From a virus (lineage: Duplodnaviria; Caudoviricetes): a stretch of 64,000 nucleotides of DNA. Of this stretch, positions 1 to 64,000 are shown in pieces. Location of the stretch: the IMG/VR virus record IMGVR_UViG_3300022752_000016. One strand, written 5' to 3'. The notes beneath the pieces are model-generated. The model was not told the DNA's origin. It ran no database searches and was given only the letters and a program-made list of their open reading frames with translations. The position numbers were made by a program, and so were the translations under genes. Every line of letters begins with the position of its first letter. The first letter of the stretch is position 1.

Positions 1-3000
1 TTATTACTGGCAATACAACGGTTGCACAGGGTATTCAAGGAATACAAGGAATATTTGGGTTACAAGGACAACAAGGACTAAGCGGTGAGTACGCAGCTCA
101 AGGAATACAAGGAAGGCAAGGACTACAAGGTTTACAAGGACTACAAGGACTACAAGGACTACAAGGAATAAGTGGGGAGTACGCAGGACAGGGAGTACAG
201 GGCCTACAAGGATTTTTCGGAATACAAGGTAGACAAGGTGTCCAAGGGTTACAGGGACTATTTGTTCAAGGATCAACTGGTTCCCAGGGTTTAGATGGCA
301 TGCAAGGATCCCAAGGACGACAAGGGATACAAGGTTTAACGGGTGCTTTTGCAGGTCAAGGTATTCAAGGAAACCAAGGTGTTCAGGGTAGGCAAGGATT
401 ACAAGGCTTGGATGGATTTGCAGTTGCTCAAGGTATGCAAGGAGCACAAGGTACACAAGGTAGACAAGGATTATTTGGAACACAAGGATTTCAAGGATTA
501 CAGGGACTGCAAGGATTACAGGGACTGCAAGGATTACAGGGTTTACAAGGCGTACAAGGGACACAAGGCGTACAAGGATTACAGGGCACACAAGGTGTAC
601 AAGGATTACAGGGCACACAAGGTGTACAAGGACTACAAGGTTTACAAGGTGTACAAGGCACACAAGGCAGACAAGGAGTACAAGGCACACAAGGCAGACA
701 AGGAGTACAAGGTTTACAAGGTGTACAAGGCACACAAGGTTTACAAGGTGTACAAGGTACACAAGGAAGACAAGGTGTTCAGGGTACACAAGGTACACAA
801 GGACTACAAGGTGTACAAGGCACACAAGGTTTACAAGGTGTACAAGGCACACAAGGAAGACAAGGTGTTCAGGGTACACAAGGTACACAAGGACTACAAG
901 GACTACAAGGTTTACAAGGTGTACAAGGCAGACAAGGAGTACAAGGTACACAAGGTACACAAGGTACACAAGGCCTACAAGGTTTACAAGGTGTACAAGG
1001 CACACAAGGAAGACAAGGTGTTCAGGGTACACAAGGTACACAAGGACTACAAGGACTACAAGGACTACAAGGTGTACAAGGCACACAAGGCAGACAAGGA
1101 GTACAAGGTACACAAGGTACACAAGGTACACAAGGTTTACAAGGTTTACAAGGCACACAAGGAAGACAAGGTGTTCAGGGTACACAAGGTACACAAGGAC
1201 TACAAGGACTACAAGGACTACAAGGTGTACAAGGCACACAAGGCAGACAAGGAGTACAAGGTACACAAGGTACACAAGGCCTACAAGGTTTACAAGGTGT
1301 ACAAGGCACACAAGGAAGACAAGGTGTTCAGGGTACACAAGGTACACAAGGACTACAAGGACTACAAGGACTACAAGGGGTACAAGGCAGACAAGGTGTT
1401 CAGGGGACACAAGGACTACAAGGAGTACAGGGAACACAAGGACTACAAGGAGTACAGGGAACACAAGGCAGACAAGGAGTACAAGGAACACAAGGTACAC
1501 AAGGTGTTCAAGGACTACAAGGCGTTCAAGGTACTCAAGGTAGACAAGGAACACAAGGAACACAAGGAGCACAAGGAACACAAGGGTTACAGGGAGTTCA
1601 AGGCACACAAGGCAGACAAGGAGTACAAGGTACACAAGGTACACAAGGTACACAAGGCCTACAAGGTGTACAAGGCCTACAAGGTTTACAAGGTGTACAA
1701 GGCACACAAGGAAGACAAGGACTACAAGGACTACAAGGTTTACAAGGTGTACAAGGCACACAAGGAAGACAAGGAGTACAAGGTACACAAGGACTACAAG
1801 GACTACAAGGACTACAAGGTGTACAAGGACCACAAAGTATACAAGGACCACAAGGTACACAAGGACTACAAGGACTACAAGGACTACAAGGTTTGCAAGG
1901 GGTACAAGGACCACAAAGTATACAAGGACCACAAGGTACACAAGGACTACAAGGACTACAAGGACTACAAGGGGTACAAGGACCACAAAGTATACAAGGA
2001 CCACAAGGTTTACAAGGACCACAAGGCGTTCAGGGTGTACAGGGTTTACAAGGACCACAAAGTATACAAGGACCACAAGGTTTACAAGGACCACAAGGTT
2101 TTCAAGGAATACAAGGAATACAAGGACCACAAAGTATTCAAGGCGTACAAGGCACACAAGGAACACAGGGTGTTCAGGGTTTACAAGGTGTACAAGGCAC
2201 ACAAGGAAGACAAGGTGTTCAGGGTACACAAGGTACACAAGGTACACAAGGCAGACAAGGAGTACAGGGTACACAAGGTGTACAAGGACTACAAGGACTA
2301 CAAGGAGTACAAGGCACACAAGGCAGACAAGGTGTACAAGGTACACAAGGTGTTCAAGGTTTACAGGGAATACAAGGTATTCAAGGTATTCAAGGTACTC
2401 AAGGAACTCAGGGAGTGCAGGGGCTTGATGGGTTCGCAGTAGCCCAAGGAATGCAAGGGACACAAGGCATACAAGGTGTTCAAGGATTACAAGGTAACCA
2501 AGGAGTAGCAGGAATACCACAATCTTGGACATTAATAACTTCGAGTCAACTCGCAGGGAGTGATACCAGATATATAGCAAATACAAGTGGAGGACCGTTC
2601 ACATTAACTTTACCAGCCAGTCCAGTTTTAGGACAGGTAGTTATTGTAACAGATGGAAATAATTGGGCAGCAAATAATTTAACAATTGCAGGTAACGGAT
2701 CTACAATTCAAGGATCCTATACTGACCTTATTTTAAATATACAAGATATTACAGTAGAACTTGTCTATGACGGTACTACATGGTTAGTAACAGCAACATT
2801 GGGTCAACGAGGAGTTCAAGGACAAAGTGGAATACAAGGACTAGATGGTTTTCAAGGTGCACAAGGAACGCAAGGCATACAAGGCAGACAAGGCTTACAA
2901 GGTCCTACTGCTGCACAAGGTGCACAAGGAACACAAGGAGTTCAAGGAACACAGGGCAGACAAGGCTTACAAGGTCCTACTGCTGCACAAGGTGCACAAG

Positions 3001-4847
3001 GAACACAAGGAGTTCAAGGTACACAAGGTGTACAAGGCAGGCAAGGCATACAAGGCAGACAAGGATTACAAGGGCCTACAGCATCACAAGGAACACAAGG
3101 AACACAAGGAACACAAGGAACACAAGGGTTACAAGGCAGGCAAGGATTACAAGGGCCTACAGCATCACAAGGAACACAAGGAACACAAGGAACACAAGGG
3201 TTACAAGGGCTACAAGGCAGGCAAGGATTACAAGGACCTACAGCATCACAAGGAACACAAGGGTTATACGGCATTCAAGGAAATCAAGGTATTCAAGGTA
3301 TTCCTGGCACAGTAGCAGCACAGGGTATGCAGGGTCTTCAAGGACTACAAGGAGTTCAGGGAACGCAAGGAACACAAGGATTACAAGGACCTACTGCTGC
3401 ACAGGGCGCACAGGGAACACAGGGACTACAAGGTAATCAGGGGGTACAGGGCAGGCAGGGATTACAAGGTCCAACTGCTGCACAGGGCGCACAGGGAACA
3501 CAGGGACTACAAGGTAATCAGGGGGTACAGGGCAGACAGGGATTACAAGGTCCAACTGCTGCACAAGGTGCACAAGGAACACAGGGATTACAAGGGTTAC
3601 AAGGTTTGCAAGGATTACAAGGTCGGCAAGGTTTACAAGGCCCAACTGCTTCACAAGGAACACAAGGTATACAGGGACTTAATGGATTATTTTCAGCACA
3701 GGGTACACAAGGATTACAGGGATCAGCAGGAGCAGGTGGCGGTGGTAACATAAGTGGTCCAGCAAGTGCTAGTGGTAGGGAAATAGCATACTTTACAAGT
3801 TCTACAACAATTGACACAGTACCAACTTTAACTTATGATCAACCTAATGGTTATATTCAGGTAAAATCGAAGGATTCATTTGATGGCGGTGTGATACAGT
3901 TTTACAGTACTGGCAATACAAATTATACAATTTTTGGGCGTAAAGATACTGGTAGCAATGTAAGTCTTTGGTTACCCAACACAGTAGGCACTACTGGACA
4001 AGTATTATCTATTACTTTAAATTCTGGTCCAAGTGAAGCTCAATTGGGTTGGTCAACTGCGGCAACATACTTTAACACAGGAAATTATAGAATTCCTATT
4101 TATGATCCTGATAATTCAAGTTTAAGATTTTATGGACCTACCATAGATAGTGATAACGTTATTACAACACGTAATTTTTGGGCTTCAAATACTATAGGTG
4201 GGGCAGATAATCCTTACTTAAGAGTTTCTGCACCATCTGCAAGGACTTATACACAATTTCAAAGAGCCGCAGGTGGCGCAAATACTACACTGTATTTACC
4301 GACAGCCAGCGCAAATTCTAGTTACGGTAGCTATTTGGGTGCAATTGATAGTCAAAATCAACTACAATGGATGTATGGTTTATGGGGCGATGCTGTACGA
4401 AGCGATACTACAAGTGCTGACTTTTATTATCCAACTTGGGTTAGAGACTATTTTAACGGCGCAAATAATATTGTATATATTTCTTCAAGCACTAGTAAGT
4501 TTGGTTATAGGCCAAGCTCAGGTACATTACAAGTTACTGTATTAACTCAAACTTCTACTATACAAGATAAAGAAAATCTAAGACCTATTACAAATGCACT
4601 CTCAACTTTAAATCAATTTAGTACATATTTATATGACAGAAAAGATGGGTCAGCCTCAAACGTTCCTGGTGTAATTGCAGAAGAAGTAGCTAATATCTTT
4701 CCTGAACTAGTTACTTATACAAGTAATAACATACCAACAGGGGTTAACTATACACAATTTATTCCGTTATTAATTGAAGGAATTAAAAATCTAACAGAAA
4801 AAGTTGAGTTATTGGAAACTGAAATTAATAATCTTAAAAATCAGTAA
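1..4847 (+). CDS. Collagen-like (Gly-X-Gln) tail fibre with C-terminal peptidase S74-type intramolecular chaperone; 5' partial
   Basis: Frame 3 is open from nt 3 ([13 protein letters not shown]...), so the true start lies left of the window. Hundreds of G-X-Q triplets; internal fibre domain ([18 protein letters not shown]...LVYDGTTW); C-terminus [12 protein letters not shown]...GVIAEEV...[15 protein letters not shown] matches the S74 chaperone pattern. Confidence 0.85.
3..2519 (+). repeat. 9-nt-period coding repeat (GGN-NNN-CAR), collagen block 1
   Basis: Tandem caagg-containing 9-mers encoding [12 protein letters not shown]. Confidence 0.95.
2802..3723 (+). repeat. Collagen block 2 (G-X-Q interrupted by PTAAQ/PTASQ)
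   Basis: Repeated [10 protein letters not shown](A/S)QG units. Confidence 0.9.
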
Positions 4848-4856
4848 GGATAATAA

Positions 4857-5474
4857 ATGATAACATTAGAATTACTTCAATCAGTATGTACAAAAACAAA
4901 AGCAAGTGTATTAGAACCTTATGTTAACCCACTAATAAAAGTAACTGAACACTATGATATGATTGAGAACCCAAAACGAGTAGCTGCCTTTTTAGCTCAA
5001 GTAGCGCATGAAAGTGGTGGGTTCACTGCTGTTAAAGAAAATTTAAATTATGGTGCTAAAGGATTAATGACAACTTTTAAAAAATATTTTCCTAACGAAG
5101 AACTAGCCAAACAATATGAACGTAAACCTGAAAAAATTGCAAATCGTGTGTATGCTAATCGTATGAAAAATGGCGACGAAGCAAGTGGTGATGGATTTAA
5201 ATTTCGTGGTAGGGGTTTAATTCAACTCACAGGCCGTGATAATTATACTAGATTTGCAAAAAGTATAGGTAAGTCATTAGATGATACTGTTCTTTTTTTA
5301 GAAACACCTGAAGGCGCTGTTACAAGTGCTGGTTGGTTTTGGGATACAAATAAATTAAACATTTACTGTGATAAGGATGATTTTTTAGGACTAACCAAAC
5401 GTATTAATGGTGGCACGATTGGATTAATTGATAGACAACACCATTATGAAATAGCTTTAAAGGCACTTACATAA
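4857..5474 (+). CDS. Glycoside hydrolase family 19 lysozyme (endolysin or tail-associated muramidase)
   Basis: AAFLAQVAHESGGF, ENLNY, FRGRGLIQLTGRDNY, TKRINGG motifs. Confidence 0.9.
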   Translation: MITLELLQSVCTKTKASVLEPYVNPLIKVTEHYDMIENPKRVAAFLAQVAHESGGFTAVKENLNYGAKGLMTTFKKYFPNEELAKQYERKPEKIANRVYANRMKNGDEASGDGFKFRGRGLIQLTGRDNYTRFAKSIGKSLDDTVLFLETPEGAVTSAGWFWDTNKLNIYCDKDDFLGLTKRINGGTIGLIDRQHHYEIALKALT

Positions 5475-5477
5475 TAT

Positions 5478-8069
5478 ATGGCTCAACCGATTTGGAATAT
5501 TCAAAAAGGATCTATAGGAACATTTCCTGCAAATATACCCTTTACTAAGTTAATTACTGCAAAACCTGTGCTTCCTGCAACTACAGTTACATATGTTAAA
5601 ATAGCAGGTAGTTTACCTGATGGGGTACAATTTAATTCTGATGGGTTATTGTATGGTACACCAACCACAGTAGGACTTGATACTACTTTTACGTTTGTGA
5701 TTCGTGCTGTTGATAATCAAAATAATTTATCTGATAGAACTTTTACAATTACAGTTTCTGGTAGTGCTATACCAAAAATATTAACACCTTCTGGAATTTT
5801 CCTGACTGTAAATGATAGTACATGGGTAGAAAATTTTATAGAATATTCAAATCCACTTCCTTCAAATGTTGTAAGTTTTAAAATTATTCAAGGAACCTTA
5901 CCTCCTGGATTACAAATGAATGAATATGGATTAATTAGAGGGTACGCAGAACCAGTATATTTAAATTTAAATTTAGAAGAGGCTAGTACTTCAGTAGTTA
6001 GGTGTGAAGAAAATATTTTTACAGCATTGACTACAGCTAATTTTGTTGAAAACAGGCCAATTGTGTTTTCAGGCAGTATAATAGGCGGAGTAGTTGCAGG
6101 AAGAATTTATTATGTAAAAAATATTTTAAATAATACTCAATTTACTGTATCTACCACTGTAGATGGTAATCAATTAGAATTATCTGATGAAACCGGGTAT
6201 ATGGATACAACATTACCTGCAACAGGTTTACAAAGACCTACTATTAAAAGTTTTAGTTTTACAGTTTCTTTGGAAAGTAATTTGGGTAATGACATACAAA
6301 CATTTGAAATTGTAGTAGTAAATCAAAATTTGCCTATTAGTCAAGGAGGATCGGGTTTACCGCCTAATACTAGAGTACCTACAATTTACAATATAAGACC
6401 TCCTATTTTTGATTATAATTTATTACCATCTTCAGGTTTTTACATAGTTCCTAAGGATTTAAAGGGAATAACATACACAACAAAAGATTTTGCCTTTATT
6501 GGAGATTTTGCTAGTGGTAATTATTTTTCATTTGAAATAATAGGTCACGATTTTGATGGAAACCAACTTCAATATAATTTTGTAAATTTACCATTAGGGT
6601 TAGTTGGCAATACACAAACTGGATGGATCACTGGGACTCCTGTTTTAAATAACATAGGAGTTAATGAATTTAATTTTAGTGTGTTTGTAAGCAAATTACA
6701 GAATCCGCAAATTGTAAGTAAAGCATTTAATTTTTCTTTCAAATTATCAAATTCTATTACATCCAATATAACTTGGCTTACACCAAATAACTTAGGAATA
6801 ATTTCAAATGGTTCAACTAGTGTATTTAAAGTAGAGGCTATTGCAGATGTTATTTTAAAATATAGACTTATTCAAGGGACATTACCTCCCAATTTAAAAT
6901 TACTTGATAATGGAGAATTAACAGGACAAACTGCATGGCAACCAACTACTCAAGTAGTTGAACCAGGAACAAACACACTATTTACTTTTACTATCGAAGC
7001 TTTTTCTGAAGAATTCTATATAATTAAAAGTTCAAAAACATTTTATATTAATGTTATTCAAGAATATGCGTATCCGTCAGAATCTTTATATATTAAGGCA
7101 ACTCCTAGTTTAGAAAATAGAAATCTTTTACGAACTTTATTATTAAATGAAGAAATTATACCAACAAACTATTTGTATAGACCTAGTGATCCTAGATTTG
7201 GTAAGGCAACTGATGTAATTTATGCACATGCATTTGGAATTGATAGCAGTTCTTTTGACAAATACATAGAGGCTGTAACTAAAAATCATTATTGGAGAAA
7301 CATAATTTTAGGAAGCATATCTACTGCTGTTGCTAAAAATAATGATGGAGAAATTATATACGAAGTTGTTTATAGTAATGTGATTGATAATTTAGTAAAT
7401 ATTAAAAATGAAAGTGTTCCTGAAGAAATTATTTGGCCTAGAAAAGTTAATTTATTTGAAGGCCCATGGTATACCAGCATTACAGACATTTATACAAGCT
7501 ATATATTTCAAAACGAAAGTGAAAGTCAGTTTTTAGAAACTGAAAATAATTTATTACTTAGTACAGAAAATGCACAATTACTGTCTACTGAACTTGGTCA
7601 ACCTACCTATTTCACTAGTTTAACACCTGGATATGCAAGAATATTTTACCCCAATAGTTTGCCCAATATGAGAAATCGTATTGCACAGGTTTTAGGACAA
7701 CAAGCAAATTATAAATTATTGCCTAAATGGATGACAAGTCAACAACCTAATGGCAGCACTTTGGGATATGTTCCAGCTTGGGTAATTTGTTATACTAAAC
7801 CAGGATTCAGTGAAATAATTAAAAATAATATTGAAAACAATTGGAAAAACGAATTAGGGCAACATAATGTACTTAATCAAATCAATTTTAAAATTGATCG
7901 ATTTATTGTTGATAAAAGCACTACTTTTAATTATAATGATAGAACAAGCCCGCCTGCATGGTTGAGTTTACCTAGTGGGAATCCTGAACCTGTACCTATA
8001 GATAGTAAAGATTTTTATGTGTTGTTCCCACGTAAAACTATTTTACCGAACACACCTCAATATAGCTAA
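5478..8069 (+). CDS. Virion structural protein with putative Ig-like repeats (baseplate/tail)
   Basis: Repeated GxLPxGLxLxxxGxIxGTP motifs; located in the tail module. Confidence 0.65.
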   Translation: MAQPIWNIQKGSIGTFPANIPFTKLITAKPVLPATTVTYVKIAGSLPDGVQFNSDGLLYGTPTTVGLDTTFTFVIRAVDNQNNLSDRTFTITVSGSAIPKILTPSGIFLTVNDSTWVENFIEYSNPLPSNVVSFKIIQGTLPPGLQMNEYGLIRGYAEPVYLNLNLEEASTSVVRCEENIFTALTTANFVENRPIVFSGSIIGGVVAGRIYYVKNILNNTQFTVSTTVDGNQLELSDETGYMDTTLPATGLQRPTIKSFSFTVSLESNLGNDIQTFEIVVVNQNLPISQGGSGLPPNTRVPTIYNIRPPIFDYNLLPSSGFYIVPKDLKGITYTTKDFAFIGDFASGNYFSFEIIGHDFDGNQLQYNFVNLPLGLVGNTQTGWITGTPVLNNIGVNEFNFSVFVSKLQNPQIVSKAFNFSFKLSNSITSNITWLTPNNLGIISNGSTSVFKVEAIADVILKYRLIQGTLPPNLKLLDNGELTGQTAWQPTTQVVEPGTNTLFTFTIEAFSEEFYIIKSSKTFYINVIQEYAYPSESLYIKATPSLENRNLLRTLLLNEEIIPTNYLYRPSDPRFGKATDVIYAHAFGIDSSSFDKYIEAVTKNHYWRNIILGSISTAVAKNNDGEIIYEVVYSNVIDNLVNIKNESVPEEIIWPRKVNLFEGPWYTSITDIYTSYIFQNESESQFLETENNLLLSTENAQLLSTELGQPTYFTSLTPGYARIFYPNSLPNMRNRIAQVLGQQANYKLLPKWMTSQQPNGSTLGYVPAWVICYTKPGFSEIIKNNIENNWKNELGQHNVLNQINFKIDRFIVDKSTTFNYNDRTSPPAWLSLPSGNPEPVPIDSKDFYVLFPRKTILPNTPQYS

Positions 8070-8072
8070 ATA
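8067..8072 (+). promoter_or_regulatory. Candidate late promoter (TAAATA)
   Basis: T4-late-like TAAATA just upstream of the RBS of a structural gene; also frequent by chance in AT-rich DNA. Confidence 0.4.
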
Positions 8073-8090
8073 TATTAAGGAATAACAAAA

Positions 8091-10421
8091 ATGAGTTCAA
8101 TAAACACAAATGCACTTGACGTAAATTATCCTGTACCAGGTGTCAATAACAATTCACAGGGATTTAGAAATAATTTTGCTGCAATTAAAACTAACTTAGA
8201 TTTTGCAGGTAATGAAATTACGGAGTTACAAAATAAAAGTGTTCTTAAGTCTGCATTAGCTAATTCAATTGTAAACAATGATATGGCAAATACACTTATA
8301 AGTAATGCAAGTACACGTAGTTTTAGGTCTACTACTTATAATTTAGGTAACGCACTATCAGGTACAGTTGTTGTAAATGCTTCACTTGGAGATGTACAAT
8401 ATGGAAATATTGCAGGAGACATAATCTTACAATTTGGATATTGGGCTCCAGTTGGGACAATGCAAAAAATATCCTTACAGCTAGGTTTCGGTAATCGTGA
8501 AGCAAGTGTTGCTTTTCCTATAGAAGTTGTTGCAAATGATACATTTGGATTGACTCTTGTAGAAAACTATGAATCTAATAATAGTATTTCTTATGTCACT
8601 GTCCCATCAGGGACAGATCAATTAAATTTTGATCTTTACACGCTTGATTGCGGAAATACTATTTACATTACTCCTACCAATAGAAGTTTTAAATCTACTC
8701 AAATAAAAACTAAAATACCCCCAAGCACTGGAGTATTAGGAGATATGACAGGAGATGTGTCAATTACTCCAAATCTATCTCAATTAACTATTTCATCGAC
8801 GGAACATACAGTAGCTAACATTTATCCTGCAGTAACTATAATGCCAACAAGTTCTATTACAGGTAATTTATTAACTGTTGGTAGTATAGAATCAGTACAA
8901 ATTTTAAACGGAGGTATTACAGGAAATACTTTACAACTTGGAAATATTCAATCAGGCAACATAAAGGTTGGTATGCAATTATCAGGAAATGGTGTTACTG
9001 TAGGTACATATATTGTAAAAAATTTAGGTAATGGAGTAGGAAATGGAAGCACTTGGCAACTTAGTAACACAAGCACTGTAAGTAATGCTAATGCAGTTAC
9101 TACAGGGTCTATAATAGATGCAGACGATGGTACACGTTGGGTTCAAACAGGAAGTATTTCAGGAACAACTTTGACACTAACAGGGTCACCTGGAACAGGT
9201 ATCGTTGCAGCAAATCAAATAATTACAGGCACAGGTATAACTACAGGCACAGGTATTGTAAGTGGTTCAGGTACGACTTGGACAATTTCCCCTAGTCAAA
9301 CAGTTGCAAGCACCACAATAAGTGGTGGTAATATTGGTACAACATTAACAGTTGGTACTTTATCTTCAGGAACTATTAAAATAGGTATGTTACTTTCTGG
9401 AGGAAATATAAACGCAAATACTTTTATTTCAAATAATATAAGCGGATCAGGAAGTGGAAGTAAGTGGCAAGTATCAAATTCACAATTTCAATCTAGTGTT
9501 AATATTACAGGAAGACCTTATATAAGCGGGTCTGCCTCTATTGTACCTGGTATGATTCTTTCAGGTCATGCTAATTTAACAGCTAATACTTATTATATAA
9601 CCCAAGAAGTTACTCCTAATAGTTTATATTATATAAATAGTTCAGTTACTGTTCCAAGTTCAACAATTATAGGTACCACTGGTATAGCAAATACAACTTT
9701 AACAGTAGGAAGTTTTGAAGGTGAGGTAGTAGATGGACAAGTTCTATCAGGAACTGGTGTAGCTTCTGGTACCTATATAAAAAATAACATTTCAGGACTT
9801 GGTCAATTTAGCACATGGGAAGTAAGTAAAAATCAAATTGTGGCAACTTCACAAATTGATGCGGAGGTAAATGCCTTAACGTGCGAGGATACTTCACAAT
9901 TATACACAGATTTGCCAATCATATTTACAGGTAATACTTACGGTGGTGTAAATAAAGGAAACACTTATTATGTAAATCAGGTAGTAAATGAAACACAATT
10001 TACTTTAGTTTCAAATGTTGGTAATACAACGGATATTACATTAAGTAATGTAAGTGCAACTATGTATGGAAATCCTGTCAGTTATCTTTATTTAGCGACT
10101 GATGATTATGATTCTGTTGCAGTAGAAAGTACAATTGTTGCAACTTTTGATAATGGAAATATAACTTGTAATAATACCTCAAGTTTATCCAATAATGCTC
10201 CAATTATTTTTTCGGGAAATGTTTTTGGAGGTATAGTTGCTAATGAAGTTTATTATATAAAATCTGTAAATACAGGCACAGGTAACATAAGTATTAGTAA
10301 AACTAGAACCGATGGTATAGCAGGTACAATGATTTCTTTGGAAGCAAATACAGGAAGTTTTACATCTAATACATACATTGGAAAGGATATTTGGCGTAGA
10401 ATTTCTGTCACTCCATTTTAA
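8091..10421 (+). CDS. Virion structural protein with internal ~60-aa Gly/Thr-rich repeats
   Basis: N-terminal YPVPGVNNNSQGFRNNF; about 5 repeats of ITGxTLxV...GMxLSG...GTYI...TWxVS. Confidence 0.6.
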   Translation: MSSINTNALDVNYPVPGVNNNSQGFRNNFAAIKTNLDFAGNEITELQNKSVLKSALANSIVNNDMANTLISNASTRSFRSTTYNLGNALSGTVVVNASLGDVQYGNIAGDIILQFGYWAPVGTMQKISLQLGFGNREASVAFPIEVVANDTFGLTLVENYESNNSISYVTVPSGTDQLNFDLYTLDCGNTIYITPTNRSFKSTQIKTKIPPSTGVLGDMTGDVSITPNLSQLTISSTEHTVANIYPAVTIMPTSSITGNLLTVGSIESVQILNGGITGNTLQLGNIQSGNIKVGMQLSGNGVTVGTYIVKNLGNGVGNGSTWQLSNTSTVSNANAVTTGSIIDADDGTRWVQTGSISGTTLTLTGSPGTGIVAANQIITGTGITTGTGIVSGSGTTWTISPSQTVASTTISGGNIGTTLTVGTLSSGTIKIGMLLSGGNINANTFISNNISGSGSGSKWQVSNSQFQSSVNITGRPYISGSASIVPGMILSGHANLTANTYYITQEVTPNSLYYINSSVTVPSSTIIGTTGIANTTLTVGSFEGEVVDGQVLSGTGVASGTYIKNNISGLGQFSTWEVSKNQIVATSQIDAEVNALTCEDTSQLYTDLPIIFTGNTYGGVNKGNTYYVNQVVNETQFTLVSNVGNTTDITLSNVSATMYGNPVSYLYLATDDYDSVAVESTIVATFDNGNITCNNTSSLSNNAPIIFSGNVFGGIVANEVYYIKSVNTGTGNISISKTRTDGIAGTMISLEANTGSFTSNTYIGKDIWRRISVTPF

Positions 10422-10422
10422 T

Positions 10423-10656
10423 ATGCAACATCCTTTCATAAACGATTTGTCAAACTTGACGATGGAAGAATTACAACAAAAAATTACTGAATTAAATAAT
10501 AAACTTAATTTTGCTTATAGATCAGGAAAAGGTCCATTAATACATCAATTACAAATGGTTATTGAAAGTTACAAAACAGAATATAATAAAAAAATTGCTG
10601 AAATGGTAAATAAACAAAATTTAAAATCGCAAATTAATGTGGAAAAGACAAAATGA
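10423..10656 (+). CDS. Hypothetical coiled-coil protein
   Basis: ATG at 10423 follows the upstream stop; stop overlaps the next start (ATGA). Confidence 0.7.
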   Translation: MQHPFINDLSNLTMEELQQKITELNNKLNFAYRSGKGPLIHQLQMVIESYKTEYNKKIAEMVNKQNLKSQINVEKTK

Positions 10657-11213
10657 CTACTAGAATAGAAAAAAATTGGAATTTTAATGCAGGCGTACAT
10701 TTTTCAGATAAATTGTTGTTAAATAATTATATCATAACATTGTCTATGGTAGTTGAAACGGAACAGGTACGTGAACAAAATATTGCAATGGAAAGGTTAC
10801 ATTATTTTATAAATGAAGTCCTAGATAATAGTATTTTTTTTGATCTAAATGATAAAAAAATAGAAGCTTTTAAAAATCTAAATTTAAAAATATGTTCGCT
10901 TCCTGAAGAACCATTTGATCAAATAATTGGAATCATTTTACTAATGAAATTTAATTCTATTCTTGAAAACAAATTAGTAGTCACAGATTTGTTTATAGAA
11001 TCAAAACTAGGAGATTATGTTAAGTTTCATATTGTTCAAGAAATAGCCGAAAGTTTTTTTACAGGAAATAATTGGTGGAATAATGCATCCGCAAATATTT
11101 CAAATAATGAAAAAAATTCGGGAAAAAAAACTAAAATAGTTAAATTATTTGATGATGATTGGTTAGGTTTAGGTTTGTCTTGGAAAGATCCTAAAGTTTG
11201 CCAAAAAAGTTGA
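10653..11213 (+). CDS. Hypothetical protein
   Basis: 186-aa ORF, translationally coupled. Confidence 0.75.
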   Translation: MTTRIEKNWNFNAGVHFSDKLLLNNYIITLSMVVETEQVREQNIAMERLHYFINEVLDNSIFFDLNDKKIEAFKNLNLKICSLPEEPFDQIIGIILLMKFNSILENKLVVTDLFIESKLGDYVKFHIVQEIAESFFTGNNWWNNASANISNNEKNSGKKTKIVKLFDDDWLGLGLSWKDPKVCQKS

Positions 11214-11237
11214 CTTATATATAAACTATGTTAAAAT
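11201..11237 (+). promoter_or_regulatory. Sigma70-like promoter with upstream CCAAAA element
   Basis: CCAAAA-N3-TTGACT-N16-TAAAAT with extended TG. Confidence 0.6.
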
Positions 11238-11243
11238 TGTTCT

Positions 11244-11753
11244 ATGAAGGTAGATAAATATGGTCAAGTTATACTAAATGAAGAGGACTTGTGTGAAGTA
11301 TTATATACAAATCCAAACCATACTTTTGTAAAAGTTTTTACAGAAACTTTAATAAAAATTCCTAATTTCGTACATACTGGTAGTTTTATACCTTCTATAA
11401 ATAACGATAATACAATAGAAGAATTTGATTATAAATTACAAAAAAATTATTATATACCAGAAAAATATAAAAATTTTGATATTAAAAACCATATCAAAAA
11501 TTTATGTAACAACAATTTAGAATTACATAGGGTAGAATTAGAATTAAAGTTGTTTGAAAAATATGATATGATTAATTTGTTAATTTATTTAAAATACTTA
11601 GTAGATATTACAAAACTTCACAATATTGTTTTGGGTGTAGGCAGAGGCAGTAGTGTTGCTAGTTTTGTATTATACTTGCTAGGAATTCATAAAATAAATT
11701 CATTAAAATATAATTTATCAATAAATGAATTTTTTAAAGGAGAAAATTTATGA
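11244..11753 (+). CDS. Short DNA polymerase III alpha (DnaE)-like fragment lacking the catalytic aspartates
   Basis: RVELEL...LGVGRGSSVASFVLYLLGIHKI matches the DnaE GRGS region; ends before the PDIDxD motif. Confidence 0.75.
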   Translation: MKVDKYGQVILNEEDLCEVLYTNPNHTFVKVFTETLIKIPNFVHTGSFIPSINNDNTIEEFDYKLQKNYYIPEKYKNFDIKNHIKNLCNNNLELHRVELELKLFEKYDMINLLIYLKYLVDITKLHNIVLGVGRGSSVASFVLYLLGIHKINSLKYNLSINEFFKGENL

Positions 11754-12133
11754 AGGTTAAAACTGCACAAGGAAAAACTTTGGATATGGGTGCACTAATC
11801 GCTAAAAATGAAAAAGCCAGAGCCGTAGGAAACATGAAGGTTAATGCAAGAGGAGATACAATTGATTCACATAATAATATTATCAAATCTGTAAATGAAA
11901 AAACAGCTAGTGGATATGCAAAAACAGTTGGAAATAAATCAGGCCAAATTGTTCGTCAAACTCCTTTAAGTAATAATCAAAGTACTATGCACACCATTAA
12001 TCAACTGCCTGTAAAACCAATTAATGATGAAGAACAAAATTTATTACAAGATTTACAAGAATTTATAGAGGATGATAAAGACCTTAAAAAAGAAACAAAT
12101 GAAAAGGAAAAAAATGATAGTAAGGAAATTTAA
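11750..12133 (+). CDS. Hypothetical protein
   Basis: 127-aa ORF with GGAG RBS, coupled start. Confidence 0.75.
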   Translation: MKVKTAQGKTLDMGALIAKNEKARAVGNMKVNARGDTIDSHNNIIKSVNEKTASGYAKTVGNKSGQIVRQTPLSNNQSTMHTINQLPVKPINDEEQNLLQDLQEFIEDDKDLKKETNEKEKNDSKEI

Positions 12134-12461
12134 AAAAATCCTACCACTTTATGATTCAGTAATTGTAAGTGATATGATGTTTGAAGAAAGAGTCAGTCAA
12201 GGAGGTATAATAATTCCAAATGATGATATGAAAGATTCTGGAATAAGACCAAGATGGGCAAAAGTCTATGCTATAGGTCCTGATCAAAAAGACATAAAGG
12301 TCGGGCAATATATTTTAATAAGTCATGGTCGTTGGACTAGAGGTATTAAAATTGATGATGGTGATAGTATAAAAACTATCCGTAAAGTGGATAACAATGA
12401 TATATTAATGGTGAGTGATGAACCTGTACATGATCAAACAATGAGTGACAAGGTAGTTTAA
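12114..12461 (+). CDS. groES: Co-chaperonin GroES
   Basis: ILPLYDSVIV, mobile loop EERVSQGGIIIP, VYAIGPDQKDIKVGQ; start moved to the ATG at 12114 with AAGG RBS. Confidence 0.8.
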   Translation: MIVRKFKKILPLYDSVIVSDMMFEERVSQGGIIIPNDDMKDSGIRPRWAKVYAIGPDQKDIKVGQYILISHGRWTRGIKIDDGDSIKTIRKVDNNDILMVSDEPVHDQTMSDKVV

Positions 12462-12901
12462 TGGCTAAATGGCATGTAAGTACTGAGGATAAAAAGTCTG
12501 TTGAAGAACACGAATTTTGGGAAAAAGATGGAATGACCATTATTCGTATTACAGGTTATCGTTGGGGTAGTTGGATTGTTACGACAACAAATGATGACGA
12601 ACCTAATTTTTCTAGAATTAAAAATCCGTTAGGGGATGAAAAAGAAGATAGTATTGACATGAACAATTGTTATGAAAATAACATTGAGGATGTTGAATTA
12701 GAATCACTAGATGATGGTTGGTTTAGTGATATTATGTATCCTGATGATTTTTTGGATGAAGAACATATGAATGAAATTTGGGATGAAGATTCATATGAGG
12801 GATGGGAAAGAGAAGGTTGGATACAGACAGAAACAGAGTGTTGGATAAGTTGTAATTTAATTTGTGAAAAAATTGAGGACAAAAATGAAGTGGTTTTATA
12901 A
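12461..12901 (+). CDS. Hypothetical acidic protein
   Basis: 146-aa coupled ORF. Confidence 0.7.
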   Translation: MAKWHVSTEDKKSVEEHEFWEKDGMTIIRITGYRWGSWIVTTTNDDEPNFSRIKNPLGDEKEDSIDMNNCYENNIEDVELESLDDGWFSDIMYPDDFLDEEHMNEIWDEDSYEGWEREGWIQTETECWISCNLICEKIEDKNEVVL

Positions 12902-13166
12902 TTGGTTAGGTAAAAAATGCCAAAAAGCAATAGAAGAAAATCAAAAAGAAGTAGTATTAGCATCAGACTCTACTAGAGGTATTGACATACGTAGTCGTGG
13001 GATGAATTTTACAGTATATCGTGCTAATGGAGGTCATGTTATTGAAACTAAAAAATATGATAGAAAATGTGATCATATTGATCATGCGTTACATATTATA
13101 ACAGATGATAAGGATTTGGGTGAAGAAATTGGAAGAATTATTACTTTTGAACATTTAAGGAGCTAA
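12885..13166 (+). CDS. Hypothetical protein
   Basis: ATG 12885 with GAGG RBS. Confidence 0.65.
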   Translation: MKWFYNWLGKKCQKAIEENQKEVVLASDSTRGIDIRSRGMNFTVYRANGGHVIETKKYDRKCDHIDHALHIITDDKDLGEEIGRIITFEHLRS

Positions 13167-13170
13167 AATT

Positions 13171-13863
13171 ATGTTTACAATGAGTGAATCTTTTAACCCT
13201 GTTTATAGAACTGCTGAAGAAATAAACACAGCTATGGCAGGCGTTTATAAATGGATGTTTTTAGCAATTAGTGTAAGTATGGGTATTGCGTTTGGAGTTG
13301 GTAGTAATCCTGATTTACTAAATTTCTTTTTTACAGGTCTATTAAAATGGGTCGTAATTTTTGCCCCATTAGTTGCAGTATTCGCAATTTCAATGGCATT
13401 AAATGCTAATCCTCCTAAGGAACTAGCAGTGCTAATGTTAATAGGGTTTTCAGCATTAATGGGATTAAGCTTTTCTACAATTTTTGCAATTTATAAATTG
13501 GGAAGTATTTTTACTGCATTCATGGGTGCAGGTATTTTATTTGGAGTAATGAGTTTTTATGGATATTTTACAAAAAAGAGCTTGGATAGTGTCGGAAAGT
13601 TTATGTTTGTTGGCCTTATCGCTATTATTCTTGCCAGTATTGTCAACATTTTCATCGGTAGTAGTTTATTCAGCATGGTTATTAGCAGTATTGCTATCAT
13701 TGTATTTTTGGGATTGACTGCATATGATACACAAAAAATCCGTGAAATGATTAGTTATGAAACATCTGGAAACATGGAAGTTCAAGGAGCATTGACATTA
13801 TACATGAATTTCATTAATATATTTCTATCTTTACTACAATTATTCGGTGAAAAGAAAGAATGA
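13171..13863 (+). CDS. Bax inhibitor-1/YccA family membrane protein
   Basis: About 7 hydrophobic helices; LTAYDTQKI and ALTLYMNFINIFLSLLQLFG signatures. Confidence 0.9.
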   Translation: MFTMSESFNPVYRTAEEINTAMAGVYKWMFLAISVSMGIAFGVGSNPDLLNFFFTGLLKWVVIFAPLVAVFAISMALNANPPKELAVLMLIGFSALMGLSFSTIFAIYKLGSIFTAFMGAGILFGVMSFYGYFTKKSLDSVGKFMFVGLIAIILASIVNIFIGSSLFSMVISSIAIIVFLGLTAYDTQKIREMISYETSGNMEVQGALTLYMNFINIFLSLLQLFGEKKE

Positions 13864-14786
13864 AAAATAAATTATGGGTTGAAAAATATCGTCCTGTTAC
13901 AGTAGATGAGTATGTTTTTACTGATGAAAAAACTAAACAACTAGTTACAGGTTGGATTAAAGAAGAAACTATTCCACATCTACTGTTATCAGGTGATCCT
14001 GGCACAGGTAAAACTACCTTGGCAAAAGTTCTTATACATGAACTTGGTATTGAAGAATATGATATTCTTGAAATTAATGCTAGTCGTGAAAATGGTATTG
14101 ATACATTACGTGAAAAAATTAATGGTTTCGTACAAACAATGCCATTTGGTAAATTTAAAGTAGTATTATTAGACGAGGCAGATTATTTAACACAACCAAG
14201 TCAGGCTGCTTTACGTAGTGATATGGAAACATATCATATGACTGTGCGTTATATTTTGACATGTAACTACGAGCATAAAATTATCCCTGCATTACGTGAA
14301 AGTCGTTGTCATAAAATACATATAGCTAAACCTGATATGACAGAGTTTACTGCAAGAGCTGCAACTGTTCTGGTTACTGAAAATATTGATTTTGATTTAG
14401 ATGTATTGGATACGTTTATAAGAGCAACATATCCTGATTTGCGTAAATGTCTAAATCAATTACAAATTAATTCAAGTACAGGAAAATTAGTAAGTCCAAA
14501 TAATGATGCTCCAACAGAAAACGAATTGTTACTAGCCGCTACAAATTTAATTAAGAGTGGTAAAATATTAGAGGGTAGACAGCAATTAATGCAATACATT
14601 GCTATGTATCCTACAAGAATAGAAGAAATTTATCGTTGGATGTACGATAATCTTGACTTATGGGGAAGCACAAATGAAAAACGGGACGCAAGTATAATAA
14701 TTATAAGAAATGGTCTTGCAAATCTACCGTTAGTTGGTATACCTGAAATTAGTTTAGCGGCTACTCTTGTTGAGCTTACAACATAA
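13860..14786 (+). CDS. Clamp loader AAA+ subunit (T4 gp44/RFC small-like)
   Basis: WVEKYRP, Walker A GDPGTGKT, INAS, Walker B LLDEAD, ESRC. Confidence 0.92.
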   Translation: MKNKLWVEKYRPVTVDEYVFTDEKTKQLVTGWIKEETIPHLLLSGDPGTGKTTLAKVLIHELGIEEYDILEINASRENGIDTLREKINGFVQTMPFGKFKVVLLDEADYLTQPSQAALRSDMETYHMTVRYILTCNYEHKIIPALRESRCHKIHIAKPDMTEFTARAATVLVTENIDFDLDVLDTFIRATYPDLRKCLNQLQINSSTGKLVSPNNDAPTENELLLAATNLIKSGKILEGRQQLMQYIAMYPTRIEEIYRWMYDNLDLWGSTNEKRDASIIIIRNGLANLPLVGIPEISLAATLVELTT

Positions 14787-14807
14787 ATAGTTTATAGGAG
14801 TAAATTA

Positions 14808-15224
14808 ATGGCTTGGCAAGCAAAAATAATACTTAAAAATTTTATACTATATAATATGGATATTATCCATAATGGTAACAAAATTGCTACTGTTCCAGAA
14901 ATGTCTGAGTATACTTTTTTTTCAGAAATACAAAATAACGAAATGTTTCTGAAATTTTGGACTGAACCCAACGTTTATTTTTTAGAAACTATATTTAATT
15001 TTACTGAAGGTGGACCTGGCTATATAAATAGAGGAATATTACAAGGACAAACCGAGGATATTAAGTTAACATTAATATCAAATAGTGAAATTATTTTTGA
15101 GCAAACTAATGACACTGGAGGAATGAACTTTTTATCTGATCTTTTTGCTAATGGAAATGCAGTTACGTTAGAGTATACACGAGTAACTGTTGCATTAGAA
15201 CAAAACTTAACATTGGATTCTTAG
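14808..15224 (+). CDS. Hypothetical protein, paralog of 15509..15889
   Basis: Shared MxWQ...FxKFW...YIxRG pattern. Confidence 0.7.
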   Translation: MAWQAKIILKNFILYNMDIIHNGNKIATVPEMSEYTFFSEIQNNEMFLKFWTEPNVYFLETIFNFTEGGPGYINRGILQGQTEDIKLTLISNSEIIFEQTNDTGGMNFLSDLFANGNAVTLEYTRVTVALEQNLTLDS

Positions 15225-15226
15225 TA

Positions 15227-15493
15227 ATGAGATATTTACTTATAACATTTTTGCGAAAGAAAGATGGTCAAATTGATGAAATGGTAAGAATTTCAAAAAA
15301 AACAAAACAGGCTGATGTTCAAGTTTGTAATGTTATATTAGATTATGCTGAAAAAAAGATTGACAAATGTGTAATAGAAGGTAAAAAACTGGATACAAAT
15401 TGGGATAAATTAAATGAATATTATAAAAAAATTTATCCTCAGTTAATTGAGCAACTTGAAAAAGAGGCAAAAATTACAGCAATGGAAAAATAA
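15227..15493 (+). CDS. Hypothetical protein
   Basis: 88-aa ORF. Confidence 0.7.
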   Translation: MRYLLITFLRKKDGQIDEMVRISKKTKQADVQVCNVILDYAEKKIDKCVIEGKKLDTNWDKLNEYYKKIYPQLIEQLEKEAKITAMEK

Positions 15494-15508
15494 AATATTG
15501 GAGATTAT

Positions 15509-15889
15509 ATGAGTTGGCAATCGTTATTAGTAATAAAAAACAAGACACAGCATAACATTACTTTGGCTAATGCCTTAGGCGATATTACAACGGTCTTACC
15601 TTCTAGTAATTATAAACATCTAATAAATGAACAAACTACATTAATTATGTTTAAGTTTTGGGAACAAGAAAATAATTTTTTTATGTTAGGCACATTAAAT
15701 ATAAGTTCGGAATTAGGTGTATATATTGATAGAGGTGATTTACCTTTAAATATGCAAAATATAATACTACGAGCAGATATTAATGGTATAGATTATATTC
15801 AAAAAACCAATCTTGGTAGTAAAGTAATGGAATATAATCAGTTTCCTAATGGAGGGTCAATTATTTTAAGATTTGAAAACGGGGCTTAA
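15509..15889 (+). CDS. Hypothetical protein, paralog of 14808..15224
   Basis: GGAG RBS; similarity to 14808. Confidence 0.7.
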   Translation: MSWQSLLVIKNKTQHNITLANALGDITTVLPSSNYKHLINEQTTLIMFKFWEQENNFFMLGTLNISSELGVYIDRGDLPLNMQNIILRADINGIDYIQKTNLGSKVMEYNQFPNGGSIILRFENGA

Positions 15890-15900
15890 GCCCCGTTTTT
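15876..15900. terminator. Bidirectional intrinsic terminator
   Basis: Perfect 24-bp palindrome AAAACGGGGCTTAAGCCCCGTTTT between convergent genes. Confidence 0.85.
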
Positions 15901-16683
15901 TTAACCATATAATTTTAAAATATGTTCAATAATACGGTGTCTACGAATATCTTCTACTTTAAATTCACAAGTTATAAGACCATCGACTTTACACAATTTA
16001 AGTTTGTTTTTTAAATCTAATAAACCATTTTCCGTATTTTTTCTATCAGTTTGTTCAATATCTCCTGTAATAATTATTTTACTATTTTTTCCTATACGTG
16101 TCATAAGCATTTTTAGTTGACTTGGTGTAGCATTTTGGGCTTCATCTAAAATAATCCAGCTATAGTTGAAATTCCTACCACGGCAAAATGCCAATGGCGT
16201 AATTTCAATTATTTGTTCATCTAACATATGTTTTATATCTTTAGCCGAATAATATTCACGTAAAATATCAATCAAAGGTCTTACCCATGGTTCCATTTTT
16301 TGATTTAAATCGCCTGGTAAAAATCCATGTTTTTCGTCATCAACAGTTACAGCTGGTCTAGTTAAAATTATTTTTTCACATTCTTTTTCTCTCAATGCTT
16401 TTATAGCAGTTAACATAGCTAAATAAGTTTTTCCTGTACCAGCAGGTCCCGAAACAACAACGATATCTGTGGTTGGATCATTCAAGAAGTCCAAATAAAT
16501 TTTTTGATTTTCGCTTTGAGCTTTTATAACAACAGATTTCCTATTTTTAAAAGCGTAATTTGCTTGGTTAAAATCTATTGTTTTTGATTGATTCATATAA
16601 AATGTGTTTGATTCATCTAGACTGGTAATGTAGTTTTGTTTGCTATCTTGTTTTCTTAGGGCTCCAGTTTTTCTTTTAGCCAA
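15901..16683 (-). CDS. phoH: PhoH family ATPase
   Basis: GPAGTGKT, LTRPAV, GFLPGDL, RGRNF, ILDEAQN, GDIEQTD. Confidence 0.95.
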   Translation of the reverse strand: MAKRKTGALRKQDSKQNYITSLDESNTFYMNQSKTIDFNQANYAFKNRKSVVIKAQSENQKIYLDFLNDPTTDIVVVSGPAGTGKTYLAMLTAIKALREKECEKIILTRPAVTVDDEKHGFLPGDLNQKMEPWVRPLIDILREYYSAKDIKHMLDEQIIEITPLAFCRGRNFNYSWIILDEAQNATPSQLKMLMTRIGKNSKIIITGDIEQTDRKNTENGLLDLKNKLKLCKVDGLITCEFKVEDIRRHRIIEHILKLYG

Positions 16684-16724
16684 ATTGAATTCTCCTGTAA
16701 TTTTTGTGAACTAGTTCACAACAG

Positions 16725-16731
16725 TATTTAC
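16725..16731 (-). promoter_or_regulatory. Candidate late promoter (GTAAATA) for phoH
   Basis: About 40 nt upstream of the phoH start on the minus strand. Confidence 0.4.
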
Positions 16732-16817
16732 ATTGTTAGATATGTAAAAGATTATACAGTTAAAACACTTTTATTTCAGATAAATAATAGGTTAAGGTTT
16801 AATCTTATTTATGATTT

Positions 16818-16825
16818 GATAAATA
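16818..16825 (+). promoter_or_regulatory. Candidate late promoter (GATAAATA)
   Basis: Directly upstream of ORF 16830. Confidence 0.45.
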
Positions 16826-16829
16826 CTTT

Positions 16830-17447
16830 ATGGGAATAAAAAGAGCAGATAATTTTTTTAATGATGTTGATTTTATCAGCATTGTAAACAATGTAAAGGG
16901 TATATTTACCAGTGATGGAATTATGTCCACGTTACTTGATTTTGAAAGAGTATTGGATGAAGCTGATTTATATGCATTTAGAAATTGGATTATAGGTGAA
17001 TTAGTTGACGGGCCCAACGTAGGTCGTTATAATGTAAAATGTACATTTATGTGGCCTAAAAACTTAATGCCTGATCCAAGGGGGGCTAAAAGATTATTAG
17101 CTATTGGTTGCAAACTTACATTTGCTAAATCTAAAATAAAAGTACCTATAGAAATTAAAGATTATGAAGATTTTGTACCTGGTACAAAGTACCCTAAAAT
17201 GGTAGAAAAATTAGTTTGGTTCGTAGAAATTGAGATCCCATTAGAATTAATGGATGATATTAAAGAGGGTTCTATTGATATTGCAGACCAAACTATTGAC
17301 TTAGATGAAATAGAAGATGCTTACAACAAAGATTTAGATAAAGAAGGTGCCACTCAAGAAAATAAACAGGAAAATCCCCAAAATTTAAATCCTGAAGAAC
17401 AAGATATGGCAAACCCAACCATGTCTATACCTACACAAGGAAAGTAA
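16830..17447 (+). CDS. Hypothetical protein
   Basis: 205-aa ORF. Confidence 0.8.
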   Translation: MGIKRADNFFNDVDFISIVNNVKGIFTSDGIMSTLLDFERVLDEADLYAFRNWIIGELVDGPNVGRYNVKCTFMWPKNLMPDPRGAKRLLAIGCKLTFAKSKIKVPIEIKDYEDFVPGTKYPKMVEKLVWFVEIEIPLELMDDIKEGSIDIADQTIDLDEIEDAYNKDLDKEGATQENKQENPQNLNPEEQDMANPTMSIPTQGK

Positions 17448-17448
17448 T

Positions 17449-17994
17449 ATGAAGGAAAAATTATTACTAGAAGGTCTTGATTACCATGATATGATGGGAC
17501 AGATAGAACCAAAAATTACAGTGGATGAATATGCTGCAAAAATGGGTAAAGATAGTGATATTGTTACTATAACATTTACAGTAAATAGTAAATTAGCGGG
17601 AGATGATTTAGTTGGTTGGCTTGAGCGTGGATATGATTATATACTAGATGCAAGTATTAGCGATGGTGAAATTGAACCTGGCAAATATTTAGTATTTGCA
17701 GAAATGAATCGTAGAACAACAGTTCCTGAGCGTATTATAACTATACTTGACGATTTACAAACATTAACAGATTTAAAGTTAACTGATTGGATTGTAAGTG
17801 TAGAGGAAGAAGAACATGATGCTGACAGTGAATTATTAAAACAAGTAATAGTACTATCTCCACATGAATATAAAAAAGAAAAAGAAAAAGAAGAAGAATT
17901 AAATGAATATCGTGAATTGTCAGGACTAAATGTTAAAAAACTGTATGAAGATGATGAGTATATAAAAAGAATAAAATCAATGGCTGGAATGTAA
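17449..17994 (+). CDS. Hypothetical protein
   Basis: 181-aa ORF. Confidence 0.8.
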   Translation: MKEKLLLEGLDYHDMMGQIEPKITVDEYAAKMGKDSDIVTITFTVNSKLAGDDLVGWLERGYDYILDASISDGEIEPGKYLVFAEMNRRTTVPERIITILDDLQTLTDLKLTDWIVSVEEEEHDADSELLKQVIVLSPHEYKKEKEKEEELNEYRELSGLNVKKLYEDDEYIKRIKSMAGM

Positions 17995-17995
17995 A

Positions 17996-18505
17996 ATGTA
18001 TTTACCAAAGCGTTACACTGAAGAAGAAATGCTAGTAATTACACGTAATGATGAGCATTATGAGGCCATTTGCTCAGATAAGGAGTTTTACGATAAAATG
18101 CAACAATATAATCAAATGGCTAACCAGCAATTAAACTTAACACAATCTGGAAATAATGCAGCACAAAACGCAGAGGTTTTGGTAAAAAATAGTAAAGAAA
18201 GTGAAGATTGGATAAATAAAAAATGGCGTCCAAGTATGGGTTGGATGTATATGGCAGTTTGTATTACTGATTTTATTTTATTTCCAATATTATGGTCATT
18301 GTTACAAGCATTAAGCAAAGGGCAGGTCACTAGCCAATGGCAACCATTAACATTAATGGGAGCAGGTCTTTTTCATATAAGTATGGGGGCGATACTTGGA
18401 ATAGCTGTATATGGCAGGACTAAAGAAAAAATTGAAAATGCTACCAATATGTCTACTAACCTAAATTTTCCAAACAATAACCAAGGATCAAATTTATCTA
18501 AATAA
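17996..18505 (+). CDS. Holin-like membrane protein (3TM/GTA-holin type)
   Basis: KKWRPSMGW...DFILFP...WQPLTLMGAGLFHISMGAILG...GRTKEK. Confidence 0.65.
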   Translation: MYLPKRYTEEEMLVITRNDEHYEAICSDKEFYDKMQQYNQMANQQLNLTQSGNNAAQNAEVLVKNSKESEDWINKKWRPSMGWMYMAVCITDFILFPILWSLLQALSKGQVTSQWQPLTLMGAGLFHISMGAILGIAVYGRTKEKIENATNMSTNLNFPNNNQGSNLSK

Positions 18506-18520
18506 ATGTTATACTAGGTA

Positions 18521-19306
18521 ATGAATTATTATAATATATTAGGCATAGACAAAAAAGCTACGCCTGATGACATAAAAAAAGCATATAGAAGATTAGCTAG
18601 CCAGCATCATCCTGATAAAGGAGGAGATACTTCCAAATTTCAAGAAATACAAACAGCATATGAAACTTTATGCGATCCTGTTAAAAAACAACAATATGAT
18701 AATCCTGTGCATATAAGAGGACAAAATGGATTTGAATTTAATTTTAATCCAGACAATATAAATGATATTTTGCATCAATTTGGTGGAATACATAATATTT
18801 TTAATCAAAATAGAGGGCTGCAAACTTTTAGAACTATAGTACAACTATCTTTAATGGATGCTTATCAAGGGGTTAAAAAAGCTTTGCAAATACACACAAA
18901 TACTGGATCAAGTATAATAAGTATTGATATACCAAAAGGCATCATGTCAGGACAGCAAATTAAATATGAACAATTGATTCCCAATGCCAATTTATTGGTT
19001 GAATTTGTAGTACAACCTGATTTACACTATGATAGGCAAATGCATGATTTGTATTCAAATGTTCCTATTTCTATATTTAAGTTAATAACTGGAACTACTT
19101 TGAATTTTACTACAATTTCGGGGAAAATGTTAGAGATTGAAGTAAAGCCAATAACACAACCACACATGCAATTAAAATTAATTGGTCAAGGTATGCCTAT
19201 TATAAATTCTTCTAAATTTGGTGACCAAATACTATTGCTTAAACCATTTATACCTGATACTATACACAGTGATATAGTAGATATTTTGAATAAACACAAA
19301 GAGTAA
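18521..19306 (+). CDS. dnaJ: DnaJ/CbpA-like co-chaperone
   Basis: J domain YYNILG...IKKAYRRLASQHHPDKGG; C-terminal DnaJ domain; no zinc finger. Confidence 0.9.
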   Translation: MNYYNILGIDKKATPDDIKKAYRRLASQHHPDKGGDTSKFQEIQTAYETLCDPVKKQQYDNPVHIRGQNGFEFNFNPDNINDILHQFGGIHNIFNQNRGLQTFRTIVQLSLMDAYQGVKKALQIHTNTGSSIISIDIPKGIMSGQQIKYEQLIPNANLLVEFVVQPDLHYDRQMHDLYSNVPISIFKLITGTTLNFTTISGKMLEIEVKPITQPHMQLKLIGQGMPIINSSKFGDQILLLKPFIPDTIHSDIVDILNKHKE

Positions 19307-19314
19307 ATATAATT

Positions 19315-21573
19315 ATGAATTCACCTGAAATTGAAACCATTATTGAGCAGGCTATAATAGTTGCCAAAGAAAAGCAACATGAATATGTTACTATTGAACA
19401 TTTATTGTTGGCATTAATTAATTATTATCCATTTAAAAAATGTTTAAACACATTTAATGTTGATGTAGATGGCTTAGCTAGAGAAATAAACTCATATTTA
19501 GATTCTCTAAATGCGATAAAAGTAAATGAAGAGGTTCAACCTAAAAAAACAAATAGTTTAGAACGTGTAATGAATCGTAGTGTAACCCAAGTTTTGTTTA
19601 CTGGTCGTAGACAGGTTACAACAATAGACTTATATCTAAGTATTGCACTTGAAGGTAATAGTCATGCACATTATTTTTTATTAAAATATGGTATTAATAA
19701 AACAGAATTTGTACAGCATTGGCAGCGTAATTACAAACCTAATGAATATAGTTCAAACTTAACAGAAGTACAAGCTGATGAAATACTTAACGAATATACC
19801 ACAAACCTAACAAAACTTGCCAAAGCAGATAAACTTGAGCCTGTAATTGGAAGAACCAAAGAAATTACTGACATTATTCATATATTAGCACGTAGGTTTA
19901 AATCCAACGTGCTAATGGTAGGAGATCCAGGTGTGGGGAAAACTGCTATAGCAGAAGGTATCGCTAATGCTATTGTAAAAAATGAAGTTCCAGATTTTCT
20001 AAAAAACTACGAATTATTTAGTTTAGAAATAGGTAGTTTATTGGCAGGAAGTCGTTATAGAGGTGACTTTGAAGAAAAAGTAAAACATGTTATTGATGCA
20101 TTAAACACCAAAAAGAAAGCTATTTTATTTGTTGATGAAGCACACACGATGACGAATAGTGGATCGTCTTCACAAGGGTCCCTAGACTTTGCTAACTTGA
20201 TTAAACCTGCACTTACTAAGGGAACAATTAAAATAATTGCAAGTACAACATGGGAAGAATTTTACGAAAGTTTTGAAAAAGATAGGGCATTTATGCGTAG
20301 ATTTTATAAAATTAATATAGATGAGCCTAATTATGAATCTACAATTAGAATTTTGTCTGGATTAAGTGAAAGATTGAATGATTTTCATAATGTTAAAATT
20401 ACAGATGATGCTATCCTAGCGGCTGTTGACTCATCAACTAGATATATTAATGATAAAAAAAACCCAGATAAGTCAATTGATTTATTGGACGCAGCATGTG
20501 CGAAACAACGAGCACTTGGAAATAAGGATTGTGAAATTACAAAACAATTAATTTTTGAACAAGTTGAAAAATACACAGGAGTTCCTGCCGATAAATTGAA
20601 TGGGGATAACTTAGATAAAGTAAATAATCTAGAAGTAAACATAAAATCAAAGCTGTATGGACAAGATAAAACTGTAGAACAAGTTCTTGAACGAGTTTAT
20701 ATTAGCTTTGCTGGAATAGGTAACGAAACTAAACCAATATCAAGTTTTTTATTTTTAGGTCCAACTGGTACAGGTAAAACAGAACTTGCAAAACTTTTAA
20801 GTAAGAATCTTGATATGCCCTTACTTAAATATGATATGAGTGAATATAGCGAAAAACATAGTGTAAGTTCTCTAATAGGTCCTCCCCCAGGATATGTTGG
20901 ATTTAATGATAGTCAAGTGCAAGGTGGTAGATTAATTAGTGATTTAAGTAAAAATCCACATTCTGTTATGTTATTTGATGAAGTGGAAAAAGCTCATCCT
21001 GATATTTTTAATATATTTTTACAAATGTTGGATGAAGGTACCATTACTGGAAGCAATGGAAAAATAGTTAGTTGTAAAAATGCTATTATAATTTTAACTA
21101 GTAATTTAGGTAGTGCGGATAGTGAAAAAAATAATATTGGTTTTGGTGCACAGGAAAAAACTGGAGAAGATGATAGAGCACTACGTGAATTTTTTAAGCC
21201 TGAATTCAGAAATAGATTAGACATGGTTTGTAAATTTAATAAACTTGATACGTTAGCAATAAAAAAGATTGTGGTAAAATTTGTTAATGCACTTAAAACT
21301 ACTTTAACAGACAAACATAATATAACTTTTAATTTATCAGAACATGTAATTGAATTTTTAGCTAACCAAGGTTATGATAGTAAAATGGGTGCAAGACCAT
21401 TATCAAGAAAAATTGATGAATTGATTCGTGTACCATTAAGTAAAAAAATTGTATTTGAAAAAATAAAAAATGCTAATGTAATGGCAGTTCTAATAGATGG
21501 TAATATTGTATTTGAAACAAATAAAAAAGTTAATGCTAAAATAGGAGACGATGGAGTCATCGAGGTATTTTAA
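19315..21573 (+). CDS. clpA: ATP-dependent Clp protease ATP-binding subunit ClpA-like
   Basis: Clp N-domain (HEYVTIEHLLLAL), GDPGVGKT, FVDEAH, GPTGTGKT, LFDEVEKAH, IGF loop; no ClpB middle domain. Confidence 0.92.
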   Translation: MNSPEIETIIEQAIIVAKEKQHEYVTIEHLLLALINYYPFKKCLNTFNVDVDGLAREINSYLDSLNAIKVNEEVQPKKTNSLERVMNRSVTQVLFTGRRQVTTIDLYLSIALEGNSHAHYFLLKYGINKTEFVQHWQRNYKPNEYSSNLTEVQADEILNEYTTNLTKLAKADKLEPVIGRTKEITDIIHILARRFKSNVLMVGDPGVGKTAIAEGIANAIVKNEVPDFLKNYELFSLEIGSLLAGSRYRGDFEEKVKHVIDALNTKKKAILFVDEAHTMTNSGSSSQGSLDFANLIKPALTKGTIKIIASTTWEEFYESFEKDRAFMRRFYKINIDEPNYESTIRILSGLSERLNDFHNVKITDDAILAAVDSSTRYINDKKNPDKSIDLLDAACAKQRALGNKDCEITKQLIFEQVEKYTGVPADKLNGDNLDKVNNLEVNIKSKLYGQDKTVEQVLERVYISFAGIGNETKPISSFLFLGPTGTGKTELAKLLSKNLDMPLLKYDMSEYSEKHSVSSLIGPPPGYVGFNDSQVQGGRLISDLSKNPHSVMLFDEVEKAHPDIFNIFLQMLDEGTITGSNGKIVSCKNAIIILTSNLGSADSEKNNIGFGAQEKTGEDDRALREFFKPEFRNRLDMVCKFNKLDTLAIKKIVVKFVNALKTTLTDKHNITFNLSEHVIEFLANQGYDSKMGARPLSRKIDELIRVPLSKKIVFEKIKNANVMAVLIDGNIVFETNKKVNAKIGDDGVIEVF

Positions 21574-22223
21574 TGTATAATCATGGTTTTCCTATAACTA
21601 TTGTTGATAACTTTTTAGATGATCCCTATGAAACGGTAGAACTGGCTAACTCAGTAAATTATGAAATAGATACAGAAGGCCGATGGCCTGGAAAAAGGTC
21701 TGTACATGTAGGAGAATTTGCTCCTGTATTTTTTAATCGTGTTATTAAAAAATTTATTTCACTATATTATGGATCGGAAAATAAGTATTCATTTTATGCC
21801 AGTATGTATTTTCAAAAAATTCCTTCAAATTTAAATGAAGGTTGGGTCCATGCGGATGTCCAAAGTTATGTAAATGGTATAATATATTTAAATCCCAAAC
21901 CATCAATAAATGCAGGCACCTCTATTATTATGCCAAATACTGTAAATTGGGATAATGCTATTAATATTGATGTAAAAAAGGAATGTTACAAAAACAGCAA
22001 AGATGATGAAATTGCAAGAGAAGAAAATAATTGTCAATTTCATGAAAGTATTATTATAAAAAATAGATTTAATAGACTACTTGCATTTGATGGGCATATA
22101 AACCATAAAGCTAATTTTGAAAAGGATACAAAAAATAAAGAAAGACTTACTTTAGTGTTTTTCATAACACAATTTGTTTCTGAAAATCCTTTACCCTTAC
22201 ACAGATCAAGAATTTCATCATGA
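21573..22223 (+). CDS. Putative 2OG-Fe(II) oxygenase
   Basis: IVDNFLDDP, WVHAD (HxD), distal H and RLTLVFF. Confidence 0.7.
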   Translation: MYNHGFPITIVDNFLDDPYETVELANSVNYEIDTEGRWPGKRSVHVGEFAPVFFNRVIKKFISLYYGSENKYSFYASMYFQKIPSNLNEGWVHADVQSYVNGIIYLNPKPSINAGTSIIMPNTVNWDNAINIDVKKECYKNSKDDEIAREENNCQFHESIIIKNRFNRLLAFDGHINHKANFEKDTKNKERLTLVFFITQFVSENPLPLHRSRISS

Positions 22224-22927
22224 ATATTGAAAATAGAAAAACATTATACTACAAAAAATATTTTTACAAAGCTAAGTTAGAAATACCATATGCAAGATAC
22301 ATGTCAATGTCAAAAACTTTTGGTGATTTTTGTGAATTTGGATCTAGGTTTAGTATTAATTTTGAAAAAGTAGATAAAGTAATTACGCAAGAGTTTATTA
22401 ACTTCATAAATTCATATGATAAAAAACAATTAATTATTCGTATTGAAAATAAAAATGTAAGTATTTTTTGTAATGACCTAGATGTTCTTAAAACAACATC
22501 AAAACTATTTGGTAATCCTATATTTTATAAAGCAAATGCGTATGATGAAAACGTTTTGGTATTTAAAAACTATCCAAAGCATAAATTTAGAACTTATGTA
22601 AAACAGGGTTATTTAAATAAAAGTCAAAAACATTTATTATATGATTTTATTAATAATCATGTTAAGGATCGATTAGACAAAACAATATCTAAATCTTTTT
22701 ATAGGAAAACATTTGATTTTATAAATCCATACAATGAATATTGGCATGGATCACATTTTATTGATTATGATGATGAAAGTTTTAAAACATTGATTCACTT
22801 ATTTATTGGAAACTTAGCTGGCAAAACCTATAAACTTGTTTGGGTTAATGATAAAGATAAATACTCTTATAAAACGGAGTGTTTAGATGGCGAAAATAGT
22901 AGAGGAAATGCTAGTCATAAAATTTAG
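22220..22927 (+). CDS. Hypothetical protein
   Basis: 235-aa coupled ORF. Confidence 0.7.
   Translation: MNIENRKTLYYKKYFYKAKLEIPYARYMSMSKTFGDFCEFGSRFSINFEKVDKVITQEFINFINSYDKKQLIIRIENKNVSIFCNDLDVLKTTSKLFGNPIFYKANAYDENVLVFKNYPKHKFRTYVKQGYLNKSQKHLLYDFINNHVKDRLDKTISKSFYRKTFDFINPYNEYWHGSHFIDYDDESFKTLIHLFIGNLAGKTYKLVWVNDKDKYSYKTECLDGENSRGNASHKI
22856..22863 (+). promoter_or_regulatory. Candidate late promoter (GATAAATA)
   Basis: Upstream of the 22887 RBS. Confidence 0.4.
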
Positions 22928-23051
22928 TAAATTGGTAAAAGATTCAGAAAAGGTAGGATCACTTATAAACGATGAAACCTACCAAGCTTTAGAACAAGTT
23001 GTACAAGAATTAGTTGGCGACGGTATTGTAGTTGAGGTTATTAAAGAATAA
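22887..23051 (+). CDS. Small hypothetical protein (54 aa, not in ORF track)
   Basis: MAKIVEEMLVIKFSKLVKD...VEVIKE; ACGGAG RBS; stop overlaps the next ATG. Confidence 0.7.
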   Translation: MAKIVEEMLVIKFSKLVKDSEKVGSLINDETYQALEQVVQELVGDGIVVEVIKE

Positions 23052-23437
23052 TGTCACAAGTAACTACATTAATTTTGTTACCACAAACTGCCTATGTAAA
23101 TCCAGGTAATGGAGCTCCATATACAGTGACGGGAAATAGTCAACCTGCTGCTGCTTATTTTTTAGGTAATCAAGATTTACAAACATTAAATTTGCGTGTT
23201 ACAGAATGTACAGGCAATATTGTTTTAGAAGCAACATTAGCAAGTAGTCCAACAAATACAGATTGGTTTAAGGTTTATGAACTTGAAGCCAATGCAAATG
23301 CACCTGCTAATAGTGCAAGTTATATAGCAAGTAATGCTAGTTTATATTCAAACATAGAGGGAAATTTTGTTTACGTAAGAGCCAAAATTGAAGATTTTCA
23401 AGGTGGAGCAGTTAATTACGTAAAAATTTCATATTAA
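23051..23437 (+). CDS. Hypothetical protein (possibly virion)
   Basis: 128-aa beta-rich ORF in a late-promoter block. Confidence 0.7.
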   Translation: MSQVTTLILLPQTAYVNPGNGAPYTVTGNSQPAAAYFLGNQDLQTLNLRVTECTGNIVLEATLASSPTNTDWFKVYELEANANAPANSASYIASNASLYSNIEGNFVYVRAKIEDFQGGAVNYVKISY

Positions 23438-23458
23438 GTTTTTTTTAAAGAGGAAAGC

Positions 23459-23647
23459 ATGGAAACAGTAAATCAATTAAAAGAGCAGTTTGAAGCATTT
23501 ATGAAAGAAAATGATAAATTTGTAGGTGGTAATAATGCTGCTGGAACAAGAGCAAGAAAAGCGTTAGCTGAAATGGCAAAACTTGTTAAAGCAAGACGTG
23601 GTGAAATCACAGAAGAAAAGAATGCACGTAAGGAAGCCAAAGCCTAA
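23459..23647 (+). CDS. Histone H1-like (Hc1-type) small basic DNA-binding protein
   Basis: ENDKFVGGNNAAGTRARKALAEMAK pattern; GAGG RBS. Confidence 0.65.
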   Translation: METVNQLKEQFEAFMKENDKFVGGNNAAGTRARKALAEMAKLVKARRGEITEEKNARKEAKA

Positions 23648-24454
23648 ATGAATGTTATAGCAGTTTATCCAGGTAGGTTTCATCCTTTCCATATAGGACA
23701 TGCTGATAGTTATAAACAACTAGCAGATAAGTTTGGGAAAGATAATACTTATTTGGCATTAAGTGCTAAACAAGAACAACCTAAAAGCCCTTTTAGCACA
23801 ATAGACCGTGCTAAAATGGCTATGGTGTTGGGTATTCCCAAAGAACAAATAATTAGTGTAACAAATCCATATTCCGCAAAAGAGTATATAGAAAGATTAC
23901 AAAGCAAAGGTGGTGATCCTGAAAACACAGCAATTGTTTTTGGGGTAAGCAAAAAAGATATGGAAGGAGTTCCTGAACTTAATATTCCACCTGATCCTAG
24001 GTTTGAATTTAAGCCTAAAAAGGATGGTAGTCCAAGTTACTTACAGCCTTACACTGATAAACTTGAACCAATGACCAAACATGGATATGTATATAGTACT
24101 GATGTAAAAGAGTTTCCTATTGCAGGAGAAATGATGCGTGATGCCAGTACTATTCGCAAAGCATATCAAAACGCTGATGATAAAAAAGAATTAGAAATTT
24201 TACAAGATTTATATGGTAAAAACGCACATCTTGTTAAATCAATTTTTGATACACATTTAAATTTAAACGAAAGTATTAAACGTTTTATCAATCGTATTAC
24301 TCCATTGGTACATAGTGCATTACCTGAACAAAAAATTAAATTATTAAATCTTTTAAAAGAAGCTAAAGCTATGCAAAAAGCCAAAACTTTAGAACATGAA
24401 TTGCATGAAACAAATACTATTATAGAAGATACGGATTATTTAGAAGAAAAATAA
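23648..24454 (+). CDS. HIGH-motif nucleotidyltransferase (cytidyltransferase-like)
   Basis: VYPGRFHPFHIGH. Confidence 0.75.
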   Translation: MNVIAVYPGRFHPFHIGHADSYKQLADKFGKDNTYLALSAKQEQPKSPFSTIDRAKMAMVLGIPKEQIISVTNPYSAKEYIERLQSKGGDPENTAIVFGVSKKDMEGVPELNIPPDPRFEFKPKKDGSPSYLQPYTDKLEPMTKHGYVYSTDVKEFPIAGEMMRDASTIRKAYQNADDKKELEILQDLYGKNAHLVKSIFDTHLNLNESIKRFINRITPLVHSALPEQKIKLLNLLKEAKAMQKAKTLEHELHETNTIIEDTDYLEEK

Positions 24455-24472
24455 TCAACGCTATTTTACACA

Positions 24473-24479
24473 GTAAATA
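24473..24479 (+). promoter_or_regulatory. Candidate late promoter (GTAAATA)
   Basis: Upstream of the 24502 RBS. Confidence 0.35.
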
Positions 24480-24501
24480 TGTCTATACTTATTGAGGACA
24501 T

Positions 24502-25383
24502 ATGTCAAACGAAGAAAACACAACAGAAAAAACAATTCCTGTAGAGGCAGTACAAGAATTAGTAGAGAACAAGCCTGCTGAAAATTCTGGTCCACAAGCT
24601 GGACAAGTACAAGTTAATGTAGACTTTTTAAAAACTACAAAAGTGCATATTGCTATGCCCTGTTATGGTGGCATGTTAACAGAATCAACTTTTATGAGTT
24701 TTATTAAGTTTGCTAACATGGCAAGACAGTTGGGTATTGATTGGACATTAGAAACAATGGTCAATGAATCATTAATTAGTCGTGCTAGAAATACATTAAC
24801 TGCTAAATTTTTAGATATGCCAGAAGCCACGCATTTATTCTTTGTAGATGCTGATATTGGGTGGGAGCCATGGCATTTGTTAGTATTATTAAATCGCAAT
24901 GTTGACGTTATTGGAGGTTTATATCCAATGAAAACAATGCCCATTAAATGGGTAGTAAATGGTTTTGAGGGTGCCGAAGAGGGTCCAGAAGGTTTACAAG
25001 AAGTAAGCAAAGCAGGCACAGGCTTTTTATTAATGAAAAAACATGTGTTTCACAAACTAAATAGTCACCCAGCAGTAAAACAATATAAGAATGATATTGG
25101 TTTAGATCCAAAATATGATCAACATTTAAAGACATACTTTGATACTGCTGTAAGACAAAATCGCTATTATAGCGAAGATTGGACATTCTGTGAAAACTGG
25201 CGTGATTTAGGGGGAAAAGTTTATGTAGACAAACGTGTATTATTACGTCATAGCGGTAGTTATGTTTTTTGTATGGAAAATCAACAACATCTATTAAACA
25301 CTGTTGGACCATTATATATGTCTGAAAAACGACAACAAGGAATGAAATTAATAGACAAAGACGGTAAAGAAATTACCGAATAA
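24502..25383 (+). CDS. Glycosyltransferase-like protein (GT-A fold)
   Basis: HIAMPCYGG, ESLISRARN, HLFFVDADIGW (DxD), GTGFLLMK, SEDWTFC. Confidence 0.75.
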   Translation: MSNEENTTEKTIPVEAVQELVENKPAENSGPQAGQVQVNVDFLKTTKVHIAMPCYGGMLTESTFMSFIKFANMARQLGIDWTLETMVNESLISRARNTLTAKFLDMPEATHLFFVDADIGWEPWHLLVLLNRNVDVIGGLYPMKTMPIKWVVNGFEGAEEGPEGLQEVSKAGTGFLLMKKHVFHKLNSHPAVKQYKNDIGLDPKYDQHLKTYFDTAVRQNRYYSEDWTFCENWRDLGGKVYVDKRVLLRHSGSYVFCMENQQHLLNTVGPLYMSEKRQQGMKLIDKDGKEITE

Positions 25384-25384
25384 A

Positions 25385-25406
25385 TTAGCCCCGAAAGGGG
25401 CTTTTT
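25385..25406 (+). terminator. Intrinsic terminator with GAAA tetraloop
   Basis: AGCCCC-GAAA-GGGGCT followed by TTTT. Confidence 0.85.
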
Positions 25407-25424
25407 CTTGTTATAGCCAAATCT

Positions 25425-25432
25425 GATAAATA
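25425..25432 (+). promoter_or_regulatory. Candidate late promoter (GATAAATA)
   Basis: Between the terminator and the first CTS-like gene. Confidence 0.5.
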
Positions 25433-25454
25433 CTCATTATAACAGGATTTGGCT

Positions 25455-26102
25455 ATGAGAGCAACAGATTTAATGGAAATGGGTACTGTAGCAGGGGCAT
25501 TTGCTACAGTAGCGAAGCCTATGGGCGAAACACAAAAACGTGGTGTAAAAGTTGCTGGGTTACAACCAGCAGAAAAAGTTATGACTGGGAAGTCAAAGAA
25601 AAAAGGCCCATATCAAAATAGTATAAATGAAGGCAAAATGAAAGATTTGTCATTAGACCTACGCAGTGATAAGGATGGTTTATCTGATATGGAATTTAAA
25701 AAGAAATATGGTAAAACCAAAGAAGAAATGCGTAAATCTCTTAAAGCGAATAAAGAGAAAAAAGTTAATGAAGCTGAATTAAGTGAAGATGATATTATAC
25801 TAGTGCCAGGGCAAGGTAGGAAATTTAAGACTGGTTTTGTCCCAAAAGGAGAAAGTAGAGTTGACCACGAAGTAGAAATGGCACGTAGTGATTTATTTCA
25901 AACAGCTAAAAATGCCCAACAAGTATATAAGTTAATAAAAAATTTAAGTGAAGATGATGGATTAGAAGGTTGGGTACAAGAGAAAATAATCAAAGCAAAC
26001 GATTATTTAAATTCAGTACGTGAATATTTAGAACATAAAACTTATATGCAAGAAATGTCAGGTGGTGTTATTGCAGCAGGTGGCGTTGGCGAGTCAAAAT
26101 GA
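25455..26102 (+). CDS. Putative internal head protein (modular, CTS-like N-terminus MRATDLME)
   Basis: N-terminus resembles other MRAxEF genes; modules separated by INE/VNE/LSE/MQE. Confidence 0.6.
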   Translation: MRATDLMEMGTVAGAFATVAKPMGETQKRGVKVAGLQPAEKVMTGKSKKKGPYQNSINEGKMKDLSLDLRSDKDGLSDMEFKKKYGKTKEEMRKSLKANKEKKVNEAELSEDDIILVPGQGRKFKTGFVPKGESRVDHEVEMARSDLFQTAKNAQQVYKLIKNLSEDDGLEGWVQEKIIKANDYLNSVREYLEHKTYMQEMSGGVIAAGGVGESK

Positions 26103-29100
26103 GTTCTATAATAAAAGGCTTAGTCAACGAGGATGAAGCTGCTGGTATGAGGTGGGAAGAGGAACTTATGGATGCTTGGGCACCCTATGCTGCCAAGCAT
26201 ATGGCTAAAGTCGTAAAGCAAGCTTTCAACAATCTTTATCCAAATGTAAAATTAAAAGTTTGGGCGGAAGCTGAAGGAGTCTCAGCAACCACTGATCCAG
26301 CCAGTGTTAATGTCAAAGCCGATGTGTTTGGACAATATGGAAAAAAAGATTGGGAATGTAATTTCTTTTGTGGACCTTTATATAATGTAGAGGATGATCG
26401 TAAATATCTTGAACTAATGGTTGAAGATGCCGCTAGCGGAAGTTATCCTGGTGTATGGAGGATAATACTTAGTGAATGGAAAAAATGGGCTAGTAGCCAA
26501 TTAAAAAAAACTGGTGCTGATGATGTTTGTTTCAGTGTAGATGAAGACATGAGCGGCGGTGCGTGGGGGAAAGTTGCTGGTGCTGTTGGTATTAAATTTA
26601 TAGCACGTGACCTAGATGAAGGTGTGGCGGAAGGCTCAGGTCCAATAAGTAAAACCAAAGCACTTAACGCACTAAGAAAAGAACTAATGAATTCATATGA
26701 GTATATGAAATGTGGGAATTTGGAAGAATTTAAACAAAGATTACAATGGCTCAGTGAAGGAATGTTGAAGAATCACATGACTGGTGGAAAAACAACAGCA
26801 ATTAACCAGAAAGAAATTGAACTATATAAGGAATATCGTAAAAAACGAGAACAGATTCAACAAGGATTTACATCGCAAGGTGTGGCGGAAGGCTTAACCC
26901 CGAGTATTATACACAAATTAGCAGACCGTAAAGGAATCAAATGGGACAACGAGCCAAGTTTTCTTAAACTTACAAAAAGATTAACAGGCAAAGAACACCT
27001 AGACGATTTGGATCAAACAGAGTTACAAAAAGTCAAACAACATTTAGAAAAGCAAGATGTGGCGGAAGCGTTAAATTATGATAGAGAACCTTTGTATCAT
27101 GCTACATTAAAAGCATTTGAGCCTAGTATCATAAAATCAGGACTACTACCAGGCGGTAATTTAAGAATGTTTGACTGGAGTGACAAAAAGTATGTATACC
27201 TTAGTAACTATCCTGACATAGCACGAGATTTTGTTGATCCTGGAGTAATAGAACCAAGTCAAGAACACGAAGACCAAATATTTAAATTAATGAAACAGGG
27301 CGGTGTTATATTTAAAATAGATCAAAATAAATTAGACAGAAAGTTATTAATGTCTGATCCACATTTTCAAAGTGACGCAGATGATGGTGCAGAAACTTAT
27401 GTATATAGTGGTATAATTTCACCAAGTGCTATAATAGGAAAAAAGTATTTTAGAATAGATGAATCAGTTGGGGTAGAAATGGTATTGGACAAGGTGAATG
27501 GTATGGCTGAAAGTAATAGATTATATAAGTATCATCAAAAATTAAGAAAACAAGCTGGATTACCTGATCCACAAGAATACTTAAGAATGCAGAAACAAAA
27601 ATTAATTGAACTAATATTACTTAATGATCCTAACCAAGAATTAAACGTATTAGAATTAGCAACAATACCTGAGTTAAAAGAAATATATCAAATGATTAAA
27701 AAAGTTGATGAAGATAATACATATCAATTTGCTGCTGAAAAGACTCCAGTAATTAGTCCATACGTAGGCGTTAAAGATAATCAATTTCGTGGTGCGATTG
27801 GTGAAGGTATAAGAAGTATGTTTGAAGAACCCAACCATAGTCCAACTGATGCAGGGTACCAAGAAGGTGGTTGGAGAGTAATGTATAAAGATGAGATGAA
27901 TGAAGATTTACGCAAATGGTTTAAAGAGAAATGGGTAAGATTTGGACCAGATGGTAAGATTCGTGGTGCATGTGCTAGGGGTGATGATAGTGAGGGCAAG
28001 CCAAAATGTTTGCCACAAAGTAAAGCACATAGCTTAGGCAAGAAGGGTCGTGCTAGTGCTGCTTCTAGAAAGCGTAGGGAAGATCCTAACCCAGAGCGTA
28101 GCGGCAAGGCAATAAATGTTGCTACAAAAAAGAAAAAATCCAATGAGGGAAGTAATATGTATGAAGCAAGTGATATCTCAGGTTTATTGGCAGCTAGTCA
28201 TTTAAATAAATCATTTATTATAACTGCTATTACAGCAGAAGGACAAAAAAAGAAATTTCGTGTAAAAGCACAGAATGAAAGAGTTGCTAAAGAAAAGTTT
28301 CTAAAGCACCATAGTATGGCAAAAATACTTGATATAAAAGAAGAAAATATGCAAGAAATGCAAGGTTCTTCAAACGTTACTGATTTAAATATTAAACAAT
28401 TAGCTACTATTAGTGATGAAGCATTAGACAAAGCATATGGTTATGGTCGTAGTACTCCAGGAAATTCATTTGGTTGGCAAGCTAATTTAATGTCAGCTGC
28501 CTATGCTAAAAAAATGATAGATGCTGGTATAACGGATATTGAAAAAATAGCGGACGCAATTCACAAAGGTTGGAATGTTACCGCACAAAAGTTTGTGCAA
28601 AATCCTGATCAGTTTGATGATACAGAAAAGTTACGTCAAGCAGGAAAGCTTGATGCCAAGTTACAACAACGTGCAAAATTAATGAAAATTAATTATTCCC
28701 AACTTGACAATGATGAACAAGAAAAAGACCGTGTAGTTGCTAGAGCATTATTAAAAGCTATAAAAGGTCAACAAAATGTGACTGAAGAAAAATGCCCACA
28801 TTGTAGTGGTCCAATGTTTGAAATGAGTTTAATGAATGAAAAGAAAGATGCATGTTATTACAAAGTTAAAAGTCGCTATAAAGTATGGCCATCAGCATAT
28901 GCCAGTGGTGCTTTAGTTAAGTGTCGTAAAAAAGGTGCTAAGAATTGGGGCACTAAATCTGAAAGTTCAATTATGAAGGGTTTACAAAGTGAAGGTCAGA
29001 TTTATAGCACTGGTGGGGGAGCAGGACAAGCGCAACGTTATTATACTCCAAAAGATAATTTAGGTGAAGAACAACTGGATGAATTAAAATGTTGGCCTGG

Positions 29101-29158
29101 TTACAAGCGTAAAAAAGGAGTTAAAGCAGGAGCCTCGGGTAGTTGTGAGAAGATATAA
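26099..29158 (+). CDS. 1019-aa modular polyprotein (putative head cargo) with ART/Tpt1-like and RyR-like modules
   Basis: Unrelated modules joined by GVAEG/DVAEA/xNE linkers; LYHAT..VYLS module; HKGW..NYSQLDNDEQEKDR module; CYYKVKSRYKVWPSAYASG module. Confidence 0.7.
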   Translation: MSSIIKGLVNEDEAAGMRWEEELMDAWAPYAAKHMAKVVKQAFNNLYPNVKLKVWAEAEGVSATTDPASVNVKADVFGQYGKKDWECNFFCGPLYNVEDDRKYLELMVEDAASGSYPGVWRIILSEWKKWASSQLKKTGADDVCFSVDEDMSGGAWGKVAGAVGIKFIARDLDEGVAEGSGPISKTKALNALRKELMNSYEYMKCGNLEEFKQRLQWLSEGMLKNHMTGGKTTAINQKEIELYKEYRKKREQIQQGFTSQGVAEGLTPSIIHKLADRKGIKWDNEPSFLKLTKRLTGKEHLDDLDQTELQKVKQHLEKQDVAEALNYDREPLYHATLKAFEPSIIKSGLLPGGNLRMFDWSDKKYVYLSNYPDIARDFVDPGVIEPSQEHEDQIFKLMKQGGVIFKIDQNKLDRKLLMSDPHFQSDADDGAETYVYSGIISPSAIIGKKYFRIDESVGVEMVLDKVNGMAESNRLYKYHQKLRKQAGLPDPQEYLRMQKQKLIELILLNDPNQELNVLELATIPELKEIYQMIKKVDEDNTYQFAAEKTPVISPYVGVKDNQFRGAIGEGIRSMFEEPNHSPTDAGYQEGGWRVMYKDEMNEDLRKWFKEKWVRFGPDGKIRGACARGDDSEGKPKCLPQSKAHSLGKKGRASAASRKRREDPNPERSGKAINVATKKKKSNEGSNMYEASDISGLLAASHLNKSFIITAITAEGQKKKFRVKAQNERVAKEKFLKHHSMAKILDIKEENMQEMQGSSNVTDLNIKQLATISDEALDKAYGYGRSTPGNSFGWQANLMSAAYAKKMIDAGITDIEKIADAIHKGWNVTAQKFVQNPDQFDDTEKLRQAGKLDAKLQQRAKLMKINYSQLDNDEQEKDRVVARALLKAIKGQQNVTEEKCPHCSGPMFEMSLMNEKKDACYYKVKSRYKVWPSAYASGALVKCRKKGAKNWGTKSESSIMKGLQSEGQIYSTGGGAGQAQRYYTPKDNLGEEQLDELKCWPGYKRKKGVKAGASGSCEKI
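26619..27071 (+). repeat. Three dispersed 18-nt direct repeats AAGGTGTGGCGGAAGGCT at module junctions
   Basis: Copies at 26619-26636 and 26877-26894 are identical; 27054-27071 matches 15/18. Confidence 0.9.
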
Positions 29159-29159
29159 T

Positions 29160-29570
29160 ATGAGAGCAAAAGAGTTTATTACCGAAACAATAGTAAAACC
29201 AGTAGATCCTATCACTAAAATTCAGCGTGATAAACCACGTCAACCACCAACACATTTAAGTAAATTAAAAAAGCCAAGTGAACCTGCTGCTAAAATAAGT
29301 TTTGCACATGAATTAGAAAAATACAAACGATTACCTGAGGGCAATGATGAAGAATTTCACACAGGTGGTAGTCCAGGAATTCCTTTCCCTACAACATATG
29401 AACAAGAATATAAACCATTTACGCAAAAAGGACAAAGAAGAATTACAGCAATGACTAATGAAGAACAAGTTGATGAAAAATGGAGTAATAAGTATAAGCG
29501 TAGTATAAATTGTAATAATCCAAAAGGGTTTAGTCAACGTGCTCACTGCCAAGGGAGGAAAAAGAAATGA
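29160..29570 (+). CDS. Putative internal head protein (CTS-like MRAKEFITE)
   Basis: ATG 29160; C-terminal KWSNKYKRSINCNNPKGFSQRAHC module. Confidence 0.65.
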   Translation: MRAKEFITETIVKPVDPITKIQRDKPRQPPTHLSKLKKPSEPAAKISFAHELEKYKRLPEGNDEEFHTGGSPGIPFPTTYEQEYKPFTQKGQRRITAMTNEEQVDEKWSNKYKRSINCNNPKGFSQRAHCQGRKKK

Positions 29571-29617
29571 TTGATTATAGTTTTTATTGGAATAGAAAAG
29601 GATATCCGAGGTAAATT

Positions 29618-30061
29618 ATGTTAACAGATTCATTAAAAGTTTTATTGGCAACAAGTTATGCTTTTGTAATTAAAGCACAAAATTTTCATTGGAACGTAGA
29701 GGGTCCAAATTTTCCTGAGTACCATAAGTTCTTGGGAGATTTATATGAAGAAGTGTACGAAAATAGTATTGACCAAACGGCTGAGTACGTTCGTGTACTT
29801 GGAGCTTATACTCCTGGCTCTATTAGTCGTTTCGCTGAATTAAGCCAAATACCAGATCAAACAAAAATTCCACGTGCAGAGTTAATGTTTGTAGAATTAC
29901 AGCAAGATAATCAAACAATTACTAATATGTGGAAAAAAGCATTTCATCTTGCAGAAGAAGCTGATGAACAAGGTATAGCAGATTTTATAGCAAGTAGAAT
30001 TGATGCACATGGAAAACATGGTTGGATGTTAAAAAGTATTTTGAAAAGGGAAAGAGCATGA
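29618..30061 (+). CDS. dps: Dps/ferritin-like protein
   Basis: QNFHWNVEGPNFPEYHKFLGDLYEE...DQTAEYVRVLG...KHGWML. Confidence 0.9.
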   Translation: MLTDSLKVLLATSYAFVIKAQNFHWNVEGPNFPEYHKFLGDLYEEVYENSIDQTAEYVRVLGAYTPGSISRFAELSQIPDQTKIPRAELMFVELQQDNQTITNMWKKAFHLAEEADEQGIADFIASRIDAHGKHGWMLKSILKRERA

Positions 30062-30477
30062 AATATTTTATGGATTATGTTAAGGCTAGTTACGAAGTCA
30101 TATTAATGGGCGAATGTAGAACTGGAATTAACTTAGACCATGAAATAGAAGCATATGTTGTACATACATATGCACGATATATGGAAAATCCTAATATACC
30201 TACTGATTCTATTGCTATACAATTTATGAATTCTTTATCATGTAATAATATTGAAAAAATTAAACGTTTAGAAAAAGTAGCAGAAGAGTCAATGTTAATA
30301 GATGCTTTAAAATTAAATAAAAAACGTTGGCCAACCAATACATATTTCTTAGAAATGGCACAACTTGCTTTAGAAACTAGAGCATTTACTACCAAACCAT
30401 ATGAATTATTTTATAATCAAGTTGCAAAACAATTACCAAATATAAGTAAAATATTAGGTAGTGTAAACAATATCTAA
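30058..30477 (+). CDS. Hypothetical protein
   Basis: ATG overlaps the dps stop. Confidence 0.7.
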   Translation: MKYFMDYVKASYEVILMGECRTGINLDHEIEAYVVHTYARYMENPNIPTDSIAIQFMNSLSCNNIEKIKRLEKVAEESMLIDALKLNKKRWPTNTYFLEMAQLALETRAFTTKPYELFYNQVAKQLPNISKILGSVNNI

Positions 30478-30500
30478 TGCAACCTATCTATCCAAAAAAA

Positions 30501-30508
30501 GATAAATA
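30501..30508 (+). promoter_or_regulatory. Candidate late promoter (GATAAATA)
   Basis: Immediately upstream of the MRATEFIFE gene. Confidence 0.5.
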
Positions 30509-30513
30509 TTTAA

Positions 30514-31209
30514 ATGAGAGCAACAGAATTTATTTTTGAAAGAAAAAGATCAAAAAGAAAATCTTTAAGAAAATACTTTTTTCCAGGCTTTTCTTATTAT
30601 GGTTTTTCAGGGTCAGGAGAAGACAGTGGAGGTGACGGAGGAGGTGAAAGCATTTATGAAACACCTGAATTAGAGTTAGCGAAACGTTTACCTAGTTTAT
30701 CCAAACATGATTATAATACAATTGATAAATTAATGCGTGAAATTAGTAAAAAACATAGTATTACTGGAAAAGCTTTACATAACTTGTTTGTAAAGAAATA
30801 TCATAAAACACCAGATGATTGGATAAAAAATAAATTAGATGAAACCAGTACCGATAATACTATCACTGATGATGTACAAAAATTTGGCCAATGGGCTAGT
30901 AAAATACTTAAATTACAGAATCCACCTGCAATTAAATTAAGTCAGGACACTGGAGAGGCACAAACTCATCATCATACAGGAAGACATGTGGATGGTGAAG
31001 ATAGTGTTTGGGTATATGTAAGAAATAGAAATTTAGTTGATATTCTTAGAACAGTATTTCATGAACTTGTACATGTAAGACAAGGTGAATTGGGTAAGAT
31101 TAAACCTGGTTCTAGTTATCCAGGTAGTCCAATTGAAGCCGAGGCCGATGTTTTAGCAGGGAAGTATATTAAAATATACGGTAAAGAAAACCCACATATT
31201 TTCCAATAA
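30514..31209 (+). CDS. Putative internal head protein with C-terminal zincin (HExxH) metallopeptidase-like module
   Basis: MRATEFIFE N-terminus; RTVFHELVHVRQ...EAEA. Confidence 0.7.
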   Translation: MRATEFIFERKRSKRKSLRKYFFPGFSYYGFSGSGEDSGGDGGGESIYETPELELAKRLPSLSKHDYNTIDKLMREISKKHSITGKALHNLFVKKYHKTPDDWIKNKLDETSTDNTITDDVQKFGQWASKILKLQNPPAIKLSQDTGEAQTHHHTGRHVDGEDSVWVYVRNRNLVDILRTVFHELVHVRQGELGKIKPGSSYPGSPIEAEADVLAGKYIKIYGKENPHIFQ

Positions 31210-31509
31210 TTAATTACTTTTTATTTCATCAAATGATTTAATAATTTCTAATTGAGAAGGATCATGTTTTTTATTATATGGAACAGGAAGTGATTGCCAT
31301 TCTTGCTCACTAATATCACAAGCTATAACCACCTGATACTTATGTCCATCACTTGTATATAGTTCAATAGTATCCAGTCCAATTACTGATTTACTTGTTT
31401 TTATTAATGCTTCACCTAAGGCTCTGAGTGCCTGTTTTTCTCCAACAATATATGCTCTACCATTTGGTTCTGCATGATTATGCATATGTAATCTTGATTT
31501 AACTTGCAT
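31210..31509 (-). CDS. Hypothetical protein
   Basis: 99-aa ORF coupled to the DnaE-like gene. Confidence 0.65.
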   Translation of the reverse strand: MQVKSRLHMHNHAEPNGRAYIVGEKQALRALGEALIKTSKSVIGLDTIELYTSDGHKYQVVIACDISEQEWQSLPVPYNKKHDPSQLEIIKSFDEIKSN

Positions 31510-33226
31510 TTAATAAATCTTTCAAACTTAGTCGTTTATGTTTCTTAACTGTAACATATTCTGTGTTGTTTTTGTAGCCTAATTTACCCACACCCCATAC
31601 TATTGGGTAATCATGTAAACTAACCGCTTTATCTAATATAACATCAATATAACGATTATTACCTGTTCCTAAGGTAACGAATGTAATATATTCTTTTGGT
31701 TTACTTTTAAATACACGATAATTGGCTACTAGTCCACAAAACTCTACCTCACCTGGTTTCCTCAACTCAGTACAAAAAGGTAAAAACTTTTTACTATGCC
31801 AATGACCCTGTGTCATTAATTCATTGATTTCATTGCCTTCGTACACACTTGTTATTGCCCCTGCCAATTTGGCCTCATGATGGTATACCCAACGGCTATA
31901 ACTACCTTGGCAATGTTTCAAAACAGCACGCCAAAACTTTTCAGGATTATGTGCTTTTTGATACGCAATTGCCCATATCAAACGTCCTAAATTAATCGCA
32001 TGTGCCCTACATAATCCAAAATTACTTAATTCTGTTAATGCATAAAAAACTTCTTCTTTGTTTTCATGGTTACCTATCAAATCCATAAACTCAAATATTT
32101 TTTCTTCATTACGTTTAGCAAAGGCACGACGCCACATATCTGCTTCATATTGGTTACAATCTAATAGTTTACTAATTAACATGATTGCATCATCTTCAAA
32201 CACAATAGTATTATCAAATGTGTCTTTGCTCCAATCACGGAAAAAACTGGCTTTGCGACGACCTTGTGTGGCAACTGGTCTAATTAATGCTGTAGCTAAT
32301 ACACAATCTTCACGTTTGGTTGGTTTTATAGCCCTAAATAATCTACGCATTGCAGGACTCTCTGCCTGTGTGACTCCCAAAACGTTACCGCTACGTAATA
32401 ACTCAGCAGTTTTTTCATCATATTCAGGATAGTCCAACAAGTTTTTTGTAGGGTCTATTTCATAGAGTTGAGATAGTCCTCGATTGGATAATATGTCAAT
32501 TTTAAAATGTTCTAAATCTTCAATTTCATATTTGTCTAATAGTATTTGGTTTTCTGCATTGATTAAACTTTTCGGGACAGCACGATCAAATATTAATATA
32601 CCACCACAATGTTTACTGATACAACGTTTTTTACCTAATAATTTATTAACCAAGCGTTTTGCTTCATCAGCAAATTCTGGTACAACTTTGTCTAAATCTA
32701 TATTTCTAGGTAATCTACCCTTCGCACCATATCGTTTTGCTGCCTCACGTATGGCACTTTTCTCTTTATATGTAACATAATTGCTTACCCGTGCTGATTG
32801 ACCTTTCCAATGATTAAAGATACGATTCATCACTGTTTCTTGTTGATAATGCGGGAAGTCTAAATCAATGTCTGGTAAATCATCACGTTTTGGGTTCATA
32901 AAACGTGCTAATGGTATTTTTTCTTTAATTGGATCAACATCACTAATACCAAGTAACCAACATAATAAACTACTTCCTGCACTACCACGAGTCATATGTG
33001 GTATATCTTTAGTTAATTCTAATATTTCTACTACACGTAAGAAGTGTTTTGCGAAACCTAATTTTGCTATGAGTTCTAGTTCTTCTTCTAACCTATTTTC
33101 GTATTCTATGTCGTTTGGTAAATTTCTTGTAAATTTCTTTATTAATATTTCTAGTTCTTTATATCTACTTTCCATATTTGTGCCTATTGTATGTGCCATA
33201 AGTTTTTTATTTATTTGGTAAAACAA
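31499..33226 (-). CDS. dnaE: DNA polymerase III alpha-like (DnaE) lacking the PHP domain; true start may be 33199 or 33175
   Basis: RGSAGSSLLCWLLG, PDIDLDF, HCGGILI, KIDIL, FGLCRAHA, C-terminal OB-like region. Confidence 0.85.
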   Translation of the reverse strand: MFYQINKKLMAHTIGTNMESRYKELEILIKKFTRNLPNDIEYENRLEEELELIAKLGFAKHFLRVVEILELTKDIPHMTRGSAGSSLLCWLLGISDVDPIKEKIPLARFMNPKRDDLPDIDLDFPHYQQETVMNRIFNHWKGQSARVSNYVTYKEKSAIREAAKRYGAKGRLPRNIDLDKVVPEFADEAKRLVNKLLGKKRCISKHCGGILIFDRAVPKSLINAENQILLDKYEIEDLEHFKIDILSNRGLSQLYEIDPTKNLLDYPEYDEKTAELLRSGNVLGVTQAESPAMRRLFRAIKPTKREDCVLATALIRPVATQGRRKASFFRDWSKDTFDNTIVFEDDAIMLISKLLDCNQYEADMWRRAFAKRNEEKIFEFMDLIGNHENKEEVFYALTELSNFGLCRAHAINLGRLIWAIAYQKAHNPEKFWRAVLKHCQGSYSRWVYHHEAKLAGAITSVYEGNEINELMTQGHWHSKKFLPFCTELRKPGEVEFCGLVANYRVFKSKPKEYITFVTLGTGNNRYIDVILDKAVSLHDYPIVWGVGKLGYKNNTEYVTVKKHKRLSLKDLLNAS

Positions 33227-33230
33227 CGAA

Positions 33231-33268
33231 CCAAAAGATTTGTAAAAACTACAGAAACAAAGTATAAT
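33231..33268 (+). promoter_or_regulatory. Sigma70-like promoter with upstream CCAAAA element
   Basis: CCAAAA-N3-TTGTAA-N17-TATAAT. Confidence 0.65.
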
Positions 33269-33292
33269 TACATAATACTATAAGGATATTTT

Positions 33293-33550
33293 ATGTCAAG
33301 AACTTTTACTGGTGAAGCAAAAAATAAATTAACCCAACTTATTAATGAAGGTTGTGCAGTGATGCATGAAATTGAAACATTGCAAGGTGGGCTTAGTGAT
33401 ACCATTAAAGCTGTAGCAGAAGAATTAGAAGTAAAACCAAGTGTGCTTAAAAAAGCTATTCGTATCGCTCATAAAGCTAATTTGGGTGCTGCAAATAAAG
33501 AACACGAAGAACTCAACGAAATTTTGGAAACGGTTGGAAAAACACTTTAA
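33293..33550 (+). CDS. dsDNA-binding protein (T4 DsbA/GapR-like)
   Basis: 85-aa helical protein; IKAVAEELEVKPSVLKKAIRIAHK. Confidence 0.6.
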   Translation: MSRTFTGEAKNKLTQLINEGCAVMHEIETLQGGLSDTIKAVAEELEVKPSVLKKAIRIAHKANLGAANKEHEELNEILETVGKTL

Positions 33551-34203
33551 TGAATTTTGAGTTTAAATTATTTCCTAATATTGGTTACATGATAATCAAA
33601 TTATCAGAACATGAATTACGTCCAATAAAAGAAGAAGTTAAAAAAATTAAAAACAATTTAAATAATTATCCAAAGTATAATAGTTCTTTAGCCGGTAATA
33701 TAGAGTATGAATACCAATTAAAACAATCGTTTGATTACTCTGAAAACTTATTCTTACCTTATGTGCAAAAATATATTGATTATTATAATATACTATACCA
33801 CTATCGCCATTATGGATCAGATCAATATATTAGACTTTATGATATTTGGGTAAATTTTCAGAAAAAATATGAATTTAACCCTATGCATGAACATTTTGGT
33901 ATATTATCGTTTGTTATTTGGATAAACGTGCCATATACTTTGGAAGATGAAATATATAATGGAATTTCAAAAATATCAGCAGCACCTAGTGCAGGATCTT
34001 TTGAATTTGTGTATGTTGATACCTTAGGTAGAACACAAACTATTGTATTACCTGTGGGGAAAGACTCAGAAAATACCATGATTTTATTCCCAAGTAACTT
34101 TATTCATCAAGTATATCCATTTTATAATTCTAATGGACTTAGAATAAGTGTGTCAGGTAATTTTGTTTTAGCTAAAGATCCATATGAAAAAGTTCGAAAA
34201 TGA
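33550..34203 (+). CDS. Putative 2OG-Fe(II) oxygenase
   Basis: FNPMHEH, LFPSNFIHQVYPF, RISVSGN. Confidence 0.75.
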   Translation: MNFEFKLFPNIGYMIIKLSEHELRPIKEEVKKIKNNLNNYPKYNSSLAGNIEYEYQLKQSFDYSENLFLPYVQKYIDYYNILYHYRHYGSDQYIRLYDIWVNFQKKYEFNPMHEHFGILSFVIWINVPYTLEDEIYNGISKISAAPSAGSFEFVYVDTLGRTQTIVLPVGKDSENTMILFPSNFIHQVYPFYNSNGLRISVSGNFVLAKDPYEKVRK

Positions 34204-34493
34204 ACAACGATATAATTTTAAACATATATTCTTGGGTAAAACAGGATTGGAAATCTAATCCTTTAAGATTTTTTATAGAATTATTGGCTTGGACTATAAG
34301 TATTGGTTGTGCCTTGATTATGGCACTAACTGTACCTAACCCTCCTCTTATGATATTATATCCATTGTGGATATTAGGATGTATACTGTATGCTTGGGCA
34401 TCATACTCAAGAAAATCATTTGGTATGTTGGGAAATTATTTGTTACTTACTTCAGTTGATATTATTGGATTAGCAAGGTTATTAATACAATGA
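34200..34493 (+). CDS. Small membrane protein
   Basis: Three hydrophobic segments. Confidence 0.7.
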   Translation: MNNDIILNIYSWVKQDWKSNPLRFFIELLAWTISIGCALIMALTVPNPPLMILYPLWILGCILYAWASYSRKSFGMLGNYLLLTSVDIIGLARLLIQ

Positions 34494-37198
34494 GTTATAT
34501 AGACGCCATACACGATAGAGATAGTGATAAAATTTATGTAGTAGAACGTACTACAGATGGCAAACGTACCTATAAAGAGTTTCCAGCTAATTATACATTT
34601 TACTATAGTGATCCTAAAGGTAAATATCGCAGCATATACGGAGATACTGTAGCCAAATTTAGCACAAGAAAACGTAGTGAGTTTGAAAAAGAACGACGGA
34701 TTCATGCAAATAAAAAATTATTTGAAAGTGATATTAACGTAGTTTATCGATGCCTTTCGGAAAACTATCTTAAAGTAGAAGCTCCAAAATTACACACTGT
34801 GTTTTTTGATATTGAAGTAGACTTTGATCCTGAAAAAGGATTTAGCCCAACAACTGATCCATTTAATCCTGTCACTGCAATTAGTTTGTATTTGGATTGG
34901 TTAGATCAGTTAGTTACCCTATGTATTCCACCAAAACATATGAGCCAAGAAACGGCCAATGATTTGACTAAACACATGAACAATACTATGCTATTTGATA
35001 ATGAAAAAGAAATGTTTGAAACATTCTTTCAACTTATTGAAGATGCAGATGTATTGACAGGTTGGAATAGTGAAGGATACGATATACCATATATGGTTAA
35101 TCGTGTAACACGTATAATGAGTAAGGATGATACCAGAAAATTCTGTTTACTTGGACAAACTCCTAAAATGCGTACATATGAACGATTTGGAAAAGATGAG
35201 CAAACTTATGATTTAGTTGGTCGTATTCATATGGATTATTTGCAGTTATATAAGAAGTATAACTATGAATCACGCCATAGTTATGCACTAGATTTTATTG
35301 GCGAAATGGAAGTAGGAGAAAACAAAACAAAATATGAAGGTACATTAGATCAATTGTACAACAAAGATTTTGTCACGTTTTTAGAATATAATCGCCAAGA
35401 TACAATGTTACTTGTTAAAATTCATAATAAACTTAAATTCTTAGATTTAGCCAATGCACTAGCGCATGAAAATACTGTATTGATTCCCACAGTAATGGGT
35501 AGTGTGGCTATGATTGAAATGGCTATTATGAATGAAGCACATGAACGTGGTTTAGTAGTACCTGATAAAAAACGAAAGGAACATAGTGATGAACAACAAG
35601 CAGCAGGTGCCTTTGTTGCTACGCCCAAAAGGGGTATACACGAATACGTCGGAGCGGTCGATATCAACAGTCTATACCCGTCAGCAATCCGCGCTCTTAA
35701 CATGGCGCCAGAAACCATTGTTGGACAAATCAGACAAACTCTTACAGACCAATACATGAAAGAAAAGGGCAATAAACTTGCCCGTGAAAAAAAATATTAT
35801 AAAGATGGTGATGATGATGTCACTGGAGCGATTCTATGGGAAGGATTATTTGGTAGTTTAGAATATACTGCTATAATGAATCGTGAACGTGGAACTATGC
35901 TTACACTAGATTATGAAGATGGACGAAGTGTAGAAATGAGTGCCTGTGAAATATGGAAACTTGTATTTGATAGTCATAAACCATATATTCTCAGCGCAAA
36001 TGGTACTATCTTTAGACATGACCAAGAAGGTGTGATCCCAGGATTATTAACACGTTGGTACAGTGATCGTAAAGTTATGCAGAAAAAATTAAAAGAAAGC
36101 ACAACTGATGAAGATAAAGAATACTGGGATAAAAGACAACTTGTTCGTAAGATTTTACTAAACTCAGCATATGGTGCATTGTTAAATGAACATTGTCGTT
36201 TTTATGATAAACGTATTGGTCAAAGTGTTACATTAACAGGTCGGCAAATCGTTAAGCATATGATGAGTACCATTAATGAAGTTATTACTGGTGAATACAA
36301 TCACGAAGGTTCAGCAATTGTATATGGTGATACTGACAGTTGCTATTTCAGTGCATACCCAATTCTAAAATCACAAATAGAAAATACGGAAGTAGACTGG
36401 AATAAAGACCTATGTATTCAATTATACGACAATATTGCTGAACAAGCGAATCAATCGTTTCCTAGTTTTATGGAACGTGCATTTCATTGTCCAAGAAAAA
36501 ATGGAGAAATTATTGTAGCTGGTCGTGAATTGATTGGTGATCGTAGCATTTTTATTACTAAAAAACGTTATGCAATTAATATTTACGATAAAGAAGGTAA
36601 GCGTAAAGACGTAAATGGGAAACAAGGTGATATCAAAGCAATGGGACTTGACTTAAAACGTGCAGATACTCCGAAATTCATACAAGAATTTTTAATGCAT
36701 ATTTTAGAAATGGTACTAGCTGGTAAACAAAAAGAAGATATCATAGAAAAAATTAAAACGTTTAAAAATATATTATCTGAGCGTGATAGTTGGTTGAAGG
36801 GTACACCTAAATCAGTAAACAAGCTTACATACTATGGTGAATTAGAAAAAAACAGTAAAACAGGCAAAGTAAACATGCCTGGACATGTTCGTGCTGCACT
36901 TAACTACAACTATCTACGTAAGGCTAATAGTGATAACTACAGCATGAAAATCGTAGATGGGATGAAAGTTGTGGTATGCAAATTAAAAAGTAATCCATTA
37001 GGGTTTACAAGTATTGCATATCCCACAGATGAGTTACGTTTGCCTAAATGGTTTTGTGAATTACCATTTGATGATATTGAGATGGAACGTGGTTTAGTAG
37101 ATGAAAAGATTGATAACCTATTAGGTGTGTTAAATTGGGACTTAAGACGTAGTACAGATACTACAACAACATTTGATGAGTTGTTTACATTTGGTTAA
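34490..37198 (+). CDS. Family B DNA polymerase (T4 gp43-like)
   Basis: Exo I FFDIE, DINSLYPS, KILLNSAYG, YGDTDS. Confidence 0.97.
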   Translation: MSYIDAIHDRDSDKIYVVERTTDGKRTYKEFPANYTFYYSDPKGKYRSIYGDTVAKFSTRKRSEFEKERRIHANKKLFESDINVVYRCLSENYLKVEAPKLHTVFFDIEVDFDPEKGFSPTTDPFNPVTAISLYLDWLDQLVTLCIPPKHMSQETANDLTKHMNNTMLFDNEKEMFETFFQLIEDADVLTGWNSEGYDIPYMVNRVTRIMSKDDTRKFCLLGQTPKMRTYERFGKDEQTYDLVGRIHMDYLQLYKKYNYESRHSYALDFIGEMEVGENKTKYEGTLDQLYNKDFVTFLEYNRQDTMLLVKIHNKLKFLDLANALAHENTVLIPTVMGSVAMIEMAIMNEAHERGLVVPDKKRKEHSDEQQAAGAFVATPKRGIHEYVGAVDINSLYPSAIRALNMAPETIVGQIRQTLTDQYMKEKGNKLAREKKYYKDGDDDVTGAILWEGLFGSLEYTAIMNRERGTMLTLDYEDGRSVEMSACEIWKLVFDSHKPYILSANGTIFRHDQEGVIPGLLTRWYSDRKVMQKKLKESTTDEDKEYWDKRQLVRKILLNSAYGALLNEHCRFYDKRIGQSVTLTGRQIVKHMMSTINEVITGEYNHEGSAIVYGDTDSCYFSAYPILKSQIENTEVDWNKDLCIQLYDNIAEQANQSFPSFMERAFHCPRKNGEIIVAGRELIGDRSIFITKKRYAINIYDKEGKRKDVNGKQGDIKAMGLDLKRADTPKFIQEFLMHILEMVLAGKQKEDIIEKIKTFKNILSERDSWLKGTPKSVNKLTYYGELEKNSKTGKVNMPGHVRAALNYNYLRKANSDNYSMKIVDGMKVVVCKLKSNPLGFTSIAYPTDELRLPKWFCELPFDDIEMERGLVDEKIDNLLGVLNWDLRRSTDTTTTFDELFTFG

Positions 37199-37206
37199 AT
37201 TGATAG

Positions 37207-37235
37207 TTGACTTGTGTAATAAAATCCATTATTAT
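37207..37235 (+). promoter_or_regulatory. Sigma70-like promoter
   Basis: TTGACT-N17-TATTAT upstream of the clamp gene. Confidence 0.5.
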
Positions 37236-37279
37236 ACACACTATAAATGCCTAAATATAATTTTAAATAAAGGGAAAAA

Positions 37280-38011
37280 ATGAAAGATTATTTGTTAGAT
37301 TTGATTCAACATACTTATGGGTTGGGTGTGATTGAGTTAGTAAAAATTACAGGAACGAAAAAGTCCACAGAACTAAATGCAATCGCTGAGGATAAATCAG
37401 TTATTATTTCTGGTACTTTTAATACTGCTCTACCAGAGTTTGTAGGCGTGTTTGGTATGCCTAACTTAGGTAAACTTAAAACTATTCTTAGTTTTGATGA
37501 TTATGATGATAAAGCTGTTATTTCTGTAACTACAAAAAATGAAGATGGTGTTGATGTACCTGCGTCTATTCACTTTGAAACAGGAGTAGGCGATTTTGTT
37601 AATGATTACAGATTAATGAGTAAAGTGTTAGTTGAAGATAAAGTAAAACACGTAACCTTTAAAGGAACTACATGGGATGTTGAATTCGACCCAACTATCG
37701 CAGGTATACAGCGCCTCAAGAAACAAGCGCAGGCGCATAATGAGGAGCCTTATTTCACCACGAAAACAGACAAGGGTGATCTTAAAATTTACTTTGGTGA
37801 CCATAGTACTCACAATGGCAATTTCGTATTTCATCCTAGTGTAAACGGAACATTAAGTAAAAGTTGGAAGTGGCCTGTTAAAGTGTTTATTGCTATAATG
37901 GATTTACCTGGTGATAAAACTGTTAGAATCAGTGATAAAGGTGCCACTGAAGTTACTGTTAATAGTGGAATGGCAAGTTATCGTTATCTTTTCCCTGCAC
38001 AAACAAAATGA
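37280..38011 (+). CDS. DNA polymerase sliding clamp (T4 gp45-like)
   Basis: 243-aa alpha/beta protein right after PolB; a clamp loader is present; FGMPNLGKLKTIL. Confidence 0.65.
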   Translation: MKDYLLDLIQHTYGLGVIELVKITGTKKSTELNAIAEDKSVIISGTFNTALPEFVGVFGMPNLGKLKTILSFDDYDDKAVISVTTKNEDGVDVPASIHFETGVGDFVNDYRLMSKVLVEDKVKHVTFKGTTWDVEFDPTIAGIQRLKKQAQAHNEEPYFTTKTDKGDLKIYFGDHSTHNGNFVFHPSVNGTLSKSWKWPVKVFIAIMDLPGDKTVRISDKGATEVTVNSGMASYRYLFPAQTK

Positions 38012-38379
38012 TTAAGAATATTATAGGTGGTTCAGGAATCACTGTAGCGGGAGGGAATAGTTCGTATCCACATGTAAATATGAGTAATCCTAGTGCAGGT
38101 ATGGTTCGGTATAATGGCAATAATCAAACGTTTGAAGTTTATGATGGATCATCTTGGCTTAGCGTAACAGGTAATTATACCCAAATTGAACTAGATAATG
38201 ATACAAAAACTTTGATTAATTGGGCTAAAGCTAAACGTGCTGAAGAAGAATATTTAAAGAAAGAAGCAGAAAATAATCCAACAATTAAAGACTTAATCAA
38301 TCAACGCAATGATATTGACAAAAAAATAACAATGGTTAAAACATTAATAAAAAGTGAATGTAATGTTTGTGGGGTATAA
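38008..38379 (+). CDS. Hypothetical protein
   Basis: 123-aa coupled ORF. Confidence 0.7.
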   Translation: MIKNIIGGSGITVAGGNSSYPHVNMSNPSAGMVRYNGNNQTFEVYDGSSWLSVTGNYTQIELDNDTKTLINWAKAKRAEEEYLKKEAENNPTIKDLINQRNDIDKKITMVKTLIKSECNVCGV

Positions 38380-38388
38380 TAAAGTCTA

Positions 38389-39924
38389 ATGCTTAAACAA
38401 GACAATCTTTCAAGTAAACATAATCCTGAATGGGCATTGTTTTTACCTGCTATTAGTAGTTTTTATATTAGTGGATTGGGCAAACAACGTGAGGGTGAAC
38501 AGTATTTTGACCCAGCACGTATACCAATTGGTTTTAATAATGATGTTGAATGCTTAAATTTTCTTAACAGTAAACAAGGATTGTTTACATACAAATGGGG
38601 ATTATATAGTGCTGGCCATGCCAATCTTGATACTAGTGTTATTGATAATGCTGAAAGCATTATAAGAAAACGTGAGAAGGGTACTTTCTTGTTAGGTGAT
38701 AGTGGTGGCTTTCAGATTATGAAAGGCCAATGGCCTGCTGATTGGAAAGATATAAACTGTCCTAAAGCTATGAAACAACGACAAAAGGTGTTAAATTGGA
38801 TGGACACATACATGGACTATGGAATGTGTTTAGATGTGCCAACACAAACACTACGTAACAAACACTTGTTAGATAAACATGGCATATCTACAATTGAAGA
38901 AGCAGTTAGGGCTACACATATCAATAATGAGTATTTTATCCAACATCGTAATGGCGAATGTAAATTTCTCAACGTACTACAAGGATTGAATCATAAACAA
39001 TCTGATGATTGGTACGATGAAATGAAGAAGTACTGTGACCCAAAAGTTTATCCTAAAAACTATTTTAATGGTTGGGCTTTTGGTGGACAGACGAAAATTG
39101 ACATACATCTTACATTAAAGCGTATGGTGAATATTATTCACGATGGTCTGCTTGAAGAAGGCAAACACGACCTTATACATTGTTTGGGTACAAGCATTTT
39201 AGAATATGCTGTATTGTTTAGTGATATTCAAAGAGCAATACGCAAATATCATAATCCAAAATTACAAATTACTTTTGATTGTGCTAGCCCATTTTTTAGT
39301 GCTGCTAAAGGTCTTGCTTATTTCTACACTAATATTCAACATAACAAGAAATGGGCATACAGCATGGAGAAAACTGCTGAAAAGAAAAGCTATGCTAATG
39401 ATAGTCGCAAGTTTCGGGACGCTGTATTGCAAGATGGTATCCATAAGTTGTTTACAGATAGCCCTGTTACTGATAGAATGATGGTTCGTGATTTGTGTTA
39501 CAGAGGGCAAGGGTTTATTGGAGCACATGGAAAAGAAACTAAAACCAGTTGGGATACATTGAGTTATACGTTGTTACAGGCACATAATGTTTATCAACAT
39601 ATTGTAGCCGTACAAGAAGGCAATAGACAATATGATTCGGGTATTAAACCAAGTATGGTGTTAAGTCAATTTGATACAAAAGATTTCGGTAGTTTAGTTG
39701 ATGACATTTTTAGTCTAAAAGATAGAAAGAAAAGTTTAGCATTACTTGATAAGTACGATAGTTTTTGGACACAAATGAAGTCAGGTAGTCAAGGGTTTAG
39801 TGGTAAGAAAACAGTAAATGCAAGTACAATGTTTGATGAGTTATTTGAAGTAAGTGATGAACAATATGTTGATGAAGATAGTATTGACAGTGATGAATTA
39901 ATATCTGAAATGTTAGGAGAATAA
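38389..39924 (+). CDS. dpdA: tRNA-guanine-transglycosylase-like protein (DpdA-type DNA base-exchange enzyme)
   Basis: TGT motifs DSGGFQ, CLDVP, VLQG, GWAFGG, HCLG, FDCASP, HN; clustered with folE/queD/queE. Confidence 0.75.
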   Translation: MLKQDNLSSKHNPEWALFLPAISSFYISGLGKQREGEQYFDPARIPIGFNNDVECLNFLNSKQGLFTYKWGLYSAGHANLDTSVIDNAESIIRKREKGTFLLGDSGGFQIMKGQWPADWKDINCPKAMKQRQKVLNWMDTYMDYGMCLDVPTQTLRNKHLLDKHGISTIEEAVRATHINNEYFIQHRNGECKFLNVLQGLNHKQSDDWYDEMKKYCDPKVYPKNYFNGWAFGGQTKIDIHLTLKRMVNIIHDGLLEEGKHDLIHCLGTSILEYAVLFSDIQRAIRKYHNPKLQITFDCASPFFSAAKGLAYFYTNIQHNKKWAYSMEKTAEKKSYANDSRKFRDAVLQDGIHKLFTDSPVTDRMMVRDLCYRGQGFIGAHGKETKTSWDTLSYTLLQAHNVYQHIVAVQEGNRQYDSGIKPSMVLSQFDTKDFGSLVDDIFSLKDRKKSLALLDKYDSFWTQMKSGSQGFSGKKTVNASTMFDELFEVSDEQYVDEDSIDSDELISEMLGE

Positions 39925-39926
39925 TC

Positions 39927-40133
39927 ATGCCATATCGTGAACAAATACGTAGATTGACAGAAACCCATCGTGTGTTAGATGACCAAGTAAAACATTTAGA
40001 AATGATTGGCGCAGATAAAATGCGTATTAACGAACTCAAAAGGCGAAAACTTATGTTTAAAGACGAACTTTCAAGATTACATAGGTTGCAATGGGAAGAA
40101 GATCATGATAGAATCAACCTCGACGATAGATAA
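39927..40133 (+). CDS. Small coiled-coil protein (DUF465/YdcH-like)
   Basis: HRVLDDQV...LKRRKLMFKDEL. Confidence 0.6.
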   Translation: MPYREQIRRLTETHRVLDDQVKHLEMIGADKMRINELKRRKLMFKDELSRLHRLQWEEDHDRINLDDR

Positions 40134-40299
40134 TTCAAATTTAAAATTTTTTGCTGAAGATACAGAAATGCTACGTATAACAAGAGATGGGTTTTACGTT
40201 CGAGGTGTTAAACTTGAGCAAGATGAAAAAGAAGCAGAAAATGTATATGAAGCCTTTCATCAATGGTTAACATGGGCTATACTTACCAGGAATTATTAA
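40105..40299 (+). CDS. Hypothetical protein
   Basis: ATG 40105. Confidence 0.6.
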   Translation: MIESTSTIDNSNLKFFAEDTEMLRITRDGFYVRGVKLEQDEKEAENVYEAFHQWLTWAILTRNY

Positions 40300-40300
40300 A

Positions 40301-40759
40301 ATGGATCAAAGACAAATAATGTTACAAGATAAAATTAATCGTATAAAACAAGAAGCCAAACGTATGATTTGGGTAACTTTTCGTAAAGAAGGTATTCATA
40401 AATACCCAGCAGCTAGTGAAGATCCTAAGCTGAAAACAGGAGATGAGTATGACGTTTCGTTTTTGGGTTACCCTCATAGGCATATATTTCATTTTACCGT
40501 TGGTATTGAAGTATTTCACAACGATAGAGATATTGAATTTATACAATTCAAACGTTGGCTTGAACGATTGTATTCTGGCAACCAAGGTGTATTGTCGTTA
40601 GATTATAAAAGCTGCGAAATGATTAGCGATGACTTATACGTTACAATTGCTAATCGTTATCCAGAACGTGATGTCCATATCACTGTTAGTGAAGATGGCG
40701 AGAATGGCGCCACAATTTGTTACAACACAACTAAACCTAGCCTATCAATTAAAATATAA
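40301..40759 (+). CDS. QueD-like T-fold protein (candidate DpdL-type CDG decarboxylase)
   Basis: LGYPHRHIF (LxxxHRHxF), IEFIQFKR, SCEMI, VSEDGENG. Confidence 0.6.
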   Translation: MDQRQIMLQDKINRIKQEAKRMIWVTFRKEGIHKYPAASEDPKLKTGDEYDVSFLGYPHRHIFHFTVGIEVFHNDRDIEFIQFKRWLERLYSGNQGVLSLDYKSCEMISDDLYVTIANRYPERDVHITVSEDGENGATICYNTTKPSLSIKI

Positions 40760-40768
40760 AGGAAAATA

Positions 40769-40972
40769 ATGGCAAAAGTAAACTTTAAAAATAGTTCAAC
40801 ATATAACAAAATCTTTGAAGATTTAGAGAAGTATTTAGAATTTTGTAGAGAGTATGGGTACACATTTAATGAATCAGACCTATATACTAATAGGAGCAAT
40901 TCATATCGTAATTACCAAAAACATATTACAGGTAAACCAGTAAAAAATATGTGGGAAACAGATGGAAAATAA
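40769..40972 (+). CDS. Hypothetical protein
   Basis: 67-aa ORF with AAGGA RBS. Confidence 0.65.
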   Translation: MAKVNFKNSSTYNKIFEDLEKYLEFCREYGYTFNESDLYTNRSNSYRNYQKHITGKPVKNMWETDGK

Positions 40973-41750
40973 TCAATATACTGTTGTATTAGTTACAGGT
41001 GGGTTTGACCCTATCCATAGTGGTCATATCGCTTACTTTAAAGCAGCAAAAGAATTAGGGCATCAATTAGTTGTTGGCCTAAATAGTGATGAATGGTTAG
41101 CTAGGAAAAAAGGTAGACCATTTATGCCATTGGCAGAACGTGCTGCTATTATTAGTGAATTACGTGTTGTAGATGGTTATATAACTTTTGATGATAGCGA
41201 TAATTCTGCTAAAAATGCAATTAAATATTGTCTAGAAAATACATTTAATAATGAGCGTATTATATTCGCTAACGGTGGGGATAGAACACAAGAAAATATT
41301 CCTGAAATGGAGATTGTAGATCCCAGACTAGAATTTTGGTTTAATGTTGGTGGCGATAACAAAATGAATTCTAGTAGTTGGATATTACAAGAATGGAAGG
41401 CTCCCAAAACAAATAGACAATGGGGTTATTATCGTGTATTACATGAAGATGGTCCTAATGTAAAACTTAAAGAACTAACAGTAGAACCAGGTAAAAGTTT
41501 AAGTATGCAGAAGCATAATAAACGTAGTGAGTTTTGGTTCGTTAGTAAAGGTGAGGCTACTGTTAATACATTAAACTCAAAAAGTGATGTAGAACAATTA
41601 GGTGTTTATAATAAACATGAACATTTATTTGTACCAAACGAACGTTGGCATCAATTATGTAATAATGGATCAGAACCATTAAAACTTATTGAAATCCAAT
41701 ATGGTGAACAATGTATTGAAGATGATATTGAAAGAAAAACACAAACATGA
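40962..41750 (+). CDS. Cytidylyltransferase (RfaE-II-like) fused to a mannose-6-phosphate-isomerase-type cupin
   Basis: GGFDPIHSGH, GLNSDEWLARKKGRP; RQWGYY...VEPGKSLSMQKHNKRSEFW. Confidence 0.85.
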   Translation: MENNQYTVVLVTGGFDPIHSGHIAYFKAAKELGHQLVVGLNSDEWLARKKGRPFMPLAERAAIISELRVVDGYITFDDSDNSAKNAIKYCLENTFNNERIIFANGGDRTQENIPEMEIVDPRLEFWFNVGGDNKMNSSSWILQEWKAPKTNRQWGYYRVLHEDGPNVKLKELTVEPGKSLSMQKHNKRSEFWFVSKGEATVNTLNSKSDVEQLGVYNKHEHLFVPNERWHQLCNNGSEPLKLIEIQYGEQCIEDDIERKTQT

Positions 41751-41914
41751 TTGATAAAGTATTTTGGGGTTCTATCATAGTGTTTTTTTGTATTGCTATT
41801 GTTTTAGTAATACAAGGTATACACGATCTAGATGAGTATATTAGTAACTGTAAAGGGCTAGTTGTTAAAACTCCAGATGGCTGGGTTTGTTCTAATGCAC
41901 AAAAGGTTAATTAA
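41747..41914 (+). CDS. Small membrane protein (55 aa, not in ORF track)
   Basis: MIDKVFWGSIIVFFCIAIVLVIQG...; coupled at both ends. Confidence 0.6.
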   Translation: MIDKVFWGSIIVFFCIAIVLVIQGIHDLDEYISNCKGLVVKTPDGWVCSNAQKVN

Positions 41915-43089
41915 TGCGTAAACTATATTATATGGGATTGGAGCCTTATAAAGCACGTTATACATTACAATTACAAGAATGGAATCGTAGTGTATTTGAA
42001 CGCAGGCGTATAAACTATCATATGGTTGAAGGAAAAACCTTAGGCAATGATAAAGCTATAGTAATAGGACAAGTCTTAGATGCACATGGTAGGACATACT
42101 TTGGAATGAGCCAACTTATGAACTTAGTTCATTTAATGAAATTAGGACAGGTTACCTCTAATGATGTAATTTATTTTGAGGATATGTTTCAGCCAGGCAT
42201 AGAAAGTTTACCCTATATTTTAAATCAAATAGAAAAAAGACATAAGCCTAAGATATTTGTACGTTGTTTGGCACAAAGTATTGATCCAGATGACTTTGTA
42301 CATGTATGGGGCATGAGTAAATGGATGGGTCATTATGAAAAAATGGTAGATAGTTTTGTAGATGGTGTACTAGCAAGTAATGAAGAAATGGTAGCACATA
42401 TGAAGATTGCTGGTTGGACTAGTCCTATCTATAATATATCTGGATTGGCATTCGGTAAAGTAGAAGTTCAAAATAGAGTAAATAGTATTAAGCCCTTTGA
42501 TGAAAGGGCGATGCGTGTAGTTTTTTCAGCGAGATGGGATCAGGAAAAACAGCCTGACTTTTACATGGACCTGATTGAAGCTTGGCACAATATTGAAGGA
42601 CTTCCAAAGGTTGAATTTGCAGTGTGTAGTGGAAGTAAGCTACGGTCAAATAATCAAAGTTATATGGAACGCACATACAAATTAGTTGATGAAGGTAAAC
42701 TTAAGTTATATGAAGATTTAGAAAAAAACGATTATTATAATATTCTTAATGATAGTCGTTGTGTGTTTAACTGTGCGTTACAAGATTGGGTCAGTAATAC
42801 AGTAAGTGAGGCTGATGCATTAGGATGTAATGTTTTATACCCTGCATATCGTAGTTTTCCTGAAACCTTCTCCAACGACGCCTCTAGACTATATGTTCCA
42901 TGGTCTATCAAAGATGCTATACTTAAATTAATTCCATTACTAGAAAATCCACATAAAGATATTGGAAAAATTAGTGATTATACTGATAAAACAATAGATA
43001 GAATTTGTGATATACTTGAAGGTAATGGTAAACAATATTTACGTATGGAAGTAGATTATCGCAAACATAATAGGGAATATAAATTTTAA
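41914..43089 (+). CDS. Glycosyltransferase (GT-B/GT4-like)
   Basis: FSARWDQEKQP, WVSNTVSEADALGCNVLYP. Confidence 0.75.
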   Translation: MRKLYYMGLEPYKARYTLQLQEWNRSVFERRRINYHMVEGKTLGNDKAIVIGQVLDAHGRTYFGMSQLMNLVHLMKLGQVTSNDVIYFEDMFQPGIESLPYILNQIEKRHKPKIFVRCLAQSIDPDDFVHVWGMSKWMGHYEKMVDSFVDGVLASNEEMVAHMKIAGWTSPIYNISGLAFGKVEVQNRVNSIKPFDERAMRVVFSARWDQEKQPDFYMDLIEAWHNIEGLPKVEFAVCSGSKLRSNNQSYMERTYKLVDEGKLKLYEDLEKNDYYNILNDSRCVFNCALQDWVSNTVSEADALGCNVLYPAYRSFPETFSNDASRLYVPWSIKDAILKLIPLLENPHKDIGKISDYTDKTIDRICDILEGNGKQYLRMEVDYRKHNREYKF

Positions 43090-43167
43090 ATAAATAATTT
43101 TAATGTAAATAATTGTGACTAAAACCTTTAGTCAAGTCTATATATCCGTGTAAGGAAGGATTAAAAA

Positions 43168-43848
43168 ATGAGTTATAATAAAACTAAAACAGACCCTGAA
43201 TTGGGTAAAAGAGTAAATGAGTACTTAGTAAAAATGGGCGTACAAACTCCCGCAGCGAAATCAAGACACGATAGAAAAACTCAAATTGAATTAATAGAGC
43301 AAAATTTTACTGCTATTATGAACATCTTAGGATTGGATCTACATGATGATAGTTTAGCTGAAACTCCAAAACGTGTAGCAAAAATGTATGTAAATGAAAT
43401 ATTTTGGGGTTTAGACTATGAAGCTTTTCCTAAATGTACCACAGTAAATAATAAAATGAAGTATAATGAAATGGTGGTAGAAAGAAATGTATCAGTTCAG
43501 AGCAATTGTGAGCATCATTTTGTGGTTATTGACGGTCTTGCTACTGTGGCATATGTACCTAAGGATAGAGTATTGGGTCTTAGCAAAATCAACAGAATTG
43601 TGGAGTATTTTAGTAAACGCCCTCAAATTCAAGAACGTTTAACAGAACAAATTTTTCATACATTACAATATATTCTTGATACAGAAGATGTTGCTGTTAT
43701 GATTGATGCACAACATTACTGTGTAAAAAGCAGAGGTGTTGAGGATACAGGTAGTAGTACTGTAACAAGTCGTTTGGGTGGTGGATTTAAAAATGATGTT
43801 GCTGTGCGTAATGAATTTTACAGTATTGCAAGGAGTTCATCTAAATGA
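43168..43848 (+). CDS. folE: GTP cyclohydrolase I
   Basis: ETPKRVAKM, SNCEHH, GLSKINR, RPQIQERLT, HYCVKSRG. Confidence 0.96.
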   Translation: MSYNKTKTDPELGKRVNEYLVKMGVQTPAAKSRHDRKTQIELIEQNFTAIMNILGLDLHDDSLAETPKRVAKMYVNEIFWGLDYEAFPKCTTVNNKMKYNEMVVERNVSVQSNCEHHFVVIDGLATVAYVPKDRVLGLSKINRIVEYFSKRPQIQERLTEQIFHTLQYILDTEDVAVMIDAQHYCVKSRGVEDTGSSTVTSRLGGGFKNDVAVRNEFYSIARSSSK

Positions 43849-44012
43849 GTTGTAATATCTGTAAAAAAGAGTATAGTCCCAATTGTGATTATAATCAGGG
43901 TAGATGCCCACATCATAGGCCTTTAATAACAAATCCTTATCCATTATGGTTAATAATTTTATTTGTAGCAGTTGTACTATTTTATAGTACTGGGAATAAT
44001 TATGGGTTTTAA
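43845..44012 (+). CDS. Small Cys-rich membrane protein (55 aa, not in ORF track)
   Basis: MSCNICKKEYSPNCDYNQGRCPHH plus a hydrophobic helix; coupled start. Confidence 0.5.
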   Translation: MSCNICKKEYSPNCDYNQGRCPHHRPLITNPYPLWLIILFVAVVLFYSTGNNYGF

Positions 44013-44235
44013 AAAACCTGAATTGCAAACTGCAACAGACATTATTTTTCAAGCTATATATGAAACTCATAGTAAATACAACGATGGTTTTACCCAGTTT
44101 GAAATTAAAAAAGATTTATATAAGCTTAAGTGGATAATGGATGATTATTTTAAAAAAGCAGATAAGTTTCAAGGGGAAGATGAATGGGTTGAAAAGATAT
44201 TACAACAAAGAGTATGGGAGTTACTTAAAAAATGA
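44002..44235 (+). CDS. Hypothetical protein
   Basis: ATG 44002. Confidence 0.6.
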   Translation: MGFKKPELQTATDIIFQAIYETHSKYNDGFTQFEIKKDLYKLKWIMDDYFKKADKFQGEDEWVEKILQQRVWELLKK

Positions 44236-45071
44236 CAGAGAAAATATTAATAATGGGACTACCAGGTTCGGGTAAAACATATTTTGCAGAACGTTTAAAA
44301 AAATATTTAGAGATAAATGGAGAAAAGTCTTTATCCAAAATTGATTCGGATCGCCCTTATCCAATGCTTAATGTAAAAGTAGATTGGTTTAACGCAGATG
44401 ATATACGTAAAAAATTTAATGATTGGGACTTTAGTAAAGAAGGTAGAATCCGTCAAAGTTTGCGTATGGCAGAATTTGCAATTCGTTGTAATGGGGAATA
44501 TGTAATTTGTGATTTTGTTGCTCCTTTACCTGAAATGAGAAATAATTTTAAAGCTGATTGGACCATATGGATGGATACAATTGATAAAGGTCGGTATAAA
44601 GATACGAACAAAGCATTTGTGCCCCCTGACATTTATGATTTTCGAATTAATGAACAAAATTGTGAACGTTGGGTACCTTATGTTGGTGAAATGATTATTA
44701 GGAAAAAGCGTAGACCAATCTTTGATTGGCGTAAAGAAACAGTGCAAATGTTAGGTCGTTGGCAACCATGGCATCTTGGGCATCGTGCTTTGTTTGAACG
44801 CTTGCTAAGTAAGACAGGACAAGTTATAATACAAATACGTGATGTACAAGGATGGCAAAATAGTAACCCGTTTAGTGTTGAAGAAGTTAAAAATTATATA
44901 AAACGTGATTTAGATCCATTATATCAAGGTCAATATGAGATTATGTTAGTTCCAAATATTGTACACATTGGTTGGGGCCGGGGAGTAGGATATACAAGTG
45001 GAGAAGAACTTTTTGATGAAGAAATAACAAAAATAAGTGCAACAGAAATAAGGAAACAACTTGGTTTATAG
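44232..45071 (+). CDS. Adenylylsulfate-kinase-like domain fused to a HxGH nucleotidyltransferase domain
   Basis: GLPGSGKT, NADDIR, FSKEGRIRQ, CDFVAP; LGRWQPWHLGH, NPF. Confidence 0.75.
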   Translation: MTEKILIMGLPGSGKTYFAERLKKYLEINGEKSLSKIDSDRPYPMLNVKVDWFNADDIRKKFNDWDFSKEGRIRQSLRMAEFAIRCNGEYVICDFVAPLPEMRNNFKADWTIWMDTIDKGRYKDTNKAFVPPDIYDFRINEQNCERWVPYVGEMIIRKKRRPIFDWRKETVQMLGRWQPWHLGHRALFERLLSKTGQVIIQIRDVQGWQNSNPFSVEEVKNYIKRDLDPLYQGQYEIMLVPNIVHIGWGRGVGYTSGEELFDEEITKISATEIRKQLGL

Positions 45072-45072
45072 T

Positions 45073-45747
45073 ATGTGGGAAAATATAAAATTACCATTGG
45101 TAATACTTTCTAGTCCAAGATCTGGTTCTACTGTTTTACTAGACACTATTCGTAATTATTTAAATGACAATAATGTAAATTTTACAGACATAGGCAGTGA
45201 ACCAATTACACATGAAGATCGGTCTTTTGAACGTTATGAAAAATTAAACCACAATTTAACAACAAATAATTTCATTTGTAAACTTCATGTTTTTCAACTT
45301 AAAACAATTTATCCAATGTTTTTTTTTGATAATATACTTCAAGGAAAATACTTTTTAATAAGGATTAGGAGAAAAAATATTGCAGAACAATTAGTAAGTC
45401 TTTACATAAGTCATGTGTATGGAGAAAAAGAAATTTTCCAAAATTCAAAAGAATCAAATAAAAAATACATTGAAAATAAAAAAATTCCAATTGATAAATT
45501 TATTATGGAACAAGTAATAATACGTGGCATGCACCATATACATCTTTTAGAAAATTTTAATTGTAAATTTGATTTAGATTTATGGTACGAGGATATAATA
45601 TTCAACTCAAAGAAGTATTACAAACCAAAACCTCCTAGTAATTATAAAGAATTAGTTGATAGAGTTAGTAACATTGTACAAGATAAAACTTTTGACTCGT
45701 TAATAAAAACTATAAAAGTTCATCCATTGACCCTTAAATCGACATAA
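45073..45747 (+). CDS. Sulfotransferase (Stf0-like)
   Basis: 5'-PSB loop ILSSPRSGST; RRKNIAEQLVS; WYED. Confidence 0.75.
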   Translation: MWENIKLPLVILSSPRSGSTVLLDTIRNYLNDNNVNFTDIGSEPITHEDRSFERYEKLNHNLTTNNFICKLHVFQLKTIYPMFFFDNILQGKYFLIRIRRKNIAEQLVSLYISHVYGEKEIFQNSKESNKKYIENKKIPIDKFIMEQVIIRGMHHIHLLENFNCKFDLDLWYEDIIFNSKKYYKPKPPSNYKELVDRVSNIVQDKTFDSLIKTIKVHPLTLKST

Positions 45748-45750
45748 AAA

Positions 45751-46425
45751 ATGTTTACCAATTTAAAATTACCTATTGTTATACTTTCTAGTCCAAGATC
45801 TGGTTCTAATGTTCTTTATGATACTATTTGTAATTATTTAAGTGATAATAAAATACACTATGTTGGTACAGGAGTTGAACCTTTATTATTTGATAATTAT
45901 AATGATACAAAAAGTTTAAAAAAGTTTGATGAAATAATAGCAACGAACAATTTTGTAACAAAAATTCATGCTATACATTTAAAAAAGTTATACCCTAATT
46001 ATTTTGTACAAAATATTTTGCAAAAAAAATATACCATTGTTAGGATAAGACGAAGAAATATAATTGAACAATTAATTAGTCTATACATTTGCACACTTAT
46101 TGATATTATCAATAAAGGAGATGAACTTATTTGGTCAAACACTAAAAAAAGTAATAGATTGATTGAAGATAAAAAAATTCCCATTTATGAAGATGTTTTA
46201 AAAAAGGTTATAAATTATGGAATATTAGCAATAACATACTGTGAAAATTTTAATTACAATTTTGATTTAGACTTATATTATGAAGATTTATCGTTTAATT
46301 CAAAAAAACACTTTAAACCAACAAAAAAACCTAGTAACTATGAAGAATTGCACACAATTTTTAGCGATCATTTAGCAAAAATTGATTTTAAACAGAACAA
46401 CGATATATTAAATACCCTTTTATGA
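45751..46425 (+). CDS. Sulfotransferase (Stf0-like), tandem paralog
   Basis: ILSSPRSGSN; RRRNIIEQLIS; YYED. Confidence 0.75.
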   Translation: MFTNLKLPIVILSSPRSGSNVLYDTICNYLSDNKIHYVGTGVEPLLFDNYNDTKSLKKFDEIIATNNFVTKIHAIHLKKLYPNYFVQNILQKKYTIVRIRRRNIIEQLISLYICTLIDIINKGDELIWSNTKKSNRLIEDKKIPIYEDVLKKVINYGILAITYCENFNYNFDLDLYYEDLSFNSKKHFKPTKKPSNYEELHTIFSDHLAKIDFKQNNDILNTLL

Positions 46426-46622
46426 TGAATTCAAAAGATAATAGTATTATACTACGAATGTCGGAACTAATGAAACCTATTGATAAACAAATAATGATGA
46501 CGAATGATGATAAAGAATTACTTATGCTGGCGTGTGCTATGTTACAACGTGTAACAGAAATATTTGATAACACATTAACAGTAACTGGAAGAAAAAAAAT
46601 GTTTAGCGATTTGATTAAATAG
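46422..46622 (+). CDS. Hypothetical protein
   Basis: 66-aa coupled ORF. Confidence 0.65.
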   Translation: MMNSKDNSIILRMSELMKPIDKQIMMTNDDKELLMLACAMLQRVTEIFDNTLTVTGRKKMFSDLIK

Positions 46623-46701
46623 TATTAGTGGTCTAAGGCATTCATCCCACTTTAAATATTCTGCATGTCATCAAACTTACTCAGCTTAAAGGAGGCAAGA
46701 G

Positions 46702-47172
46702 GTGGCAAAATTTATTTCAACAAAAACATATAACCAAATCGGTCCAGTGGCATATCGTCAATGGCGTGCGGATAGTCATTGTAATTTGATACATGGATAT
46801 GCATTGAGTTTTCATTTTGAATTTGAAAGTGAAACGCTTGATGCTAGAAACTGGGTAGTAGATTTTGGTAGTCTTAAACCTTTAAAAGGATTATTGGAAG
46901 AATGGTTCGATCATACGCTACTAGTAGCAGAAGATGATCCTATGAAAAATGAATTATCTAGATTGGGAGAATTGGGACTAGCAAAAATTACAATGGTAGA
47001 ACGAACAGGGTGTGAAGGTATTGCTGATTGGTTATACGAATACATTAATACTTGTTGGTTAAAAGATTATGGGTATGATGAAAGAGTGTGGTGTTGTAAA
47101 GTGGAAGTAAGAGAGACTGATGCTAACATGGCAATGCGTGTTGGAAGTAGGTCAGATAATGAATTCGTTTAA
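46702..47172 (+). CDS. queD: 6-carboxy-5,6,7,8-tetrahydropterin synthase
   Basis: SHCNLIHGY, WVVDFGSLK, FDHTLL, VEVRETDAN; GTG start with AAAGGAGG RBS. Confidence 0.85.
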   Translation: MAKFISTKTYNQIGPVAYRQWRADSHCNLIHGYALSFHFEFESETLDARNWVVDFGSLKPLKGLLEEWFDHTLLVAEDDPMKNELSRLGELGLAKITMVERTGCEGIADWLYEYINTCWLKDYGYDERVWCCKVEVRETDANMAMRVGSRSDNEFV

Positions 47173-47183
47173 AAAGGAAACAA

Positions 47184-47555
47184 ATGAATAAAGTTTTATC
47201 AGACCAAAAGCAGTTTATGACAGCTTGTGGTCAAACAGTAGATACATATAATTTAGAGCAATTCAATTTGTATAAATCATTAATTGGAGAAGAAGTAGGT
47301 GAACTCATTCATGCTTGTCAACTAAATGACAGAGTAGAACAATTAGATGCACTTATTGATATTTTAGTTGTTACGGCAGGAGCAATACATAGTTTAGGGG
47401 TTGATGGTGAAGCTGCTTGGAACGAAGTTATGCGAACAAATTTTGCAAAAGTTGACCCAGTTACTGGAAAAGTACGCCGTCGTGAAGATGGTAAAATTCT
47501 TAAACCTGATGGTTGGACACCACCACAACTACAATCATTTGTAAAAAATATTTAA
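47184..47555 (+). CDS. MazG-like/all-alpha NTP pyrophosphohydrolase
   Basis: LIGEEVGEL...LDALIDILVV...NFAK...REDGKILKP. Confidence 0.85.
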   Translation: MNKVLSDQKQFMTACGQTVDTYNLEQFNLYKSLIGEEVGELIHACQLNDRVEQLDALIDILVVTAGAIHSLGVDGEAAWNEVMRTNFAKVDPVTGKVRRREDGKILKPDGWTPPQLQSFVKNI

Positions 47556-47557
47556 TT

Positions 47558-48397
47558 ATGTCACAGTTAAAAGTAAGCGAACTATTCTATAGTATCCAAG
47601 GTGAGGGCCGATATATGGGTGTACCAAGTGTGTTCCTTCGTGTGTTTGGATGTAACTTTACATGTGGTGGATTTGGTATGCCACGAGGACAAACTAGTAA
47701 TCAACGTAATGAAATTAAGGTAGAATTATTTAAAGATTATAAAGAACTACCATTGGTATCTACTGGGTGTGATAGTTATGCAAGTTGGGATCCTAGGTTT
47801 AAACATCTTAGCCCAGTTCTTGATACAAATACAATCGTAACTAGTATACTAGATTTATTACCTACTGGGTATTGGCAAGGAGAACATTTAGTTATTACAG
47901 GTGGCGAACCATTGTTAGGTTGGCAACGTAATTATCCTGATTTACTAGGACATGATTTTATGGAACATTTAAGTGATATTACGTTTGAAACTAACGGTAC
48001 GCAAAAATTAACAAATGTTTTTTATGATTATCTTAAGGATTGGTCAAAAAGTAAAAACGGTGAAGTAACATTTAGTGTAAGTGCAAAGTTACCAAACAGC
48101 GGTGAAAAGTGGGATGAAGCAATCAATCCAGATATAGTATGTCAATATCAAGAAGTTGGCTATACATATTTAAAATTTGTAGTAGCAACTGAAGATGATA
48201 TTGAAGATGCCGAAAAAGCAGACAGCGAATTTAGAAATGCAGGATTTGTTGGGCCCACTTATATTATGCCTGTTGGTGGTGTTGATAGTGTATATAATTT
48301 AAACGCAAAGAATGTAGCATTAGCAGCTATGAAACGAGGTTGGCGTTATAGTGATAGACTGCAAGTACTACTATTTAAAAACGAATGGGGAACATAA
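47558..48397 (+). CDS. queE: 7-carboxy-7-deazaguanine synthase (radical SAM)
   Basis: ELFYSIQGEG, FLRVFGCNFTC...GCDS, VITGGEPLL, FETNGT, RLQV. Confidence 0.88.
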   Translation: MSQLKVSELFYSIQGEGRYMGVPSVFLRVFGCNFTCGGFGMPRGQTSNQRNEIKVELFKDYKELPLVSTGCDSYASWDPRFKHLSPVLDTNTIVTSILDLLPTGYWQGEHLVITGGEPLLGWQRNYPDLLGHDFMEHLSDITFETNGTQKLTNVFYDYLKDWSKSKNGEVTFSVSAKLPNSGEKWDEAINPDIVCQYQEVGYTYLKFVVATEDDIEDAEKADSEFRNAGFVGPTYIMPVGGVDSVYNLNAKNVALAAMKRGWRYSDRLQVLLFKNEWGT

Positions 48398-48579
48398 TGA
48401 AAACATATATAATTACTAGAAATCAATACGAAAAAATTAAAGAGGTGTTTGAAATGTACGATACAATTGACTATGTAAAAATACATGAAGAAAGTACGTC
48501 TGGTATAGGACCAACAACAACATTAGAATTTAATCCAAGCTTTGTTAAAGTTGATATTACTGATGTTGAAAGTTGGTAA
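48397..48579 (+). CDS. Hypothetical protein
   Basis: ATG overlaps the queE stop. Confidence 0.6.
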   Translation: MKTYIITRNQYEKIKEVFEMYDTIDYVKIHEESTSGIGPTTTLEFNPSFVKVDITDVESW

Positions 48580-48767
48580 TGTTAGTAGGAACTGACTATA
48601 AATTTTTATTATTTCCCAAACGCTGTAGTTTAACAAACAAGTTATTATGGCTTTGTTATGCATATGAGCATATTCATTTATACACAGGACTTGGGGAACC
48701 TTTATTTGAATACAAATATTATGATAAGAAGCATTATTTGGTAAATAAGTTAAAGGGTGTATTGTGA
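48579..48767 (+). CDS. Hypothetical protein
   Basis: Coupled ORF. Confidence 0.55.
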   Translation: MLVGTDYKFLLFPKRCSLTNKLLWLCYAYEHIHLYTGLGEPLFEYKYYDKKHYLVNKLKGVL

Positions 48768-50092
48768 GAACTTACGACAAACGGATTGGTTTCATTGTTA
48801 GTAGTCAAACACTAATCCCACATGGTGGTATAGGACAATTTGCAAAAAGTTTTTGTGAGTTAATGAACGAACATAATATTAAAGTTGATATTATTACAGA
48901 TAAAGAACCCAATGATAAAGACTTTGTAAAATCACTTAATACTAAAGTTATAACGCCGTCAGTGTCATTACCTTATACGAATCATAGTAATATTTTTATG
49001 TATGGAGATACATATTGCTATGAGCGTATGGCTAACTTTCGTAATGCTATTATACAGGCATTAGAAAATAATTTATATGACGCATTCATATGCAACACAT
49101 ATGAAAGTGTTCAAGTTGCAAGTACAATTGGTTTAGAGGATGTAATTAAAATTATAGCCTACACTCATTTGGAAAGTCAAATATTTAAGGATACTAAAAA
49201 TCCCTTTTTAGCATCTACCAATCAAATGATGCGTATGCAACTTAAGTTGAATGGTATATACATAGGAACACAAAGTAAGTTCAATCAGTTAACCATTGGA
49301 GATAGTGCTTATCATTTACCTATTCCTATTACAGAAAAGAAATTACTTAATAAGTTTGATAATGCTAGGGAGGGTGTTTTGTTTATTGGACGCTGGGAAG
49401 AAGGCAAGAATCCTGAACTGTTTATTGAATTGATAGAGCAAACAAAACTCCCAGCAAAAGTAATGACAAGCCCAAATGGTGTTAAAAAGTTTGAAGATAG
49501 GTTAAAAAGGATTAATGCAAAGTATGAAATACGTGCTAGCATTATTGGACAGGAGAAAGTAGATTTTATTACAAGTGCTAGAATAGCTTTTAATCCTAGT
49601 ATTGTTGAAAGTTATGGTATGGCTTTTTACGAACAAATGATACAAATGCCTACTGTAGTATTAGAAAATCAAAGATGGACAAATAATTTTGATTCAAACT
49701 ATTTCTATACGTGTAATAAAAAGAACATGGCAGAAATAGTCATGGGGTTATACAAGAATGTGCCAACATCTGATGTTTGGTATAAAAATGGTATTATTGA
49801 AAAGTATCGTAGGATAGAAGATCAGGTGTTTCATAAATGGAACAATTGCTTTAGTGATTTTAAATGTAGGGAATCAAACTCAACCACAGCTAAAATATGT
49901 AATGAAACTACAGTTAAACTATCAGATTATATTAGTAGCCTAAAAAGGAATTTAATTTGTATAGACGATATCCGTAGCGTATTAACTAATAAACATAAGT
50001 TTCGTATAATTTACACAGACAATGATACATATCTAACGAAAGACCCTAGTTTTGAACCAACAGATACAGAGGATTTATTTGAAGGATTATGA
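48764..50092 (+). CDS. Glycosyltransferase (GT-B/GT4-like)
   Basis: HGGIGQF, LFIGRWEEGKNP, FNPSIVESYGMAFYE. Confidence 0.8.
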   Translation: MRTYDKRIGFIVSSQTLIPHGGIGQFAKSFCELMNEHNIKVDIITDKEPNDKDFVKSLNTKVITPSVSLPYTNHSNIFMYGDTYCYERMANFRNAIIQALENNLYDAFICNTYESVQVASTIGLEDVIKIIAYTHLESQIFKDTKNPFLASTNQMMRMQLKLNGIYIGTQSKFNQLTIGDSAYHLPIPITEKKLLNKFDNAREGVLFIGRWEEGKNPELFIELIEQTKLPAKVMTSPNGVKKFEDRLKRINAKYEIRASIIGQEKVDFITSARIAFNPSIVESYGMAFYEQMIQMPTVVLENQRWTNNFDSNYFYTCNKKNMAEIVMGLYKNVPTSDVWYKNGIIEKYRRIEDQVFHKWNNCFSDFKCRESNSTTAKICNETTVKLSDYISSLKRNLICIDDIRSVLTNKHKFRIIYTDNDTYLTKDPSFEPTDTEDLFEGL

Positions 50093-50913
50093 AGAAAATA
50101 CTAATAACAGGAAATAGTGGTTATATTGGATCGCATCTTACCAAGCTACTAAGCAAAGATTATGAAGTACATGGATTAGATAAAAAAGATTTGATTGTAC
50201 CAGTAAAAGAATTTTACAAATTAGATATTAACCGAAAATTTGTATTGCCTATAGAATTTGATTGTGTAGTGCATTTAGCAGCATTGGTTAATGTGGGCGA
50301 AAGTGAAACCAATTCAATAAATTATTACATCACCAATGTAAATGGTACAATGAATGTATTAGCAAACATTAAAACTAAAAACTTTATATTTTCTAGTACA
50401 GGAGCAGCGGAATTTTGTAAAAGTGCATATGGTGTAACAAAACGATCAGCAGAATATATTATAAAAGAATATTGCACACTTCATTCACAAACTCCATATA
50501 CTATTTTTAGATTTTATAATGTCATCGGTAATGATGGAATTAACCCAACAAATCCAGACGGATTATTTTATAATTTAATTAAAGCTAAAGATACAGGTAC
50601 TTTTACTATATATGGCAAAGATTATGAAACACCTGATGGCACTTGTTTACGTGACTATGTACATGTTAATGAAATTTGTCATGCAATTAAAACCGCAATA
50701 GAAAAACCAAGTAATAGTATTGAATGTCTTGGACATGGTGTAGGATACAGCGTTAAAGAAATTGTAAATAAATTTCAAATTGTAAATCAGTGTGATTTTG
50801 ATATTAAATATGGACTAAGACGATTAGGTGATTTACCTGTCAGCGTATTAGAAGATGTGTCGCCATATATGGAAAATTTATATACTATTGATGAATTACT
50901 TAAAGTTACATAA
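50089..50913 (+). CDS. NAD-dependent epimerase/dehydratase (GalE-like)
   Basis: ITGNSGYIGSH, HLAA, YGVTK, RFYNV, DGTCLRDYVHV. Confidence 0.9.
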   Translation: MKKILITGNSGYIGSHLTKLLSKDYEVHGLDKKDLIVPVKEFYKLDINRKFVLPIEFDCVVHLAALVNVGESETNSINYYITNVNGTMNVLANIKTKNFIFSSTGAAEFCKSAYGVTKRSAEYIIKEYCTLHSQTPYTIFRFYNVIGNDGINPTNPDGLFYNLIKAKDTGTFTIYGKDYETPDGTCLRDYVHVNEICHAIKTAIEKPSNSIECLGHGVGYSVKEIVNKFQIVNQCDFDIKYGLRRLGDLPVSVLEDVSPYMENLYTIDELLKVT

Positions 50914-51766
50914 CAAATATTTTGCCAACACTGCTTGCTAATACATCATTAAACATCATTTCCATATCATTAGCTAACACATCACTAGCATTTTTCCTAT
51001 CTGCTTCATCACGGTATTCAGGTTTGATACTCATGTATTTCGTTGGATTACCAAACACTTTACGTCCATATCCTAAATTAGTTGGAAATGGATTTAAAGT
51101 AATTTTTCCTGTTCCTAAATATTGAGCAAATAACTCATACATAAATTCGTAGGGGCGTCTGATTTGACCACTACGACTACTACGCTGTGTTCCTATAGCG
51201 TTAAACAATGCATTGTATTCTTGTGTTAATGTCCATTTTATTGCTGGCATATTATATGGTTTACCTAATTTACTATAATACTTATCAAGTAAATTATTTA
51301 CGGTTCCAAAAAAGTGTTTTTCAGCTTCAGCCCACTCACTCCATCCTTGACTTCTACGAACTCCTGCTTGTATAGCATGACCAAAACGATGTGCCATTAA
51401 CCATGGTGTTAACATTACTTTAGCGTCTCCACGATTGCCGACGTACACAACAGTAATGGCATTTTCATGCCCATCGAGTATTTGATCTGCTTGTTCTTTA
51501 TTAAAAGTATTTCTTATTTCTCCTGGATGCATTGGGCCATGTTCGCTATATTTACCAAAGCCAGATACATTAGTAAAGAACAACCTAAAATCATATGGAG
51601 TTCTTTCAAAAAACTTTTGCGTTTTTAATTCACTTTTAGGGTGGGGTATTAATCTTTTATCTACGCCACGAAATGGTCCAGGTTTTGTAAAGTCACCAAA
51701 CGTTTGGTACTTAGACAATGCCATTTCATCAACTTCGCTCTCCCTAAGAAACTCAATCGCTCGCAT
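50906..51766 (-). CDS. Putative internal head protein (CTS-like MRAIEFLRE), HRxGH motif
   Basis: 286-aa ORF; VDEMAL linker; WLMAHRFGHAI. Confidence 0.65.
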   Translation of the reverse strand: MRAIEFLRESEVDEMALSKYQTFGDFTKPGPFRGVDKRLIPHPKSELKTQKFFERTPYDFRLFFTNVSGFGKYSEHGPMHPGEIRNTFNKEQADQILDGHENAITVVYVGNRGDAKVMLTPWLMAHRFGHAIQAGVRRSQGWSEWAEAEKHFFGTVNNLLDKYYSKLGKPYNMPAIKWTLTQEYNALFNAIGTQRSSRSGQIRRPYEFMYELFAQYLGTGKITLNPFPTNLGYGRKVFGNPTKYMSIKPEYRDEADRKNASDVLANDMEMMFNDVLASSVGKIFVM

Positions 51767-51767
51767 A

Positions 51768-52949
51768 TTAGTGAAACATTAAGAACTGATTTTGTACATC
51801 TAATCTTGGCGCACCTAAGTCCCCATGCCCTGCAGGGAATACAACAACATTCCATTTTGGCTTAGGACCTTCAGGAATCTTTACCATTTGATCATATGTA
51901 ATAATGCTATCTTTATCAATATTATATTTACTTGCTAATTTATTTTTAAATTGATCCCATGCTTCGTTACTAGCAATAATTGTTTTACCATCTTCATCCT
52001 TAATATACTTACCTTTTTGATCTGTTTTAAATAAACCCTTAAAGAATTCTTTTGGTAATGTTACAGCATCTTTAACAAACTTGCCTTTATCTCTAGCAAA
52101 TTGCACTGTTTTTACTTCTTTACTCTTTGCTCCTGGGCTAAACTGCTTAACAACATTTGGTGGGCTGTTTGGATCCGTAACTATTTCGCCCATTTTACTA
52201 TAGAAATAAAATCTTACATCAGGATTCATTCTAGCAACATCCATCATTAAATCATAATAATCTTTACTAAAGAAATCCCCTGCATCATGTATACGAACTA
52301 ATAACTTTATACCAGCTTTGTCTACTCTAGCTTTAGCTTGTTTAACTTCACGGTCAAACATTTTCATATAATCTATTGGATGATTTAATAAGAAGTTTAA
52401 TGCTCTAGCAGCACTCATACTACTGCCTGGGAACATTACATAACCACCTTTTCTAGCATAACAATATAATTGACATTCACCAGCACCTGGGCATGTTTCT
52501 ACTTCAACGAAAACTGGCTCACCTGCTGAACTTGCTTCTTCATCAACTACAATACCACTTAATGCTGGTAATGTTAAATCATAAGTAATAGCACCCTCTT
52601 TTTTACTTTTAGCCATTTTAGCATTTGTGCCTAAAATACTATTTGGAGGTGTTGTTATTTGGTTAGCTAAATCTACTAAATCCCATTCTGTATTCTCATT
52701 GTCCTTTGTGATTGCTTTAATATTACTTGCGTGTATAATAGGCTTAAAGCGATCAGATTTAGTTTTTTCACCACTTTTAATGCGTGTCAAGTATGCTTGT
52801 AAGTCTTTCTTGTCATATTGTTTTTGAGGAATATCAACTTTGAGTGCTTCATCGACACCCTGTTGTTCAATATTTAATGGTGTGACAGGAAACCCGCCCA
52901 ATGTACTTACGGACATTTTATCTTCAAATAAAATTTCATTAATTTTCAT
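51768..52949 (-). CDS. GP88-like Cys-cluster protein with CTS-like N-terminus
   Basis: MKINEILFE...QQGVDEA; TCPGAGECQLYCYARKG; VRIHDAGDF; FYFYSK. Confidence 0.7.
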   Translation of the reverse strand: MKINEILFEDKMSVSTLGGFPVTPLNIEQQGVDEALKVDIPQKQYDKKDLQAYLTRIKSGEKTKSDRFKPIIHASNIKAITKDNENTEWDLVDLANQITTPPNSILGTNAKMAKSKKEGAITYDLTLPALSGIVVDEEASSAGEPVFVEVETCPGAGECQLYCYARKGGYVMFPGSSMSAARALNFLLNHPIDYMKMFDREVKQAKARVDKAGIKLLVRIHDAGDFFSKDYYDLMMDVARMNPDVRFYFYSKMGEIVTDPNSPPNVVKQFSPGAKSKEVKTVQFARDKGKFVKDAVTLPKEFFKGLFKTDQKGKYIKDEDGKTIIASNEAWDQFKNKLASKYNIDKDSIITYDQMVKIPEGPKPKWNVVVFPAGHGDLGAPRLDVQNQFLMFH

Positions 52950-52958
52950 AGTATGAAT

Positions 52959-52996
52959 CCAAATAATTTGCTAATAAATAATAGTTTTGCTATTAT
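52959..52996 (+). promoter_or_regulatory. Sigma70-like promoter with upstream CCAAAT element
   Basis: CCAAAT-N3-TTGCTA-N17-TATTAT with extended TG. Confidence 0.6.
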
Positions 52997-53003
52997 AATT
53001 ATG

Positions 53004-53011
53004 TATTTATC
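53004..53011 (-). promoter_or_regulatory. Candidate late promoter (GATAAATA) for the minus-strand cargo genes
   Basis: About 55 nt upstream of 52949 on the minus strand. Confidence 0.5.
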
Positions 53012-53024
53012 AAAATAGGGCATC

Positions 53025-54047
53025 ATGTATACTAATCAAAATATCAAACGTCTTGGTTTCGCTTGTAAATGGGTCGAAGTCAATAAGAAAGGTGAGATTG
53101 CAAGTGTAGAAGGGCTTAACACAGGTGGTACCACACATGCTTGGGCAAAACGTCAAATCCGTGAAAAAGCAGAAGAAAAAGTATTGGATGTAGCTAAACG
53201 CAATATTGTTAATACCCATAACCTTATTAAAAAGGTTGCTACATTACCCCCTGCTTTACGCATGGTTCGTCTTACAAGCGACATGCTCAGTTTTTATACC
53301 ATGGATGATTGGAAACCGTTTTGGCAATCACAGACTGTAAGAACATTGTTAGAAAAATGGTTTGCCCCATTAGGTGAAACTGCAAGACAAAATGATGTAC
53401 GGGTAAGCTTTCATCCCGATCAATTTGTAGTATTGGCAAGTGATCGCCCTGAAGTAGTAAATAAAAGTATAGAGGAGTTTGAATATCATGTGGATATGGC
53501 CCGTTGGATGGGGTACACAAAAAAATTTCAGGACATTAAAATCAACATCCACATCTCGGGTAGAGCCGGTGTCGAAGGTTTTAGACAAGCCTACAAGAGA
53601 CTGTCTGACTCAGCCCGCAGTAGTATTACAATTGAAAACGAAGAAATAAGTTATGGACTCGATGATTGCCTTCAGCTTAGTGATATTGTTCCTATTGTTC
53701 TTGATATTCATCACGCTTGGATTAACGAAGGATTATATATCCAGCCAAACGATGATCGTGTCAAAAGGGTTATTGATAGCTGGCGGGGTATTCGCCCTAC
53801 TTGCCATTTTTCTGTCAGTAGAGAAGATATCTTGGTTAACCACTGCCTTCATACACTTCCCGATTATAAGGTTCTCTTAGAATCAGGACATAATAAACAG
53901 AAACTACGGGCACACAGTGATTATTATTGGAATGACGCTGTTAACCGTTGGGCTTTACAGTTTAACGAAAATTTTGATATAATGTGCGAAAGCAAGGCTA
54001 AAAATCTTGCTAGTATGAAACTTTACGATACATATATAAATGTTTGA
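53025..54047 (+). CDS. uvsE: UV damage endonuclease
   Basis: RLGFACK, RLTSD, SFHPDQF, TIENEE, VLDIHH, RAHSDY, CESKAKNLA. Confidence 0.9.
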   Translation: MYTNQNIKRLGFACKWVEVNKKGEIASVEGLNTGGTTHAWAKRQIREKAEEKVLDVAKRNIVNTHNLIKKVATLPPALRMVRLTSDMLSFYTMDDWKPFWQSQTVRTLLEKWFAPLGETARQNDVRVSFHPDQFVVLASDRPEVVNKSIEEFEYHVDMARWMGYTKKFQDIKINIHISGRAGVEGFRQAYKRLSDSARSSITIENEEISYGLDDCLQLSDIVPIVLDIHHAWINEGLYIQPNDDRVKRVIDSWRGIRPTCHFSVSREDILVNHCLHTLPDYKVLLESGHNKQKLRAHSDYYWNDAVNRWALQFNENFDIMCESKAKNLASMKLYDTYINV

Positions 54048-54477
54048 TAAACTCAAAAAGTTTTTAGGATTGAACGATGTAGGGTCACGACCTGAGCCTC
54101 CGAGCGAGGCTCATCCTAAAAAAACAAGACAACAAAAACAAAAACCTCCTGAAATAAAACTATCTGCAAAAGAACAAGCCACTGCAAATGGCGAACCATA
54201 TATTGCAATACTTAATGTTGAATTGGATCCAAATAATATAAACAATGGTAGTTTTGAACTTGATTGGAACGATAAATTTATTATCAATCTAACTAAAGCA
54301 GGCTACAAAATAAAACAAGAAGATACAGATGCACAGGTTGTAGACCGTTGGTTTCAAACCGTATGTAGAAACATAGCATTAGAAATATATGAACAGCAAC
54401 AGGCTGACCCAACAAATCGTGATTTAAGAATTGTTCGTAGTAGGGATATTGGCAATGGACGCACAGAGGTGAGTTAA
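54040..54477 (+). CDS. Hypothetical protein
   Basis: 145-aa coupled ORF. Confidence 0.75.
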   Translation: MFDKLKKFLGLNDVGSRPEPPSEAHPKKTRQQKQKPPEIKLSAKEQATANGEPYIAILNVELDPNNINNGSFELDWNDKFIINLTKAGYKIKQEDTDAQVVDRWFQTVCRNIALEIYEQQQADPTNRDLRIVRSRDIGNGRTEVS

Positions 54478-54890
54478 TGAGTAGATATGATTATGTGAAA
54501 TGTAGTATTCCTAATTGCTGTAATAAAGTTGGTTATCATCGTGTAAAAAGTGCTAAACTATTTGATGGGTTTAGCGTTAAATGGAAAACAGTCTGTGAAA
54601 AACATAGAAATGGTTTAGGCAAAGCAATTACTGATAATTGGAAATTACAGAATGGATGTAGCAATCGTACAGGAAAATACGGAGGCATTCCATGTAATTG
54701 TGTAATTACAGATCCTAGTCAATTAGAAATCAATCATATTGATGGGAATAACTTTAATAGGGATGAAAGCAATATTGAAGTATTATGTAGTAATTGTCAT
54801 AGATTAGCTACGATGACGCAAAATCATCATTTACCAAATAGTAGTCATAAGGTACGAATAGGAAATAGCGAATTATTTCCTGACTTATAA
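54477..54890 (+). CDS. HNH endonuclease-like protein with Cys clusters
   Basis: LEINHIDGNNFNRDESNIEVLCSNCH. Confidence 0.75.
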   Translation: MSRYDYVKCSIPNCCNKVGYHRVKSAKLFDGFSVKWKTVCEKHRNGLGKAITDNWKLQNGCSNRTGKYGGIPCNCVITDPSQLEINHIDGNNFNRDESNIEVLCSNCHRLATMTQNHHLPNSSHKVRIGNSELFPDL

Positions 54891-54893
54891 TAC

Positions 54894-54931
54894 CCGAAAT
54901 ACTTTTCAATAATGCATAGTATGTGTATAAT
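54894..54931 (+). promoter_or_regulatory. Sigma70-like promoter with upstream CCGAAA element
   Basis: CCGAAA-N3-TTTTCA-N17-TATAAT. Confidence 0.55.
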
Positions 54932-54966
54932 ATGCGTATATTAACTATTTAAATACTATTCCAATT

Positions 54967-55968
54967 ATGAATTATGCACTTATTGACACTGCAAATACTT
55001 TCTTCCGTGCTCGGCATATTGCAAGTCGCAATAGTGACACATGGGAAAAGATTGGAATGGCATTACACTTAACATTGTCCAGTGTTAATATGGCAGTGCG
55101 TAGGTTTAATATTGACCATGTTGTATTTTGTTTAGAGGGTCGCAGTTGGCGTAAGGAATTTTACAAGCCATACAAAGCTAATCGTAGTCTTGATGAATCA
55201 GTCATGACTGAGGCTGAAGTAGAAGAAAACAAAATGTTTTGGGAAACGTATGAAATGTTTACTAATTTCTTACGTGAAAAAACAAATACCAGTGTATTGC
55301 GCCATCCTAACGCTGAAGCAGATGATATTATTGCTAGGTTCATTGCATTACATCCTAACGATAATCACTACATTATTAGCAGTGACAGTGATTATGTTCA
55401 ATTAATTGCTGAAAATGTAAATCAGTACAATGGTGTAAGTAATCAACTTATTAAATTATCAGGTTATTACGATGAGAAGGATAGACTTATTGTAGACAAA
55501 AAAACTAAAGAACCAAAACTATTAGGTGATCCACAGTTTCTATTGTTTGAAAAGTGTATGCGTGGGGATAGCACTGATAATGTTTTCAGTGCGTATCCAG
55601 GTGTACGTACAAAAGGCAGTAAGAATAAAGTTGGGTTGATTGAAGCGTATGAGGATCGCAACAAACAAGGCTTTAATTGGAACAATATGATGTTGCAACG
55701 TTGGTTAGATCATAATGGCGAAGAACAACGGGTTCGTGAATGTTACGAACGTAATCGCACATTGATTGATTTAACAGCACAACCACAAGATGTTAAGGAT
55801 GATGTAGACGGTGTTATCAAAAAAGATGTACGTGTAAAGGTCACGCCACAATGTGGTGTTCATCTAATGAAGTTTTGTGGGAAATATGAGTTAAATAAGA
55901 TAAGTGAACAAGCTGAAACTTATGCAAAATGGTTAAATAATCCATACAAAGGTACAGTAAATGTATAA
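54967..55968 (+). CDS. rnh: RNase H/5'-3' exonuclease (T4 rnh-like)
   Basis: IDTAN, CLEGRSWRK, EADDIIA, SSDSD, GDSTDNV. Confidence 0.9.
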   Translation: MNYALIDTANTFFRARHIASRNSDTWEKIGMALHLTLSSVNMAVRRFNIDHVVFCLEGRSWRKEFYKPYKANRSLDESVMTEAEVEENKMFWETYEMFTNFLREKTNTSVLRHPNAEADDIIARFIALHPNDNHYIISSDSDYVQLIAENVNQYNGVSNQLIKLSGYYDEKDRLIVDKKTKEPKLLGDPQFLLFEKCMRGDSTDNVFSAYPGVRTKGSKNKVGLIEAYEDRNKQGFNWNNMMLQRWLDHNGEEQRVRECYERNRTLIDLTAQPQDVKDDVDGVIKKDVRVKVTPQCGVHLMKFCGKYELNKISEQAETYAKWLNNPYKGTVNV

Positions 55969-56185
55969 AACTACACAAACAAGTATAAGGATATTACGAC
56001 CAAATAACCCTAACTTTAATATTGAAGAAAATTATTTGCTTTATCCTAGAGCAAGTTTTGAAATAAGTAGTAGTTGTCCTGATAATTATAAGAGAGTAAT
56101 TGAAGAATGTATAGAATGTGGTTGGCTAAAGTCAATAGCACATGTAAGAGATAGTGAATTATTTTGGGAAGAATTTCACAAATGA
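55961..56185 (+). CDS. Hypothetical protein
   Basis: Coupled ORF. Confidence 0.65.
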   Translation: MYKTTQTSIRILRPNNPNFNIEENYLLYPRASFEISSSCPDNYKRVIEECIECGWLKSIAHVRDSELFWEEFHK

Positions 56186-56418
56186 CTACACCAAACATTT
56201 CAGTAACTATAATCAATCAGCATCATTTAAAATTATTTAATAGTTTTTTGAGGCTATTTAATAGTACCCAAGAATTAGTTGATTGGTATATTTCATTATC
56301 TGATTATGATAGACTTGTAGTCGAATCCATTAAAGAATTACTACTATTAGAACTAGTAGAATTAAAAGATACTGATTTATCTTTTGTACAGAAATATATA
56401 AAAACTTTTATGTTATGA
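56182..56418 (+). CDS. Hypothetical protein
   Basis: ATGA overlap with the upstream stop. Confidence 0.55.
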   Translation: MTTPNISVTIINQHHLKLFNSFLRLFNSTQELVDWYISLSDYDRLVVESIKELLLLELVELKDTDLSFVQKYIKTFML

Positions 56419-56873
56419 GTACAACTTTCTATAAAAAAGTAGGAAAACGTTATATTGCGGTTAGTGAATATAATCCTGAATTACGTGAATCCCTCACAGA
56501 AGGAAATCATTTAGTAATTGTAAAACCTGGTAACACTAGTTACCATTTTAATATTGATCCAAATAGTGCACCATTATTGGCAGCATCATTAAATGCAAAA
56601 AAAGAAATGATAAATGCTATAGCTAAAGCAGGTGAAGCTAAACCTAAAATTCAACCACTTACTACTGAACAAGTTAACGCTTGGAATAAATTACAAAGTA
56701 CTTTTAATGATGATTATTTTGGTGTTTACTATAACAGTGCCGATAAAATTGCTGACGCAGGCATTCAAGTATTAACAACTGAAGTAAACAAAATGCTTGA
56801 AAATCCAAGTGTGAAAAAAGCTTACGAACAGTTTTTATTAATTTGGAAATTAACAAAAGATGAACAAAAATGA
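56415..56873 (+). CDS. Hypothetical protein
   Basis: 152-aa coupled ORF. Confidence 0.7.
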   Translation: MSTTFYKKVGKRYIAVSEYNPELRESLTEGNHLVIVKPGNTSYHFNIDPNSAPLLAASLNAKKEMINAIAKAGEAKPKIQPLTTEQVNAWNKLQSTFNDDYFGVYYNSADKIADAGIQVLTTEVNKMLENPSVKKAYEQFLLIWKLTKDEQK

Positions 56874-57096
56874 GATAGATAAATTAATTTATGATATGTG
56901 TATTACTTACAGACATGATTTTAATTTAAATAAAAACCAAGATGACCCACCATGGGTAGCAGGAATGACTGATATTGAACGTCAAGGTTTGATATTAACT
57001 ATGAAACAAATATTTGAACATAATTTAAAACCATTGATAAGAGATTACGAAAACAACGGAGATAAGAATGACTTTAGTAGCAAAAACAATAATTAA
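56860..57096 (+). CDS. Hypothetical protein
   Basis: 78-aa ORF. Confidence 0.6.
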   Translation: MNKNEIDKLIYDMCITYRHDFNLNKNQDDPPWVAGMTDIERQGLILTMKQIFEHNLKPLIRDYENNGDKNDFSSKNNN

Positions 57097-57523
57097 AGAT
57101 CAATACTGGGTAGTGACAGATGGATTTAGAAAGGTAGGTAATGTTGTATATGATGGTTCAGGTTTTGATGTAAAATTAGATGGGATCAATAGTCATTATA
57201 AAAATTATAATGAAATCACAAAATTTACAAAAATAAGATTTGAACCTACTAAATCAAGTAGCGCAAAGCCGCAAATTTTATACCCTGAATTTCCTGTACC
57301 CACAAAAATATATAATTCTATATTTGATATAAAACGTAAGTTACATTTGTTTACAAAAACTAAAAAAAGTAAATGTTATCATGTGGCAGGATTTTTTGTA
57401 TTAAAACAAAATGGAATTTTTCAAACTGTTTTTTGTCCTAAATTTATCTTTATACAAAGATATGAATATTTAGGACCTTATAAAACTGAAACGGAAGCTT
57501 TAGGTATGATAAATAATCGATGA
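57068..57523 (+). CDS. Hypothetical protein
   Basis: GGAG RBS, 151 aa. Confidence 0.7.
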   Translation: MTLVAKTIIKDQYWVVTDGFRKVGNVVYDGSGFDVKLDGINSHYKNYNEITKFTKIRFEPTKSSSAKPQILYPEFPVPTKIYNSIFDIKRKLHLFTKTKKSKCYHVAGFFVLKQNGIFQTVFCPKFIFIQRYEYLGPYKTETEALGMINNR

Positions 57524-57729
57524 TTAATATTAAAAAATTTATTGATAAAGTAGCATATTTAGAATCAAGAAATAACAAAGATGTATTGATACCATTGCAA
57601 GATGCACGTGGGCTACGTGATGAAATTAGTAAGTTACTGCTGGATTTAACAAGTTTACAAAATTTACAAAAAAATACTGTAAAGGAAGATGCTACAAAAA
57701 TAGAAATTAAAGGTGGTACATTTAAATGA
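57520..57729 (+). CDS. Hypothetical protein
   Basis: Coupled ORF. Confidence 0.65.
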   Translation: MINIKKFIDKVAYLESRNNKDVLIPLQDARGLRDEISKLLLDLTSLQNLQKNTVKEDATKIEIKGGTFK

Positions 57730-58028
57730 GTAAGACACAGCCAAAAATTATATTAGAACATATAGATAAAAAAACATATAAAACTGATCAAATTGTAGAA
57801 GCATTTGGTATATGGGCCGTATTTTATGATGGGCAACCTTTTAATTTAAAATCACAAAATTATCTTAATGGACTTATAGCTCCAAAATACAAAAAAACTA
57901 GTTTTAGTAATCCAGGTCATGCAAGAAATTTATGCAGAAAATTAAATATACAATTTAAAACAAATAAGTTTACAGTGGTATTCATGAATTCAGGTACAAT
58001 TGTATATCCAGACGATAGCTCCCAGTGA
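57726..58028 (+). CDS. Hypothetical protein
   Basis: Coupled ORF. Confidence 0.7.
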   Translation: MSKTQPKIILEHIDKKTYKTDQIVEAFGIWAVFYDGQPFNLKSQNYLNGLIAPKYKKTSFSNPGHARNLCRKLNIQFKTNKFTVVFMNSGTIVYPDDSSQ

Positions 58029-58453
58029 ATAAAAAACAAAAAATTACTGAGATTGTCTTATCAAATTTAAAACACAAAGAGGAATATACCAACCTTAATG
58101 TTGATAAAGTATTTTTGCGTTGGTGGATGACAGGTAGAGTAAGTACAGGTATGCGTCTTACAGATGAAGGTAAAACCTGTTTTGAATTGGCTCAAATAGC
58201 ACACTATGATTATGATTTTAGTTTTGGAAATCGTAGTCCTCAAGATTTAATTTTATCCCTAAATTCAAAAATATTATGTCCTTATTATATTGGTATTATC
58301 AGTTTTAAAGACTCGCCTAAAAAACCATTCATTCGTTTATATAATCATAAAATAGCTATGATGTTAAGTTTATACGGTAATATTGTTGAATATATTGATT
58401 CTTTGGAGAAAACAAATGACAGAACCAAAAAAAAGTCCGAACCCATTTATTAA
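58025..58453 (+). CDS. Hypothetical protein
   Basis: GTG start overlapping the upstream stop. Confidence 0.65.
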   Translation: MNKKQKITEIVLSNLKHKEEYTNLNVDKVFLRWWMTGRVSTGMRLTDEGKTCFELAQIAHYDYDFSFGNRSPQDLILSLNSKILCPYYIGIISFKDSPKKPFIRLYNHKIAMMLSLYGNIVEYIDSLEKTNDRTKKKSEPIY

Positions 58454-58577
58454 TATGGCAAATGCTAGCAAAAAGAACAATGCACCTTCGCCAAAAAACA
58501 AAGGCCCTAATATTCCAAAATCCAATAAAGGATTTGGAGCACCGTCAGTGGTAAGAAGAAGCGGCAGAGGTGGTTAA
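58416..58577 (+). CDS. Small basic protein
   Basis: GGAG RBS; MTEPKKSPNPF...RRSGRGG. Confidence 0.6.
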   Translation: MTEPKKSPNPFINMANASKKNNAPSPKNKGPNIPKSNKGFGAPSVVRRSGRGG

Positions 58578-58588
58578 CTTTTATTTAC

Positions 58589-58626
58589 CCAAATTTAATG
58601 TATAGTGTCAACGGAATGTGTATGCT
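58589..58626 (+). promoter_or_regulatory. Candidate promoter with upstream CCAAAT element
   Basis: CCAAAT-N3-ATGTAT-N17-TATGCT; weak -35. Confidence 0.4.
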
Positions 58627-58691
58627 ATGCGTTAATATATATAGACATGCAAAAATGTCTAATTCATTTTAACTTAAAAAGGAAATTATAA

Positions 58692-58874
58692 ATGAAAACA
58701 GTTGCAACTTTAATCGCATCATTGTTTGCAGTAACAGTCTTTGCTGCTGATGCACCTAAGAAAGACGAAAAGAAAGCTGAAGCTAAACCTGCAGCAGCAG
58801 CTCCTGCTACTCCAGCTCCAGCTAAACCAGAAGCTAAGAAAGAAGAAAAGAAAGCTGAACCTGCAAAGAAGTAA
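58692..58874 (+). CDS. Secreted Lys/Ala/Pro/Glu-rich small protein
   Basis: Signal peptide MKTVATLIASLFAVTVFA followed by a low-complexity tail; AAGGA RBS. Confidence 0.75.
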   Translation: MKTVATLIASLFAVTVFAADAPKKDEKKAEAKPAAAAPATPAPAKPEAKKEEKKAEPAKK

Positions 58875-59110
58875 TCAGCCCACGTATTTTTGTAAAGGTA
58901 TATAAAAACCCTAGCGATTTTGATGATGAAGATTATATTGAAATAGAATTCTTTATAGCGAGAAATCTTAACAGAATTGAGATAGAAAAGCTTGAAGATA
59001 AACTATCAGATGATATTTTACTTAGATTAAAATTGTTTAGGTTAATAGCTTTACTTAAATACGATTCATTACATAATAATATAGATTTATTACGTAGTGA
59101 ATTAGCATAA
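58871..59110 (+). CDS. Possible ORF without ATG (start uncertain)
   Basis: Frame open from 58859 to 59110 (VISPRIFVKVYKNPSDFDDEDYIE...RSELA), filling an otherwise empty 290-nt gap. Confidence 0.35.
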   Translation, partial: VISPRIFVKVYKNPSDFDDEDYIEIEFFIARNLNRIEIEKLEDKLSDDILLRLKLFRLIALLKYDSLHNNIDLLRSELA

Positions 59111-59169
59111 GTATTACAGTTAGGGGGTCTGTAAAACCCCCAAATACACATACACATATAGGAAAAATT

Positions 59170-59427
59170 ATGATACATACTTTTACAGATATGACCATTG
59201 ATATGGTCCAAACAACTAAGAAAAACTTAATTAATACAACAGTCAAACATGATGGATTAAAAAAAGTTTTAACCGAGTTTATCGACAAACAAACAGATTA
59301 CACAAAAAAGTTTATACACAGCCAAGTAGACATAATGTCTGCGGTTTATGCTATTTTTAACAATAAAGAATTTCAACAAGAAACCTTTAAATCATGTTTT
59401 ATGCCTTTCGGTAAGAAAGGAGTGTAA
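59170..59427 (+). CDS. Hypothetical helical protein (phasin-like?), paralog of 60005
   Basis: IDMVQTTKK...FIDKQT vs IDTVQNAKK...YIDAQS. Confidence 0.65.
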   Translation: MIHTFTDMTIDMVQTTKKNLINTTVKHDGLKKVLTEFIDKQTDYTKKFIHSQVDIMSAVYAIFNNKEFQQETFKSCFMPFGKKGV

Positions 59428-59428
59428 T

Positions 59429-59608
59429 ATGCCTCTATCGCAGTTTATGCTCAATATCCTTGAGCGACTTGCAGAGATGTTTCCTCAGGATTCTTACCAA
59501 AATCGTTTAGAGAAATATCTTAAATCAAAAAGCATTACAGATGCTGCCATTTTAGAAAATCACATTAAAGAGTTTGAATATAATTCTCAAAAGGAAAAAT
59601 ACATATGA
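59429..59608 (+). CDS. Small protein (DUF3563-like)
   Basis: LERLAEMF...RLEKYLKSKSITDAAILE; AGGAG RBS. Confidence 0.55.
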   Translation: MPLSQFMLNILERLAEMFPQDSYQNRLEKYLKSKSITDAAILENHIKEFEYNSQKEKYI

Positions 59609-59718
59609 TGACTTACATACTAGCAGTCTTTCGTAAAATTTTTATTGCATTAGAAAAGAGTAGTAAAGCCCGTGCCCGTCGGTACATGATTAACCATAAC
59701 TATGGAGCATGGAAATGA
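59605..59718 (+). CDS. Very small ORF (37 aa)
   Basis: AAGGA RBS, coupled. Confidence 0.45.
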   Translation: MMTYILAVFRKIFIALEKSSKARARRYMINHNYGAWK

Positions 59719-59822
59719 AAATAGTTAAAATGTTTTATGAAGTATGGTGTACAGGGTTATTGGCAAGTCACCTTACACGCCGCGGTAAATGGCGTTCAGC
59801 AATTAAATTAATGGGTAATTAA
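59715..59822 (+). CDS. Very small ORF (35 aa)
   Basis: GGAG RBS, ATGA coupling. Confidence 0.45.
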   Translation: MKIVKMFYEVWCTGLLASHLTRRGKWRSAIKLMGN

Positions 59823-59823
59823 C

Positions 59824-59964
59824 ATGGAACAAAATTTATTAGTACCATTTGGTATACTAACTTTTTTATGCATGATAGTTGCAATTGACGAATTACTTGC
59901 TAAAGATAAAGTTTTAGGCGAAGAATGGGATTTTTTGACTCCATATAATCGCCGAAATTATTGA
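59824..59964 (+). CDS. Small membrane ORF (46 aa)
   Basis: Hydrophobic N-terminus; follows the upstream stop by 1 nt. Confidence 0.45.
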   Translation: MEQNLLVPFGILTFLCMIVAIDELLAKDKVLGEEWDFLTPYNRRNY

Positions 59965-60004
59965 TCTAGTTATAAAAAAGATTATAAACACACAGGGAGA
60001 AACT

Positions 60005-60304
60005 ATGTTTAATCAACCAGAACTATTCATTGACACTGTTCAAAATGCTAAAAAGCAATGGGTTAAAAAATGTATTCAAAATGAAGATATTAAGAACAAC
60101 TGTCATATCTATATTGACGCACAATCAAAATTTTTAAAAACAGCATTAACTGTGGTAGGAGGTATTGCTACCGTTGTAGGTCACGAAATGCTGAACACAA
60201 AGATTGAAAAAATGTTTAATCCTTTTGGGATAGACTTTTTTAAAGCAGGCTGGGATGCCTGGGCAGATGCTAACAGAGAAGCCTACGCTAAAAAATCAAA
60301 TTAG
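60005..60304 (+). CDS. Hypothetical helical protein (phasin-like?), paralog of 59170
   Basis: GGGAG RBS; similarity to 59170. Confidence 0.65.
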   Translation: MFNQPELFIDTVQNAKKQWVKKCIQNEDIKNNCHIYIDAQSKFLKTALTVVGGIATVVGHEMLNTKIEKMFNPFGIDFFKAGWDAWADANREAYAKKSN

Positions 60305-60328
60305 ACATACACACATAAGGAGATAAAA

Positions 60329-60619
60329 ATGTCAAATAATTACGGCGAGCGTATTTTACCCGATGTAAGACTTCCAGAAGTTAAATTTAACAAAAACGGT
60401 TACGAAATTCGCACAGATATATTACATATGGCTAAAGACCTTGTACAAGCTGAATATACAATGAAGTTTCAAGGTTGGGAAATGAGTGCCAAACGTGATG
60501 AAAAAACAGGACAGATCGTTAATACAGTAAGTATGCCTGAATTTCCAGGACTAGACAAAGTGTTAGAGACTGCACAAAAAATGTACGATTTCGTAAACCA
60601 AGCAAGTTTCAAGAAATAA
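60329..60619 (+). CDS. Hypothetical protein
   Basis: AAGGAG RBS; NKNGYEIRTDIL...KMYDFVN. Confidence 0.75.
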   Translation: MSNNYGERILPDVRLPEVKFNKNGYEIRTDILHMAKDLVQAEYTMKFQGWEMSAKRDEKTGQIVNTVSMPEFPGLDKVLETAQKMYDFVNQASFKK

Positions 60620-60620
60620 T

Positions 60621-60642
60621 TTAGCCCCGAAAGGGGCTTTTT
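60621..60642 (+). terminator. Intrinsic terminator, identical to 25385..25406
   Basis: TTAGCCCCGAAAGGGGCTTTTT. Confidence 0.85.
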
Positions 60643-60648
60643 AATGAC

Positions 60649-60677
60649 TTGACAATAATTGGGTTCTTTGTTATACT
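60649..60677 (+). promoter_or_regulatory. Strong sigma70 (early) promoter
   Basis: TTGACA-N17-TATACT, extended TG. Confidence 0.8.
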
Positions 60678-60705
60678 GTGGTTATTGTAAGAATAAGGAA
60701 CTTTA

Positions 60706-60963
60706 ATGAAGATTAAATTTTACTCAGATCCTGGTCATGGTTGGGGTGCAGTTAAGCGTAAAGTATTGATTGAACTAGGAATTCTTGACAAAATTAGTGG
60801 TTTTAGCTACCAAAAAGGTCAGACTGTATATCTTGAAGAAGATTTGGATCTAGCAACACTTACAACTGCCCTTGCTTTAAAGGGAATTGTAGTATCATAT
60901 ACTGAGAAAAATAGTCCCCATAAATATAGCCCAATTCGCAATTATGATCGGTTTGTGGCTTGA
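60706..60963 (+). CDS. Hypothetical early protein
   Basis: AAGGA RBS; FYSDPGHGW...YLEED. Confidence 0.75.
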   Translation: MKIKFYSDPGHGWGAVKRKVLIELGILDKISGFSYQKGQTVYLEEDLDLATLTTALALKGIVVSYTEKNSPHKYSPIRNYDRFVA

Positions 60964-60988
60964 CAATAAATGGGCTTGGTGCTATAAT
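60960..60988 (+). promoter_or_regulatory. Strong sigma70 (early) promoter
   Basis: TTGACA-N17-TATAAT, extended TG. Confidence 0.85.
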
Positions 60989-61023
60989 AGCATTATTGAC
61001 AGTTAAATAACGGAGCAAAAAAA

Positions 61024-61368
61024 ATGTTACTAGTCTCAAAAGTTTTGTGTACAAATGGTTCTGGTTACTGGTCAGAAATGTCCAAAAATGTTCCTGTAAC
61101 AGGCCTTGAAATTGGTTGTGTTAATGAGGACGACACTTTTGGTGAACTACGTGTCTATTTTGACACTAATGCTTGGGACGTTGATAATGACGGACTTATA
61201 TATACCGACAACTTATTCTTGCATGAACTTAAGCACTTTTTGGTTAGTCTTCGCCTAGCAGGTGATGATGTTGGCTACAGTGAGCAAGGGATGCAAGGTT
61301 ATGACTATGTAAGTTTGGATGTTGGTCGTGATTTTATTAAATCTTTTCAAGCTTTAGCCCTTAAGTAA
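61024..61368 (+). CDS. Hypothetical early protein
   Basis: ACGGAG RBS; ELRVYFD...GLIYTD...YSEQGMQG. Confidence 0.75.
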   Translation: MLLVSKVLCTNGSGYWSEMSKNVPVTGLEIGCVNEDDTFGELRVYFDTNAWDVDNDGLIYTDNLFLHELKHFLVSLRLAGDDVGYSEQGMQGYDYVSLDVGRDFIKSFQALALK

Positions 61369-61377
61369 GGAATAAGT

Positions 61378-61590
61378 ATGACCGTCGTTAAAATTACTAC
61401 TAGCAAGACTGATTTTGGTGTGAAGGAGCATTGGACTGCTGTAAGTATAAAATTGCTTGAAGAGGAACTTGCGAAAGAGATTTCGGATGGTACTGAACTT
61501 GGATACATTTCAAGTATGTATAATGTAAGACAGGATCCTACAGGAATGTTGTATCACGCTGAGGTTCATCGTCAACTTCGTGGTGATTAA
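61378..61590 (+). CDS. Hypothetical early protein
   Basis: AAGGA RBS. Confidence 0.65.
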   Translation: MTVVKITTSKTDFGVKEHWTAVSIKLLEEELAKEISDGTELGYISSMYNVRQDPTGMLYHAEVHRQLRGD

Positions 61591-61592
61591 GG

Positions 61593-61621
61593 TTGACAAT
61601 AAATGGACTTGGGTTTATAAT
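61593..61621 (+). promoter_or_regulatory. Strong sigma70 (early) promoter
   Basis: TTGACA-N17-TATAAT; shares TTGACAATAAATGG with 60960. Confidence 0.85.
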
Positions 61622-61655
61622 ACATAGTATTGAAACTGATCAAACGGAGAAACAA

Positions 61656-62072
61656 ATGGCATACATGAATCAAGCTCGCAAAGCAAAAATCGCTACTGCA
61701 CTTGCTCCAGTACTTAAAAAATACGGTATCAAGGGTTCGCTAAGTGTCCGTAATCATCTGGCAATTTGCTTGACTCTTAAATCTGGCCCAATTGACTTTA
61801 TTGCCAACAGCAATCGTGTTTGTGGTAATAGTCATTATCAAGTATCAAATGGTTTTCGACCTAACACTTCAGGTTATTGTGATGTAAACCCTTATTGGTT
61901 TCAGGATCATTATGACGGCGATGCTAAGGCTTTCTTGGCTGAAGCTATTGATGCACTTAAGGCAGCTGATTACTACGACCGTAGTGATGCACAAATTGAT
62001 TATTTTGATACCGCTTACTACTTTGACATTAACATAGGTAAGTGGAACAAACCCTACGTTGTAACTGAGTAA
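61656..62072 (+). CDS. Hypothetical early protein (start corrected to ATG 61656)
   Basis: ACGGAG RBS; DRSDAQIDYFDTAYYFDINIGKWNKPY. Confidence 0.75.
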   Translation: MAYMNQARKAKIATALAPVLKKYGIKGSLSVRNHLAICLTLKSGPIDFIANSNRVCGNSHYQVSNGFRPNTSGYCDVNPYWFQDHYDGDAKAFLAEAIDALKAADYYDRSDAQIDYFDTAYYFDINIGKWNKPYVVTE

Positions 62073-62088
62073 TTTTAAGGAGAAGTCA

Positions 62089-62235
62089 ATGTATACATAT
62101 TGGGCTAATGTAAGAACTGGTGTAGGAAGTTTTATGCGTGTTACTGTCAATGCTAATAATCCATATGAGGCAAATCAAATGTTATTGGCAATGTATGGTG
62201 ACAACTTATGTGGATATCCTAGCCAAGTCTTTTAA
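62089..62235 (+). CDS. Small early protein (48 aa, not in ORF track)
   Basis: AAGGAG RBS; MYTYWANVRTG...YEANQMLLAMYG. Confidence 0.6.
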   Translation: MYTYWANVRTGVGSFMRVTVNANNPYEANQMLLAMYGDNLCGYPSQVF

Positions 62236-62251
62236 ATGGGTAATTTAATGG

Positions 62252-62280
62252 TTGACAAAATTAACCACTTATATTACAAT
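62252..62280 (+). promoter_or_regulatory. Sigma70 (early) promoter
   Basis: TTGACA-N17-TACAAT. Confidence 0.75.
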
Positions 62281-62332
62281 CTTGCTTGTAGTAAATGATT
62301 TTTTTATAAACTTAAATTTTAATGAGGTAATT

Positions 62333-62692
62333 ATGTCTAATAAGACTTTTAAAGTAGTTGGTATCACTGTTCACAATGGCAATGCAAAAGTTCGTTTTAC
62401 TGATGATTTAGTTCGGAGAGTTAAACAATTCACTAAAGGCGGAGCCACACGCTGTGAGTTTGTTGAACTTGCTACCCCAATGACTAAATTGGAAGCATTA
62501 AATCATATGCTAACTTTGAATGAGTTTTCCAATCCCAGTGACAAAGCAACGATTCAAGATGCTATTGAGGATAGATTAAATGCTTCTAGTAGTGAAGTAA
62601 AAGTAAAAGTAACAAAGGTCACTCCTTCTGTTGATGCAATAAGGGCTCGAGGTAAATTTGTAAAATCAGTAAACCCTATTAAGGAAGAATAA
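62333..62692 (+). CDS. Hypothetical protein (start corrected to ATG 62333)
   Basis: GAGG RBS. Confidence 0.7.
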   Translation: MSNKTFKVVGITVHNGNAKVRFTDDLVRRVKQFTKGGATRCEFVELATPMTKLEALNHMLTLNEFSNPSDKATIQDAIEDRLNASSSEVKVKVTKVTPSVDAIRARGKFVKSVNPIKEE

Positions 62693-62722
62693 GTAAATTC
62701 CTAATAATAATTATACTTAATT

Positions 62723-62747
62723 AAGGGCTCTTTGGAGCCCTTTTTTT
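62723..62747 (+). terminator. Intrinsic terminator between convergent genes
   Basis: AAGGGCTC-TTTG-GAGCCCTT followed by a T run. Confidence 0.85.
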
Positions 62748-64000
62748 ATGCTAGATTTACCCAAGAACTTCCATTATAGCCTTGAAAATTACCTGTAGTT
62801 TCATTAAAAATAAGATAACCTGCTACAGGTGTAATTGCATTTCGCTCAGTTGTAGTCAAAGAAACTAATTGTAATGGACTAGATGTAATAAATACCTTTT
62901 CTACTGCTGTTAGTTCTAATACTGTGCCGCTAGAAATAGTAGGCGTTGTATTTGCACTGGAAGTCGAAATAGTAGGTACATTTAGAGTCCCAGTTATATT
63001 TAAAGAACCATCAAGATTAGCTGTAGTATTAGTAATTACAAGTACATTTCCTACAGCATTGGAACTAAATGTAATAGGTCCATTATTTAGAATATTAATA
63101 TTGCTTGTACCATTGGCTATAGGTAACGTTACACTACCTATTGGGCCCTGTGTGCCTTGTGTGCCAGTTCCTACTGTACCTTGTGATCCTGTCGACCCCT
63201 GAATTCCTACTCCTGTCAGTCCTTGAATTCCTATTAAACCTTGTACTCCTTGTGTGCCTTGTAGTCCTTGTAGTCCTTGTAGTCCTTGTAGTCCTTGTAG
63301 TCCTTGTAGTCCTTGTGTACCCTGAACACCTTGTCTTCCTTGTGTGCCTTGTACACCTTGTAAACCTTGTAGTCCTTGTGTACCTTGTGTACCTTGTACT
63401 CCTTGTCTGCCTTGTGTGCCTTGGACACTTTGCGGACCTTGCACACCTTGTGACCCTTGTACCCCTTGTACGCCCTGAATTCCTTGCGCCGCAAAACTAC
63501 CAGGTATTCCTTGTATTCCTTGTATTCCTAAATCACCCTGTAATCCTTGTACCCCTTGTGCCGCAAAAAAACCTGATATGCCCTGTGAACCTTGAATTCC
63601 TTGCAAACTCTGTATGCCCTGTATGCCCTGTATGCCCTGTATGCCCTGTGTTCCTTGTACGCCTTGTATACCTTGAATGCCTTGTGAGCCTATACCTTGT
63701 GTACCTTGTGTACCTTGTGTACCTTGTGAGGCGATAAGTCCTTGTAGTCCTTGTAATCCTTGTAGTCCTTGTCTACCTTGTACACCTTGTACTCCTTGTG
63801 ACCCAACGGTACCTTGGGCACCGTTAGTTCCATGCACACCTTGAACTCCTTGTACTCCCTGTGTTCCCTGAACTCCTTGTAATCCTTGTGTGCCTAAACC
63901 TGTTGTTCCTTGTAACCCTTGTGTACCTGAACCTGTTGTTCCTTGTAATCCTTGTGTACCTGAACCTGTTGTTCCTTGTAATCCTTGTGTACCTGAACCT
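62746..64000 (-). CDS. Second collagen-like (Gly-X-Gln) fibre protein; 5' partial
   Basis: Frame stays open beyond 63837 to the window edge; G-X-Q repeats; C-terminal [32 protein letters not shown] fibre motif. Confidence 0.8.
63895..64000 (-). repeat. 33-nt tandem repeat ([11 protein letters not shown])
   Basis: Unit ACCTGAACCTGTTGTTCCTTGTAATCCTTGTGT, about 3 copies, running off the edge. Confidence 0.85.

Follow-up and report, generated by a model that had tools for sequence, protein, structure and literature searches.

The window analyzed here, a stretch of 64,000 nucleotides from a virus of the Caudoviricetes (Duplodnaviria; IMG/VR record IMGVR_UViG_3300022752_000016), contains five genes whose products share a short N-terminal leader. 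All five N-termini named in the original prediction were recovered at the positions given in Table 1, on proteins that are otherwise unrelated. The window also encodes a ClpA-like AAA+ protein (19315-21573).

Table 1. Features of the leader genes in the window (a slash marks the boundary behind the terminal Glu of a leader or joint)
Feature	Position	Strand	Remarks
GATAAATA, T4-late-promoter-like box	25425-25432	+	22 nt upstream of 25455, just after terminator 25387-25402
Gene, 215 aa (putative cargo gene 1)	25455-26102	+	mature pI 9.2; family not recognized
Leader MRATDLME	25455-25478	+	8-residue variant; heads the 215-aa basic protein
Gene, multi-module polyprotein, 1019 aa	26099-29158	+	about 10 modules; ATGA overlap with gene 1 (translational coupling)
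Variant leader MSSIIKGLVNE	26099-26131	+	polyprotein's own
Joint 1, GVAE/G	26617-26639	+	residues 175-178 of the 1019-aa ORF; GC-rich DNA repeat, family D1
Joint 2, GVAE/G	26875-26897	+	residues 261-264; DNA repeat of joint 1
Joint 3, DVAE/A	27052-27074	+	residues 320-323; DNA repeat of joint 1, 87% identity
ADP-ribosyltransferase (ART)-fold module	27068-27466	+	residues 324-456 of the polyprotein
Basic Cys-containing module DLRKWFKEKWVRFG...	27905-28369	+	after MNE/ (Glu602)
DUF5872-like zinc-ribbon module	28790-28990	+	after VTEE/
Gene, 136-aa basic protein	29160-29570	+	mature pI 9.8
Leader MRAKEFITE	29160-29186	+	heads the 136-aa protein
Internal joint QVDE/K	29466-29477	+	in the 29160 gene
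GATAAATA	30501-30508	+	5 nt before the ATG of 30514; near-leaderless arrangement
Gene, 231-aa protein	30514-31209	+	
Leader MRATEFIFE	30514-30540	+	heads the 231-aa protein
Second, degenerate leader-like site ESIYE/	30646-30660	+	in the 30514 gene
HExxH motif	31060-31074	+	in the 30514 gene; without Pfam support
Gene, 286-aa protein	50906-51766	-	
Second site EVDE/MAL	51725-51736	-	in the 51766 gene
Leader MRAIEFLRE	51740-51766	-	heads the 286-aa protein
Gene, GP88-family protein, 393 aa	51768-52949	-	Pfam PF17338, 2.3e-29
Leader MKINEILFE	52923-52949	-	heads the GP88-family protein
GATAAATA	53004-53011	-	54 nt upstream of 52949

The 215-aa protein showed no Pfam or PHROG match, and Atlas returned viral hypothetical proteins only. 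Its homologues start with MRFSQIVSE, MKINQIIINE or MKISSLFE, and the homology begins right after the Glu. The polyprotein of a related locus (L011) is headed by an N-terminus equivalent to that of the 1019-aa polyprotein, MSRILKGLTE, and the modules of the latter recur in other contexts in relatives. The ART-fold module was modeled by AF2 with a pLDDT of 93 and a pTM of 0.86; Foldseek matched it to Tpt1/KptA (E 2e-5, probability 1.0) and DarT1 (4e-3), and Atlas to Arr-ms, PARP and ART-PolyVal at 0.93. Depending on the phage, this module is the sole one behind a leader or comes after GVAE/ or MAE/. The DLRKWFKEKWVRFG module starts at the identical residue after the leader end FITE/ (locus L084) and after LEE/ (L085). 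The zinc-ribbon module gave a weak Pfam match (PF19197, 0.0023) and matches to phrog_727 and phrog_3477; it follows PVAE/ in L097 and is also present in cyanophage S-RIM2. The 1019-aa ORF showed no built-in peptidase domain.

The C-terminal module of the 29160 protein (WSNKYKRSINC...) stands directly behind a leader in L085. Homologues of the 30514 protein without its basic/Gly insert begin MKTHDFVNE/AAATELAKRLP, which aligns with ESIYE/TPELELAKRLP at the degenerate second site. For the 51766 protein 642 homologues were found, and the strict leader starts 93 of the best 120. Between leader and MAL these homologues carry 0-200 aa of varying modules; [VILM]-[DE]-E immediately precedes MAL wherever this anchor was found (about 105 of the best 120), and one homologue begins directly at MAL. 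Homologues of the 52949 protein start with MRYYELLE, MKIKHLME, MKITELYE or MKIKDLILKE, to be compared with MAKINELLRE of T4 gp24.

Leader peptides in the window and in relatives

The four 9-residue leaders of the window fit M-(R/K)-x-x-E-Φ-Φ-x-E. The pattern M[RK]xx[ED][FILMV]xxE, applied in the window at every ATG, GTG and TTG on both strands, matched solely these four leaders and one internal Met at 43456. Four matches among about 87 non-overlapping ORFs, compared with 0.026 expected, are far above chance (binomial P 1.7e-8); the motif occurs on just 1 of 410 internal Met in the window. With the leaders trimmed, the five proteins showed no mutual similarity in pairwise BLASTP (best E 0.45). 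Their mature forms are all basic (pI 8.6-9.8), as are the T4 internal proteins. In the AF2 model of the 51766 product the leader is disordered (residues 1-14).

A scan of IMG/VR with the back-translated consensus of the leader, MRAxEFIxE, gave at least 144 matches on at least 120 stretches. Open reading frames of at least 60 aa begin at 139 of the 144 matches listed (median number of open codons upstream, 7), and the strict pattern yields 4-10 matches per complete relative genome (reversed controls, 0). The motif was N-terminal in 182 distinct ORF products and truly internal in none (432,120 residues examined), 11 seemingly internal cases all being ORF-call artefacts in which the motif lay on a Met adjoining the called start. 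Conservation ends at residue 9 (E9, 76%), positions 10-12 are unconstrained, and residue 9 is the Glu of the first Φ-x-E in 314 of 417 proteins. Synonymous codons vary at every conserved leader position (GAA/GAG 12:10, TTT/TTC, four Ala codons, AGA/CGA), and therefore it is the peptide that is conserved, not the DNA. When the products of the matches listed were trimmed of the leader and clustered, at least 29 mutually unrelated groups resulted; the tag is a general one, strictly N-terminal and conserved as a peptide. Cargo domains recognized in relatives include GH19 (with LysM), GNAT and ParB_N or ParB-like domains, combined with one another in proteins.

Each of the five genes had also been placed in a unit behind GATAAATA. 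This holds for all five in the window, 29160 and 51766 being downstream genes of GATAAATA-headed units, but the box occurs at chance frequency (9 copies in the window versus 7.2 +/- 2.5 by chance) and is not enriched at leader genes: in related loci ATAAATA lies upstream of 12% of leader genes versus 14% of other ORFs. The box at 25425-25432 is consistent with a late transcription unit and is statistically not distinctive. In 14 of 23 cases the ATAAATA box upstream of a leader gene ends 4-7 nt from the ATG, as it does before 30514, so that there is no room for a Shine-Dalgarno sequence. This spacing would suit a conserved start that acts in the mRNA, as an initiation enhancer for near-leaderless late messages or as the operator of a translational repressor, the peptide itself having no role. 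We regard such an explanation as very improbable, because the box accompanies so few leader genes, synonymous codons vary freely while the amino acids are fixed, and conservation stops exactly at the Glu.

Glu-ending joints and module exchange

Internal (V/L/I/M)-x-E linkers had been described as separating the modules of these proteins. The joints do end in Glu (GVAE and DVAE in the polyprotein, VDE/M in the 51766 protein, VDE/K in the 29160 protein), but the hydrophobic residue is not a general feature: at the -3 position of internal joints in relatives, hydrophobic residues make up 22%, compared with a background of 23%. Glu is the constant feature of the joints, for which a terminal Glu, and not the full (V/L/I/M)-x-E, is the rule. 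For modules that stand directly behind leader Glu9 in one protein and inside another, Glu occupies the corresponding position in 44% of 45 unique contexts, compared with a background of 6.7%. Since the -3 position lacks L/I/V enrichment, the specificity of the protease may differ from the L/I-x-E of T4, or some joints may remain uncut.

The phages clearly exchange modules exactly at leader and joint points, and the GVAE(G) joint is specified by a near-identical GC-rich 15-23-mer that is present three times in the 1019-aa ORF. Because this joint is conserved as DNA, part of the Glu-boundary signal could mark recombination joints and not cleavage sites. Taken further, leader and joints alike might be mainly recombination or fusion scars of cassette shuffling, on proteins that work uncut. 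We think this improbable: the leader codons vary with the peptide conserved, and many joints (VDE/M, MNE/D, VNE/A, ESE/D) have only the Glu in common, without a DNA repeat. Shuffling and cleavage are moreover compatible, and a gp21-type Glu protease is encoded in all complete relatives.

Prohead protease and proposed packaging

A gp21 homologue, sought as the counterpart of the predicted Glu-specific cleavage, was present in six of six informative relatives. In each of the five that are 98-100% complete (340-525 kb) one gene exceeded the Pfam cut-off for Peptidase_S77 (PF03420), and a further such gene was found in the partial relative G001. The protease matches the T4 gp21 structure 5JBL (E 3.6e-15) and keeps the DHP and SRG motifs, at only about 35% identity to T4-like proteases. 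It lies in a head module of T4 order: portal, acidic core protein, protease, gp22-like scaffold and gp23-like capsid protein. The propeptide of the capsid protein has four L/I-x-E sites, and both the acidic core protein and the capsid protein begin with N-termini related to the leader (MNKFEQLIE and MSQELLE, respectively).

The T4 record was scanned with ATG, four codons and GAR NTN NTN NNN GAR, with the reversed sequence as control. Six matches were obtained versus none in the control, and four of them are head proteins whose processing by gp21 is known: ipII and ipIII (both MKTYQEFIAE), gp24 and alt (MELITELFDE). In the record, gp24 is annotated as 'cleaved by gp21' and alt as a capsid component that enters together with the DNA. 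Judged by its residues, the window tag equals the capsid-targeting sequence (CTS) of T4 less one residue, with the E-Φ-Φ-x-E core in common.

Some GH19 proteins of relatives carry a Tat-like segment (RRGFLGA...AQA) directly behind the leader. Together with the ClpA-like protein of the window, this could indicate a different N-terminal signal for sorting or turnover, either the n-region of an export signal or a recognition site for a ClpA-like unfoldase or host protease, and not a capsid address. That reading is distinctly improbable in view of the near residue-for-residue match to the T4 CTS and to the gp24 and Alt propeptides, the related N-termini on head-module proteins, and the lack of a hydrophobic segment behind the tag in most leader proteins. 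SPN3US is known to have processed ejection proteins that carry a membrane segment at the N-terminus (PMC5694885), and the Tat-like cases therefore fit capsid targeting as well.

We infer that the common N-termini serve as T4-type capsid-targeting propeptides, borne by head-packaged, protease-trimmed cargo that is delivered with the DNA, and assign this reading a probability of about 0.8. A near-T4, Glu-ending tag on unrelated proteins makes the five window proteins, and hundreds like them in relatives, probable head-packaged cargo. The addressing system of the original prediction gains support from the gp21 homologue in relatives, the match to the T4 CTS, the generality of the tag and the Glu at module boundaries; packaging, cutting and ejection are its predicted steps. 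While the head is being assembled, the 8-9 leader residues would dock the nascent protein on the scaffolding core of the prohead, and a putative gp21-type serine protease of the phage would then cut after the terminal Glu of the leader. In multi-module proteins it would also cut after the Glu of the joints (GVAE/G, VDE/M, MNE/D and others). The mature proteins and peptides thus released, mostly basic, would be kept in the head with the DNA, and at least some may enter the host with it and act there, as T4 IPI-III and Alt do. Candidate activities are those of the ART-fold module and the HExxH protein in the window, and of GH19 wall hydrolases, GNAT acetyltransferases and ParB-like domains in relatives.

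The arrangement suggests that a single tag can serve an entire series of modules if protease sites separate them, a prospect of practical interest where foreign proteins are to be loaded into phage heads. Somewhat short of even odds, in our estimate, is the further idea that leader and Glu-ending joint form a plug-and-play packaging grammar, in which any module behind either is loaded, cut free and delivered, and in which the DNA-conserved joint doubles as a recombination site for module shuffling. Proteins injected with phage DNA act before phage gene expression and form the first line against host defenses, and they are very hard to recognize from their sequence. A 9-residue T4-like tag would make them recognizable in uncultured giant phages, where most of the at least 29 tagged families are of unknown function. 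If the grammar is true, the tag is a metagenome handle for hundreds of injected host-takeover and anti-defense proteins of a large giant-phage clade.

Comparison with known systems

No publication describing this tag system was found in the literature, and no cultured phage was found to carry these cargo genes. The Dar proteins of phage P1 are head-packaged, processed anti-defense proteins delivered with the DNA (PMC5512222, PMC12810830), as is proposed for the cargo here. They are loaded by an ordered protein-protein hierarchy and not by a common short leader, and there is no sequence similarity.

Polyvalent proteins are multi-domain proteins with ART, GNAT, ParB-like, zincin and lysozyme domains, predicted to be packaged, injected and proteolytically processed (Iyer et al. 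2017, PMC5512222). The cargo domains described here (ART fold, GNAT, ParB_N, GH19 with LysM, HExxH) match their repertoire, and the 1019-aa ORF and the domain combinations in relatives have the 2-15 unrelated effector-type domains per polypeptide that define the group. Processing is ascribed there to in-built MPTase or other peptidase domains, of which none was detected in the 1019-aa ORF. A shared N-terminal address tag is not defined there, whereas here a T4-type tag is combined with sites suited to a head protease.

In phiKZ and SPN3US, head proteins are processed by gp175 and gp245, respectively (PMC5694885, PMC10052503). There too the maturation of many inner-head and ejection proteins is the work of a gp21-like protease with Glu specificity, paralogues have conserved N-termini, and propeptides have been proposed as CTS. 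Most of those propeptides exceed 100 residues in length, and they end in S/A/G-x-E, whereas the leaders here have 8-9 residues, and neither a short universal tag nor arrays of modules with repeated linkers are described for those phages.

A close parallel is T4, in which the prohead protease gp21 takes off the CTS of IPI, IPII, IPIII and Alt as well as the propeptide of gp24. The sequence of the T4 CTS and its role are established (PMC8442874, PMC3012670, PMC9958956). Both systems have the E-Φ-Φ-x-E core ending in Glu, which is scissile in T4, on unrelated, mostly basic proteins that include an ADP-ribosyltransferase, and both have a gp21-family protease in a head module of T4 order (here in the relatives). 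The tag has 10 residues in T4 and 9 or 8 in the putative counterpart described here. Here it is found on long polyproteins of several modules with internal Glu joints as well, and its cargo, which is shuffled between phages, comprises at least 29 families and is much more varied. The carriers are uncultured freshwater phages of 340-525 kb. With proteases only about 35% identical, the comparison shows that the capsid-addressing code of T4 has persisted through a very deep divergence.

Leader peptides in the window and in related phages

All five N-termini named in the original prediction lie at the positions given for them. The scan for the leader motif that had been proposed with them, run as M[RK]xx[ED][FILMV]xxE at all start codons of both strands, returned four nine-residue leaders (genes starting at 29160, 30514, 51766 and 52949) and one internal Met. 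The chance expectation over 87 non-overlapping window ORFs is 0.026 (P = 1.7e-8), and the motif falls on 1 of 410 internal Met in the window. The fifth gene, at 25455, carries the eight-residue variant MRATDLME; its homologues start with MRFSQIVSE, MKINQIIINE or MKISSLFE, and similarity sets in directly after the Glu. The description of the genes as unrelated holds, since the five leader-trimmed proteins share no similarity (best pairwise E 0.45). Only the 52949 protein has a Pfam family (GP88), and the mature products are basic in all five. An ORF of 181 aa that begins MKEKLLLE|G (here and below the vertical bar marks the predicted cut site) may carry a further leader variant; a GATAAATA box lies upstream of it at 16818.

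The window DNA is AT-rich (about 30-35% GC), and no close relative was found among 50,697 cultured-phage records. Compared with locus L184 of the related genome G007, leader genes of the window lie in a syntenic hypervariable island, the borders of which (a glycosyltransferase-like gene and a Dps-like gene) are conserved, with differing cargo between them.

Coordinates of the features discussed, in the window and in other records
Record	Coordinates	Strand	Length	Feature
Window	25455 (start)	+	215 aa	Variant leader
Window	29160 (start)	+	136 aa	Strict leader
Window	30514 (start)	+	231 aa	Strict leader
Window	50906-51766	-	286 aa	Strict leader
Window	52949 (start)	-	393 aa	Strict leader
Window	26099-29158	+	1019 aa	Multi-module polyprotein
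Window	27068-27466	+		Polyprotein residues 324-456, predicted ADP-ribosyltransferase fold
Window	17449-17994	+	181 aa	Possible further leader variant
Window	30501-30514; 16818-16830			Stretches with ATAAATA boxes
Window	25400-31300			Hypervariable island
G007 (L184)	64000-75500			Syntenic island
Window	300-4847	+	1515 aa	Collagen-like repeat protein, tail-fibre PHROGs; 46% GC and strong AT skew, unlike the remaining window
Window	19315-21573	+		Full-length ClpA-like AAA+ protein; window without ClpP
Window	31499-33226	-		DnaE-type polymerase of fragment size, limited to NTPase and finger domains
T4 NC_000866.4	18966-19130	-	54 codons	Gene 61.1, unstudied
S-RIM2 KX349251.1	99785-100849		354 aa	Hypothetical protein
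L057	2992-3609	+		GH19 wall hydrolase
G003	10797-11426	-		GH19 wall hydrolase

A scan of IMG/VR with back-translated MRAxEFIxE gave at least 144 matches on at least 120 stretches. Among the 144 matches listed, 139 stand at the start of an ORF at least 60 aa long, the median open stretch upstream being seven codons. BLAST clustering of the leader-trimmed products gave at least 29 groups, the largest of which comprises proteins of ~125 residues whose tail, KPFKGYK(R)K, is basic; GH19, LysM, GNAT and ParB_N domains occur on others. Of 1,712 distinct ORF products encoded at related loci, 182 carry the motif at the N-terminus, and all 11 'internal' cases sit on a Met beside a mis-called start. Over 417 proteins with a loose match at the start, the positions are conserved as M100 R82 A70 x E92 F77 I56 x E76, with no conservation beyond, and codons vary synonymously at each conserved position. 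These results describe a general N-terminal tag, with selection acting on the peptide. Two cargo proteins compared by tblastn with the same cultured-phage records yielded no match.

Each leader gene had also been placed in a unit behind the T4-late-promoter-like box GATAAATA. The box does stand ahead of three leader units, but the window shows no enrichment for it, nor is ATAAATA enriched upstream of the leader genes of relatives, and the box was rejected as a defining feature. Where ATAAATA lies ahead of a leader gene, in the window or in related loci, the gap between box and ATG is 4-7 nt in 14 of 23 cases. No ribosome-binding site fits into such a gap, which implies near-leaderless late mRNAs for these genes.

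Modules, glutamate joints and putative cargo

Modules that follow the leader Glu9 in one protein and are internal in another were aligned in 45 unique contexts. The residue aligned to Glu9 was Glu in 44% of them, against a background of 6.7%; of the (V/L/I/M)-x-E linkers originally described, the Glu is thus upheld, whereas a hydrophobic residue is not enriched at -3. One module, DLRKWFKEKWVRFG..., follows MNE| in the 1019-aa ORF, FITE| in locus L084 and LEE| in locus L085; another, WS(N/E)KYKRSINC..., follows VDE|K in the 29160 protein and the leader in L085. ESIYE|TPELELAKRLP in the 30514 protein aligns with the leaders of shorter homologues. Glu9 is absent in MRASEFVNKQQGVAE|D, where GVAE then occurs within a few residues. 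A GC-rich, nearly identical DNA repeat codes for three joints of the 1019-aa ORF, which is also compatible with recombination at the joints. In Synechococcus phage S-RIM2, a hypothetical protein whose gene sits between the small-terminase gene and virion genes is assembled from the same modules, which are small, basic and Cys-containing (DUF5872-like and others) and are separated by x-x-E|G joints; the MRA leader is absent from it.

The 286-aa protein has 642 homologues. Among the best 120, a strict leader stands at the start of 93, with variants on most others, and [VILM]-[DE]-E|MAL always precedes the conserved domain wherever the MAL anchor was found; between leader and MAL site these 120 carry 0 to about 200 residues of varying modules (GNAT, deaminase, ParB-like, ART-like). 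Foldseek of the 286-aa fold against the PDB gave nothing at E <= 0.001, and the best VIA-align Z was 4.0. A zincin reading, for which Pro-Pro endopeptidase and lethal-factor-like zincin leads were obtained (Z 3.1-3.7, atlas < 0.9), was too weak to be proposed. The family carries an invariant HRxGH (H126 R127 x G129 H130) in place of the zincin HExxH, and the protein may be a pseudo-peptidase. The 231-aa protein does have an HExxH motif but no family match, and Pfam searches with its HExxH domain and with single modules of the 1019-aa ORF gave nothing usable.

The model of residues 324-456 of the 1019-aa ORF (pLDDT 93) shows an ADP-ribosyltransferase fold. Foldseek matched the module to Tpt1/KptA (E 2e-5) and DarT1 (4e-3), atlas leads were Arr-ms, PARP and ART-PolyVal, and the weak Pfam matches of family members were all within the ART superfamily; from the predicted structure we are confident of a Tpt1/KptA/DarT-like fold. 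Elsewhere the module occurs in many phages as a stand-alone, leader-tagged protein of ~130 aa, or after GVAE|.

Prohead protease and head proteins of relatives

The gp21 homologue that the original prediction proposed looking for was found in relatives as a Peptidase_S77 gene, both in G001, one of the related IMG/VR contigs reached through homologues of the 286-aa protein, and in five near-complete genomes. In G001 (123 kb; E 1.8e-29) the gene belongs to a head module that comprises portal, acidic core protein, protease, coiled-coil scaffold and gp23-like capsid protein. Exactly one such gene above the Pfam cut-off was found in each of the five leader-bearing genomes rated 98-100% complete (340-525 kb), together with 4-10 strict leader matches per genome (0 in reversed controls). 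Compared with the T4 gp21 structure 5JBL, the G007 protease gives E 3.6e-15; its DHP and SRG, which contain the catalytic His and Ser, align with the corresponding stretches. Among cultured phages, the nearest relative of this protease is that of Sinorhizobium phage Phosso (60% identity), followed by T4-like cyanophages (41-48%) and T-even-like phages (about 35%); Phosso shows only two plausible leader-like starts, both on unannotated genes. The best 120 of more than 8000 protease homologues included none that was traceable to the contig of the window.

In G007 the N-terminus of the capsid protein reads MSQELLE|S, with three more L/I-x-E sites ahead of the gp23-like core, and the acidic core protein starts MNKFEQLIE, so leader-like N-termini are present on the head proteins themselves. 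Predicted as a complex, the G007 protease and residues 1-40 of a leader protein scored 0.00, which is evidence neither way.

Comparison with T4 and other phage proteins

The T4 capsid-targeting sequence, MKTYQEFIAE, is removed by gp21 and directs internal proteins, and foreign proteins fused to it, into the scaffolding core (PMC8442874, PMC3012670, PMC9958956). A search of the T4 record with ATG, four codons and GAR NTN NTN NNN GAR gave six matches (ipII, ipIII, gp24, alt, gp61.1 and one other) versus 0 in the reversed control. Among these, gp24 starts MAKINELLRE and is annotated as 'cleaved by gp21', and alt starts MELITELFDE, its product being in the capsid and injected. The E-Φ-Φ-x-E core is common to the T4 sequence and the window leaders, whereas four residues precede it in T4 and three in the window; MKINEILFE of the 52949 gene is close to the gp24 propeptide. 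Judged by these sequences, the window tag is the T4 tag. The start of T4 gene 61.1, MKTFKEFIKE, is a near-perfect capsid-targeting sequence, and gp61.1 may be an unrecognised small internal protein.

The literature searched held no description of such a leader and joint system; a shared tag or head-protease joints are described neither in PMC5512222 nor in a jumbo-phage survey. In some GH19 wall hydrolases of relatives a twin-arginine-like RRGFLGA...AQA directly follows the leader; these could be exported lysins or else ejection proteins active on membranes, and SPN3US is known to have ejection proteins that are processed and carry an N-terminal membrane segment (PMC5694885). The cargo repertoire matches that of the polyvalent proteins, which are predicted to be injected (PMC5512222), and T4 Alt offers a parallel to the ADP-ribosyltransferase-fold cargo of the window.

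Follow-up and report, generated by a model that had tools for sequence, protein, structure and literature searches.

A 1019-aa protein (P0001), encoded in the analysed window, a 64,000-nt stretch of phage DNA, is built from modules joined at a recurring junction whose DNA is conserved along with the peptide. Module alignments break at this junction in related phages, and one recent unequal crossover was found there. P0001 is probably a head-packaged, injected multi-effector protein of a large aquatic phage. With moderate confidence, we read it as a polyvalent protein resembling the T4 internal proteins, in which the junctions would serve both proteolysis and recombination. No published description of the QGVAE/G motif was found (the slash marks the predicted cut).

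Modules and junctions of the polyprotein

An 18-nt repeat had been reported in a sequence-only reading, exact at 26619 and 26877 and matching at 15/18 positions at 27054, and it was confirmed within the ORF at 26099..29158. The three copies are all in the frame of this ORF. Shuffles gave a mean of 0.02 matches, and three copies were reached in 0/100 shuffles. The features of the locus are listed below.

25455..26102, + strand: upstream gene with a capsid-targeting-like leader, MRATDLME; its 3' end overlaps the start of P0001
26099..29158, + strand: mosaic polyprotein P0001, 1019 aa (ORF listing)
26099..26131, + strand: leader MSSIIKGLVNE, ending in V-N-E, a putative capsid-targeting propeptide
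26132..26632, + strand: N-module, residues 12-178
26619-26636, + strand: junction 1, exact 18-mer AAGGTGTGGCGGAAGGCT, (D)EGVAE/G(S), predicted scissile bond after base 26632
26633..26890, + strand: module 2, residues 179-264
26877-26894, + strand: junction 2, exact 18-mer AAGGTGTGGCGGAAGGCT, SQGVAE/GL
26891..27067, + strand: module 3, a 52-aa domain (IHKLAD..WDNEPSFL..GKEHLDDL) plus linker (alignment A1)
27054-27071, + strand: junction 3, decayed 15/18 copy (3 mismatches), KQDVAE/AL
27068..27511, + strand: ART-like module, residues 324-471, ending in a decayed junction
27500-27511, + strand: that decayed junction, GMAE/S (junction listing)
27512..28786, + strand: composite of at least 4 shuffled sub-modules (from alignment end points), ending in NVTE/E
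28775-28786, + strand: decayed junction NVTE/E (junction listing)
28787..28963, + strand: CPHC...KVWPSAYASG module, DUF5872-like (weak Pfam DUF5872 match; phrog_3477)
28964..28993, + strand: internal leader copy SSIMKGLQSE, flanked on both sides by Glu
28994..29155, + strand: C-terminal module, with separate copies in P0004-P0007, P0023 and P0038
29160..29570, + strand: downstream gene, leader MRAKEFITE; in L195/P0004 the polyprotein carries a fused homologue of it
30514..31209, + strand: leader-tagged protein (MRATEFIFE) with HExxH near the C-terminus
50906..51766, - strand: leader-tagged protein (MRAIEFLRE)
51768..52949, - strand: GP88-family protein with leader MKINEILFE (Pfam PF17338, E=2e-29)

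The junctions of P0001 delimit segments of 178, 86, 59 and 148 aa that recur independently and reordered elsewhere, so the repeats do lie at boundaries between unrelated modules, as had been claimed. In the homologue alignments, 103 other proteins contained P0001 modules singly and differently ordered. The N-module has internal copies in P0002, P0003, P0018 and P0021 (77-85% identity), and its summed contig depth in lake metagenomes was 5-20 times higher. Module 2 is also present in P0008, P0009, P0041, P0045 and P0046 and is missing from P0002 and L195, and 12 IMG/VR loci match through this module alone. The 52-aa domain of module 3 is strongly conserved (alignment A1); the module was matched by 388 cluster representatives (E≤1e-3) in proteins of 62-3654 aa, at no set position within the protein, and is missing from L001 and one X8 contig.

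The ART-like module is ~80% conserved in 10 further mosaic proteins. Pfam and PDB sequence searches gave no match for it and its AlphaFold model was unusable (pLDDT 48); Atlas features point, as a lead only, to Arr/PARP-type ADP-ribosyltransferases. A second possible site, RIDE/S, was seen in this module. The C-terminal 550 residues are mosaic too. The sub-modules of the composite correspond approximately to residues 472-597, 598-684, 691-753 and 747-896 and match phrog_727 and phrog_23735, and the CPHC...KVWPSAYASG module is common to many Synechococcus phages (tblastn).

The peptide SSI(I/M)KGL does occur twice, as SSIIKGL from residue 2 and SSIMKGL from residue 956. Leaders of the MSSIIKGLVNE type also open P0004, P0006, P0023, P0027 and P0095, and a capsid-targeting role is putatively assigned with the T4 sequence as model. 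Internal elements like SSIMKGLQSE are also found in P0007, P0022, P0023, P0084 and P0095, and the one in P0001 is probably a gene-fusion relic.

Across relatives, (K/E)-Q-G-V-A-E-G is found in hundreds of mosaic proteins of aquatic phages, with as many as 10 copies in one protein. The 104 P0001 homologues contain 256 GVAE, within 87 proteins and with variable flanks, and the Pfam domains of homologues sit between junctions. In 134 new cluster representatives gathered by HMMER without a word index, and thus blind to the motif, 57 GVAE were found versus 1.5 expected from composition (38x).

DNA conservation and module exchange at the junctions

Junctions 1-3 all use GTG-GCG-GAA in AT-rich surroundings (window GC there ~31-36%), as first observed in the sequence-only reading. 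In a set of 90 junctions whose flank pairs are unrelated, Ala was encoded by GCG in 83% (background 6.6%) and Val by GTG in 79% (background 18%), GGT was used in 94% (background 44%), and the Lys ahead of Gln was encoded by AAG in 75% (background 31%). The 31 junctions from loci found via protein homology only gave similar counts (GCG 28/31, GTG 23/31, GGT 27/31), and the bias persisted over locus GC of 0.36-0.52. In five large records, 11 of the 13 sites that could encode GVAEG were the exact 14-mer, and 146/160 of the IMG/VR occurrences of this 14-mer were in the junction reading frame. The commonest junction class is a nearly fixed string of ~18-21 nt, (R)AG CAA GGT GTG GCG GAA GGC, which takes in the third position of the codon ahead of it. 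At 17-21 nt, the shared stretch is short for homologous recombination to be efficient.

Two controls from the same loci were ordinary: the invariant residues of module 3 were each spread over 3-6 synonymous codons, and the Ala codons of the conserved MRAxEF leader were at background (GCG 3/53). The suspicion that junction conservation exceeds protein need was thus borne out, and the balance tips slightly towards a recombination process as its cause. The variants DVAE, GMAE, GVEE and GVTE correspond to the consensus DNA changed at a single base and are therefore regarded as decayed copies. For DVAE, the form seen at junction 3, the most frequent encoding is GATGTGGCGGAA (6/11), a single base away from the consensus.

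Alignments ended near the motif much more often than at random, both for proteins (19.9% versus 3.9% within 5 residues) and for DNA (7.3% versus 0.9% within 12 nt). Near relatives showed whole-module indels with end points inside the junction. Exactly module 3 is missing from L001: the alignment stops at 26897 and restarts at 27052, the two alignments share a 23-nt overlap in the junction, and identity changes from 85% to 96.5% across it. In L195/P0004 the N-module is directly joined to the SNRLY module through a hybrid junction, DEGMAE/S, and P0002 has the hybrid DEGVAE/AL. Contigs from four independent studies carry J1-J3, J1-J2 or J2-J3 joints, or diverge at junctions. For junction 1, the divergence points in contigs from co-occurring relatives are 26619, 26623 and 26637.

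A recent event was found in L208, in which a 453-nt, two-cassette tandem duplication has copies that differ at 2 positions (99.6% identical). Its novel joint is a crossover within 17 shared junction bases, which looks like short-homology unequal exchange and not site-specific recombination. It is the only recent intragenic duplication among ~240 proteins. The anticipated switch of module content exactly at the junction was thereby found in L001, L195, P0002, the four-study contig joints and the L208 duplication. The expectation of joints between repeat copies held in part: such joints were present in the four-study contigs, but none at ≥93% likeness was detected among the source study's assembled contigs, and the read evidence consists throughout of assembled contigs, from which rare variants drop out. 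Overall, the junctions are very likely to be recombination substrates.

Predicted cleavage, head context and comparison with known systems

Glu is at P1 in all 22 of the diverse junctions that precede module 3. P3 is hydrophobic as a rule, and the hydrophobic-x-Glu pattern persists even in decayed junctions; the P3 residue is Val in the junction versus Leu or Ile in the T4 consensus. The leaders MRAKEFITE and MRATEFIFE are similar to MKTYQEFIAE, the capsid-targeting sequence of T4. The GP88-family protein has a junction-like QGVDE/A ~30 residues in (around 52848-52862), in keeping with the linker noted earlier in that ORF. A T4-type S77 prohead protease with gp22/gp23 head modules was detected in 4/10 related large records, one of which is a complete 424-kb genome, and S77 was not seen in the other 6/10. 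In a 99%-complete record with four exact junctions and T4-like leaders, S77 and gp23 were both undetectable. The proposal of a prohead-protease site is thus consistent with the P1 Glu, the T4-like leaders and the S77 genes of relatives, but neither a protease gene nor a major capsid gene is present within the window. From sequence and analogy, the junctions are likely protease sites, and we infer that P0001 is packaged in the head, cleaved and injected.

In the favoured dual-role model, P0001 would belong to a large aquatic phage related to T4, and the N-terminal leader would carry the entire chain into the prohead, where a Glu-specific S77 prohead protease of the T4 gp21 type would cut after each hydrophobic-x-Glu junction, mostly QGVAE/G. 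The cuts would free effector modules of 6-30 kDa that could be injected together with the DNA; the repertoire would include the ART-like module and, in relatives, NTase, ParB, Zeta-kinase, HD, NUDIX, deaminase and GNAT domains. The junctions are also in-frame direct repeats, at which crossovers over short homology very probably occur. Recombination between two copies, in the same gene or between co-infecting phages, can lose, gain, duplicate or swap modules with the frame kept, and every exchange would rebuild a cleavable junction. Frequent exchange and better spread of cassettes with consensus junctions may homogenize the junction DNA, and non-recombining junctions may drift by point mutation with cleavability retained.

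T4 gp21 and the proteases of giant phages recognize short motifs, cleave behind Glu and act on internal or ejection proteins (PMC9026906, PMC5694885). Like the proteins here (MSSIIKGLVNE, MRAKEFITE, MRATEFIFE), T4 IPI-III and Alt have a short leader ending in hydrophobic-x-Glu, and the likeness extends to diverse, small, non-essential-looking cargo, ADP-ribosyltransferase domains and variable loci (PMC9026906, PMC3012670, PMC12373910). Relatives of the P0001 phage also encode the S77 protease with gp22 and gp23. However, the T4 internal proteins are separate genes with one cut each, whereas P0001 has many modules per ORF with internal cut-site-like junctions, and here the DNA of the junction, not that of the leader, is fixed. 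In the giant phages phiKZ, 201phi2-1 and SPN3US, the prohead protease cuts many ejection and inner-body proteins after Glu at short motifs, some of them more than once (PMC5694885, PMC9026906). Their motif is S/A/G-x-E and, unlike here, multiple cuts mainly remove propeptides; neither cassette shuffling nor nucleotide-level site conservation is reported for them.

Polyvalent proteins (Iyer, Burroughs, Anand, de Souza and Aravind 2017; PMC5512222) likewise combine 2-15 unrelated conflict domains per polypeptide, and share ART, ParB, kinase/Zeta, NTase, NUDIX and GNAT domains with the family described here. That paper likens them to viral polyproteins and raises possible recombinational variability. 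It proposes release by embedded peptidase domains, whereas no such domain was detected in P0001 by Pfam search. It describes no conserved inter-domain junction motif and no DNA-level conservation, and the words 'linker' and 'marine' are absent from it.

The integron-like array proposed in the sequence-only reading survives as an analogy only. Exchangeable cassette arrays and a recurring DNA site between cassettes are shared features, but integrons have an IntI integrase, a structured attC and whole genes as cassettes, none of which applies to the P0001 junctions. Identity with integrons was rejected: an integrase and an attC-type structured site are both absent, and the cassettes are in-frame protein modules.

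In polymorphic toxins, a short conserved peptide (VENN in CdiA, PxxxxDPxGL in Rhs) delimits the swappable toxin modules, and the junction DNA supplies homology through which orphan cassettes are swapped in. The border motif of Rhs and Tc proteins doubles as a proteolytic release site. By analogy, this pre-toxin junction is the nearest precedent for the putative two-function junction. CdiA and Rhs toxins have one variable C-terminal module, paired immunity genes, T5SS/T6SS secretion and self-cleavage, whereas the chains here have many junctions, a phage-head context and a protease that presumably acts in trans, and no immunity genes were seen.

T4-type phages have both in-frame and intergenic shuffling motifs. 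In their genomes, short conserved sequences known as PeSLs lie on either side of mobile gene cassettes (PMC2839356). PeSLs are intergenic promoter-terminator units, and the in-frame glycine-rich motifs of gp38 are core elements in the structure of a single domain; unlike the putative role of QGVAE/G, neither is also a protease site between independent domains.

Alternative explanations

The junction could be a protease site only, with codons fixed by an RNA or translation constraint (e.g., an inter-domain pause) and with modules shuffled illegitimately so that only in-frame products with a cleavable joint survive. Protein-level selection is evident, because P1 Glu and hydrophobic P3 outlast junction decay, and the motif is bound to a single reading frame (146/160). 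The L195 and P0002 joints arose from parent junctions that agree at only ~10-11/15 bases, so selection-filtered illegitimate joins could yield the same pattern. Nevertheless, many other hydrophobic-x-Glu junctions are evidently functional, and QGVAEG is therefore not required for cleavage. Only GCG is a rarest-codon choice (GTG, GGT and GGC are not), the sequence has no convincing Shine-Dalgarno match, start codon or slippery site, the L208 joint and the L001 indel fall inside shared bases, and other conserved peptides of the same genes lack codon fixation. We consider this explanation unlikely. An intact, uncleaved polyvalent chain, with QGVAEG as a flexible linker whose DNA is kept by recombination, is a quite unlikely alternative: a pure linker needs no invariant Glu with a hydrophobic residue two places earlier in decayed junctions, the same motif type follows short N-terminal leaders as in T4 capsid-targeting cleavage sites, and the inter-junction segments (50-275 aa) have the size of T4 internal proteins. 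In its favour, known polyvalent proteins are transferable as full-length polypeptides (PMC5512222), the window encodes no protease, and one near-complete record has junctions with S77 undetectable.

A dedicated phage nuclease or recombinase that reads the 18-21-nt string would make the system a true functional integron analogue with site-specific exchange. Conservation of ~21 nt, including the preceding codon's third base, over GC 0.30-0.52 would fit such an enzyme; homing-type endonucleases are abundant in T4-like phages, and one HNH-like ORF adjoins the capsid gene in L203. Yet the polyprotein genes have no consistently adjoining recombinase or nuclease, the string lacks inverted-repeat structure and has only 1-5 copies per large genome, and the hybrid joints with degenerate partners and the simple L208 unequal crossover fit homology-driven exchange, which makes this highly improbable. 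We give the least credence to processing by a co-packaged zincin-type peptidase in place of the prohead protease. Metallopeptidase processing has been proposed for polyvalent proteins (PMC5512222), and the leader-tagged neighbour at 30514..31209 is a candidate by its HExxH motif. This protein has no Pfam peptidase match, however; its counterpart in G008 shares only the first 30 residues, the HExxH part not being conserved, and P1 Glu specificity is what characterizes S77-type prohead proteases.

A recurrent in-frame junction in mosaic polyproteins

The 18-mer AAGGTGTGGCGGAAGGCT occurs as two exact copies at 26619 and 26877 and as a 3-mismatch copy at 27054 (junctions 1, 2 and 3), all in frame within the single ORF 26099..29158 (1019 aa; hereafter, P0001), in a region of ~30-36% GC. 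Shuffled sequences gave a mean of 0.02 matches and none of 100 shuffles had three, which rules out a chance origin and confirms the repeat reported by the sequence-only reading. The translated junctions are EGVAE|G, QGVAE|G and QDVAE|A.

Among 5.8 billion proteins, a search relying on shared 5-residue words retrieved 104 relatives of P0001 (560-1700 aa) with very different domain contents. At least 10 segments of P0001 recur independently and in other orders, as revealed by BLAST. GVAE was present in 87 of the 104 relatives (256 copies, with a maximum of ten per chain), with the consensus (K/E)-Q-G-V-A-E-G and variable flanks. Given the reliance on shared words, the motif was retested on a sample gathered without the word index, using HMMER with a profile of module 3 (26891-27067; alignment A1) over 1.84 billion representatives. 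The profile matched 388 clusters (50% identity), at any position in chains of 62-3654 aa. Among 134 new proteins from this sample, GVAE was observed 57 times (1.5 expected by composition) and was the commonest 4-mer outside module 3 itself, ruling out that its abundance is an artefact of the word-index search.

Module 3 comprises 52 aa (IHKLAD..WDNEPSFL..GKEHLDDL), is ~80% identical among otherwise unrelated mosaic proteins, and was also found as a stand-alone 62-aa protein and within chains of up to 3654 aa; no family assignment was found for it. The Pfam domains of the relatives each fall between consecutive junctions, which are spaced by a median of 82 residues (5-95% range 50-275). These families include Pol-beta nucleotidyltransferase, DUF6321, DUF5872, GNAT, Zeta toxin/AAA_33, HD_4, ADPrib_exo_Tox, dCMP deaminase, ASCH, NUDIX, ParB_N and HTH. 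The ART-like module of P0001 (residues 324-471) is ~80% conserved and had no Pfam or PDB profile match, its AlphaFold model (pLDDT 48) was unusable for a fold search, and Atlas features pointed to Arr-ms in 24 of 100 matches and to PARP in one of 100. We treat its identity as an ADP-ribosyltransferase as a lead only; genuine ADPrib_exo_Tox modules are present in the relatives.

Codon conservation at the junctions

In 31 junction contexts, from loci gathered via protein homology only, alanine was encoded by GCG in 28, valine by GTG in 23 and the first glycine by GGT in 27, and the following glycine was GGC in 17 of 22. A set of 90 junctions, no two of which had both flanks in common, was drawn from a larger pool after removing the copies that seeded a DNA search. 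In this set GCG, GTG and GGT reached 83%, 79% and 94%, against 6.6%, 18% and 44% in the same ORFs. The lysine codon two positions 5' of the motif was AAG in 75% of cases (31% background), which extends the conserved string to about (R)AG CAA GGT GTG GCG GAA GGC. Binomial tails for the codon bias were 1e-29 to 1e-73, assuming independent sites. Five large related records hold 13 possible GVAEG encodings, and 11 of these were one exact 14-mer, with 128 spellings possible; the 14-mer was found in at least 120 IMG/VR contigs.

Two controls from the same loci have the same relatedness among sequences as the junctions, yet no comparable codon fixation. Each invariant residue of module 3 is encoded by 3-6 different synonymous codons, and the alanine codons of the MRAxEF leader are at background frequency (GCG in 3 of 53). 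The claim made from the sequence alone, that the junction codons are conserved beyond protein need, thus held in the wider sample. Most non-consensus junctions were one base from the consensus DNA, including DVAE (GATGTGGCGGAA), GMAE (GGTATGGCGGAA), GVEE (GGTGTGGAGGAA) and GVTE (GGTGTGACGGAA), indicating that the junctions have a common DNA descent followed by decay.

Other causes of the bias were considered. Pausing at rare codons was rejected, as the chosen codons are not consistently the rarest, and neither a well-spaced start codon, as an internal start with a Shine-Dalgarno sequence would need, nor a slippery sequence for frameshifting was visible. A Chi-like, frame-independent DNA signal was rejected given that, among the matches listed, 146 of 160 copies of the 14-mer were in the GVAEG frame inside ORFs, with 1-5 copies per large genome. 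The bias persisted in loci of 0.36 to 0.52 GC, and multi-junction ORFs were absent from loci above 0.52 GC, which led us to reject an origin of the junction in GC-rich phages.

Module exchange at the junctions

Protein alignments ended within 5 residues of the motif in 19.9% of cases (3.9% at random), and for DNA alignments 7.3% of ends lay no more than 12 nt from the junction core (0.9% at random). The sequence-only reading had asked whether module content changes exactly at the 18-mer in homologous loci, and this was observed repeatedly. A 74%-identical relative (L001) matches 26120-26897 with 85% identity and 27052-27541 with 96.5%. It has a single junction, in which these alignments overlap by 23 nt and across which the identity level shifts; exactly module 3 is missing. 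In L195 and L196, two loci syntenic with the window that encode the relative P0004, the N-module is joined straight to the module starting at 27512. The joint is a hybrid, DEGMAE|S, in which junction 1 supplies the left half and the junction at 27500 the right. Likewise, the related protein P0002 has the hybrid DEGVAE|AL, combining junctions 1 and 3.

Contigs from four independent studies had joints from 26638 to 27050/27051, from 26640 to 26875 and from 26867 to 27052, and others lost similarity at 26619, 26623, 26637 and 26893/26894. Among source study contigs at ≥93% likeness, more abundant relatives with the same N-module diverge at 26623 and one contig has two junction copies flanking an unrelated cassette; this set showed no deletion joints. 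In lake metagenomes the summed contig depth over the N-module (26264-26695) was 5-20x the depth elsewhere in the gene, and the N-module is evidently also present in more abundant relatives that diverge at 26623.

The most direct case is the gene L208:3001-5334, which encodes the related protein P0090 and has the exact core in each of its seven junctions. A unit of two cassettes (453 nt) is duplicated in tandem, with 2 differences between the copies. To the left, the identity of the copies continues for 16 nt into the junction, and it ends immediately after the junction. The novel joint is exactly as expected from unequal crossover within 17 shared bases; no second intragenic duplication was found. 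The sequence shared at the joints (18-23 nt) is shorter than the Logan assembler word, which we take to be ~31 letters, and the joints are therefore unlikely to be collapse artefacts. Given that the L208 copies differ at 2 bases, they are genuine copies, and we rejected an assembly artefact.

Leaders, predicted cleavage and related systems

All 22 diverse sequences preceding module 3 had Glu at P1 and mostly V, I, L or M at P3, with endings including DIDE|S, NVTE|S, GMAE|D, ILTE|A, SIRE|N, LIAE|S, SVDE|N, ELSE|S and GVAE|G. This pattern would be expected of sites for a Glu-specific protease, not of a mere linker. The N-termini of the family belong to a few leader types (for example, MRAKEFIVE, MSSIIKGLVNE and MIIDDLFE). 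Six genes in the window carry leaders resembling the T4 capsid-targeting sequence, with ~10-20 residues ending in hydrophobic-x-Glu.

Leader-bearing genes in the window
25455 (+), gene with a leader resembling the T4 capsid-targeting sequence
26099 (+), gene with such a leader (P0001)
29160 (+), gene with such a leader
30514 (+), gene with such a leader
51766 (-), gene with such a leader
52949 (-), gene with such a leader

The T4 capsid-targeting sequence, MKTYQEFIAE, is removed by gp21 (PMC8442874). T4 gp21 and its giant-phage homologues cleave after Glu at short motifs, and their substrates include internal and ejection proteins, some of which are cut at several sites (PMC9026906, PMC5694885). 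Peptidase_S77, the gp21-type prohead protease, was detected in 4 of 10 large related records, including a complete 424-kb genome. It adjoins a scaffold protein resembling gp22, which has 22-25 hydrophobic-x-Glu sites, and a gp23 capsid protein with four such sites in the first 45 residues. Peptidase_S77 was not found in the large record G003, and the 64-kb window holds no gp21-type protease or other head genes. Another large record, G008 (343 kb, rated 99% complete), which lies behind the related loci L146 and L209, has four exact junctions and T4-like leaders but no Pfam match to gp23 or S77 and no similarity to the protease of the record G010. Either this record is incomplete or its head type is different. 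G008 and the lack of head genes in the window speak against cleavage at the junctions, which is therefore inferred by analogy; the junctions are probably head-protease cut sites. A conserved zincin neighbour was rejected as the processing enzyme, as Pfam gave no match to it and G008 does not conserve it.

SSIMKGLQSE, flanked by Glu on either side, is found internally in six proteins and looks like the retained leader of a fused-in gene. In P0004 (L195:10001-14077), a homologue of the separate window gene 29160..29570 is fused to the polyprotein end, so leader-tagged genes also undergo fusion and fission. At window 30514-30600 and at L209:8525-9151 (-), genes of two distant phages have in common a ~30-residue N-terminal unit (a leader, a basic stretch, then YFFPG(F/Y)xYYG) followed by unrelated C-terminal parts.

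The junction system appears, from its sequence features, to combine known kinds, joining the packaging logic of T4 internal proteins and Alt to the multi-domain design of polyvalent proteins. The latter contain at least two unrelated effector-type domains in a single polypeptide of a phage or plasmid; P0001 consists of at least 10 independently recurring modules, and its relatives carry NTase, ParB, Zeta, HD, NUDIX, ART, deaminase and GNAT domains. An embedded processing peptidase is common, though not universal, in polyvalent proteins; P0001 had no match to one in Pfam or PHROGs. The paper on polyvalent proteins invokes such peptidases and describes no junction motif (PMC5512222). Polymorphic toxins (CDI, Rhs, MuF) have a variable C-terminal toxin followed by an immunity gene, whereas the variable modules of P0001 are internal and multiple, and downstream of it are more leader-tagged proteins and a ferritin/Dps-like gene, with no cognate immunity gene seen. 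Swapping is marked by short motifs in these toxins, DPxGL in Rhs and VENN in CdiA, and the Rhs motif also marks release; these are to our knowledge the nearest precedent for a two-function junction. Conserved in-frame motifs are known exchange points in T-even gp38 (PMC3157838), and PeSL elements flank cassettes between genes (PMC2839356).

The description of the locus as an integron-like array was not borne out in any of three defining features, and we rejected an integron. No IntI-type tyrosine recombinase was among the annotated neighbours in the window, L195, L196, L208 and L209. In integrons, attC sites consist of imperfect inverted repeats and fold in single-stranded form, whereas the junction, a direct in-frame string of 18-21 nt, contains no inverted repeat, and integron cassettes are complete promoterless genes, whereas those here are in-frame protein modules of one ORF. 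No relevant description of QGVAEG, or of GVAEG in phages, was found among 8.4 million papers.

Of the interpretation made from the sequence alone, the half on recombination and DNA conservation is well supported, and the protease half is plausible by analogy. We tentatively propose, as a possibility, that the 18-21 nt of the junction are a selected dual-coded element, encoding a cut site for the head protease and also retained across the pan-genome as a point of in-frame crossover, by which aquatic jumbo phages may trade injected anti-host effectors as cassettes. A module dropped between two junctions would at once be packaged, released and delivered, and trade would proceed via short-homology exchange or, less likely, a dedicated enzyme. 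If true, this would give the integron a counterpart at the protein level. The proteins that phages inject are their first weapons against bacterial defences; a junction ensuring packaging and release plus in-frame crossover would explain fast, function-preserving re-assortment of dozens of effector domains in large aquatic phages. It also suggests a design principle for loading several cargos into T4-type capsids. In searches of metagenomes, a single 14-mer or 6-residue motif can mark out hundreds of uncharacterised modules that are candidates for anti-defence or host takeover, exemplified by module 3 and its 388 clusters, and the junction is a measurable case of synonymous-site constraint within a coding region.

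The window comes from a large phage whose genes include those for a family-B DNA polymerase of T4-like type, a clamp loader and the pair ClpA/DnaJ, and contigs bearing the polyprotein stretch came from freshwater, lake and some marine metagenomes. The pair (18521-21573, +), a DnaJ-like protein followed by a two-ring ClpA-like ATPase, is kept in the syntenic L195 and L196. A truncated DnaE-like polymerase (phrog_405; 31499-33226, -) lies on the opposite strand near the complete family-B polymerase (34490-37198, +). A long ORF at 3-4847 (+) consists of hundreds of 9-nt units, CAA GGT NNN (Gln-Gly-X), which form a collagen-like triplet repeat; its higher-order periods are 72, 81 and 153 nt. The region has 46% GC and a strong purine skew, and the ORF probably encodes a fibre protein.

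Follow-up and report, generated by a model that had tools for sequence, protein, structure and literature searches.

The genome of a giant lake phage, IMGVR_UViG_3300022752_000016, carries genes for sugar activation and transfer interleaved with genes for 7-deazaguanine synthesis. The question raised by this locus is whether the sugar genes serve the deazaguanine pathway, so that a glycosylated 7-deazaguanine would be placed in DNA, or belong to a separate glycan pathway that merely lies in the same place. The window analysed is the whole 64,000-nucleotide stretch.

The genes from 40962 to 50913 form a single co-directional run on the + strand, with a DpdA-like gene and a DpdL gene directly 5' of its start. 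The cluster is set among replication genes, from PolB to FEN. The initial annotation had described a cytidylyltransferase-cupin fusion, a GT-B glycosyltransferase before folE, and a second glycosyltransferase and an epimerase after queE. All four are present as described; a kinase fusion, two sulfotransferases and MazG had been missed. The features, with the evidence for each, are:

38389..39924, + strand: DpdA-like DNA/tRNA-guanine transglycosylase, TGT fold, 511 aa (motif, Foldseek)
40301..40759, + strand: DpdL-type QueD paralog, T-fold, proposed CDG decarboxylase (LxxxHRHxF signature)
40769..40972, + strand: conserved 67-aa ORF in the DpdL-GT1 interval (same position in 73/80 related loci)
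40962..41750, + strand: HIGH-type nucleotidyltransferase (HldE domain II / TagD-like) fused to a PMI-type cupin (Pfam, NCBIfam)
41914..43089, + strand: GT1, GT-B (GT4-like) glycosyltransferase (AF2 model, GT4-type structural neighbours)
43168..43848, + strand: FolE, GTP cyclohydrolase I (PF01227, E 1e-61)
43972..44235, + strand: small conserved ORF 3' of folE (same position in 29/80 related loci)
44232..45071, + strand: APS-kinase-like P-loop kinase fused to a short HIGH-nucleotidyltransferase segment (PF01583, phrog_10255)
45061..45747, + strand: Stf0/NodH-like carbohydrate sulfotransferase, copy 1 (Atlas feature and structure scores)
45751..46425, + strand: sulfotransferase-like paralog, copy 2 (shared SSPRSGS motif)
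46702..47172, + strand: QueD, CPH4 synthase (PF01242, E 4e-16; phrog_2389, E 2e-41)
47184..47555, + strand: MazG-like nucleotide pyrophosphohydrolase (PF01503, E 4e-12; phrog_671, E 3e-37)
47513..48397, + strand: QueE, CDG synthase, radical SAM (phrog_2076, E 1.5e-52)
48573..48767, + strand: small ORF (directly 5' of GT2 in 24/80 related loci)
48764..50092, + strand: GT2, second GT4-type glycosyltransferase (GT4 motifs, hhalign to GT1)
50089..50913, + strand: GalE-like NAD-dependent sugar epimerase/dehydratase, short form (PF01370, TIGR01179)

The deazaguanine core

By homology, FolE, QueD and QueE convert GTP to 7-carboxy-7-deazaguanine. QueD has the motif CNLIHGY, QueE is kept in all 34 complete related loci, and QueC is absent from the 64-kb window. 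In the DpdL gene product, the published DpdL signature LxxxHRHxF (PMC10516641) takes the form LGYPHRHIF, and its family has the invariant residues H33, H59-R60-H61, F63 and S104-C105-E106. A Pfam search with the DpdA-like protein returned zero matches. The protein has a DSGGFQ motif and the invariant residues D104, D149, Q198-G199 and D297, and the top 50 Foldseek matches of its AF2 model are all TGT (E about 4e-7). Its gene, too, is kept in 34/34 complete loci. FolE, QueD and QueE, together with the DpdL-type T-fold protein and the predicted DpdA-like enzyme of TGT fold, make up by homology the published DpdL-type pathway for 7-deazaguanine in DNA.

A known example of this route is the DpdL/DpdA3-type 2'-deoxy-7-deazaguanosine system of Cellulophaga phage phiST (Cui, Hutinet et al., NAR 2023, PMC10516641). 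Like the present locus, it has FolE, QueD and QueE but no QueC, and its QueD paralog bears LxxxHRHxF. In both, the TGT-fold transglycosylase is highly divergent, the cluster includes a MazG-type hydrolase (MazG/dUTPase in phiST) and the genes lie beside the DNA polymerase. That DpdL is a decarboxylase is a prediction, and the activity was not obtained in E. coli (PMC10516641). Unlike the present locus, phiST lacks both a GT1 homolog and sugar genes, whereas the module found here always includes GT1, joined by GT2, an epimerase, nucleotidyltransferases and sulfotransferases. The DpdA encoded here is most similar to the PA5oct one (35%), and a tblastn search with it gave no match in phiST or ACP17.

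A glycosyltransferase linked to DpdL

GT1 ends 78 bases 5' of folE. Its Pfam glycosyltransferase matches are all sub-threshold (E 2e-3), and its AF2 model has a GT-B fold (pLDDT 94). The closest structural matches are the GT4-type BshA, MshA, glycogen synthase and PimA (E about 1e-11), and the neighbours are mostly small-molecule enzymes (BshA, MshA, SenB, LmbT). R207 and K212 are invariant in the family and D291-x7-E299 is conserved. In sequence and model, GT1 looks active, with the predicted nucleotide-sugar donor-site residues intact. The family is acidic, with a median pI of 5.9. Relatives with 73-94% identity occur on more than 600 IMG/VR contigs, 791 clusters are found in a 50%-identity library, and the ACP17 homolog superposes on GT1 with a TM of 0.75-0.84.

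The initial annotation had named co-occurrence of this glycosyltransferase family with dpd genes as a check on its proposal, and the association proved complete. Every one of the distinct loci that extend 3 kb or more to each side of GT1 has a DpdL-type T-fold gene no farther than 3 kb away (72/72), and these loci span 11 GT1 clusters at 50% identity. FolE is found in 65 of them, DpdA in 63 and QueE in 60, counts that are limited by contig ends. The pattern extends to distant members of 30-54% identity, with DpdL upstream or downstream of GT1 in 20/20 loci. Across the 72 loci, the 11 clusters and several gene orders, no GT1 family member stands apart from the DpdL/QueE/FolE/TGT cluster. Over 61 loci, the distance between two GT1 proteins follows the distance between the DpdL (r 0.90) and QueE (0.87) proteins of the same loci.

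Seven cultured phage groups carry GT1 with DpdL (PA5oct, ACP17, BUDD/X1, BCSR5, Phosso, BUCT-ZZ01). In BUCT-ZZ01, ACP17 and BUDD, the GT1-family match covers most of the protein and lies within a FolE/QueD/QueE/TGT cluster; in the PA5oct-group phages, Phosso, X1 and BCSR5 it adjoins DpdL. The genes for DpdA, DpdL and GT1 are contiguous in PA5oct, ACP17 and BUDD, and in ACP17 the reading frames of DpdA and GT1 share four bases. The remaining cultured-phage matches are a different GT4 with GlmS/BshB neighbours. A scan of 185,579 bacterial and archaeal species, with one genome each, found only six GT1 loci, all on MAG contigs; the five full-length matches all carry the same phage cluster. The GT1 family is phage-restricted.

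Comparative genomics shows that GT1 is integral to the deazaguanine route wherever the family occurs, and is no passenger. Of the two branches that the initial annotation had left standing, a glycosylated deazapurine or a glycan that merely co-locates, the co-occurrence with DpdL favours the first for GT1. Of the 12 cultured lineages with DpdL, about 6 also have GT1. That about half of the lineages have DpdL without GT1, and that phiST, which is one of these, makes plain dDG, fits a GT1 that acts after DpdL.

The second glycosyltransferase, the epimerase and the accessory genes

The Pfam match of GT2 is likewise sub-threshold (E 2.5e-5). Its family alignment contains the GT4 signatures PHGGIGQF, GRWEEGKNP and E282-x7-E290, and its C-domain matches that of GT1 with an hhalign probability of 94%. 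GT2 is present in 21/34 complete related loci, and the BUCT-ZZ01 deazaguanine cluster contains a 38% homolog. The epimerase matches the NAD epimerase/dehydratase family PF01370 (E 1.5e-30) and, below cut-off, the GalE model TIGR01179 (E 4e-44); the protein is short, at 274 aa. An SDR of its family is found in 31/34 complete loci and always adjoins a glycosyltransferase, either GT1 or GT2. Glycosyltransferases and epimerase are retained in three layouts: GT1..QueE-GT2-Epim; GT1-Epim without GT2; and QueE-FolE-GT2-X-DpdL-GT1-Epim-QueD. A stand-alone nucleotidyltransferase occurs in 16/21 complete loci with GT2, versus 0/13 without it.

The fusion at 40962-41750 combines a CTP_transf_like domain (residues 11-83, E 7e-14; HldE domain II-like, E 8e-21) with a mannose-6-phosphate-isomerase-type cupin (residues 149-258, E 3e-23), and is a candidate for NDP-sugar supply. 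It is found in 5/34 complete loci, each time immediately 5' of GT1. The kinase fusion (PF01583, E 7e-7; CTP_transf_like, E 3e-3; phrog_10255, E 9e-41) occurs in 14/80 related loci, and its Atlas neighbours are APS_kinase plus CTP_transf_like proteins, common in viruses. Sulfotransferase copy 1, with zero matches in a Pfam search, has a P-loop-like motif, SSPRSGST, Atlas feature scores of 0.94-0.97 to Sulphotransf/Sulfotransfer_3 clusters and a structural TM of 0.64-0.68 to Stf0 and NodH clusters. Copy 2 is its paralog, SSPRSGS being present in both, and an IMG/VR pattern scan found zero relatives of it. Sulfotransferase homologs adjoin the kinase fusion and are seen in only 2/80 related loci.

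The accessory slots of relatives are also filled by unrelated genes, such as an Sbt_1 bicarbonate transporter, Cpn60, peptidases S8 and S11, Bax1-I and homing endonucleases. For the nucleotidyltransferase-cupin, kinase and sulfotransferase genes, co-location therefore counts for little by itself, and they may be passengers. For these genes the second branch of the initial annotation, a co-located glycan, still stands.

A proposed DNA hypermodification and its alternatives

The cluster probably makes a glycosylated 7-deazaguanine hypermodification of DNA, a reading that is given a probability of about 55%; in this best explanation, the region from about 38.4 to 50.9 kb would be one hypermodification island. 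GT1 would use an NDP-sugar as donor and glycosylate the 7-deazaguanine moiety, either as the free base before insertion by DpdA or as a base already in DNA. The acidic family and the small-molecule structural neighbours fit a free-base acceptor better than DNA. GT2 would add a second sugar, with the HIGH-type nucleotidyltransferases and the GalE-like epimerase supplying or tailoring the donor. Here and in the nearest relatives of this genome, the sugar may also be sulfated, by the kinase fusion together with the two Stf0-like sulfotransferases. MazG may deplete a competing nucleotide. Virion DNA would then bear glycosyl-7-deazaguanine in place of some or all G. 7-Deazaguanine has no hydroxyl of its own to which a sugar could be joined, so any acceptor atom is a matter of speculation: the sugar might sit on N2, as it does in huimycin, or on C7/C8 in the electron-rich pyrrole ring.

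Parts of this pathway have parallels elsewhere. In the huimycin cluster, the glycosyltransferase HuiG lies amid FolE/QueD/QueE and glycosylates a 7-deazapurine base at the 2-amino group (PMC7439116), a likeness by description, and the disaccharide placed on the 7-deazapurine of dapiramicin requires sugar-tailoring SDR enzymes (10.64898/2026.04.15.718813). Unlike the present locus, both are actinomycete secondary metabolite systems that build on preQ0; they include QueC and an O-methyltransferase but lack a transglycosylase. The vertebrate queuosine glycosyltransferases QTMAN (GTDC1) and QTGAL resemble the proposal in decorating a 7-deazaguanine nucleoside within a polynucleotide. GTDC1 is classed in GT4. 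They differ in their acceptor: they modify queuosine in tRNA at its cyclopentenediol hydroxyls, which could not be formed here without QueC and the Q-pathway enzymes; neither enzyme is among the top 30 Swiss-Prot structural matches of GT1.

Several other explanations must be considered. It is very improbable that the glycosyltransferases act on a hydroxymethyl-pyrimidine, with the deazaguanine genes as mere neighbours. All known DNA glycosylation does proceed through a pyrimidine hydroxymethyl, or a hydroxyl in one recent report, and a 2OG-Fe(II) oxygenase gene (33550-34203) lies 4 kb upstream. However, this oxygenase is of the 2OG-FeII_Oxy_5 type rather than TET/JBP and is found in 2/80 related loci, most of which stop short of that upstream region. 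Across lineages, the gene that always accompanies GT1 is DpdL rather than one for a 5mYOX or thymidylate-synthase-like protein. GT1 is no relative of T4 AGT/BGT, the analogy drawn in the initial annotation; it is GT4-like and has no close structural kinship with those enzymes: alpha-GT-like proteins rank 28 or lower among its matches, with a TM of 0.47. A sugar that stays outside the final DNA is unlikely but less so; GT1 would then yield a soluble glycosylated 7-deazapurine, as an inhibitor, storage or export form. N2-glycosylation of a free 7-deazapurine base by a glycosyltransferase is known (PMC7439116), and the acidic pI of the GT1 family and the small acceptors of its structural neighbours would also fit a product that never enters DNA. 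Against this, the TGT-fold DpdA-like gene is kept with GT1 wherever the flank allows, the cluster sits among replication genes, and secondary-metabolite deazapurine clusters characteristically have no insertion enzymes (10.64898/2026.04.15.718813). Equally unlikely is a helper role, in which GT1 would be needed for the synthesis or insertion of plain 7-deazaguanine, perhaps by forming a transient glycosyl intermediate or by partnering DpdA or DpdL structurally, with dDG as the end product. The tight adjacency of GT1 to DpdA and DpdL would suit such a role, and DpdL and DpdA of the GT1-bearing ACP17 yielded no dDG in E. coli, where, as the authors suggested, further enzymes might be needed (PMC10516641). 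Since the phiST pair failed there as well, the ACP17 result is not specific to a missing GT1. Moreover, phiST reaches 100% dDG without any GT1 homolog, and the conserved nucleotide-sugar-site residues, the partner epimerases and the second glycosyltransferase argue for real, stoichiometric sugar use.

An insertion hotspot is a more serious possibility, although still tentative: the nucleotidyltransferase-cupin, the kinase fusion, the two sulfotransferases and possibly GT2 and the epimerase would serve a virion-fibre or host-envelope glycan. The unrelated genes in the same slots of relatives favour this, as do the collagen-like and Thr-rich proteins encoded in the window and the position of the BUDD GT2 homolog, far from its deazaguanine cluster. 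Stf0/NodH-type enzymes sulfate the sugars of glycolipids and signalling oligosaccharides, which also counts for a separate glycan. Cyanophage clusters of a cupin isomerase, a HIGH-nucleotidyltransferase and glycosyltransferases have been read as surface-polysaccharide systems (PMC7824862). On the other hand, the rearranged BUCT-ZZ01-type layout has core deazaguanine genes on both sides of GT2, the epimerase keeps its place beside a glycosyltransferase in nearly all complete clusters, and the nucleotidyltransferase-cupin, where present, directly precedes GT1. A separate glycan of this kind would not include GT1, and is compatible with the main explanation.

A glycosylated 7-deazaguanine in DNA would resemble the clusters of 5hmC-glycan phages and the T4 alpha- and beta-glucosyltransferases, where phage glycosyltransferases likewise lie inside a DNA-modification cluster (10.1101/2023.12.21.572611; PMC13216743). 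The 5hmC glycosylation clusters include sequential glycosyltransferases, and pairs of a glycosyltransferase with a donor-supplying sugar epimerase (10.1101/2023.12.21.572611). Unlike here, their substrates are hydroxymethyl-pyrimidines from methyltransferase/TET-type or thymidylate-synthase-type enzymes, and no purine case has been described. The literature yielded no description of a sugar-bearing purine in DNA and no published nucleoside mass spectrometry for GT1-bearing phages. The modified DNA of PA5oct resists cleavage at G-containing restriction sites (PMC12191111). The probable role of the pyrimidine systems and of this locus alike is restriction evasion. If the proposed glycosylation of 7-deazaguanine is true, it would place a sugar-bearing purine in phage DNA.

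The gene run and its deazaguanine core

From the gene for a family-B DNA polymerase (PolB) to position 50913, the window carries a run of genes that all lie on one strand and point in the same direction (+).

Genes of the run, in order (coordinates, strand, description)
34490-37198, +, PolB, start of the run
37280-38011, +, conserved 243-aa protein, between PolB and DpdA
38389-39924, +, predicted DpdA-like protein, 511 aa, DSGGFQ motif
40301-40759, +, DpdL-type T-fold protein, 152 aa
between DpdL and the next entry, +, 67-aa ORF
40962-41750, +, HIGH-nucleotidyltransferase/cupin fusion
41914-43089, +, GT-B glycosyltransferase GT1, then FolE, then a small ORF
44232-45071, +, APS-kinase-like/nucleotidyltransferase fusion
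45061-45747 and 45751-46425, +, two sulfotransferase-like paralogs with an SSPRSGS motif
between this pair and GT2, +, QueD, MazG and QueE in that order, then two small ORFs
48764-50092, +, GT2, putative second glycosyltransferase
50089-50913, +, GalE-like SDR (the epimerase), end of the run

The initial annotation had described sugar genes interleaved with deazaguanine genes between 40962 and 50913. Window ORFs and family searches recover every element that it named, each in its place, and add the kinase fusion, the two sulfotransferase-like genes and MazG to the run. A megablast search of the whole run against INPHARED gives no match; the run has no close nucleotide kin among deposited phages. 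The region from 37 to 53 kb has no Rfam match at E <=1. The same holds for the queD leader (46623-46701) under permissive filters, leaving a preQ1-type riboswitch unsupported, and promoter and terminator scans give no excess over shuffled expectation.

The 243-aa protein recurs in 68 of 80 related loci, between PolB and DpdA. Phage PA5oct has a homolog with 30% identity in the corresponding place (L087:5290-6036), annotated as a virion structural protein detected by mass spectrometry. Outside the cluster, 17 kb upstream, 23648-24454 encodes another protein, of 268 aa, whose domain is cytidylyltransferase-like (E 4e-8).

FolE, QueD and QueE are all found in the run by family searches, and no ORF scanned between 37 and 56 kb of the window matches the QueC family. 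The signature LxxxHRHxF was used by Cui, Hutinet et al. to define DpdL, a proposed CDG decarboxylase (PMC10516641). The T-fold protein of the run fits it exactly, with LGYPHRHIF at residues 55-63; across 34 sequences H59, R60, H61 and F63 do not vary, and the protein is 34% identical to that of phage phiST.

The 511-aa protein has no Pfam match, and its alignment reaches TGT families in profile searches at E ~0.5 only. Because these matches are weak, an AF2 model was made, and all of its top 50 Foldseek matches are TGTs. DSGGFQ and further Asp residues are invariant. By its model and its motifs, the 511-aa protein is a DpdA-like enzyme.

Some relatives carry additional purine genes. Of 80 loci, 13 have an IMPDH/GMP-reductase-family gene and 6 a phosphoribosyltransferase gene (L065:12061-13101, L080:6028-6558), and in phage BUCT-ZZ01 an annotated xanthine-guanine phosphoribosyltransferase lies between QueE and QueD (L081:4093-4554). 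The biosynthesis of tubercidin combines CDG with a phosphoribosyltransferase and a GMP reductase. Since these genes match that logic, some of these phages may also process deazapurines at the nucleotide level.

GT1 and its link to the deazaguanine genes

The Pfam glycosyltransferase matches of GT1 are all sub-threshold. An AF2 model built on a 49-sequence family alignment (pLDDT 94, pTM 0.91) has two Rossmann-like domains in a GT-B fold. Its best Foldseek matches are BshA, glycogen synthase, MshA and PimA (E ~1e-11, TM 0.6-0.7), and SenB and LmbT are also among its nearest GT4-type neighbours in PDB and Swiss-Prot structures. R207 and K212 are invariant in the 49 sequences; D291 is nearly so, and in a closer set both residues of D291-x7-E299 are invariant. 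By motif position, this pair of acidic residues and the Arg/Lys pair are assigned to the diphosphate-binding and donor motifs of GT4. Conservation at these positions indicates that the nucleotide-sugar site is under selection.

The T4 DNA glucosyltransferases BGT and AGT are both absent from the top 50 PDB matches of GT1. A BFVD search places proteins named DNA alpha-GT at ranks 28 and 33 with TM ~0.47, compared with 0.75-0.86 for true family members. By its predicted structure, then, GT1 is outside the T4 AGT and BGT families. Its own family is large and well conserved: more than 600 IMG/VR contigs carry members at 73-94% identity, a set of 5.8 billion proteins holds more than 8000 near relatives, and a 50%-identity library contains 791 clusters. 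One member, P0161 (L084:1888-3855), has 655 aa with ~290 extra C-terminal residues and adjoins a DpdL gene.

The 80 closest loci all keep one order: PolB, DpdA, DpdL, small ORF, GT1, FolE, QueD, QueE. Such constancy could reflect shared ancestry, and distant members were therefore sampled. A 32%-identical representative lies between DpdL and QueD/QueE/FolE; a 30%-identical one has DpdL on one side and a radical-SAM gene on the other, and a DpdA-like gene is close by. In all 17 further loci reached with distant queries, GT1 has DpdL as its immediate neighbour, before or after it, and FolE, QueE or both are present as well. When results are pooled over each distinct GT1 locus that has 3 kb or more of sequence to either side, DpdL lies within 3 kb of GT1 in every one (72/72, representing 11 clusters at 50% identity). 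The initial annotation took a distribution of this glycosyltransferase family independent of dpd genes as evidence against its proposal; the sampled loci show no such independence.

The same association is seen among deposited phages. All those with a full-length GT1 match carry DpdL (BUCT-ZZ01, ACP17, BUDD, X1, the PA5oct group, Phosso and BCSR5), and in the records inspected the glycosyltransferase sits within the deazaguanine cluster. The only remaining deposited matches (72% coverage, 25% identity) belong to a different GT4 with GlmS/BshB-type neighbours. A pattern scan across the genomes of 185,579 species of bacteria and archaea returned six loci, all on MAG contigs, and the five with a full-length GT1 match bear the same phage cluster. 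Protein P0262 as a query has no match in viral or genome contigs, and the ACP17 glycosyltransferase retrieves ACP17 alone from IMG/VR.

Pairwise divergence of GT1 follows that of DpdL (r 0.90) and QueE (0.87) far more closely than that of FolE (0.47), as a descriptive measure among related sequences. Prediction of a GT1-DpdL complex with two alignments (A1 and A2) scores 0.00, a verdict neither way. Overall, GT1 is strongly linked to the deazaguanine pathway, and the link is very probably real.

The association is asymmetric. DpdL is found in about 12 cultured lineages, and in roughly half of these GT1 is not detected (phiST and kin, RHph_I1_18, Bakedbeans, Ahp1_CNU-2021, D479 and MA9V-3); among the sampled loci there is no case of GT1 without DpdL. 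In phiST, which has no GT1, G is fully replaced by plain 2'-deoxy-7-deazaguanosine (dDG), and none of the phages analysed by mass spectrometry in that work bears GT1 (PMC10516641). DpdL and DpdA from ACP17, where the GT1 gene is placed between the two, yielded no dDG in E. coli, and its authors proposed that further enzymes may be needed (PMC10516641). The DNA of PA5oct resists restriction at G-containing sites (PMC12191111). Read most simply, these observations place GT1 after DpdL, acting on what that branch produces.

Several other neighbours were observed at related loci. In RHph_I1_18, which has DpdL without GT1, a macro-domain (Appr-1-p processing) gene directly follows DpdL (L193:7408-8232). 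A distant GT1/DpdL/QueD/QueE/FolE cluster is followed, ~5 kb further downstream, by a gene for a UDG-domain protein of 408-411 aa (L085:9372-10607). The most distant GT1 module (DpdA-like, DpdL, GT1, radical SAM; L086:1-7866) lies beside resolvase, RES-domain and replication-protein-like genes, and may sit on a non-phage mobile element.

The second transferase and the other sugar and sulfate genes

GT2 has a sub-threshold Pfam match, and a PDB profile search with its alignment gives no match at E <=0.01. Three motifs show little or no variation across 41 sequences: PHGGIGQF, GRWEEGKNP and E282-x7-E290, which correspond to the glycine-rich N-terminal loop, the R/K pair and the E-x7-E of GT4. 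Its C-terminal domain also aligns with that of GT1 (hhalign, 94%, E 1e-7). On these sequence features, GT2 is classed as a putative GT4-type glycosyltransferase.

How closely these genes follow the core can be judged from 34 related loci in which the cluster is complete. DpdA, DpdL, GT1 and QueE are each present in 34 of 34. An epimerase-family SDR follows with 31, GT2 with 21, a stand-alone HIGH-nucleotidyltransferase with 16, the kinase fusion with seven, the nucleotidyltransferase-cupin fusion with five and the sulfotransferases with one. The stand-alone nucleotidyltransferase is found in 16 of the 21 loci with GT2 and in none of the 13 without it, a co-variation among related loci and not a count of independent events. 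A 172-aa protein with no family match, encoded between DpdA and DpdL (L045:1728-2246 and 22 other loci), is present in all 13 complete loci without GT2 and in no complete locus with it.

Three layouts are seen. In the window, GT2 and the epimerase follow QueE. Where GT2 is lacking, a full-length epimerase/dehydratase lies directly 3' of GT1. In the rearranged layout, common to Synechococcus phage BUCT-ZZ01, the order is QueE-FolE-GT2-X-DpdL-GT1-Epim-QueD. Because both are retained through rearrangement, GT2 and the epimerase appear to work with the cluster.

The sulfotransferase-like pair has no Pfam or NCBIfam match, and a sulfotransferase query retrieves no relatives from IMG/VR. Both proteins carry SSPRSGS(T/N) near the N-terminus. 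By language-model features (scores 0.94-0.97) and fold (TM 0.64-0.68 to Stf0/NodH clusters, the family being named on a minority of top-cluster members) they resemble Stf0/NodH carbohydrate sulfotransferases, which serves as a lead. The kinase fusion was considered as a NadR-like NAD-salvage enzyme and as a mini PAPS synthase; its nucleotidyltransferase segment (~110 aa) is too short to decide.

The variable slots of relatives (L001-L080) hold unrelated genes, including a bicarbonate transporter, Cpn60, peptidases S8 and S11, Bax1-I and homing endonucleases, and the region is thus also an insertion hotspot. Further sugar genes occupy the same slots (GDP-mannose dehydratase, RmlD-like, sugar C-methyltransferase, PfkB kinase, DegT aminotransferase). 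The nucleotidyltransferase-cupin gene lies directly upstream of GT1; its co-location with the cluster, like that of the kinase fusion and the sulfotransferases, is only suggestive. One related cluster holds a gene for a Vut_1 (YhhQ-type) transporter, a family known for uptake of queuosine precursors.

A possible pathway and its place among known systems

Homology shows a route in which FolE converts GTP to H2NTP, QueD forms CPH4 and QueE forms CDG. Published work suggests that DpdL would then turn CDG into 7-deazaguanine, which DpdA would exchange for G in DNA. We propose that GT1 moves a sugar from an NDP-sugar onto the deazaguanine moiety, that GT2 would lengthen this sugar, and that the epimerase and nucleotidyltransferases would furnish the donors. 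The sugar may be sulfated by the Stf0-like pair, for which the kinase fusion could provide PAPS, and MazG perhaps removes a competing nucleotide. The acidic pI of the GT1 family (median 5.9) and its small-molecule-acting structural neighbours make us lean toward the free base as acceptor. The position of the cluster among replication genes and its constant TGT partner argue that the pathway ends in nucleic acid.

The module resembles a DpdL-type dDG system of the phiST kind with a glycosylation layer added. It shares with that type FolE, QueD and QueE without QueC in the window, a QueD paralog with LxxxHRHxF, and a TGT-family enzyme. Clusters for glycosylated 5hmC offer a second comparison; in these phages a glycosyltransferase with its own epimerase, and sequential glycosyltransferases, have been shown experimentally (10.1101/2023.12.21.572611). 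Similar adjacencies occur here between GT2 and the epimerase, and between GT1 and the epimerase in layouts that are rearranged or lack GT2. Unlike those clusters, the window is missing the defining enzyme that forms a hydroxymethyl-pyrimidine: no 5mYOX/TET-JBP or thymidylate-synthase homolog lies beside a glycosyltransferase in the run, and the nearby oxygenase is of the 2OG-FeII_Oxy_5 type, not TET/JBP.

Small-molecule pathways would be another use for such genes. A huimycin-type cluster combines a preQ0 core (QueC) with an O-methyltransferase and has no enzyme for insertion into nucleic acid; the present run differs in having a TGT-fold enzyme and neither QueC nor a methyltransferase. FolE, a T-fold protein and GT1 could also be imagined as makers of a pterin glycoside, comparable to cyanobacterial biopterin glucoside. 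This idea was rejected, given QueE and a TGT-fold enzyme in every cluster and a T-fold protein without the catalytic Cys of PTPS/QueD.

Of the explanations considered, the best is that virion DNA contains a deazaguanine bearing a sugar, with a probability of roughly 55%. The initial annotation had offered two readings for the sugar genes: a glycosylated deazapurine or other hypermodified base, or a co-located glycan pathway for fibres or the host surface. The first is partly supported, in that GT1 is tied to the deazaguanine pathway by its constant DpdL partner; for the remaining sugar and sulfate genes, a role in the modification is plausible but unproven.

The described glycosylated DNA bases are all pyrimidines with a hydroxymethyl or hydroxyl handle, and the described phage 7-deazaguanines bear small C7 groups or none. 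7-Deazaguanine itself has no hydroxyl. C-glycosylation at its electron-rich pyrrole ring is chemically conceivable; we know of no precedent for it with the enzyme type of GT1. N2-glycosylation of a 7-deazapurine base has precedents in huimycin (PMC7439116) and dapiramicin (10.64898/2026.04.15.718813). A full-text search, covering part of the journals, found no paper that ties a glycosyltransferase to phage deazaguanine clusters and no report of glycosylated deazaguanine in DNA. The boldest version of the proposal is a long shot: that giant freshwater phages of a very abundant clade replace guanine with a sugared 7-deazaguanine, the sugar here extended by GT2 and sulfated by the Stf0-like pair. 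The sugar would be an N2- or C-glycoside, because the hydroxymethyl O-glycoside of all known cases is ruled out for this base.

If true, a glycosylated base of the purine type and a sulfated base would both be new to DNA. That a glycosyltransferase is fixed in a DpdL-type pathway leads us to predict a chemically new class of DNA base; the gene arrangement itself occurs in thousands of metagenomic sequences and in cultured phages, including the therapy candidate PA5oct. A requirement for GT1 may account for the unsuccessful reconstitution with ACP17 DpdL and DpdA. Such a base would also present a new target for restriction enzymes, modification-dependent nucleases and DNA glycosylases, and would be relevant to the sequencing and engineering of these phages.
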